Assembly: GCA_002633005.1 (NCBI GenBank)
Contig: NMRA01000338.1
Span: 10,369-47,679, forward strand
Length of the DNA: 37,311 bases
Reading direction: 5' to 3'
Source of the DNA: Phoronis australis
Taxonomy: Eukaryota > Animalia > Phoronida
In this document: positions 1 through 37,311 of the stretch, in pieces
Layout of the letters: each line of letters begins with the position of its first letter
Numbering within the stretch: position 1 is the stretch's first letter
Position numbers and translations under genes: made by a program
Notes under the pieces: model-generated
What the model was told of the DNA's origin: nothing
Database searches by the model: none
What the model saw: only the letters and a program-made list of their open reading frames with translations

Positions 1-319
1 ATATCTAGTCTTTTTCTTGCCATTTCCCAACAAAAGCTTGACAGTGATGCATTCTTTGTCTCTTAGTAGATTTTGCACACAAACCTTCATTTTAACTGAA
101 GCCATTTTGTACTTATGGATGATTTTCATATCTTTGTGAAGGGGAAATTTCCCCCTCCCTAGAAAAGTTTTGAAGGAGCTACTGATATAATAACATGTTG
201 AGACGAACCATGTTTGAAGTTGAGTGGTGTGATTGCGGTTTAGGTGGTAATAAGATGTAATAAGGTAGTTCTTTAAAGTAGCTGACCTATTTGAGTTACA
301 TAATTGTTGTATTTCAGGT

Positions 320-2243
320 ACATACTTACATCCATACTCTAGATGCCTGCAAGCAAGACTTTTTCACTGTTTGCTGTTTAACGCTAGGTATGCTAAGGCA
401 GGTGAAACCTAGGGATCCACAAATAACGGAAGCTCCGACAATGCCAACTGTTACCATTCAGCCGCCCTTCTGACTCATTTTGTAACACCGTCATCTCCAT
501 TCTGCGCTACGACTTCAGTGAAAGTCAGAAGGGAAAAGGCATCTGTGACAGGAAAATCGCACCCTTGAAGTCCCATGCCAAGTACTTCGTCAAAATGCAG
601 TCGACCTGAAACATGCGCTAGAGTCTAGAGGAGGTGTCAAAGGCTGTTATGTGTCGGCCTGTAGTTTGAATGCCCCAAAGATCCTTCCCAAGCACAGTAT
701 CCCAGGGATAAGTTTGCTGACAAACTTTGAGTATTCCGCCGATGGCATTCGAGCATGGAAGGCCTATAGAGTAGGGGAGGGAAAACTTGTCGTCAACAAA
801 TCATGTAAACTGTTACCTCTGAAGTCTTGACCTTGCAACACTAGAGTGTTTTAAAACTCCAAGGGTTGAGTCGGGGCTGGTATCCCGTGAACATCATACG
901 AAGTTCACATGCACACACTATGGGTGCTCGAAATATTTTCCTACAGATGCTGAGCTAAATGAACACTTGGATGTTGGTGCTCATTCATCATCTCTCCAGA
1001 ACGAGACCCAGTTCGACCACATTTCAAGACAATCTGATATGTTATCTACTACCACAGCTGTGTCATCACCTCAGTTGTCTGCCGTTTACGTTGTTGATCA
1101 AGTTGCCGCGGGATTGGGCCCTGAAAAGTATTAGAAAAGCGGTCCGCTTCTCTGAGAAGGTAAAGACTTAACCCTGTGATATATTTCCTGGAGGTGAACA
1201 GTCAGGCAGAAAACAACAGCCAGCTGAGGTTGTAAAGATGATGCGAGAAGCCAAGAATAAGCAAGGAAAAGTTTTCTCCTTTGTAGAGTGGCTGTCGGAG
1301 CAGCAGATTGCTGGATTTTTCCCGTATGGTTGCCGCGTCTCGAATCCAAAATATTCAGAATATTGAAGATACTGATGCTGATGCTGCCCACGAGTTTGCC
1401 TCAAAGAATGACTTGGAGCTTGAAGTCATGAATGAGTTATCATCATAAACTATAGGAAATTATAAACATGTTTTAGTTGTTGTCTATTCTTATGATGTTG
1501 TGGTCATCATTACCGTAGCTAGGGGACTGTTCTATGTTCAGTTTGAGACTCGTAAAGCATACTTTTTACATGATTGATTCTATTGAAACTACTGAGATTT
1601 TTATAGGAGTGATTATCTAGTTTTGACAAACGTCTATCTTAGACATGTGTGCTGAGCACAATAAAAGGACTTTATGTTTCAGTAGCTCTTGTTTTCTTCA
1701 AACAAAATGCATTTTTTTGAAGTGTTGTGTAGAAATGCATCATACACTAAACCTAGCATACCTTCAAGAAACTGCTTGAAAAGAATTTACCTATTGTGAA
1801 ACTTTTAGCTGGTAAGTCGCAACAACACCCAATTGCTTAAATACTCGTTTGGAAAGCCGGTATCTTGGATATCTCTGAAAGTATTATGTTTTCTATCGTA
1901 AATATCCGTACCTGTTATTTTTCTGAAATTGCAAACTGCATTGGCGCACTGCCACCATGCTCGGCCGCTTTTGTGTAGTACAAGAAGCATTGCGTGACAC
2001 TTTGTATGTCCAATAACACGACACTTCTGCTCGTATCCACCGTCCTCTTTTCACTTGTGATCTCGAAGATCTTGATTAGTTTTAGTATGAACTTTGCTAA
2101 TAGTTTGAGAGGACTTTTTCAAGCGCATATACAGGGATTTGTTCAGGTCTGAAAATGGACCAGCATTCACTGCAGGCAGTGCGTGGGATTTTTGGTCAAT
2201 TACGGTGTTTGAAAACTGACCAAGCAATGGGTAATGGGCACCC
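320..2243 (+). mobile_element. Decayed DNA transposon, Sola3-like DDD transposase remnant with probable right end
   Basis: Frameshifted peptides HTYIHTLDACKQD, SDNANCYHS, DFSESQKGKGICDRK, IPGISLLTNFEY..GIRAWKAY, a C2H2-like CTHYGC..EHLDVGAH, WALK..RFSEK and WLSEQQIAGF. Ends in ccc|ttaa at about 2243. The superfamily call is from motif recall and is tentative. Confidence 0.6.
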
Positions 2244-2949
2244 TTAATAAGAATAAAACCTGCTTCTCTGAAGTATGAGATGGTGATGGGGTTGTATTAT
2301 TAACTCATAAGTACATTAAACTTGACTTATTTGGTTTCTGTAATCCTATAACAAATTTTTATTTTCGCACCAGCAAAACGGAAAATCCGCGAAGAAAAAA
2401 TGTCTCATACAGCTTCCTATGATCTCCTTCGTCACTGATGTAGCAAAACGAATGATATTTGTTCTATTTGGCATCTTGATCGACAGATAATTGCACAATT
2501 GAGTAGCGCCACCTAGAGTCTTTTAATCAAACTGACAGTCACAGATTGGCAGAAAAGTGTGTAAGTGGGTTATGTAAAAAACTGACTGCACAAAAACTAT
2601 GAAAGAGACAAGACTTTTTATTCTTGCATTGGGCTGAACAAAGACAGCTGTAACAGATGGAAGTTAACTCATGTTCCAAAAGAATCCGATATAGATTTGG
2701 GAGAGTGATAAAAATGCGTAAAAATGGCCTTAATATTAAGTAGTGAAAATGATATTTTGTAGGCTAAAATGGGAGGACATAAAAAATCAATCAATCCACC
2801 CGAACTAGTTTTTCTTGTATGTTATTTTTTCTTCTTTCTGCTGTGTAGTTATTTTTCAATAGCGTGGAGCGATGATGTGCTGTTGCTGACAAAAAGTCAC
2901 CTACTTCCGAGTACTATTATTTGCTATTTTTCAGCAAAAGTACAATGAA

Positions 2950-3099
2950 AGTGGTCGTAAAAAGGGTTAAAAAAACTCGGAAACTCTTAAAAATTCAGGC
3001 TCAGGTTTCTTTTGACAAGGCCAGCTGATGTGCTAAGTTTCAAAAAATTGGTGATTTTGCATATATAGCCCACCATCTGGTTTTTATATTGAATTGCTC
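2950..3099. mobile_element. Probable transposon terminus ending CTC|TTAA (Sola3-type end)
   Basis: gaattgCTC at 3097-3099 followed by TTAA. GAG..CTC termini with a TTAA target are typical of Sola3. The partner end is not in the window. Confidence 0.35.
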
Positions 3100-3102
3100 T
3101 TA

Positions 3103-3280
3103 AGTATTCTATTTTAATGTTCGATTACGTCAGCGGTGTAGCGGTCAAATGGGGGCCCGAAACTCTTGAGGCCCGGGCTCGAAACCGGCCTCGGTTTCCC
3201 GCCAAAATGTTATCTCGCTAGTGAGATAATTAAACGGGCTATTACACGGTTGCGTTTGCCACTCGACGCTAATATCGTGG
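3103..3280 (+). repeat. Interspersed repeat with a tRNA-like segment (SINE-like); inverted second copy at about 25541-25730
   Basis: Shared blocks gtattctatttt..gttcgat.acgtcagc, tttcccgccaaaatg.tatct..ctagtgagataa and ttgcca.tcgacgctaa on opposite strands. Confidence 0.7.
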
Positions 3281-5689
3281 AATAATTTGCGGAATTTAGC
3301 ATACGGCAGATTAAAAATATCCTCGAGTCTTCTCTGATTTTGTTCGAAAAATCCTGAAATCTATGGCATCGTACAGATAATTCGACTTTAAGGTACATAC
3401 CCAGCTTTACATGAACATATCGCATCAGTGGCCGTGTCATGAATGTGAACCCCGTGTGGGATTCCTTTGGTTTTAGCGGGCACCGAAATACTTTTCCTCG
3501 AACCATTACAGCGTCCTGTCGTTCAGTAACTTTTCCAGACGTGAGGGGTGCTGAACGTGCGATGATATCTGGCTTAACTTAACTTTCATTTTTATCAGCC
3601 CACCCCAGTCAGGCTAGATACGATCTGAACGGAGTTTAGAGCAATTATCAAACAAAAGAGCGCAGGCCCTCCAACCATCAACGCCAGAATGGAGTTAATT
3701 GGCTACGGGGTTAAACTTCCCAACTTGTTATTGGGCTATACAATCGAATAAGTTGGGAGCAATGGGATGTCGCCGTCATGACTTATATTTTCATCGTCAC
3801 CTTTACAAATTCACAAATCATGAACGTACGATACTATGCTGAAAAGCATTGGCTGTTGTCTTTGTCGAAGCGTTTTCGGGTAGTGCAAAAAACGCTCATC
3901 GATTCTACCAAGAACGTCGTTTAGCCGCAGTGTATTTGTCTCCGACATCTTGTTTGTTTGTCGGGTGTCACGTGACTTTTCCCAACGGGGTGGAGGTTGC
4001 GATAGGTCAATTAAGATACTGGATAAAACACGTGGCCTGGGGTACTAATTATTTCTAAATAATTTCCTAAACAATACATTTTTAACCTCACACAGTTAGA
4101 TAGTTTTGCGTTACACTGGATACCAGATTGACAGACTTGCGAAATAGCTGTCATTGACACACTGGAAAAATGTTAAAACTACGCTTGGTTTACCACAGCC
4201 TGATTAACCCATGCATTTGAAAAGACATGCAGACTTTCCCTAAAAAATGTGCCAGTAGTTATAAGAAGATTTTCGGATCAAATCTGACTGAAAAAGCATA
4301 TCATATCCTGCCTTTACTCTACGATTACTAGACATCCCCAGTATTTTGAACTAATATCTCATACGAGATACAAAATATTGAGTAAACAATGGGGACCGAC
4401 CACAATCTCCCATAACTGCCACGTTAGAACAACAATCGCCTACTCCTAAAATGCTTTTACAGAAGTTAATATGTACATTTTTTGCAATTGTTCATGCTCA
4501 TAGGTCCCTATGCCTATGTTTTATGGACAAAAAAGCAAAGTGGCAGTTCCAGTCTCTATGGTGCCAGACAGAGTAAAATCACATTTCGGGTACCGTTCAA
4601 TTATTTTCAGTATTGACGTAATCAGCGATTTACATGCTATTTTGCCGTCAGGCTGACAACTTTTCGGAAGGAAACGTCATTCACTCAAAATAACAATAAA
4701 AACCAAATATCCCTTTCTTTGACATTACATCCGCAAGCAAACTGAAGTCAAGTATGCATGCAGTTTTGCAAAAAGAATGTTTAAAATAGGATAATAAATT
4801 TTCAAGTGTTGTGTAAGATATCAAGGCCATTAATATCCCGTCTCAGAACGAACAAGCAATTACTTCGGCTAAGAAATAATTTGTTCGACGTTTTTAGTCT
4901 TTGCGAATTATCGAGACATCTTTGATAGGCCTACGATATGCTTTGGTAGGAACTTTATTTCAATTCACACAGGATACTCGTTAGTCCCGTTCCCGCATGA
5001 AGTAGGTAATTCTCGTATATTTGTAAGTTCCTTGATATTTTTGTGATATACTACATGATGGAAAACGGCAAACTTTAAAAATGGTCATTGTTTATCAAGG
5101 ACTGACTTTCAGGGTTCAATTTTGGAGCGCTCTACGCGCCCAGGACGGATTTAAAGATTTAAAATGGCGCACTGAAATGTTGTCTTTGGTGCATTCATTT
5201 TTCTTAGCAAGAAGGTGTAACTAATTTACTAATTTTTTTACCAATTGTAGGTGTGATGGGGCAATTTTCTCACGGCGTGTGATTTTGTGAAATGACCCAA
5301 GACTCGTTAATGGTTGTTCTTATTCTCGCTAATTATTTCGCTAAATGGGACTTTCCTACCCCGATTTTAAACACTTCATGTTTGTCCGAGTCTTATGAGC
5401 TGAATTTCCTAGACAAAAGAGGATTTCCAATTTTCGCGATTTTTTTTTTGAATTTACAACGAGCATTATGGCATTTGTAAGACGGGTTAACGTTTCTAAA
5501 AGCTGCGCCTAATATATGCTCAGTGTAGGAACGATATTTCACGCAGGACATCATCGGGATCATTACCGTTGGACAGAACACTAGGTGTGCGTCAATTATT
5601 TTCAACTTATTACGCATTTGTTTTAAACGTAAATCACAACGATAAATGATATTGCCTTACTGGAAATATACCTAACCCATCCTAGAGTA

Positions 5690-6300
5690 AACTAACTTCA
5701 GTATTTACAGGTGTTGGAAAAGTTAGCGATCGTTAATCGGCTGCTGCTAAAATTGTGATGGGTTCTGTTGAGTCGGCTTCTTGCGATTACGTCACCTGAC
5801 ATTTACAAGTTTCTTTTTCCCCGATTCTTTAATCAAGTGTTCTTTGGTGCCGCAAACCTACGTTGGGTACATGTCACAACAAATTATCGGAACTTGTTTT
5901 ATTTCGTTGTAAGTTTTTAGTATTTGTATACCAGCAAACCGAATTTTAGAACAAACCTTGGTGCTGCGAAGTTGTCATCATCTCCCGAAAGACGTCTCAA
6001 GTTTTTAGGAAATGGCGCGTGCGCCGTGTAACGAGCGTGTTTTTTTCTAAATGGACGACACATTTCTTTTTTATAAAAGGCAGTGAATTATGCAACAAAA
6101 TGACGTTTATTTCATTGTTTTTCACTTAAACGGCTGCAAAAAAGGTGAATGTCGGTTGACTACCAGGTTTTGCATGCACCCCCGCCGGTCCGTTAGTTTT
6201 ACGTGTTGATCTAGCCTTAGTTTTACGATGAGGTGACGAGCATATATCAACTATACTCGGGTAGTCAACGGGCCTAGTGAAATTTCGGGGTCACAGAAGC
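5690..6300. repeat. Interspersed repeat related to about 32990-33570 in inverted orientation
   Basis: gtacatgtcacaacaaattat..tttcgtt.taagttt..ataccagcaaac.gaattt and aggaaatggcgcgtgcg are shared with the 32.7-33.5 kb region. Confidence 0.65.
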
Positions 6301-7943
6301 TCAACACACAGTGGTACGATAGTCCTCATGCAGCTATAGTCGGTAAGTAACCAACCCTTCAAGTTTACAGAGCTGAGAATTGGCTGGCAGCTGGCTCACT
6401 GGCTGGCTAGCGTCCACATTGCCCACGGCACAATCACACCAGTGTTAATTGTTGATACGGAATGGTTGCACCAGCAAATTTTCATCTGGCGATGATGATG
6501 ATTGGGTATCACTTTGTGTTGCCTCGGCTCAAACAGCTACAGTATCCCTGGCGACCGGACATTTCACACTAAAATATATTTTTCCGACAATATGAAAAGC
6601 ACCACTTGGCTGCACGCCAACACAGGACAATGGTTTTGCCCCCGCCAAATACGTCACCAGAACCAGAGTTCCAAGCGGGTAATGTTTTTAGCTTTGTTTG
6701 AGAATATAAGTTTACTTTTTGATGTTGAATTCTTTGTGGAATCAATCAACAACTCATAAAAAATATTCAAAAGTAATTCAGAATAAAATACAGTTACCTT
6801 TTAAGTTTGGAAATGTTAGAACTTAAGGAGGAAATTTAAAAATCATTTGTCCGCTTACAAAAATATAACATTGAAGAATTAAAACTAACTTCACATCCTT
6901 CTGGTGTTCCTGTTCATTTTTTGCAAAGAAGTTGAAAATCGGGTTAGTTGAATGTATTTTCATAGACTGCAATGTACTTGGCTAAGATGGTCTAGAGGTT
7001 TTGTGCGGCATACATTCGACATGAAATGAGTGTGTAACCTGCCGTTGAATTGTAAGATAGATTTTGAGAAGGCCAGTTGATTATTTCTGGAGTATTAAAA
7101 TAATCTTTATTTGTGTTAAAGGTTTTGCCAGCATTCAATTTGTTTGTACCCTGATTTATAAATCGGCTAAGTCGATGATCCAAATCCCGACGAAATGTGC
7201 GCATTCTGCTGAGAAAGTAACCGCTTGATTAGTGCTAGCGAATGTGAGTAATTTGGTTAATTCGCACACTAGACTATGGCTGAAGTACCTCGTAAGGACA
7301 GAAGTTCGTGAATCACTATCTTTTGAAAGAACTTAGCGGACAATTTTTGTCATAAAAGTACCAGGAAATGTTCATTAAAAAGGAGTAAAGAACAATGGAT
7401 ATGTGAGATAGAATTAAGTCAGTGGTGGTTGTGCTAGTACGCTTACCAGAAGTTCTTAAAAAACATCCATCATCAAAATATCTTGAACATAGATATAAAA
7501 TATTATTTTCATTAACGTTTATACAAGACACAAGATTTTCTCCCACAGCCGATTATGGGGTCTCCGTACGCTATGGAAGCTAACGCCTTTGCATTTCGCC
7601 TGTCTGGCCGAACACCCATCTCCCGTTCAGTAACGCTAGGACCTCGCTAAAAAGCAAGACTTCGCGAGATTACGTGAGATATTGCCGTGCACTTTAAATG
7701 AGAGCACGTGACTTTGACTAGGTTTTAGCTAGGTCCTAACGTAGGTCCTAGCGTCTACTAAACGCACGCCTGGCCACACAGCAACCGACCATGATTAGCA
7801 GACAACGTACTTGCCGGAAATAACACCAGATAATTTGGCGAGGTGACGCTAGTGAATAATGACGTAACGGCTTGTGCGAAACAGCACATATTTCGTCCAT
7901 TGAAAGTATACGGAGTTGGCGGTCCATGTACTATAGTCTATGG

Positions 7944-8721
7944 CAGTGGCGAATCTTGGATATCACAAGGGGGGCCCAACATTTTGTCCGGCTGTAAGCA
8001 TTTGTGCAAACTGAACCACGATTGTAGATGCGCATAGCACCGAATGGGGGGAGGTCGGGAGGGGAGTTTGCCCCCTCCTGCCCAGGAAATTTTTCTATTT
8101 TTACCTCTAAAAATCAAGCATTTTCCTTGATTCCTGAAGTATTATTCAAGGCAAATAAAAAAATGGAAAACGTGTCAAACAGGAAAACGGAAAGCACCAA
8201 AGACTCGAACTCACGATCTGGTTGACAGAGCACGCGTGCGTTACCACTACACCACCACGATTTAACTACTACTGTCATTCAAAAAGACCTACTTGTTTAT
8301 GGTCCACAGCGTTTGCGCGCGAAACCTACTTCGTTTTGTAATGATTATTCCACGTTTTACATTTTGTGCCATCAATTCTTAACAAATTTGTCGTATTTAA
8401 AATCGTCTTCAAATATCTAAAAGACCAAATCCGTTTTTCGTGTTGGCAATAATGACGGGCTTGCTTTGGAAATCGTCCTAGGATAAGGTTTGACAAAGAG
8501 AGTATTGCGAGTTTCTGAGTGATTCACTAAGGCTACGATTAAAAGTCACATCTTACCAGCAGCTTCTGTTTTTTCATCGTCACTCAGGTACTATTTTTTT
8601 AAAAATGAAGTAAATTTTCTTCATTACACAGTGGAGCAGACGACGGAAACGGAGTCGTAGTTTGCAGCGACACTGCCGGTCGCCTGGGATATCGCGGGAG
8701 AGCNCCCTAAATCCGCCTATG
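7944..8721. mobile_element. MITE with CAGTGGCGAAT/ATCCGCCTATG ends and a 6-bp target duplication CTATGG
   Basis: ctatgg lies directly left (7938-7943) and directly right (8722-8727); imperfect terminal inverted repeats. Confidence 0.6.
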
Positions 8722-8769
8722 CTATGGTTTCATGCATCATAAACGATAGCGTTTATGATTTTAAATTTA

Positions 8770-8981
8770 TTTGCCTTGGATGACTGAAGTCGAAGTACAG
8801 CAACTGCTTTACTATGAAATGTTTTGTACAGTGTTTTATTTTATTTATACTCATGCGTTTGTGTTACACTCGGTGATCTACAATTTCAAGTGCCATCTGA
8901 AGAAAGACATTTATGTAGACAATACGAAAGTTTGTTGAACAAATTATCTAAGGCCAAGAACAGCTTACTTTTCAATGAAAC
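8770..8981 (+). mobile_element. Penelope-like element 5' fragment
   Basis: Peptide RQYESLLNKLSKAKNSLLFNET resembles the N-terminus of Penelope-like ORFs; preceded by the decayed core ggatgactgaagtcgaa. Confidence 0.45.
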
Positions 8982-9028
8982 ATATATGTATGTACGTACG
9001 TATGTATGTATGTATCTATGTGTGTATA

Positions 9029-9183
9029 CATGGGCGGCGCACCATAGGGGGCTGTGGGCTATAGCCCCCCACCTTTCTCAGTGCTACGCCGCACATGTTC
9101 TATAGGCGGTGCACCACGGGGGGCCGAAGGGGGCTTTAGCCCACCTCCCCCTCCCCACATTTTTCAGTGCTGCGCCGCCCATG
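9029..9183. repeat. Two tandem tiny MITE-like units (catgggcggcgca..tgcgccgcccatg)
   Basis: 13-bp outer inverted repeat and an internally duplicated unit. Confidence 0.55.
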
Positions 9184-9753
9184 GTATATAAAAGCCTGTT
9201 TTTATATACGATATAGAATGAAAGTCACTAAACTGCAACTGTTTAATTAACGCTCAAAGGGAATAAAATTCCCAAACAGAACTTTCATTTCAACTTGCCA
9301 GTCGGGCAAATAAATTGGAACTCTCATTTGTCTGGTTGCCGAAAGTTACCTGCTGTCGAGCCGTAGGGAAACAGTTGAGCTCCGCACAATTGCGGCCGTT
9401 TTTACGTTGACGGATCTGATTTAAACAGATCAAGTATTAGAAAAGATCCACTTGTGCACTGCATGCATTGGAAGGACGCCGGAAACGCAGTTAGAGTGCG
9501 AAGTTTGGGTGTTACGTTCAACAAAAGACATTAACAAGCAAATTGTAAACTGATCTTGCAGAAATCAAGAAAGTGCTTCATTTCAAGGGTTTCTTAGGCG
9601 GGAGGGAAACCCCCTTTCCGACCTTCCTCCACTCGGCACAACGTGCCGAGAGCAGCACAATTATTCCACGCCATTATCGCTATCTTGGCTAATACTTCAA
9701 ACAGTTTTAAAGAAACCGTGTACAGCATGACTTCTCACCATAAACAGAACATG

Positions 9754-11658
9754 CGCCAGAAGGGAATTGTTTATGCAGGACGAACAACTGTGGACAAAAC
9801 ACTAAGGTTTATTCAGAGCTAAATAGAATGAACGATACCAGCACAAAATGGCAGACGGCAGAGAGAGGGCGCTGATTACAGCGAAACGACATCTGGCGGG
9901 ACGGTAACCTCCCAAAATCCCCTGACCACAAAACTGTGGAGTACTTCGGTGATCGTAACAGATGTGACTGCGTGAGGCGGACATGGTGTGGGCTTGTGGC
10001 AGACTGTGTCCCAGAGCCGCAGGGGATTATGTCAGTTCCTCGGATCGTGATTTGACGCTTTGCTGGTCGAACAGCGATATCGTTTGAAGTCATGAATGGG
10101 GTCCCAGCCAAAACATCGACGTCCAGATCGTCAACGACGAGCGCCTCGAGGAGCAACTTTTGGTTATTTCGGGAAACCGAGAGTGACGTTTCCCCGACTA
10201 CGGATAACGGTGACTTGCCGTCAGCTTGGAAAGCGCACTGAGTACTTGGTTTGATGTGGGCGTCGATGAACCTTGCAAAGGATGCCTTAATCATATTAGT
10301 CTCAGCACCTGTGTCAACGGTGAGGACAACAGGATGATGAGTGTAAAACACTTTGAAAGTAGGAGACGATGGGATGACACGCGAAAGTTAGAGCAGTCGT
10401 CATCATCGTCCACATTGGCGTCATCTACACTATGGTCTTCTGAACAGGTAAGTTGTCGCGCCTTACTCATGAAAAGACGATCTTGTGGTGGATGAAATGG
10501 GCATTTGCTGAGAAAATGCTGTGTCTCCGCACGACGAGCTTGCACACACAGGGGGCACGATGGTCTGCTAGTTGAGGTCCGTTTTGTGTCTGGAAGATAG
10601 AGCGTTTGGAGTCGAATTTGCTAGTACTGTTGCGTAGTATCTTAGCATCTGCAGTGTGTTTTATTTCGTCAAGCAACGAGTCCATAGCTTGAGAGATCTC
10701 TGGATTTAGTGTGGCTAGGGTACAAGACCGGAGTTCAATGCCGTAACGTTGCTTTACTAGGTTAGGGAGATCAGGATGAAGGAGTTTTAACCATGTGAGA
10801 ACAACCATGTTCTCTAGTGTGGGGGTAAGCTCTTCATCTACAGTGACTACTTCGTTGTGATGTCGAATGGTACCGTGGGCCTGTAGTAGACTCTCTTCGA
10901 CAAATGAGATGAGTCTTTGATACAGGTCTTCTGGTCGCTCATCAGCTTCGAGGACGATGTTGCTGAAGTCTAAAAAGTGAGCACCGGTAGACTGTAGGCC
11001 GTAATGCAAACGAATGGCTTGCCATATGTTGGCCAGTGTGGAGTTCTTCACTATTGCATTGCGAGAAATTGCTGGACAGTAGATTGCCACTTAGCCAAGC
11101 AGAAGCTCTAGGTGTTGACCCTTCTGAGCAGCAGTCCTCCTGTGATCTTCAGGGACGCCATCGCCGTTAGCGACCAAACCCCGGTGAGGTGAGGTAGGAC
11201 TTTTCTTCCTCAATGACACGCCGTCAACTATGAAGTAAGCAAAATTCTTGTCAAGGGATCGTATGTACAGTAGGTTCTGACGCCAAGCCTCAAAAGTTGT
11301 TATTGTCTCGTTCTTGGTTAACGACCATTGTTTAGGCGCTCTCTGCGACATGCTGCAGGTGCGAATAAAGTGCAAAACAATGTCAGTTGTTACGATAAGT
11401 GTGTGAACGAGTTGTAGTGTGAAATGGCTCGTCCCCTTTGAAATGGGATAGCGTACGTGCGCTGCGGTAATTGACGTGGATCGGGCCTAAAGTTCGTTTA
11501 TATAACGCTGCCACCACGCCAGAAGGGAATTGTTTATGCAGGACGAACAACTGTGGACGAAACACTAAGGTTTATTGAGAGCTAAATAGAATGAACGATA
11601 CCAGCACAAAATGGCAGACGGAAGAGAGGGGGCGCTGACTACAGCGAAACGACATCTG
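9754..11658 (-). mobile_element. Internally deleted Gypsy-type LTR retrotransposon (gag and protease only)
   Basis: 142-bp direct repeats at 9754-9895 and 11517-11658 with about 5 mismatches. PBS TGGTGGCAGCG at 11516-11506. Gag SQRAPKQWSL.. has a premature TAA at 11091-11093, a zinc knuckle CPLC..H....C and frameshifts. Aspartic protease VDTGA. No RT, RNase H or integrase. Confidence 0.9.
11506..11516 (-). promoter_or_regulatory. Primer-binding site, complementary to a tRNA-Leu 3' end
   Basis: TGGTGGCAGCG directly after the 5' LTR matches ..CGCTGCCACCA-3' of eukaryotic tRNA-Leu over 11 nt. Confidence 0.7.
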
Positions 11659-12270
11659 TTGCACTGGCGATGTATCGATACAGAGGATATGAAGGGTCTC
11701 TTGTAGAAAGTCACACTACTAGTTTGACATCAGAGACGTCAACTGAGGAACAGGGCAAAACAGTACCTAATTCGAATTTAGTGAAATGTGATAAACTTGA
11801 AAAAGAAATGGTGTTCAGGTTGCAAAATTTGTTTTACTAAATTCGCTAATGACCGAAGTGAACTTTGTCTAGTTAGAGTGTATTGTGACACGTTATAAAT
11901 CCAGTTTCGTTATGCGCGAGACATCGCCATATCGCACGGCCTAGTGCGCGTGCACTATACTAAGATTTAGAAAATAGAGATATATGTGCATTAGTAGTAC
12001 TCGACGAACTCCTTACTCATTCAAAAACCTTCTCCGCTTGTGACAATTAACACAAATAATACCAAAATCAACCAATTCTAGCCTATCAGTGTTTTCTAAA
12101 AAAATTCGTCATAAGCACTGTATATGCAATGAATATGGAGAACTCTGCGTGTCTTTTTGACTCCAAAGTATTCGAGTGCGTTAAAGGTTATGAATACATT
12201 CTTCGTAAATCCTTCGTCACAGTTATTAAACACACACAGAGAACCCTTCCTCGTGGTCACCAGTGTCTTG

Positions 12271-12448
12271 TTAAAGTTCAGTGTGTCCCCCCTGTCCTCC
12301 AAAGTATTCCTCAGGGGTGTGGAAAGCGATACCAACGTTCTCGGCAAACACTTTGTCCGAGTCGCTATGATCTCCAGGTCTACCAGCCGCATCCCCAACA
12401 TACACCGCAGTGGACTTGTCAATGGTCTTGAACTGATTCAGTGTGCAG
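12271..12448 (-). CDS. Exon 13: PNK 3'-phosphatase motif IV (YVGDAAGRPGDHSDSD..FAENVGI.FHTPEEYF) then GGQGGHTEL-stop
   Basis: Acceptor ccttacag|C, motif match, TAA at 12271-12273. Confidence 0.93.
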
Positions 12449-15400
12449 CTGTAAGGACATTGTAAGTTAGTTATGTAGGACATTCATCATTTATTGACAA
12501 GATTTTACACAAAACCAAATATCTAAAAAGCTAACACTTTTGACACTTTTGTACGAAAACAACAACATTTTTTTTCTTTCAATGCAAATGTTCACAACGA
12601 AATCTCAAAATCTGTTACACTTCTCTAAATGATTTTTTCGTTTTCCTTTTATTTTGATTTCTATATTTCCCTAAAACTTCCATTTTGACAATCCATAATG
12701 CCAAAGAGGATATAAAACTTAATCCCTAACCGAATTTTAGAGAACAGAGCGTGCAGTCCAGTAACTGGTTTGACTCCAATCCCCCGTCTTTACTCATTTT
12801 TTGTATCTCCCATTACCTTAATTTTTAATACTGGCATTTAGGTGAGCGATTAAAAAGTCTTTCACTCGGTCCTCGAATGGAAATTAAATAAAACATAATA
12901 TTAGGCAGAGACGGTGTGCGAAAATATATGAAAATTAGAGATTTGTTATGTTAAAAATTAGTTATTAACTGAAATTCTAAGAAATTTCTAAAGTACATTT
13001 AATTATCTTTATTACATATTTAAGATGCTCTGCAAGCAAAATTAATTTGAAGGAAACACCGTCAAGTAGAAAACCAAGGGGCCAAAAACAACGTGCACAA
13101 GATAAATATACTCATACCTGTAATATGTCCACATTCCAGTGTCAGGCTTACGAAGATCGTTGTACTCTGTGGCACCTAGGACAAACATGGGTACACCCAG
13201 TTCGGTCGTAATAGCTTCAATCTTTGACATCCACTCGTCTTTATTCTGAGAGCCGCTCCAGATGCCTGCCTGCAACAAATACGTAAAGGAATGGATATGA
13301 TGTACAGTTACCAAGGGGGGTCTACCTATCTTTGAACAATCACTGAGACGGAGTCAGTGCAACCATCGTTCAGTGTGCATTCTACCCTATCCCACTAATC
13401 TGCAGAATGAAGTGTATAATAATCAAAAAAGGCCAAACTGCATCTGCTTCATTCTACACTGTGGATTGTCTGTTGGCTTAACCAAGACCGCGCCGGGAGT
13501 GAGCTTGCACAAAATTTAAAACGTTACGTAACTCAACAATTTACAAAGTTTAGCCACCTCGTTTGAATTCGGCCTATGTATATTGTTTGAATTACTGCTT
13601 AAAGGAATTGATCCGCTCACTTACGTTATTAGGTGGTTGATATTCAAACCCACCACATCTTTTTTGCATATCACATCGTTGCCCTAAAATACCCTGAAAG
13701 TGTAGATGTAGCTGGTTTACGACTGAATGTATTACCTGGTTGCTCATGATAACGTTGTTGATCCCCTTGTTCTTGTTGTCTTGTATTTTGAGTTTGACAT
13801 TGTCAGACGTGAACATCCAGTCATTTTCGTCGACAGGAAAATCTTCGCCACTTTTCGTTTTGCTAATGGTATTATCCAGGTCAAAAGATGCCACGTGCTC
13901 ACTTGAATAAATCTGGTTCTTCGTTTCGTAGTAGAGAAGGCCGTTGGACAGCTGTGTCCACCAGCCGGGGAGTGTGTTGAGCGGGGGATGTTCACGGGAC
14001 AAGCGACGACCTGAGCTCCAATACACACTCTCGAGGAGATATCCGGCCAGTTCCTCATACCAGTCAGTACCTGGATTGGAGATCATCGATCCAGTGCGGA
14101 AGAATCCTGAATATCCCGGGTGTCGGGCGACCACCTTTTTTGTCGAATAGTAGTCCACCAATGGAAGGTCTATGTTGGGCTCTTTGTAAATCAATTCCCT
14201 GTTGGAGTCATCCACGTGTACAAGAATGATGCACATCTCCGGCTGGCAGTTCAGAGTGAAGCAGTGCTCCGACCCAGGAACTCTGTAAGAATAAGTGTGA
14301 ATGCGTAAACTGATGTTAAGCCACAAGTAAAGTACAGCAACACACCAAGATTTTCACTATTTGGCCATATCTTTTTAATTAATGGAATAGAGTGGCTTAA
14401 TGGATTATTTTCTCGGCATATCACTCGTGTGGTGCATTGGAAAGTTTAATTAGCAATTATTCGTGGAGCGGGATATATGCCGCCAAAATGTTTTGCTCTC
14501 ATGGAAATGTGATGGTCAGTCTAGCGTAAAAGATTGTGTTTTGATTCTTGTCTTCTATAATAGGTATCACAAACTTGTTTTATTTCCAAGTAGATTATGG
14601 TATTTATTTATAGGTAAATGTATTGTAAAACAGCATAAGATTTGTCGCTCTGGTCCTGCATGCGTTTGACCAACCTATATACATATTAAAATTCATGTTG
14701 CTTTACATATAGTATACCATTTCACCTAAAATGTCTGAGCACATACCTGCCACCTTCTCCGTTCCACGAACCAGCTTGTGTCCATAGTGTATCGGGATCC
14801 ACACTAGGGAACGATTGGCACCACACGGCAAAAACGTAACGTGATATTTTATGCTTTGGGGTTGGCTCTCTTGGATCGGGAGTCGCTTCTGGTCTGTTAA
14901 ACTTCGGATAACCTTGAGCATTGCAACCGTCTCTTGGATCAGTTCCCAATGTAGCCATAGCTACTAAGTCTGCAATCTCACGCTCATTGGTGTCTTTGCC
15001 GCAAACCAAAGACCATTTGACAATCAAAGCTGAAGTACCCTTTCCTGTTGAAATCCATTCAGAGGACACTGATACGTCCATACAATTTGAAGCTGACTTC
15101 ACTGGACCCATGTCAACTGCAGCATGTCCGGGGGGTAGTTCGGACTTGAAGGTATTCTTATCTCTTGGAATTGCTAATTCTTTACGAACTGCCACGTTTA
15201 CGTATTTCAGATATTGGAACTTGAGCATGTCTGCCAGTTTTTCGCCCATAGCGAATAGAGTAGCGGCTGGATTTCCGTCGGTTTGTGTTGCGAAGGCTGA
15301 GGCATCACACACTCTGAGATTAGAAACTCCTCTCACTCGTAGAAACTCATCAGCACAGTCTGGCATTTTGCATGTACCGACGGGGTGAAGTGCAGACACC

Positions 15401-18400
15401 AGCATTCCACGCATCCATGCGTCCAACTTATCGTCCGTATCTATATCCAGCCCTGGTGCAACTTCGTCTAAAACCAGTTCTTTCAACTCTTTGCTAACGT
15501 TTTTTCCAAAGAACATGTTGCGCAACAGGCGAATTTGATCTCGGACAAGCTTGGAGACCTTCTTGAACTCTTCTGTCGGTACCCCATCTTCAGTGTATCC
15601 CCAGCCATACTCTATCTCCGGCTTGTCGAATATGTGTGAAGTGACTGCTTTGACATGGCCGCGATACTCAGGCCACTGATCGATGATACGAATAGTACCT
15701 AAAGGAATCAATAACACAAAGCAAAATTATGTTTTTCTCACAGGTATATACATTATTTTAATGTTATCATAGAACTCTGGGAATGGAATGTCTTTTTTCA
15801 TCTCACTAAGGCAATGGGAAAGTGACATCTTAACTATAATAACACTTTTCGCAACTTTTCCGTTTTTCATCCGAATTGCGTTCAAGCGCATTGCATCAGA
15901 GTCATATTAAAAAGTCCTCCATGAACTCTCGATGGTGTATGATTATACTAGAAGCAAAAGATAAGAAATTAATTTCATAAATAAATTTTATTTTGCAGGC
16001 ACTAATTGACTGATTATTATCTAATTTTCAACTAATTAGCTTGAACTGTCAAAGAATTTGGGATGTATTACAAAAATGATACAGAGGTAGACATTACATA
16101 AATGACTAATGACGCCGGCAGATTCAAAAGATTGCTACCGGTTACAGACAAAGTTTTTGAACAATGGATGCCTCACAGTTGCTGTGAAGAATCTAGTCAG
16201 ACATTCATCCGTTTGATACAACGACATTTTTCAATAAAAATCAGGGTTCAATGACACTTACATGTACAAAAACCGTGATAAACTAAATACCCTAATTATC
16301 TATCTGAAATATGCGGATAAGGGTTTTCCGATAGATAAAAATGGCCAAACATTTTTTGTAGATTTGAAGCATGTGGATAGCTCAATGCATTGCTTGCAGT
16401 TAAGGGGAAATCTAGGAATAAACACATTTTTTCACGAATTAAAATTAGTGCTGTGTGTTACAACAAACAAGACACGCTGGAAAATATTTTTATAATTGTT
16501 ATGTTACTAAGGAAAACGGACTCTGGAAAATCAAATATTCATAACAAAGACATACTGTTATTTGGAGCACCAGTTGCACAGCTGTCAGTATTCGAGAATG
16601 AGAAAACGGGACAACTTGATTGAAAAGCGAAAAATCTGGATTAAAAGCGGGACACCAGGGCTCTGCCACAGCGTCAGAAAGAAAATAATGTTCGTCGCAA
16701 CACACAAAAAACGTTTTTTTGTTAAACGACAGACTGCAGGTGCTGTAATACCCAAAAGTGCGTTCCTTATTTTTGGTCAAATTGGAAGTTGCGGGTGCTA
16801 CGAAAAAAACAAATTGTGCTTTCTTTTTAGTGGAACTCGAGAATGAGGCTATGCCGCGAGGGTAATCACAATAGTACATATCAATAATGTGTCAATTACG
16901 CAGTGTGTCGAAAAATGAGACATTTTGATGGTGTAGCGGGCACTTGGGAAAACTTCAAAAAACGGGACAGTCTGCCAAGAGCGGGACAGTTGGTAAATGC
17001 AATGTATGCTGTCGGTAACACAAAGTATTAGATTGGATTCCTTTACGAGGGGAAATTTTCACGAGTAAAGGTTGATAACATTACCACATCACTGATCAGA
17101 AAATGAATAAACATTCAATCTAGGCAACTGATAAACATTGCACCAATGAATTATTGTGGAAACAAGACAAGCAGTAATAATTTATAAATGTATATATTTA
17201 CACGAGCTCACCTACTCAAATAAGTGCATGAGTACTGAAACACGCCTTTTCGTTTATAATTGCAGGACAAACTCTCAGAAACCTAGTATCTCCTCTTAAC
17301 GTAAAATTCGGTTATTGTCAAAAGTTGACTGTGGGTTTAGTTTAAATTTAGTTTAAAAAGTACTTGTAGCTATGCTTTGTGATTGCGCGTGGATAGAAAG
17401 ATAATGCTTAAATCCAGTAATTACTTTATTACATGATAATCACTAATTAAAACTAGTAAAACTTGTTGTTAATTAAGTACACTAACTATGAAGAAAAGTT
17501 ACTACGCTAGCACCTTCTATAGGGATCAAACGTGCTATCTGCTGTCCAAGCTGTAGGAATCGACACTGTTGGTCTGTCCGTGAACTAACGCACACTGCAC
17601 CTCAGCAGTGTACTTGATGGTCACAGTCCTTCGTGACGCAACACAAATCTGTAGTATCGCTTAGCCAGATACAACGCTGGACATAGTCCTTCGTGACGCA
17701 ACGACACGCGTAGGTAATATCTGACTAACCATAGTTCTTCTTGCTGGCCATAGACTCTTGTAACGCAACGCGTGTAGGCAGTTGTTTTTTACTACCTACG
17801 GTTCCTCTTGCTAGTCACAATCCCTAGTGACGCAATACTTGTGGGCAGTGAGTTTGTGGTTAATTTCCTGTTCGGTAAGGTGACACTGAACAGTTAGGCT
17901 GTGCCCGCGGCCATTTTCCACTACCGAATATTAGAATCTAGGATAGGCTAAGTTTGGGGGCATTTTTATTTAGGTACTGTATGTAGGCCAAGTGAATGCG
18001 GATTGTTTGTATCTATGAACATGTTGAGAATGAAAAAAGACCACTTGCTTGGCTGTAGCGGCACTCTTCATCAAGATGACGGCCCCCTGTTGCAATTGTG
18101 TGTTGCTGGTTAACGACTGGGGAATTGGCTGCGATTTCACGAAGTTCTCAAACAAGCCAGTGACATGTGTTCTGATATGAAAACTACCATGAGAACTGTT
18201 ATACTTGTACGTCCCCTAACCGTTACATTTGCAAAGATTATCTTTAGAATCTTCCACGAGAGGGCTCTTGTGTATTATTTCTTCAGTACACTGAAGCACG
18301 TCCTATAACTCAACAGTCAAATTCCATCTTATTAATTTACCGATTTCTGCCCAGTGTTACGATATTGCTAAAGCACTGTATTCATAATGACAAAAAAACA

Positions 18401-21400
18401 GGACAGCCTTTCATTTTCCTATCAAAATCAATTTTCCAGAATTGTATATATTTACATGTATAGCTTTGTTTACGTAGAGTTCTATTCAATGATTTGGCAG
18501 AGACTCGTGCGACAAATTCTGGCATATTTGTCAGCAAGAATAGATCACCAAGAGATATTATAATGATATATAAATGACGGTTACATTTCGAAACTGCTCA
18601 TGTCTCGTCTTCACTCAATACACCTGTTAGTAAAATATCTCGGTCAAGAAATTGATGAAATTTGAATATACCTTCGAGTGTATCGCTGGAGTCCTCGTAT
18701 TGCTTGTTTTGTGCATCATCTTCGTATTCAGGAGGGTCAGCTGTGCATAGCGCACCTGTGAACAACGAACGAATGAATGAATAAATGAATGTCTTAATTA
18801 GTGAGAGAAAGCACGGATAATGAATGAATGTGGGAATGAATAATTAAATGAAATGATATCCATTCATTTTATGGAGGAACAAAGGTGTATACCAAATAGT
18901 GATGATCACACTTACATGTAGTGGTAACCACTCAGCTAGATGTATGAAGAATAAAAACGTCAAAAGACGACCAGATGGACAATCATTGGACACATGTCTC
19001 CTATCTTACATTTCCGCGGCTACTTCAGTGCGAGAGGTGATATAGGAACTTTGGGTAATTCATTATCCAGTCAACTGAACAAAGTGTTCAAGAATACAAT
19101 TTCATTTTCATTAAGAATTTTAATTTCAATGTTGGAGAAAAGTAAGCCTGAAATATTTTGTTGCCCACTAGGTGTCAGGGCAGTATGGTTAGATCAACCA
19201 ATTATACGACTACGAAATAATTATTGTGAGCGTGTCGGTTCCAAAGTGTGTGGTGTTTTTCAAACCAAAGAGGAGTTTTACCCAGTTATGACACTTCTGA
19301 GCCGATTAATTATTGTCTCATTGCATGGTTTATCCACACAGCAGCAGACTCATAAGGTATCTGTCCCCTGAATCGCTATTGATCAGTCACAAAAACTGTG
19401 TTGAATGAGCAGCTCACAGGTGTGTACTGCACGCTGGCTCTTTCTTTTGGGTTGCGGTTGTCCTACCGTGTGTTGCAGTCATACTCTCTGCTTGTATGAC
19501 CCTCTTCCCGCCGTCACGTGTATTTCACTGTCTATTACGCTATGTATATGATCATTCCACTTATTTCCTGATGATGATCACTGCAGTCTCAAAACATAGC
19601 TTGTGTTTTAATTTGTTTGTTTGTTATGTCTCTCGGTGTTTAACTACATAGCTGCACACCTGAGAAAGGATATTATTCCGACACCACCAGCGAACCAGTA
19701 TGAAGCTTTCGCACAGAAAGTCTAGTCGTGTTTTTAACGATGTTTGTGTAAACGAAGGGCTGTCACTGAACTATAGAGACTTGAATGAGAAGATTCCTAA
19801 ATAATCTGAAGGTGGTTTAAACTGCTACAGTATTAAGCAGCAAATGACAGCGACACGATCCCAGTCTTGACCTGTCGAATTTGTTGGCCATAATTAAGGT
19901 AAGGGGTTGCCTAGGAAATACAAAAGGTATAACTACAGACTCAATGTTATAGATCGTCATAACATTACCAGTCTCGTCAAATAGCTTGGAGTTTCCCATC
20001 ACATAGAGCTGGATGTCGGACATCGAAGCGGGAACACGGGAGACGTTAGAGCGATAATGTATGATCCAGGAAAATGGACCGTTGATGCTGGCCAAATCCC
20101 CTGTATTGTATTCGGTACCGTCAATGTCAACTTTTGGTGGAGTGCCGCAGCACAAGTCATCGGACGCTGAACTAAGTTTTAGAACGTACGGTACCGAGAT
20201 ATGGTCCCATAAATGCTGGCCCACATGCTTGTTCTCAGCAACAAGGTCTACGCCGATATCTTTGAGAAGCTTTTTAGGCCCGACTCCGCTCACCTGCAGT
20301 AAAACTAATGTATATCAAGCAAGTTTCAATCGAAAGATTTTCATAACACGGAATGCACGAAGGAAACGTATAATGTCCTTCGGTTGGTTGCTTCGTCAGT
20401 TGTTCGTTGGCTGGCATGATTGGCTGACTGGTAAATGGGTTAGATGGTTGGTTGGTTTACTACTTACTTAACAGCTGTTCTATCAACAATATAATAATTA
20501 GTTTATTATGCTTATTCGTTAGATTGCAAACTGTCCATACCAACCTCGGTAACAACAGGCACGCCTAATCGGACCTACATTTTCAGGAAGTGCTTCGGGA
20601 GGATTTTCTTTAAATCAATTTTACGTCGTCATCTGCATATATAAAAACTCTTGGTTGCTTCTGTCTTTCACGGTTAGAAATATCCAGGATATTTAAAAGA
20701 TTTGGCCACACTTGATTGACTTCGCCGGTTTTGCAAGGTCAACTAGTGTCTGAATGGTTTGTTAGCCGGAAGTCGTCACCAAAACCCTTTGAGATGTCTT
20801 GGCTGGTTGACCCAACTATGTTGGCGAAGTCAATCAATTGTAACCATTATGAACACTGAAATAAAACTATAAGTGAGTACATGATAGCGGATGAAAAATA
20901 GTTTACACGTGACATGGCATACGTCATAAAACATGAAATGTATGAGCTTATACGTAAATATCAAATGTACCTGAAGTAAATGTGGTGTATCGAAAGAGCC
21001 CGCACCAACGATGACTTCTTTTCGGACGAATGCCTTTTTAGTCTGCCCATTTTCTTCGTCCCAGAAGGTCACTCCAATGGCTTTGCGCTCTTCGTTGAAC
21101 AGGATCTCTACACATGCAGTAACAATTTCATTTAGGGTTAATAATCGATAGAAAATTATAAGCCGGAAGTGATGTATACATCATATCAGAACATGGAGTT
21201 GGCAATGGGCTGCCTCATACATAACAGGTGTAGCCTTCGAGCAATAGAAATTTCCTCAACCCATGAGCTTTATAATGAAGAACAAAGGTCGTCCTTGCCA
21301 GACACCTCAATAGCCTTCAGGTGCAAATTTCGGGATGACAAGAGCCAAACAAGCCTGAACAAATTTTCCGTCATTGAACGACTTGCTGACTTAATCAAAA

Positions 21401-24400
21401 GTACCACCATGTTTGGTTTTCACTCAGCCTCTTGAAAGAAACCCGGCCTAGGGTGAATTTCAGGCAAAATCGGAGCAAGAGCGTACTAATCCAATATGGT
21501 CTGGAAATTGATTACAATTTTCCAATGCGTATTCCGAACTGTACGCAGTGCGTATATATCCCTAAAGTCTATTGGACACTCTCTGAGTTAATGAGGTGGT
21601 ACACTAGCCACGACTACCTTGCACATAGTAGAATTTGGCGGCAGTTTTATGGTATACATTGCAAATAGGTTAAGTGATTGTGGTTTGTTGGTAGTTACGA
21701 CCATGTTGTAAGTCCACTACTTCACCAGCATATAAACTTTTCATTAAAACGGTAACTCCTTGTACCATTGTTACACTGTTGATAAGCGACTGGTTAATCT
21801 GCTGCGATTTCTACCAGCCCTCAAGTAATCCAGAATTTCAAAAATCCTAGGCGGATGTAAGCACTTTGGACCACATGTGTGGAATTTATAGAAGTATATT
21901 TGTCGTGTCTCGGGCATTCACAAGGAAGTGTCGTCGTCGATGGCGAGTTCTCAAATTCCTTTCCAGTTCAGTCAGGGGTGACCCAGGGTTCTGTCTTTGG
22001 TCCTGCACTCCTCATACTATATATGTTAACTACCTTCCTGATTTCATTATTTCATACGTCCGTCTCTTTTTCGATAATTCAATCCTCTAAAGACGTATTG
22101 CTTCCCCCATTTTTGCAAAAAAATCAAAAAGATTTAGACTCCCTAGCCTACCGGGAAAACTCCTGGAAATTGGATTTAATCGTTTCCAAATGCAATATTC
22201 TACGTGTCCACAGAAAATTTTCCCCCAGGATATACTGTCACAGTATTCACAGCTCACCACTCACGTGCATCCTACCTTGGGCTCTTTCTAACCAATAATT
22301 TATTATGGAACACTCACAAAGACGCAATCATCTCTAAGGCAAACAAACTCTCTGCTTCTTTAAGCGGAACTTCAAATGTGCACCTCGTGAAACAAACACC
22401 TTGGCCTACACTTCATTGATGAGGCGCACAGTTGATTATCACTCCACTGGTTTTCCTCCACACGCTCCAATATTGGCAAGATAGAAAGAATATAGCGTTC
22501 AGCAGCCAGGTTCATCTATTATGGTCACTCTAGAGCTGATTTCTTACGTCCATGCCCACCACTCGCACCGGGCCCATTCTTCAAGAAAGACGTGCTCAAA
22601 AGAAACTGTTTCACATGTACAAGATCGTGTACACACTTGTTGCCATTCCTAACACATACCCTAGACACCTGCATATTTCTAGATCACGCAATGCCCACTC
22701 TCATACCTTTGAAAGAACATACATTCCCACTATATACTACGCAAATTCGTTCTTCACGTTCACTGTTTTACTCTGAAATAGACTCCCACAACATGCCATT
22801 CTATCAGAAATAATAGAGATTTTCAGGAGTTGCATCTTAAACATCAATCTTACTCAGGAAATAATAAAACTTGTTTTTATCCTGGCAATAACCCGCATTT
22901 TTTGTTATTTTCACAGTTATGCACAGCTCAAATTTATCACTAACATGCGCCAACACACAGGAAGCAGTACTTCAATCGCTTGTTGTACGTTGAAGAAGAA
23001 GTGGTGGCTTTGAGTTGATAAGTGTCAATTATGCGTTTTATGCCACCGAATTTTCAGGTTTGACTTGCTGATCAGTGGAAGCGAGCGGAGCAAAAATGAG
23101 ACAGGATGAAGTTCATGCGGTCATGTGTGGCACTTCTGACCTGAAATATCCAGCAGCCTTTTATTCTGCTCATACAAATCTCCTCAGAGTGGACGAAAGA
23201 CCGTAAGTCCAGTGGTATGTGCACCGTCAGGCAAAACCTAATGTCTAGTGCCTTCTAACGTTTGTTACGGTTTTCAATCAAATGCGGCCACGGGAAGCCG
23301 ATTATATTTACTCCAGAAATGAAGAGCGTCTGCTCATTATTGCAGAGCTGACCAACGAATAAAAGAAATGTTGAAACTTCCGCGGGTAAAATGGCTCAGA
23401 ATAGGATAACCCTGAAAGACCCAAACTGCTGCAGTTCTTCTGCCACAAACACTAATGCCGCCTGCTGGAAATATCACGGAGTCTTGGGCACCCCTATAAG
23501 ATCGCATTCGCAAAAAGCCAGATATGTGTTTGTCAAAGGGGAACCAAACTGGCCCCCGCCGCTTCGGGAATCGCATACTTTAACGGCTTCTATATCATTT
23601 GGTAAAGATTACTCTTGTGTGAAGGTGAGCCTGATGAACATCTTTGCAAAGTTTTATTTGCAACTGCAGAACGTTGAAATGTCCCTCTCGGTGTGCATTG
23701 CGTCATCATTTTAAAAACTCCAACTTAAACGGGCCAATGCTCGTTAACTGAGTAATAACTTCTAGGGGGGTCCAAAACAGTTCAGAAGAGAAAAACACCT
23801 GCCACGTTTCAACGTGATTTTCAAAACGTTTGGAGGACAGGGCAAAGCAGACGACAAAGAAAACAAAAACGAGAAAACAGAAGGAAGTTCACTAGGGGAA
23901 ACAAGCTAGGTCAAATCCATCTGAAACATGACCGGTGCTGTTGTCTGAGTCATTATAACTTAATTCCCAAATTTCCTTTAGACCCATCAAGAGCTCGTAT
24001 TCAACCGTTGAAAAATTAATTGCCACAAGAGGGCGACACAGATATTCGACCCAATCAAACGTCTTCGTCACATTTGGAACACATAATCCTTAGTGTTATT
24101 TGGCTGATAACGCAAACAGAGTCACAAATAATCATTATGGCCACTGAATAGCGTACAATATCTTGAACCTTCCGAGAATGGGAACGTGTCATTGATTCTT
24201 TTATAGAAACCAATTTGCTAGTTCAGAAATGTCCGTCAAGGGACACACATGTAAGATAAGAAAGAAAACGCAGGAAGTTAAATTACCACTAGGAGGCACA
24301 GCGGTAATTGGATAAGGTTTGGAAGCCCTTGTCATTCGTTGTCACGTTCCTTAAAATAAACCATTCCGATTTAAAAAGATCTTTAAGAGGTATAGGCGTT

Positions 24401-27400
24401 ACAGCCACAGACGAGAAAGAAATTCCCTACTCTTCCCAGTAGTAACACATGTGCCATTTTCATAAGTGAAGGAGGATGTTTCTATGTGTCTCAATCTCCA
24501 AGTATTTTCACAGTCAGCTAAATAAAGTTCTATGCTGTGCAAATCTGGTTTTGAAAAATGGTAATTTTAGGATTTTGTCTAGCCAATCAAAGCGATATAC
24601 CCATTAAATAAACGAAGAAACTTCTATGAGAACAAACATAAGTTTCAGTTAATTGTGAACGACATTTGCCTTGAGATTATCACTTTGCATTTGAATTGAC
24701 CTCAAAACATAAAATTAACTCCAGAAATGAACTTCCCGACCCCAAAAGCATTGCAAATATGACATAATTTGTTCTAGTGATAATAATAGCCGAAATATGC
24801 CAACTTCCATTCTGCAGGCAACCATATTGAATTTTGTGCCTAGCGACCACCAGGGGCTCAGAACACTTTGCTTTTTTTAATTTTCTCTTCTTATACATAA
24901 CATTGTACCAAATTGCAAACATCTGTCACAAAGTACTCAAATTTTACAAATCTGCATATATGTCCTCCCCGCTGTTCAACAACATCGTTGGAAGTACGAT
25001 ACGAGCGGAGCGTCATGAAGGCACAGCGAGGACAAAACCGGCACTGTACCTGTTACAGGTGCAGATATGGCCACATACGGTTTCTTGGCGTTGTCTTTGT
25101 AGTAGCCAGTGAAACTACTCCCGCGTGCTGTTTTAGAGGCGCGATTGGCGCGAGCTTCCTCCGTCGGATTGTGATCTTCATCAGTGCGAAGTTTGTACTG
25201 CTGGAAGACACTGCAGCTTATTCTGTAAAATAAATTGTAGCAAATGCGTTTTATACATGACTACACTATTGTTAAGAAGTATTACCAATACCAAATACGG
25301 CATTATATGGACATTAATCGGTAACGGTGGGTCCAGTATAGGTCGACACTGCCCATAGATAACTCCATGTTGGAAACCAGAGCAGCTGCATCTGTACGTT
25401 TATTCGATTCCCGGCCATACGCACGCGATCAAAAATGACGTGTCAGTTCACTGGAACGTTTTTCATATTGGAGCCTCAAAAACTTTATAGCAATTACTGA
25501 GAGTCGGCTTCATTCATATTTCAAATAACAGATTTTATACCACCATGTTAGCGTCGAATGGCAAATACAATCGTGTAATAACCCATTTAGTTATCTCACT
25601 AGTAAGATATCATTTTGGCGGGAAACTGAGGCTGGTTTCTAACCCAGGCCTCAAGAGCTTCGGGTCCCTGACTTTACCACTACACCACTCAGCGGCTGAC
25701 GTCATCGAACGTGAAAATAGAATACCTAAATGAAGGCGCGCAACAATCGCATGTTCAGCAAAAGACAGTGTACCAACGTTTATACGCTATGAAAAATAAG
25801 ACGCAGAATTTTCATAAAAATGATAATTTAATTCAGTGAAATTTTCTCTCGTGTTCTCCAGCTTCTAAATCACCGATCTCCAATTTAAATGCGGGTATCG
25901 TGTCGTCGGGATCCTTTGACTTGAGCATCATACTCAGTTACTAGAGGTAACCTACTTTAGCAGACGATATTTTCCCGGTCGAAGCTTAGCGTGATAAAAT
26001 GTGAAGTAAGCTATAATAGTTGCTAAACCTTAATTTATAGATTTATTTTATTTCTATTTTGTTTAAGTTTTCAATTGGTTTTGAGTAAAAGCATTATTTG
26101 ACAAAAATAGCTCGGGCCTCTGACATAGAAAGTAGTTACGAGTCGAGGAAGGTAAATCGATTCATTGCAATATTTCTCGTTCAGTATGTGGTAATACATG
26201 TTCTCAGTTGTTATCCCCCGTATTCTAGAGCCCTCGTGGATTTTGGAGAATTCTCCAAAATCCACTCGGGCTCTAGAATACGGGGGATAACGACTTTGCC
26301 ATGTAATAATCTGTATGTATCATTAATTTGAGAATGTTTATTTTGTTATTTTTTATTCTGCATTTAAAAATAGCGTGCGACATCACAAGGTAATCGTACT
26401 AAACAATATAAAACCTTGCGAAGTGTAGACATTATGGGCTGATTATGAAAATAGGGACCACTCGTCCAGCACATTAAGTTTTCTACGCATTTGTGGACTT
26501 TTGAAAATATATAGTGAATTTCTTTTGCTGTCGTTACTAATTCTACATTTGGTTTTGATACAAACTGATCGTAAACCCGCCGTTAAATAGGCATCTTTTC
26601 ATGCAAGGCCCCTAACCTAAAGACCAAGCTCCTGTTTATTATCACTGAAATAAGGTCTTTGTTTTATATAGTTTATTAGGAAATGTTATTAGCCAAAGAG
26701 AAGAGCATGATAACGATATGATGATAGACAAGCATAACGCTTTTGTGTAAACAAATGCATAAATGCGTGGAAGAATCAGATAACTTAGTTGAGTCCATTA
26801 TTTCACGCGAACAGGAAACAGTTGTGACAATTTTGAATTTATTGGAAATGAAATTTGTTGAGCAATGTAATATATCGGGAATATTGTCTTTTTGAAATAT
26901 TGTAGGAAATATTGAATATATCGGTCAGCAGCTACAGAGGCTCAGTTTAAATATTTTTGAAGGAAATCATTGGAATAACGAAAGTAGCAATAGCTGACGA
27001 GACGAAAATAAATTTAAATTTTGCAAAATGAACTTAGGTAAACGACGTGACCAGCATCCGCGCTCGTGCTTTGTAACACCGGACGATATTCCATATATAT
27101 CACTGAAAGAGTGGATCGTAATTCCTATTAGTCCACATTGACGTAAGAATATGTTGCGGTCTTACAAGAAGACAGACTGTCACTGTGAAAATGAATGTCT
27201 TTAAGCACTAAAATCTAGTACTCTTATTGCGTATATCTGCCATTGGTATATCAGAGCACGTTTGCGCAAAGGAAAACAAAAATTGACATCACCTTCTTGC
27301 GCACCTATTTGTCCTACTTTTAGTAAGAGTGTTACTTGCCCGTCAATCTCAAAACGTTTCGTCCCAGATTGACCCCCNCACCCCCGCCCATGTCAGGCGA

Positions 27401-30400
27401 CTATTATTGAGGGTGTTTCACACCAACAACCTCCAGTAAATTCGTTGTTTGCCCTTCCCTGTTCCGGAGCTCTTGTTTGCCGTTGCTAACGGTATGCAAA
27501 AATCTTGTGTTCAGTTTTTGTACCTGTCCTCCACTGGACCGTTGTAATCAGGCTTGTAACCATTCCAAGGCTTCGTCTTGTCTTCACAAATGTATTTCAT
27601 CTCTCTCGGGAACAGGTGGAAGGCTTCCTGCAAATGAAGTACGTAAGATTATTCTTGAGCTCGCTCGACTCCCATACCCTTCTATCCTTTTAACCCACGT
27701 TCCCCTATTGACTGTAAAATAGGGAAAGAGAAGCCAACTGAGTTCAAGGCCGTACCCTTGGGTTTCATATGTTGAACTTGGTTCATTGTTCAAAGTGAGT
27801 CAAGGCCGACAAAGAGTCCCGTTTAATTTTTGTTTAGGGCGGTGCAATTCCGGCGGTATGGTACCTCTAACTGTGTATTGAGTTGCATCGGCCCGCCTTT
27901 CCCGTGCCATTTCTTGCAATCCCCTGACGAAATTCCGGTGACTTCTTCTGAATCATAGTGGCAGTAATGGTCCTCAACTTTCTTGTAGTAATACGTCATG
28001 TCTTCATGTTGCCATCCTGCATTAACAAATTTAAATTTTTCTACCGTTAACCAACCAGTATCAATCACATACAAAAGGGCGTGTATTTTCATAGTTTCAG
28101 TTACGTGGGGACTTATCAAGAATTCTCTGTATTTAGACAAATACCTCCAGATTTCAACGAAATAACTGATAATGGAAATCCTGTAGGATTTGATGTTTAA
28201 CTTTTTTTGAATCTGCAATTGATTCAGTCTTGTGATCATGTCATTTCAGTGAAATTAGGGAACACGAAAGGTACATTGTTAACAAAACAATGGTGCCAAT
28301 AACATAACCAAATTTTACTTAATGTAAATGTGCAGAATGAATTCGTTTTTTGTTTCATGCGATTTTTTATATCGTAAAATTCAGAGTTTTTGTGGTCCTT
28401 CATGCTAAAATAGAACACTTCAAAAACAATTCCTAACGGATATATTGCACATGGCATAGCATCTGAAATTTTCATATGAATCCGAACAACTCTTCCTGAG
28501 ATAAGATGTTGTAAAGTTAGCAATATTTGGACAATTTTTGGGAGTCCTACATAACCTTAACTGTATTGATTGTGCATGCATGTTTTATTTAACATTTGAT
28601 TGAGAACTACCTTCAGGCCACAGGTCGAGAACAGCCGGGCTGGCGCGTCTTGCTATGGCCCCATACACGCGAGAAGTGCCCCCGCGTCCACGGAAGCGCG
28701 GAATATAGATCAAGCGGCCATCTCTATTTTTGTTGGTCAGGTATTTCCCATCTTTCGTTTCCATGGTTTTCAGCGTCGGTTGGGTGAGCCAGAATGGATC
28801 GTGAGGGCTGGTAAACTTGTAGCTGTTGGTGTACCAGCTCTCCATTCGGGATTCCATTGGGCCTGTAATGTGGACAATAACAACAGGATTCCTACTGAGC
28901 TGAGTGAGGACGGTAAGGGAGAGCCAAGGAGAGTGAGATACCCTTAACAGTAGAAGTGCGCTTTCACCACTTAAAACACATGACAGGATGGTAATGAGAA
29001 AAATATAGTTCTGCAGTTTGTTACTCATGACTGATAACACACGCCATTATGTGACAGTTGGTATATATGTACCAACACCGTAAACATGAACAATTTACAT
29101 GTTAATCATCACACGGTCTTTTTTCTCTAACGAGCCCTCATCGGACGACAGATGACACTATTTGTGGAAAAAATTGACCATTGCAGAACATTCTGACGAT
29201 GTAGACAAAGAGAACAGGTGAGGTCAAAATTTGAAGTAGGTAAACATATCCCAATATATTAAATAAAGAAATAATTGCAGGCGGTCTGATACACGTTGTA
29301 CCAGACGTGCGCAGGCCTCGCATGTGGGCCCATTGCACTGATAACCTGGAAATATTTTGATGCTTTATTAATATATGGTTAAAACCGAGCTGAGGAGCTA
29401 GAAACCTGGCTCAAGGGTTTAGCAGTGTGACCTGGTGGGACTTGAACCCACAACCTCGAGTAACGAAAGCGGGCACTTATCAACCAGGCCACACTGCCTC
29501 CTCTCCAATATATTAAAGGCGAAGGCAACCTTTTTTCATGTCACTTTTAGCAAAAATAAGGTTCGTTGATTATCCCAGACACATTTTTCACTTAATTACA
29601 GCTTTTCGTAATTTGATTAATTTCTCGTCCTCTACACCGGACGTGACGTTTTGGGAGGCAAGAGTTTCGCGCCAATTTCTTTTCATTATAATTCTGACTG
29701 TGAGAGCTGTCCAGTCAGTCATTGTTCTACCTCGGTTGTGATAAGTTTGGTCGTCGTTTGCTTTTGTTTACAAGTCAGTCAACATGCCACGCTATTGCTG
29801 CGTGCCGGGATGTACTCATTATCGTCTCACACGCGCTTTGGGTACTTTTCGTCGCTTTCCGCCTTACTTGGCTAGCGCGTTCATGTGAAGAACGCAGCGC
29901 TACCCGTCCACGCAACGTACAAAGCAGTGGAGGGTTACCGAGTGTGTGGCAAGCATTTTCTGCATTCAGATTATGACAGAGATATGTACGCTGAATTGAT
30001 GAAAGTCCCTGCGAAACAACGCCTAAAGAAAGGTACCACACCGTCGCTGCTGATTCCCGGCAGTGCCTCGTCGCCAACCCCGAGAAGTGCGTTTTTGAAG
30101 CGAGAAGCCTCGCGAGCTGTGGCCACAATATACAGTGAGTGGAGGCACTTCATCTACTGTCACCCGTGCCTCCGAACGTACCCCATTGCGTGCAATTCCG
30201 GGAACTAGCAGTGATTCGCCCTGTGTTGTTGTCTCTAGCCCCGGGAGAGCCTGTAAGCAGCCCTGCAGCGATGTTAAGTAGTGGGAGTGAATACAGGCTC
30301 AGTTCGACACCCAGTGAAGAGGGCAGTTCGTCATCCAATGAACAGATCGGTGAGCCTAAGTTTGATAAGTTTATTGTGGACTTGTATTGAAGCTATTTGG

Positions 30401-33400
30401 AAGGTGCCAGTTGTGTGACGAGGGAGTCACACGGCGGGATGTAAGCAGTTTGGGTGCTCAGATCACCCTCCAGTGGGAATGTGTCGCGGGACACTCGGGC
30501 AAGTGGGACACTTCTTCCTCTGTATGTGAGACGATAATGAGTACACCCCAGTACGCAGCAACAGCGTGTCATGTTGACTGACTCGTAAGCAAAAGCAAAC
30601 GACTACCGAACTTATTGCAACCGAGGTAAAACAATGACTGACTCGACTGTTCTCACAGTCAGACTGTATGAAAAGAAATTGGCGCGAAATTTTTGCCTCC
30701 CAAAACGTCACTTCCGGAGTAGACGACAAGTAATTAATTAAATTACGAAAAGCTGTAAATAAGTGAAAAATATGTCTGTGATGATCAACGAACCTGATTT
30801 TTGTTAAAAATGACATGAAAAAAGGTTACCTTCGCCTTTAAGATACGAAGAAAGCAGAGGAAATATGGATTAGTGGTCGTATTATAAAACATATAGAATG
30901 ATCCCTCAGGGAATTTTGTCCATGATCCATATAACTTGACAGCTTTAGGAATGGTACGTATTTGTAGAAATGTACGTTATATCGATAGGTTGGGTGGTTC
31001 AAACCACGGTTCAAATTGTCTCACTCTCTTCCAGGTCGACCTATAGCGAATGCCTGACTTGTTGGACTTTTTTCACTTCGTTAGCATAGATATTTAGAGT
31101 ATGCAGACTGACAACCGAAAGGTTCCAGGTTCAAAACTAGGGGCCCTTTCCAACGAAACTGACTTAGTTAAGACAAATCTTAAATTTTAGTAAATTTTAA
31201 AATAAAAGTTAAATTTGTCTCAAAACCGATTCAATAAAGAGTTTTTAAGTTTGACTTAAGTGTTTGACATAAATTTGTCTTAATTTTGACTAAATTACTA
31301 AATGTGGAAGTTTGGAATTTAAGATAAATCTTAAACTTAAGTTAAAAATGAACTTAAGTCAATTTTATGGAACAGGCCCCTGCCTTCTACCACGAAAAAT
31401 ATAATCCAAGTGCCCACCATGAGTATACCAGATACCGGCGCTCGCTATTCCTAGAACGTTGTAACACCTGAGGATGACCGGAGAAATAACCAACGAAAGG
31501 TCGTGCCAATTTAAATAGGTTATCGCTTGGTGGAAATAGATCGCGAGATTTTAGACATGGTGTTACAACATCACAACCTCAAAGCGGTTTCACGAGGTGC
31601 AGTCGTTCTTACAAAACAATGCATTATATGATATAGAAATGGTTACAGGCAAAATTTCTAGATCGTGTCACGTGGTACTTTGAAGACAAAAGTTGATGAT
31701 ACTATCTTTTATTTCTTTAATTTGATGAAGTTGATTACGTAGTCTTGTATCTATGACCACTAAAAGATTAGAAATCACTGTCGGATTTAAGATGCCGTAT
31801 ACGATGAGGGTACCAAAGGCATGTCGACGGTCCTTTTTGATCCCGTTCTTGGCGGAGCGAATACCTGAATTCCAGTAAGTCCACCCATGTGTTACAGACT
31901 GGGGTTTTCTCCCCTCACTAAAAACTGATAGAACTCCAACTTTGAATTTGGAATTAACTCAACCAGCCACGATGCAGATGGTAATTTTCTATTGGTGAGA
32001 TTCAATATTGAGAAGAAAATGCGAATATCTCTGATTAATATATATGGGCAAAATCGTGATACACCAAGTTTTTACAAAAATTGGTGATATTTTATCAGAG
32101 ACAGATACGGATTATACCATATTGGATGGGATTGGAACTTAGTTCAGAACTTTGACATTGATTGTTTACAGGCCAGAGTCGAAATGATTAATCTATCTTC
32201 CATATTCAGTTTAGTAGATACCTGACGTCTTCATCATCCTGTTGAGTCCTGACACGGTGAAGAAAGATGGACTAGATTTCTTCCTTGTATCAGAAGAAAT
32301 GTGTGGTTTGTTGGAGTCATCCGGCATTGATTCGGGCTATAGAACTGAACATCTAAGTGTAGGTTTCAGCTTTCGAGTAACAAATTTGACTAGAGGACGA
32401 GGCTTGTGGCGATTCAATAGCACTCTTTTATCTGATACAAATTATGTTAACTGAGGTGTTGCTTACCTCTCTCAAAAACGCAGACTTTCCATGATGGTAT
32501 TTCAGCTAGTCTACCAGCGAGGGCCAGGCTGGATGTGCCCGCACCGACGATGACGAAATCGCACCACATCCCGTCCTCCACACTCCTGTTGTAAACGACA
32601 GAACATTACTGTCATTTTGGCATGATAAACGTTCTTGGCAAACGTGCACGAGAAACGTTCACTAGAAAACCGAATAAATATGTTCCAGTCAAAAGGGGCA
32701 GGAATGGATCCTATTTTGGAAACAAATTCAAGAGGTTGCGTACATGTCACAACAAATTATTGAAGCTGTTTTGATTTCGTTATAAGTTTAGAGTATTTTA
32801 ATACCAGCAAACGGAATTTCAACAGAAATTTTACATGCAGTCCCGCTGGTCGTTGGCTCTACATGTTGATATTAGTTTCACGTCGAGGTGACTAGCAAAA
32901 CTACCCGAGCTGTATGAAAGTCCGGGGTCTGAGGAAGCCAGCCAGGTGTATGAAGACTACCGTCAAAATACAGCTAGGCACAGTTGAACTTCCATAGACC
33001 CCGAAATTGCACACAGCCAGGTTAGTTCTGCTCGTCACCCCACCGTGAAAATCCTTTCAACATGTAAAGCTAAAGACTGGATAGAGTGCATGCAAAATCT
33101 TGAAATCAACCGACACTCACCTTGCCCGTTACTGCCGTTTACCTGAAAACAATCTAATAAATGTCATTTTCTTGGGTAATTCTCCACCTTTTCTGACAAA
33201 GAAAAGTTCAGTCGTCATTTCGAAAACAGTACGCACGCGCCATTTCCTAGATGTTTGTGACATCTCTCGGAATAAGATGATGATAGCTTAGCAGCAGCAA
33301 AATTTCTTCTGAAAATCGGATTTGCTGGTATCAAAATTCTAAAAACTTATAATGAAGTGAAGCCAGTGCAGATGATTTTTTGTGACGCGTACGCAACCTC

Positions 33401-35863
33401 GTGAAAAAAATAACAGTTGATTGAAAAATCGGCGAAAAAAGAAAGTGGCCAATAGGTGACACACTATTTAATGGCACCGGAAGCCGATGCATACGATCGC
33501 TCCACAAGTTCAGCTGCAGAATAACGGTAGAACGCCAATTTTTCCAACACCGGTAAAGAATTTAGTGTGCTCAAGGAAGGGTGTAGTTTTTAATGACATT
33601 AATTTTGCATCAGATTTTATCTGGTCAGTTTTTTACCCACATCGGCGCAAAGTTGTATATTTATTTTACAGGATTACAGCTTTGTACCAAGACTGGGTCC
33701 AACGGAGCTCAGCACACAGTGGTACCTAGCTGTATTTTGTCGACAGTTTTCAAACAGCTAGCTGGCTGTCTACAAGATCTGAATTGTGCACTTCGACGTT
33801 TCGCGTTACTGTTCCGTCCCGCCGAATCGTGAATCCGGCCCAAATCAGAATATTTTGATTTGGCCTTTCTCGTATCATAATTCTGATACGGGTTGTCCGT
33901 ATCGTAATATCTTTATGAATGAATTTTTTAAAAAACTTAAATTGATTACAAATCCTTGTAACCCGGTATGTTTTCAAATAACTGAGACTTTGTTTCATAG
34001 TGTTAATACACTACAGATACTCACAACGTTGTGTTGCTATTAAATTTGCGACTACGGGTTGCAGGATTTCAAAGTGAATTATTTCAAAACTTTAGCACTA
34101 ATTTAAATGGCCATGCCACTTCACAGTAAATTAACATTTATGACTTACAGCACAAGCCGAAATGTGTCATGTCTAAATATTTTGGAATCGCTATTTATTA
34201 GTCATGAAAAACCTGTGTTGAATGAGCAGCTCACAGGTGTGTATCGCACGCTGGCTCTGTTTCGATAGGGTTGCGGGCTTCCTACCGTGTGTTGCATTCA
34301 CACTCTCTGCTTGTATGCCCCCCTTCCCGCAGTCACGTGTATTTCACTGTTTATGTTGGTACGTATAGGTTCATTCCACTTACTGTCTGATGGTGAGACG
34401 TGCAGTCTTGTGTTTTAATATTTTTGTTTCTTACGGTGGCTGTAAAAGGACGGAACGGCAACATTTTTTCTCCTTGTTAACTCTATCGATAGACTTACTA
34501 TCTCTATCGATAGACTTATCAAATCTATCGAAAGACTTACTATCTCAATTGATAGACTTAGTAACTCTATCGATAGACTTGCTAACTCTATTGATAAACA
34601 TACTATCTCTATCTATAGACTTACTAACTCTATCGATGTACTTACTAACTCTGTCGATATACTTACTAACTCTATCGATAGACTCACTATCTCCGTAGAT
34701 AGACTTACTGAGAGGCACACAAGACTGACAAGGTCATTGCAGGCTATTATGTATCGGACGTTAGTAATTATGAATGCCGTCCAAAAATGATTCGATTCAA
34801 AGTGGCCCAGATGCAAGAATTCTTACGTGGAGTGTACCTTTAATCCTGTGATAACGACTTCAATGAGTTGTATACTATGTTGATGGGAGAACAAAGATTA
34901 GAAACGCCCAGTGATGGTACAGAGGCAGCAGACTTATTGTGTATATCCAGTTCAGAGACACCGTTGTAATTGCACTGTAGACTGTATTCAGTTCAAATGC
35001 ATTTAGGCGCATGGGCCTGTATTCGAAGACATATTAAACTTTCAAAAAGTGAGCCTAACAAAATGTCAAATCCGAATGACAAGCCTTTTTCGTTTTTTTT
35101 TTTTTGGCCCTTCTGTCATGACGAGGCCCTGTCACCAGAGCCTTTTAATTTAATTTGATTTTATCTGTCAATTGTCAGATTTCATTGTGTCTTATCCCGT
35201 ATTCCTTTGAGGCCTTTTAATAAATGATTGCTCATGGCAAATTCAGACAGTTAGTTCTGATGATACACTTTGTTTATACGCACAATTTTCGTACTAGATG
35301 GGAATGTTTGCAGTAAAACGTAAATAGTATTTTCGGAATATTTATTTAGAAAAATCAAAAATTTTAAATCCAGTAACTTCATATCACTCAATAACAACAA
35401 GACTCATAAATTATCAATACTGTCGTACTGGCAACTGCACCTGATTACACCTGTTAAAACGGTTAAAACATAGCACTTCGAGTAATGGTCAGCACACGTT
35501 CAAAAATGGAAGCCATTGTCGATAGATCTAACGTTCTGAAGCAACGAATCGTTGACTCTTAACAACCATGTCGCACATATGTGTATCTTGCTTATACTTA
35601 CCGCCACACTATGTATGAACTTTGAACTGTATATACATGTGTAACACAAGAAATAAAACCAAAAAAGATCGACTTGAATCCATCTCACACCTGTCTTGTT
35701 TACAAATACCGCTTCACTTGGTATGTAGTTTGAACTAAACATTAATTGTATATGCAGTGGCTGTAAAAGGACAGGAATAATAAATTTTAAGAAAAATTTA
35801 ATCTCACCTGACAGTGCCGGTTATGGCCGAGGTCACTATGAGCCACACAAGACAAGACAACAT
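12271..35863 (-). CDS. 13-exon gene: signal peptide + GMC oxidoreductase + unknown domain + PNKP-type HAD 3'-phosphatase + HTEL (1076 aa predicted)
   Basis: Exons (minus): 35863-35808, 32585-32467, 28862-28611, 28016-27865, 27627-27524, 25222-25050, 21107-20971, 20293-19969, 18755-18672, 15698-14747, 14282-13736, 13269-13118, 12448-12271. All 12 introns are GT..AG, with matching phases 2,1,1,0,2,1,0,1,1,2,0,2. Total is 3231 nt, open to TAA. GMC and HAD motifs occur in the expected order. Confidence 0.85.
13118..13269 (-). CDS. Exon 12: PNK 3'-phosphatase (AGI...RKPDTGMW)
   Basis: Acceptor gttgcag|GCA restores NQxGI across the junction; RKPxxGMW is HAD motif III; donor AG|gtatga. Confidence 0.93.
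13736..14282 (-). CDS. Exon 11: second half of the unknown domain plus HAD motif I (FDLDNT) and motif II (SNQ)
   Basis: Acceptor tcttacag|A completes AG|A (Arg) in frame with exon 10; donor CAG|gtaat. FDLDNTISKTKSGEDFPVDENDW resembles the PNKP phosphatase N-terminus. Confidence 0.9.
14747..15698 (-). CDS. Exon 10: GMC C-terminal domain (PEYRG, LHPVGTCKM, LRVCDAS, GNP) plus first half of the unknown domain
   Basis: Acceptor cctttag|GT, donor AG|gtatgt. Catalytic His codon at 15385-15387 and Asn codon at 15271-15273. Confidence 0.93.
17621..17836. repeat. Degenerate ~60-67 bp tandem repeat, 4 units, core cayagtccttcgtgacgcaac
   Basis: Cores at about 17621, 17681, 17748 and 17815. Confidence 0.6.
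18672..18755 (-). CDS. Exon 9: acidic segment (GALCTADPPEYEDDAQNKQYEDSSDTLEG)
   Basis: Acceptor ttcacag|GT, donor G|gtatat. 84 nt, open, phase 1-1 (symmetric, so phase alone does not require it). Confidence 0.7.
19370..19770 (+). mobile_element. Penelope-like pseudo-LTR fragment (ORF C-terminus, UTR with decayed hammerhead core, ORF N-terminus)
   Basis: ES..ISH..VLNEQ-type GIY-YIG tail, then cctgatgatgatcactgcagtctcaaaac, then LSHRKSSRVFNDVCVNEGL. About 230 bp is shared with 34186-34410. Confidence 0.65.
19969..20293 (-). CDS. Exon 8: GMC (VSGVGP...VGQHLWDH...LFDETG)
   Basis: Acceptor actgcag|GTG, donor G|gtaatg. SGxGP and VGxxLxDH motifs. Confidence 0.93.
20971..21107 (-). CDS. Exon 7: GMC (EILFNEERKAIGVTF...RKEVIVGAGSFDTPHLLQ)
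   Basis: Acceptor gtgtag|AG, donor CAG|gtacat. EVIxxAGxxxTPxLL GMC signature. Confidence 0.93.
21850..23001 (+). mobile_element. 5'-truncated decayed LINE (CR1/L2-like reverse transcriptase)
   Basis: VVVDG..SGVTQGSVFGP, QKDLDSL..W, SKC, YLGL....LLWNTH...SKANK across frameshifts; ends in a gaagaagaag tail. Confidence 0.85.
25050..25222 (-). CDS. Exon 6: GMC (ISCSVFQQYK...ARGSSFTGYYKDNAKKPYVAISAPVT)
   Basis: Acceptor ttttacag|A, donor G|gtacag. RxSS...Y and A.VT elements that precede the ILF strand in GMC enzymes. Confidence 0.85.
25541..25730 (-). repeat. Second copy of the 3103-3280 repeat
   Basis: Reverse-complement similarity along about 180 bp. Confidence 0.7.
26206..26295. repeat. Near-perfect spacerless palindrome (82-bp core)
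   Basis: 26210-26291 has 41-bp arms with 2 mismatches, centred on gaattc. Confidence 0.95.
27524..27627 (-). CDS. Exon 5: GMC (EAFHLFPREMKYICEDKTKPWNGYKPDYNGPVEDR)
   Basis: Acceptor catttgcag|GAA, donor AG|gtacaa. Supplies the DxNG motif and the phase 0->2 bridge required between exons 4 and 6. Confidence 0.85.
27865..28016 (-). CDS. Exon 4: GMC (GWQHEDMTYYYKKVED...WHGKGGPMQLNTQLE)
   Basis: Acceptor aatgcag|GA, donor GAG|gtacca. GW...Y.K.E and HG.GGP GMC motifs. Confidence 0.9.
28611..28862 (-). CDS. Exon 3: GMC (GPMESR...IPRFRGRGGTSRVYGAIARR...LWPEG)
   Basis: Acceptor cattacag|GC, donor G|gtagtt. Variant of the PRGxxLGGSSxxNG GMC signature. Confidence 0.9.
29370..29500 (-). mobile_element. 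tRNA-derived SINE head
   Basis: Minus strand ggcagtgTGGCCTGGTTGataagtg..gtgGGTTCAAGTCCCacc gives Pol III A and B boxes, without a proper acceptor stem. Confidence 0.7.
29517..30837 (+). mobile_element. Kolobok-type DNA transposon deletion derivative
   Basis: TTAA duplication (29513-29516, 30838-30841), AGG..CCT termini and ~310-bp inverted arms. THAP remnant MPRYCCVPGC..VCGKHF..LKKGTTPS and zinc motif LFGRCQLC..WECVAGH..W. No catalytic DDE region. Confidence 0.8.
31140..31380. mobile_element. AT-rich MITE with GGGGCC..GGCCCC ends (Harbinger-like)
   Basis: Terminal ggggccctttcca..aactgactta mirrors taagtcaatt..tggaacaggcccc. Confidence 0.5.
31935..32454 (+). mobile_element. Decayed L1/Tx1-type AP-endonuclease fragment
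   Basis: DADGNFLLV, LINIYGQN, GDWNLV, LDFFLVS, RTEH and RGRGLWRFNSTLLSD, with stops and frameshifts. Confidence 0.85.
32467..32585 (-). CDS. Exon 2: GMC FAD-binding Rossmann motif (SVEDGMWCDFVIVGAGTSSLALAGRLAEIPSWKVCVFERG)
   Basis: Acceptor tttacaacag|G, donor G|gtaagc. Matches the GMC N-terminal pattern DxxIVGAGxxGxxxAxRLxE...VxxxExG. This frame is absent from the ORF track. Confidence 0.92.
32731..33400. mobile_element. Non-autonomous element with ~100-bp imperfect inverted arms
   Basis: gaggttgcgtacatgtcacaa..ataccagcaaacggaattt from 32731 mirrors atcggatttgctggtat..ttgtgacgcgtacgcaacctc ending at 33400. Confidence 0.6.
34145..34410 (+). mobile_element. Penelope-like element 3' end (second copy)
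   Basis: Reads STSRNVSCLNILESLFISHEKPVLNEQLTGVYRTLALFR-stop, like a Penelope GIY-YIG C-terminus. Direct repeat of 19370-19590. Confidence 0.65.
34474..34709. repeat. 21-bp minisatellite, about 11 units, consensus ttactaactctatcgatagac
   Basis: Head-to-tail units; the consensus contains the 12-bp palindrome TCTATCGATAGA. Confidence 0.95.
35808..35863 (-). CDS. Exon 1: putative signal peptide MLSCLVWLIVTSAITGTV(R)
   Basis: ATG with A at -3 (gagaagATG), hydrophobic stretch, donor AG|gtgaga in phase 2 matching the exon 2 acceptor. The join reads TGTVRS-VEDG, a plausible signal-peptidase site. Confidence 0.7.
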
Positions 35864-37311
35864 CTTCTCCCGGCCACGTCTCTTCAAAGTAAGCACCTTA
35901 ATACCTGGGTGTTAAGTAGTCTTTACGAATTACACGCGTCAGTAAAAAGACACTCCCGTAGTCCGGGGGGTAGTCCACGTATTAACGATCTAGGGAGGTG
36001 TCCCGTGGTCCGGGGGCGTAGTTTAGGTAATAAGGATGTGGGGGAACTTTCGCTGAGATGAGTGCTGTTATAATCTAGTAGACTTTTAAGTCGCGGTTTC
36101 ACCAATTTGGTGTAAATTTGGAATGCCAATTAGATTCAGCGATATGAAAATGGGATAGTATTTTTCTTTGTATAAATTTCCGTCTGATTTAAATCTGGAC
36201 CGTATAAATTCTAGTGTGATTTTCAAAAATCAGCAAATCATTGTTTAAGGAGAACGCGAAATATAGCTTACTTTGAAAGCCTAGGATGCTAGACGGCAGG
36301 TTAGAGTGGAATATAAACAGGCTTTTCCTAGGGTGGCGTTTTAGCTTTCATACATGTAGGAACGGGACGCATGTCTAGCTCTTGGTGTAAACATGGCTGT
36401 CAATTTTCTTTTTGTGGCCAGCCCAATTACACCCACGTTCCCTTGATTTTCAAATAGGCGTTTCTTAGACATACAATAGGTTAGTTGTTTTTTACCTGTT
36501 AACATTGTGGTGACTCCTTATTCGAGAGAAGCCCTTCTTGGTAAAAGGTGCGTCTTATCTTCTAGACGTGTTATTTAAACATAGTGGCAATTGCGTTTTG
36601 TTTGCTTTGTTAAGATTCTGCTCAGTGAAGAACTTTTTACTGAAGCTTGCTATTCACAATATGTCTTGACTTACCTATTTTTCCGGAGGCTGTAAATATT
36701 GAATTACTATCATATTATACTATATGAAAAGGTTAATGTATTTCAAATACTTGGTCAGGTCGTCTAGACACGTAAGATTGGCAATTACGTTCCAAAAAAA
36801 GTTCAAAACTGCCTGCATTAACGCTTTGCTGTAAAAGAGCTTTGGAAATTTGTAGTGATTTCCATCTGTTTGATATCGAGCTGAAATTTGTTAAAGCTCT
36901 CGTAGAACAGGGTAAATGACAATTCATGAAGTTCCTCAATTTATAGTCGATACTTACATCCATTAACGAAAAATATTTTCAAGTTATTTTCGCCAAACCA
37001 CCTAGCTTATCGGCGACACTTTAATGGGGCTATTCGGAGAATTCTCCTCGCGATGTCGCTGCTGTACTAGTGGTGATTGAATTGCGCATGCGTGGCTGTC
37101 TGCCTGTAAACAACTGGTAAAAGATGGAATTTTTATCAAAATACGTCGACGCGCTAAGCCTTATTACTGCTAATTTCCCGGGTGCAAGTCTTCGACAGGT
37201 GGCCACAAATTCCCAAAAGACCTAAGGTTACTATATTCGTGGACAACTGCGGTCAACAGGGTCAACTAACTGACAAAAAGTGTGTGGATGCTGAAGCCCC
37301 GTGTGTGCTCT

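Follow-up and report, generated by a model that had tools for sequence, protein, structure and literature searches.

Does a single gene of Phoronis australis join a GMC flavin oxidoreductase to a PNKP-type DNA 3'-phosphatase domain in one luminal polypeptide, and if so, on which substrates could such an enzyme act? The question was raised by a 37,311-nucleotide stretch of DNA (hereafter the window), for which an earlier note had proposed a bifunctional protein with a signal peptide on the oxidase half and a retention signal on the phosphatase half.

Gene model and transcript support

The 13 exons of the minus-strand gene splice into 3231 nt, corresponding to 1076 aa and a stop codon, with 12 of 12 introns bordered by GT-AG and HTEL as the C-terminus (Table 1). 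The single in-frame ORF first proposed is thus confirmed, including D919 as first HAD aspartate, and the domains expected from it (GMC_oxred_N in exon 7, GMC_oxred_C in exon 10, PNK3P in exons 11, 12 and 13) all exceed the Pfam cut-off. The protein aligns without a break to those of Dendronephthya, Anneissia and Mytilus across 11 of the 12 junctions, junction 1/2 being aligned only loosely.

Table 1. Features of the fusion gene and its transcript, in window positions.
Feature	Position	Strand	Remarks
Exon 1	35808..35863	-	Translation start; aa 1-19 predicted as a signal peptide, with a hydrophobic core resembling that of homologues; in-frame stop upstream; phase-2 intron after
Exon 2	32467..32585	-	GMC FAD-binding Rossmann motif G33-x-G35-x-x-S38
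Exon 3	28611..28862	-	Flavin loop; family-specific Tyr125 (28665-28663), mostly Asn in other GMCs
Exon 4	27865..28016	-	GMC; gene model and homologue alignment
Exon 5	27524..27627	-	GMC; gene model and homologue alignment
Exon 6	25050..25222	-	GMC; gene model and homologue alignment
Exon 7	20971..21107	-	GMC_oxred_N, Pfam E 8e-7; junction 7/8 (20971/20293) in 3 spliced reads
Exon 8	19969..20293	-	GMC; Ser364 where choline oxidase has Glu312
Exon 9	18672..18755	-	GMC acidic loop; junction 9/10 (18672/15698) in 11 spliced reads
Exon 10	14747..15698	-	C-terminal part of GMC, including His572 (15387-15385) and Asn610; START-like module, likely shortened (aa ~631-720); opening strand and helix of the predicted full START domain
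Intron 10 (critical junction)	14283..14746	-	At aa 785, within the predicted START domain; 8 spliced reads
Exon 11	13736..14282	-	Remainder of predicted START domain, Lys833 (14140) and Arg847 (14098); HAD motifs I-II, Asp919 (13882), Asp921, Ser965, Asn966; junction 13736/13269 in 20 reads and in 8 more of a divergent allele
Exon 12	13118..13269	-	HAD motif III, Lys1008; junction 13118/12448 in 24 spliced reads
Exon 13	12271..12448	-	HAD motif IV, Asp1037; HTEL (12285-12274); stop
Probable 3' UTR	11571..12270	-	Read depth; to AATAAA at 11576, itself inside an LTR copy; putative transcript end

Five of the 12 junctions were seen in stranded RNA reads (three runs of one study, chosen by species label), in a check that covered junctions 7/8 to 12/13. 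Junction 8/9 falls within the read-mapped stretch, yet is absent from the junction list, and none of the junctions is present in the X1 contigs. Most mapped reads are less than 95% identical to the window, so the runs derive from divergent alleles or from a close relative. The decisive junction, 14747/14282, for which the earlier note had asked for RNA evidence, is crossed by six reads with six different starts in run X3, two in X4 and none in X2, with a short-side overhang of at most 73 nt; exons 10 and 11 are therefore joined in one transcript. That two adjacent genes were fused by a wrong gene model or by rare read-through could be argued from the small number of these reads, drawn from two of three raw-read runs, and from the two AATAAA and two ATTAAA hexamers within intron 10. 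Against this, the junction splits one predicted domain, and 21 homologues are single chains, one of them a single ORF call spanning the same point on a 2.78-Mb contig, so that this explanation is refuted to a high degree. A sigma-70 scan of intron 10 was set aside as inapplicable to a eukaryote.

Distribution of the fusion

GMC and PNK3P occur in one chain in 21 of 33 homologues (octocoral, mussels, crinoids, brittle star, Diplonema and bdelloids), which supports the single polypeptide and reveals a wide conservation that the earlier note, in suggesting a search of other genomes, had missed. Across cnidarians, molluscs and echinoderms the fusion proteins share the domain order of the window protein and are 59-75% identical to it. 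Databases name them PNKP, ecdysone oxidase-like, L-sorbose dehydrogenase or uncharacterized. The relatives also include GMC-only proteins of stony corals, rotifers and other eukaryotes. One or two Endonuclease_NS domains share the chain in three relatives (P0183, P0186, P0230), which points toward nucleotides and away from lipids.

In the literature searched, mainly open-access text without supplements, no description of a GMC-START-PNK3P architecture was found, in agreement with the claim that the fusion is undescribed, although proteomic tables could list such proteins; a search on six accessions likewise returned no mention. In the accessible part of PMC9298759, the GMC enzyme of a dinoflagellate MAA cluster is described with no mention of a phosphatase, and this description gave no link to the fusion.

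The GMC half

The catalytic pair is H572/N610, which corrects an earlier reading, and His-Asn is found in 31 of 31 family rows. GMC enzymes carry either His-Asn or His-His pairs (PMC3541233, Table 2), the former not discriminating between oxidases and dehydrogenases (PMC3541233). FAD-dependent alcohol oxidation is the predicted activity. The Asn of the GG..xxN flavin loop is a hallmark of GMC enzymes; in the window protein it is replaced by Tyr125, and Tyr occupies this position in 31 of 31 family rows versus none of 23 other GMCs. The Tyr-loop proteins form a clade separate from other GMC oxidoreductases, and an ESM Atlas search with the oxidase returned generic GMC clusters only. The GMC_oxred_N and GMC_oxred_C domains, the Rossmann motif and the His-Asn pair are shared with Arthrobacter choline oxidase (2JBV), cellobiose dehydrogenase and pyranose 2-oxidase, from which the window protein differs by its separate clade, the Tyr in the flavin loop, the lack of the covalent His and of Glu312, and its fusion to START and HAD modules.

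Choline phosphate was among the substrates first suggested, and a single-chain osmolyte route from phosphocholine through choline to glycine betaine would fit the best matches among solved structures, choline oxidase and choline dehydrogenase (E about 2e-29), to which the His-Asn pair is common. However, other GMCs lie no more than two orders of magnitude behind these enzymes, and the site of Glu312, whose role in choline oxidase is named in the title of a reference in PMC3541233, is Ser in every family member where the motif was found, which disfavours choline phosphate. The covalent-FAD His site corresponds to Val124, the motif and Table 2 of PMC3541233 having been used to infer the register. 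We consider this route very improbable.

The PNKP-type phosphatase half

The HAD catalytic set is complete (D919, D921, S965, N966, K1008 and D1037, equivalent to PNKP D171, D173, T217, N218, K260 and D289), and both active sites of the window protein are thus intact. The catalytic sites are kept in 19-20 of 20 animal fusions, the domain being degenerate in two of these 20 and in four of four bdelloid fusions. The nearest solved relatives are all PNKP, and the capless HAD fold and all catalytic residues are shared with PNKP, Tpp1 and ZDP (mouse PNKP 3ZVL), which are nuclear DNA 3'-phosphatases, whereas the window protein is predicted to be luminal and has lost their basic DNA-binding surface. 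Among the DNA contacts reported for PNKP (K183, V184, F185, K226, K303, K304 and F306, human numbering transferred from a mouse alignment; PMC13640680), one of seven is kept (F933) and six are lost. A basic residue at PNKP 183/184 is present in 4/20 animal fusions versus 19/25 other PNK3P proteins, and at PNKP 224-227 in 3/20 versus 17/25; the charge of the domain is negative in 19/20 versus 3/25. The short, non-basic motif IV loop is also found in 7 of the 25 other proteins, and the base-stacking Phe site holds Phe or Tyr in all 20 animal fusions. As most of the DNA contacts are lost, a small molecule rather than DNA is the likely substrate, in line with the first proposal. A PA_Ig-like Pfam hit over this domain was below cut-off and was taken as noise.

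Could the phosphatase still repair DNA, if a shorter transcript or an isoform lacking the signal peptide were made? The PNK3P (PF08645) score is far above the cut-off, isoforms with a shorter N-terminus exist in databases (Dendronephthya X2) and Mytilus entries are auto-named PNKP. Yet no FHA, kinase or zinc-finger domain was hit by Pfam in the fusions (partners that stand-alone Tpp1 also lacks), six of the seven DNA contacts are lost, the domain is acidic, and exons 10 and 11 have similar read depths while intron 10 is nearly empty. A repair function appears most unlikely, and the Mytilus names are likely misannotations.

The middle region

The middle region of about 260 aa, first described as unknown, was found to hold START-type modules that had been missed. 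In the model of homologue P0003 (residues 624-877, pLDDT 84.8), whose START region is 75% identical to that of the window protein, the fold matches XoxI (3CNW; Z 10.9, rmsd 2.3, 117 aligned), PYL9 (Z 10.6) and, by Foldseek, SRPBCC proteins (E 3.8e-6). Residues ~755-876 are accordingly predicted to form a START/SRPBCC helix-grip domain with a seven-stranded sheet around a C-terminal helix, as in XoxI, PYR/PYL receptors and polyketide cyclases. It differs from canonical SRPBCC domains by a conserved Lys and Arg, a shortened tandem copy and its embedding in an enzyme. All 29 rows have Arg847 and 26 of 28 have Lys833, where the canonical copy carries hydrophobic residues; that these side chains would face inward comes from a profile match of low confidence (probability 9%, E 0.0035).

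Residues ~631-720 are likely a shortened second copy, with three strands and two helices only in the joint model of both modules. The first module of protists matches the second (probability 79%, E 1.7e-5), and that of animals gave no profile match to the protist version. Pfam returned no match for the START region in animal proteins, nor did ESM Atlas return a usable one. A PEBP fold was considered for the middle region and dropped once the fold searches returned SRPBCC proteins. A single-sequence AlphaFold model of the full homologue was set aside (pLDDT 33), and the predicted complex of the START modules with HAD (score 0.00, alignment not used) speaks neither for nor against an interaction.

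Predicted targeting to the ER

Secretory entry with ER retrieval, as initially suggested, is supported by the hydrophobic N-terminus, the lack of a membrane anchor (the top 19-residue hydropathy, 1.56, lies at the N-terminus) and an xx[ED]L end in 17/22 animal-type fusions, compared with 0/25 other PNK3P proteins and 4/136 unrelated GMC hits. A KDEL-like end is absent from 5/22 animal-type fusions and from 10/10 protist and bdelloid fusions. By simple hydropathy, 16 of the 17 N-termini chosen have a hydrophobic core. Human CES2 uses HTEL as its ER retrieval motif (PMC11845761). The prediction for the window protein is thus a soluble form within the ER lumen, and its putative signal peptide and HTEL end argue against a nuclear location.

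Proposed function

We propose, with a probability of about 0.4, that this ER-lumen enzyme removes the phosphate from a small, non-DNA, probably amphipathic phosphomonoester and then oxidises the freed alcohol at its flavin. Asp919 would form a Mg-dependent phosphoaspartate; the predicted START cavity, with its conserved Lys833 and Arg847, may hold the anionic substrate or product and confer the specificity that a capless HAD lacks; His572 and Asn610 would assist the passage of hydride to FAD, so that an aldehyde or acid is formed, probably together with H2O2. Candidate substrates are the phosphates of isoprenoids, alkyl-glycerols, sphingoids or sterols. Bifunctional chains of this general kind include soluble epoxide hydrolase, with a fused HAD lipid phosphatase, and hexose-6-phosphate dehydrogenase, in ER-lumen redox metabolism; their partner domains are unrelated to those found here and no homology is implied. 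Phosphatase action followed by alcohol oxidation also occurs in insect terpenoid pathways (aphid ApGES and ApNEPO, leaf-beetle oxidase, HAD farnesyl phosphatase), where, in the available part of PMC9586269, a phosphatase precedes GMC enzymes and ApNEPO has a predicted ER-lumen signal peptide, as does the window protein; those described are, however, separate proteins of other families without START domain.

The two activities may instead be uncoupled, the GMC half being an oxidase of the ER or secretory route that works by itself, in detoxification or to supply H2O2, and START and HAD an accessory acting on other molecules, or a regulator. Five of 13 GMC-only relatives have their own ER tag (REEL in Acropora, KVEL and KAEL in others), which means that the oxidase can do without a phosphatase in cis; with the catalytic loss in bdelloid phosphatases, coupling is not obligatory. 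The assertion that neither half is meaningful outside a single polypeptide is not supported, for the same two reasons, the tagged GMC-only relatives also having their own signal peptide. The domain order is altered in bdelloids, and nuclease and second SRPBCC domains are variably present. On the other side, the animal fusions form one clade (100*) with modules 49-79% identical, except the shortened first one, and no full-length fusion compared has one of START and HAD without the other. Uncoupling is a possible reading, which we hold to be less likely than the sequential one.

Nucleotide catabolism in a secretory or digestive path is somewhat more doubtful. Here the HAD would be a 3'-nucleotidase for PAP, short oligonucleotides or nucleoside 3'-phosphates, with oxidation of the nucleoside or its sugar left to the GMC. 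The three nuclease-bearing relatives, the aromatic residue kept at the base-stacking site, the PNKP structures nearest to the HAD and the feeding mode of the named carriers, most of which are phagotrophs or feed on suspended matter, would all fit. However, the nuclease is missing from all animal members, Endonuclease_NS enzymes leave 5'-phosphates, START folds usually bind hydrophobic ligands, and KDEL-like ends indicate the ER rather than the lysosome.

Origin and significance

The patchy spread and the intron-poor relatives hint at horizontal transfer. Pattern scans with two short motifs, which leave absence unproven, gave no confirmed relative in prokaryote genomes (0/13 stretches) or viral contigs (0/21), and a quick HAD tree did not separate one from several origins of the animal, protist and bdelloid phosphatases. 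In a speculative scenario, unlikely in its entirety, a DNA-repair phosphatase fold moved to the ER lumen, was stripped of its DNA surface and, with an anion-binding START domain and a Tyr-loop GMC, became a dephosphorylate-bind-oxidise chain for a luminal metabolite; arising in microbial eukaryotes, it would have passed horizontally to suspension-feeding animals, perhaps repeatedly, with 11 introns gained in the window lineage.

These results define an enzyme family conserved among eukaryotes and labelled in databases by its parts only; they would add to the GMC enzymes a clade whose flavin loop is altered and, if the proposed reading is true, bring a PNKP-type phosphatase into the secretory pathway. 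With both active sites intact, the function of the fusion can be tested directly. The family is a candidate for protist-to-animal gene transfer followed by intron gain, and points to an unrecognised luminal phosphometabolite and source of H2O2 in corals, mussels and echinoderms.

Gene structure and expression

The window, eukaryotic DNA rich in introns, holds a gene whose exons splice, as the earlier note had read them, into one in-frame 3231-nt reading frame encoding a 1076-aa protein that ends in HTEL; the three Pfam domains expected there were all placed on the spliced gene. Aligning the stranded RNA reads of three runs, all from one study, to positions 11000-21400 showed 5 of the gene's 12 junctions; junction 8/9 was absent from the spliced junctions listed. 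The critical junction between exons 10 and 11 (14747/14282) was crossed by eight reads, six in run X3 (with six distinct starts), two in X4 and none in X2. Read depth is similar in exon 10 (~4-9) and exon 11 (~5-12) and low in intron 10. The two exons are joined in a transcript, and a reading as two separate genes is extremely improbable. Most aligned reads are less than 95% identical to the window, which means that the runs represent divergent alleles or a close relative; among the 40 best-supported rows, eight read differences in exons 11-12 affect seven codons, five of them silently.

Features of the window and of a related GMC-only gene
Feature	Position	Strand	Description
Window gene	35863 to 12271	minus	13 exons, every intron GT-AG
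GMC_oxred_N	exon 7	minus	Pfam
GMC_oxred_C	exon 10	minus	Pfam
PNK3P	exons 11-13	minus	Pfam
GMC-only paralogue	L001 (cDNA) 82-1295; L002 (genomic contig) 478-3345		one intron in first 400 codons vs seven in window gene
Short LTR retrotransposon remnant	9754-11658		broken gag-like and aspartyl-protease frames flanked by a pair of 142-nt direct repeats (96% alike)
AATAAA	11576		only one downstream of window gene
Opposite-strand RNA reads	11000-11693		overlap 3' UTR end
Inverted-repeat element	29509-30845 (intron 2)		~320-nt terminal inverted repeats, 89-90% complementary, flanking a below-cut-off THAP match
Tandem array	34452-34745 (intron 1)		21-nt period, palindromic units
Short interspersed repeat, two copies	19391-19589; 34208-34408		heavy RNA coverage, both strands, reads from other loci
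Broken frames	21850-22800 (intron 6)	plus	LINE reverse-transcriptase remnant-like by eye; no match in Pfam search

Since the AATAAA lies within the nearer LTR, this repeat may provide the polyadenylation signal of the window gene, and the opposite-strand reads may stem from further copies of this element. The inverted-repeat element in intron 2 is probably a non-autonomous DNA transposon.

Conservation and evolution of the fusion

A homologue search was run with residues 380-900 of P0003, a related protein. Among 7995 scored candidates, 21 of 33 matches carry GMC_oxred_N, GMC_oxred_C and PNK3P in a single chain, so that the same fusion, which the earlier note had proposed to look for, does exist in other organisms. 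Named carriers include Dendronephthya gigantea, five Mytilus species, the echinoderms Anneissia japonica, Antedon mediterranea and Amphiura filiformis, the bdelloids Rotaria and Adineta (three species) and the protist Diplonema papillatum; Paramoeba aestuarina has a partial protein of the family. Along almost its entire length the window protein shares 59-75% identity with the animal fusions, and 11 of its gene's junctions align unbroken with Dendronephthya, Anneissia and Mytilus (junction 1/2 loosely). Single-chain homologues and unbroken junctions together indicate that the fusion is no splicing artefact. Databases label family members after their component parts; three Mytilus proteins (P0213, P0217, P0222) are named PNKP, yet belong to the fusion family (P0213 via cluster membership only).

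The window protein clusters with P0003, P0167 and Dendronephthya (support 100; 95 in a second tree). This placement may hint at an anthozoan host, but only insecurely, since the family tree is discordant with animal phylogeny. Amphiura clusters with Mytilus, and a test picked post hoc, with the tree already seen and on a low-quality, long-branched Amphiura record, rejects the echinoderms as a monophyletic group (p-AU 0.013). The GMC-only paralogue, identical in cDNA and genomic contig, has its signal-peptide exon followed by a phase-2 intron, in nearly the same place as in the window gene, and then by 1119 intron-free nt spanning six window-gene intron sites. This contrast suggests that introns were gained heavily in the lineage of the window, or lost in its relatives. 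For P0167, a single ORF call on a contig of 2.78 Mb covers all 11 internal intron sites, and its gene appears to lack introns. No relative was confirmed in the prokaryote genomes and viral contigs searched. Gene transfer from microbial eukaryotes followed by intron gain fits these data, as does old paralogy with many losses and intron loss.

Phosphatase and oxidase domains

Judged by PNKP catalytic, phosphate-binding and seven DNA-contact sites taken from PMC13640680, the window HAD domain keeps every catalytic and phosphate-binding site (D919, L920, D921, S965, N966, K1008, D1037) and one of the seven DNA contacts, F185 (= F933); K183 is replaced by Glu, V184 by Asp and K226 by Ser, and the basic loop is absent. 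A basic residue occurs at PNKP 183/184 in 4/20 animal fusions against 19/25 other PNK3P proteins, and at 224-227 in 3/20 against 17/25. Domain charge is negative in 19/20 against 3/25. These differences should not be over-read: a short loop is also present in 7/25 of the other proteins, the HAD is degenerate in 4/4 bdelloid fusions, and 2/20 animal fusion HAD copies lack a catalytic Asp. With most DNA contacts lost, a role in DNA repair seems very improbable.

The GMC catalytic pair, His572/Asn610, does not distinguish oxidase from dehydrogenase; a His-Asn pair is also found in choline oxidase, cellobiose dehydrogenase and pyranose oxidase (PMC3541233 Table 2). Family GMC domains form a separate clade (FastTree, seven rows excluded as partial, redundant or poorly aligned), with a flavin-loop Tyr in 31/31 members against 0/23 other GMCs, which mostly have Asn there. 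At the choline oxidase Glu312 site the family has Ser, which argues against choline: choline phosphate, suggested earlier as a possible substrate, is disfavoured, and conversion of choline to betaine is highly unlikely. GMC-only members occur in Acropora, Rotaria and further eukaryotes, and 5/13 have a KDEL-like end of their own (REEL, KEEL, KVEL or KAEL), so the earlier argument that each half is meaningful only within one polypeptide falls. That the two activities are uncoupled is conceivable, if rather unlikely.

Middle region

In an alignment-based structure model of P0003 residues 624-877 (pLDDT 84.8), the second half resembles the SRPBCC/START fold (XoxI: Z 10.9, rmsd 2.3, 117 aligned; PYL9: Z 10.6), with Z 8 reached by 19 of 48,161 chains; Foldseek concurs (best E 3.8e-6). 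From this homologue's model, a START-type domain is predicted at ~aa 755-876 of the window protein, so junction 10/11, at aa 785, splits one predicted domain. The first half (aa ~631-720) is modelled as three strands and two helices. Its animal and protist versions do not match each other in profile comparison; it is likely a shortened duplicate of the START module, because the longer protist version matches the second module (probability 79%). Arg847 (29/29 rows) and Lys833 (26/28) face, in a weak profile alignment (probability 9%), positions on strands of the canonical domain that are hydrophobic there, and we infer a cavity that may bind an anion.

Protist and bdelloid members have an extra canonical Polyketide_cyc2 domain C-terminal of the HAD, and bdelloid fusions have the START module relocated to the C-terminus. 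The four bdelloid proteins (P0184, P0185, P0187, P0024) keep the same modules in a different order, with a degenerate phosphatase in all four; three have a signal-anchor-like hydrophobic segment inset from the N-terminus. P0183, P0186 and P0230 (1571-1884 aa) add one or two Endonuclease_NS domains to GMC, START-like modules, PNK3P and Polyketide_cyc2, and would be larger secreted multi-enzymes. These fused nuclease domains speak for a role in nucleotide catabolism, which we nevertheless consider unlikely.

Location and proposed function

The window protein has a hydrophobic N-terminus, no further membrane segment and, on these sequence features, a predicted location in the ER lumen. Of 17 selected N-termini, 16 are likewise hydrophobic; the exception is P0003, whose start seems to fall within intron 1. 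Ends of the form xx[ED]L (HTEL, HSEL, HIEL, HNEL, HAEL, HDDL, RDEL, RQEL, KVEL) close 17/22 animal-type fusions, near-duplicates among them, against 0/25 other PNK3P proteins and 4/136 unrelated GMC matches, many of them fragments. Human CES2 is described as carrying HTEL as its ER retrieval motif (PMC11845761). None of ten protist or bdelloid fusions has a KDEL-like end; ER retention is thus an animal feature, and those proteins are probably secreted or anchored. In one 90% cluster (P0174/P0212), one form terminates in RDEL, and in another the chain continues into a repeated segment; the motif is then internal, and ER retention would be turned off.

Building on the observed frame, expression, domain order and catalytic residues, and on the predicted location and START fold, we propose, at a probability of about 40%, a luminal enzyme in which the START domain would hold a small amphipathic phosphomonoester, the phosphatase would strip its phosphate and oxidation would follow; substrate identity and coupling of the two activities we infer. 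Phosphatase-then-GMC chemistry is reported for insect terpenoids (PMC9586269), with one enzyme predicted luminal; there the enzymes are separate proteins, whereas the window protein is one chain.

No published GMC-PNKP-type fusion, and no description of the GMC-START-PNK3P architecture, was found in the titles and abstract openings searched, in agreement with the earlier note. Each domain is already known; what we did not find described is their combination, a luminal PNK3P and the Tyr-loop GMC clade. The fusion family is real, expressed and widely conserved.
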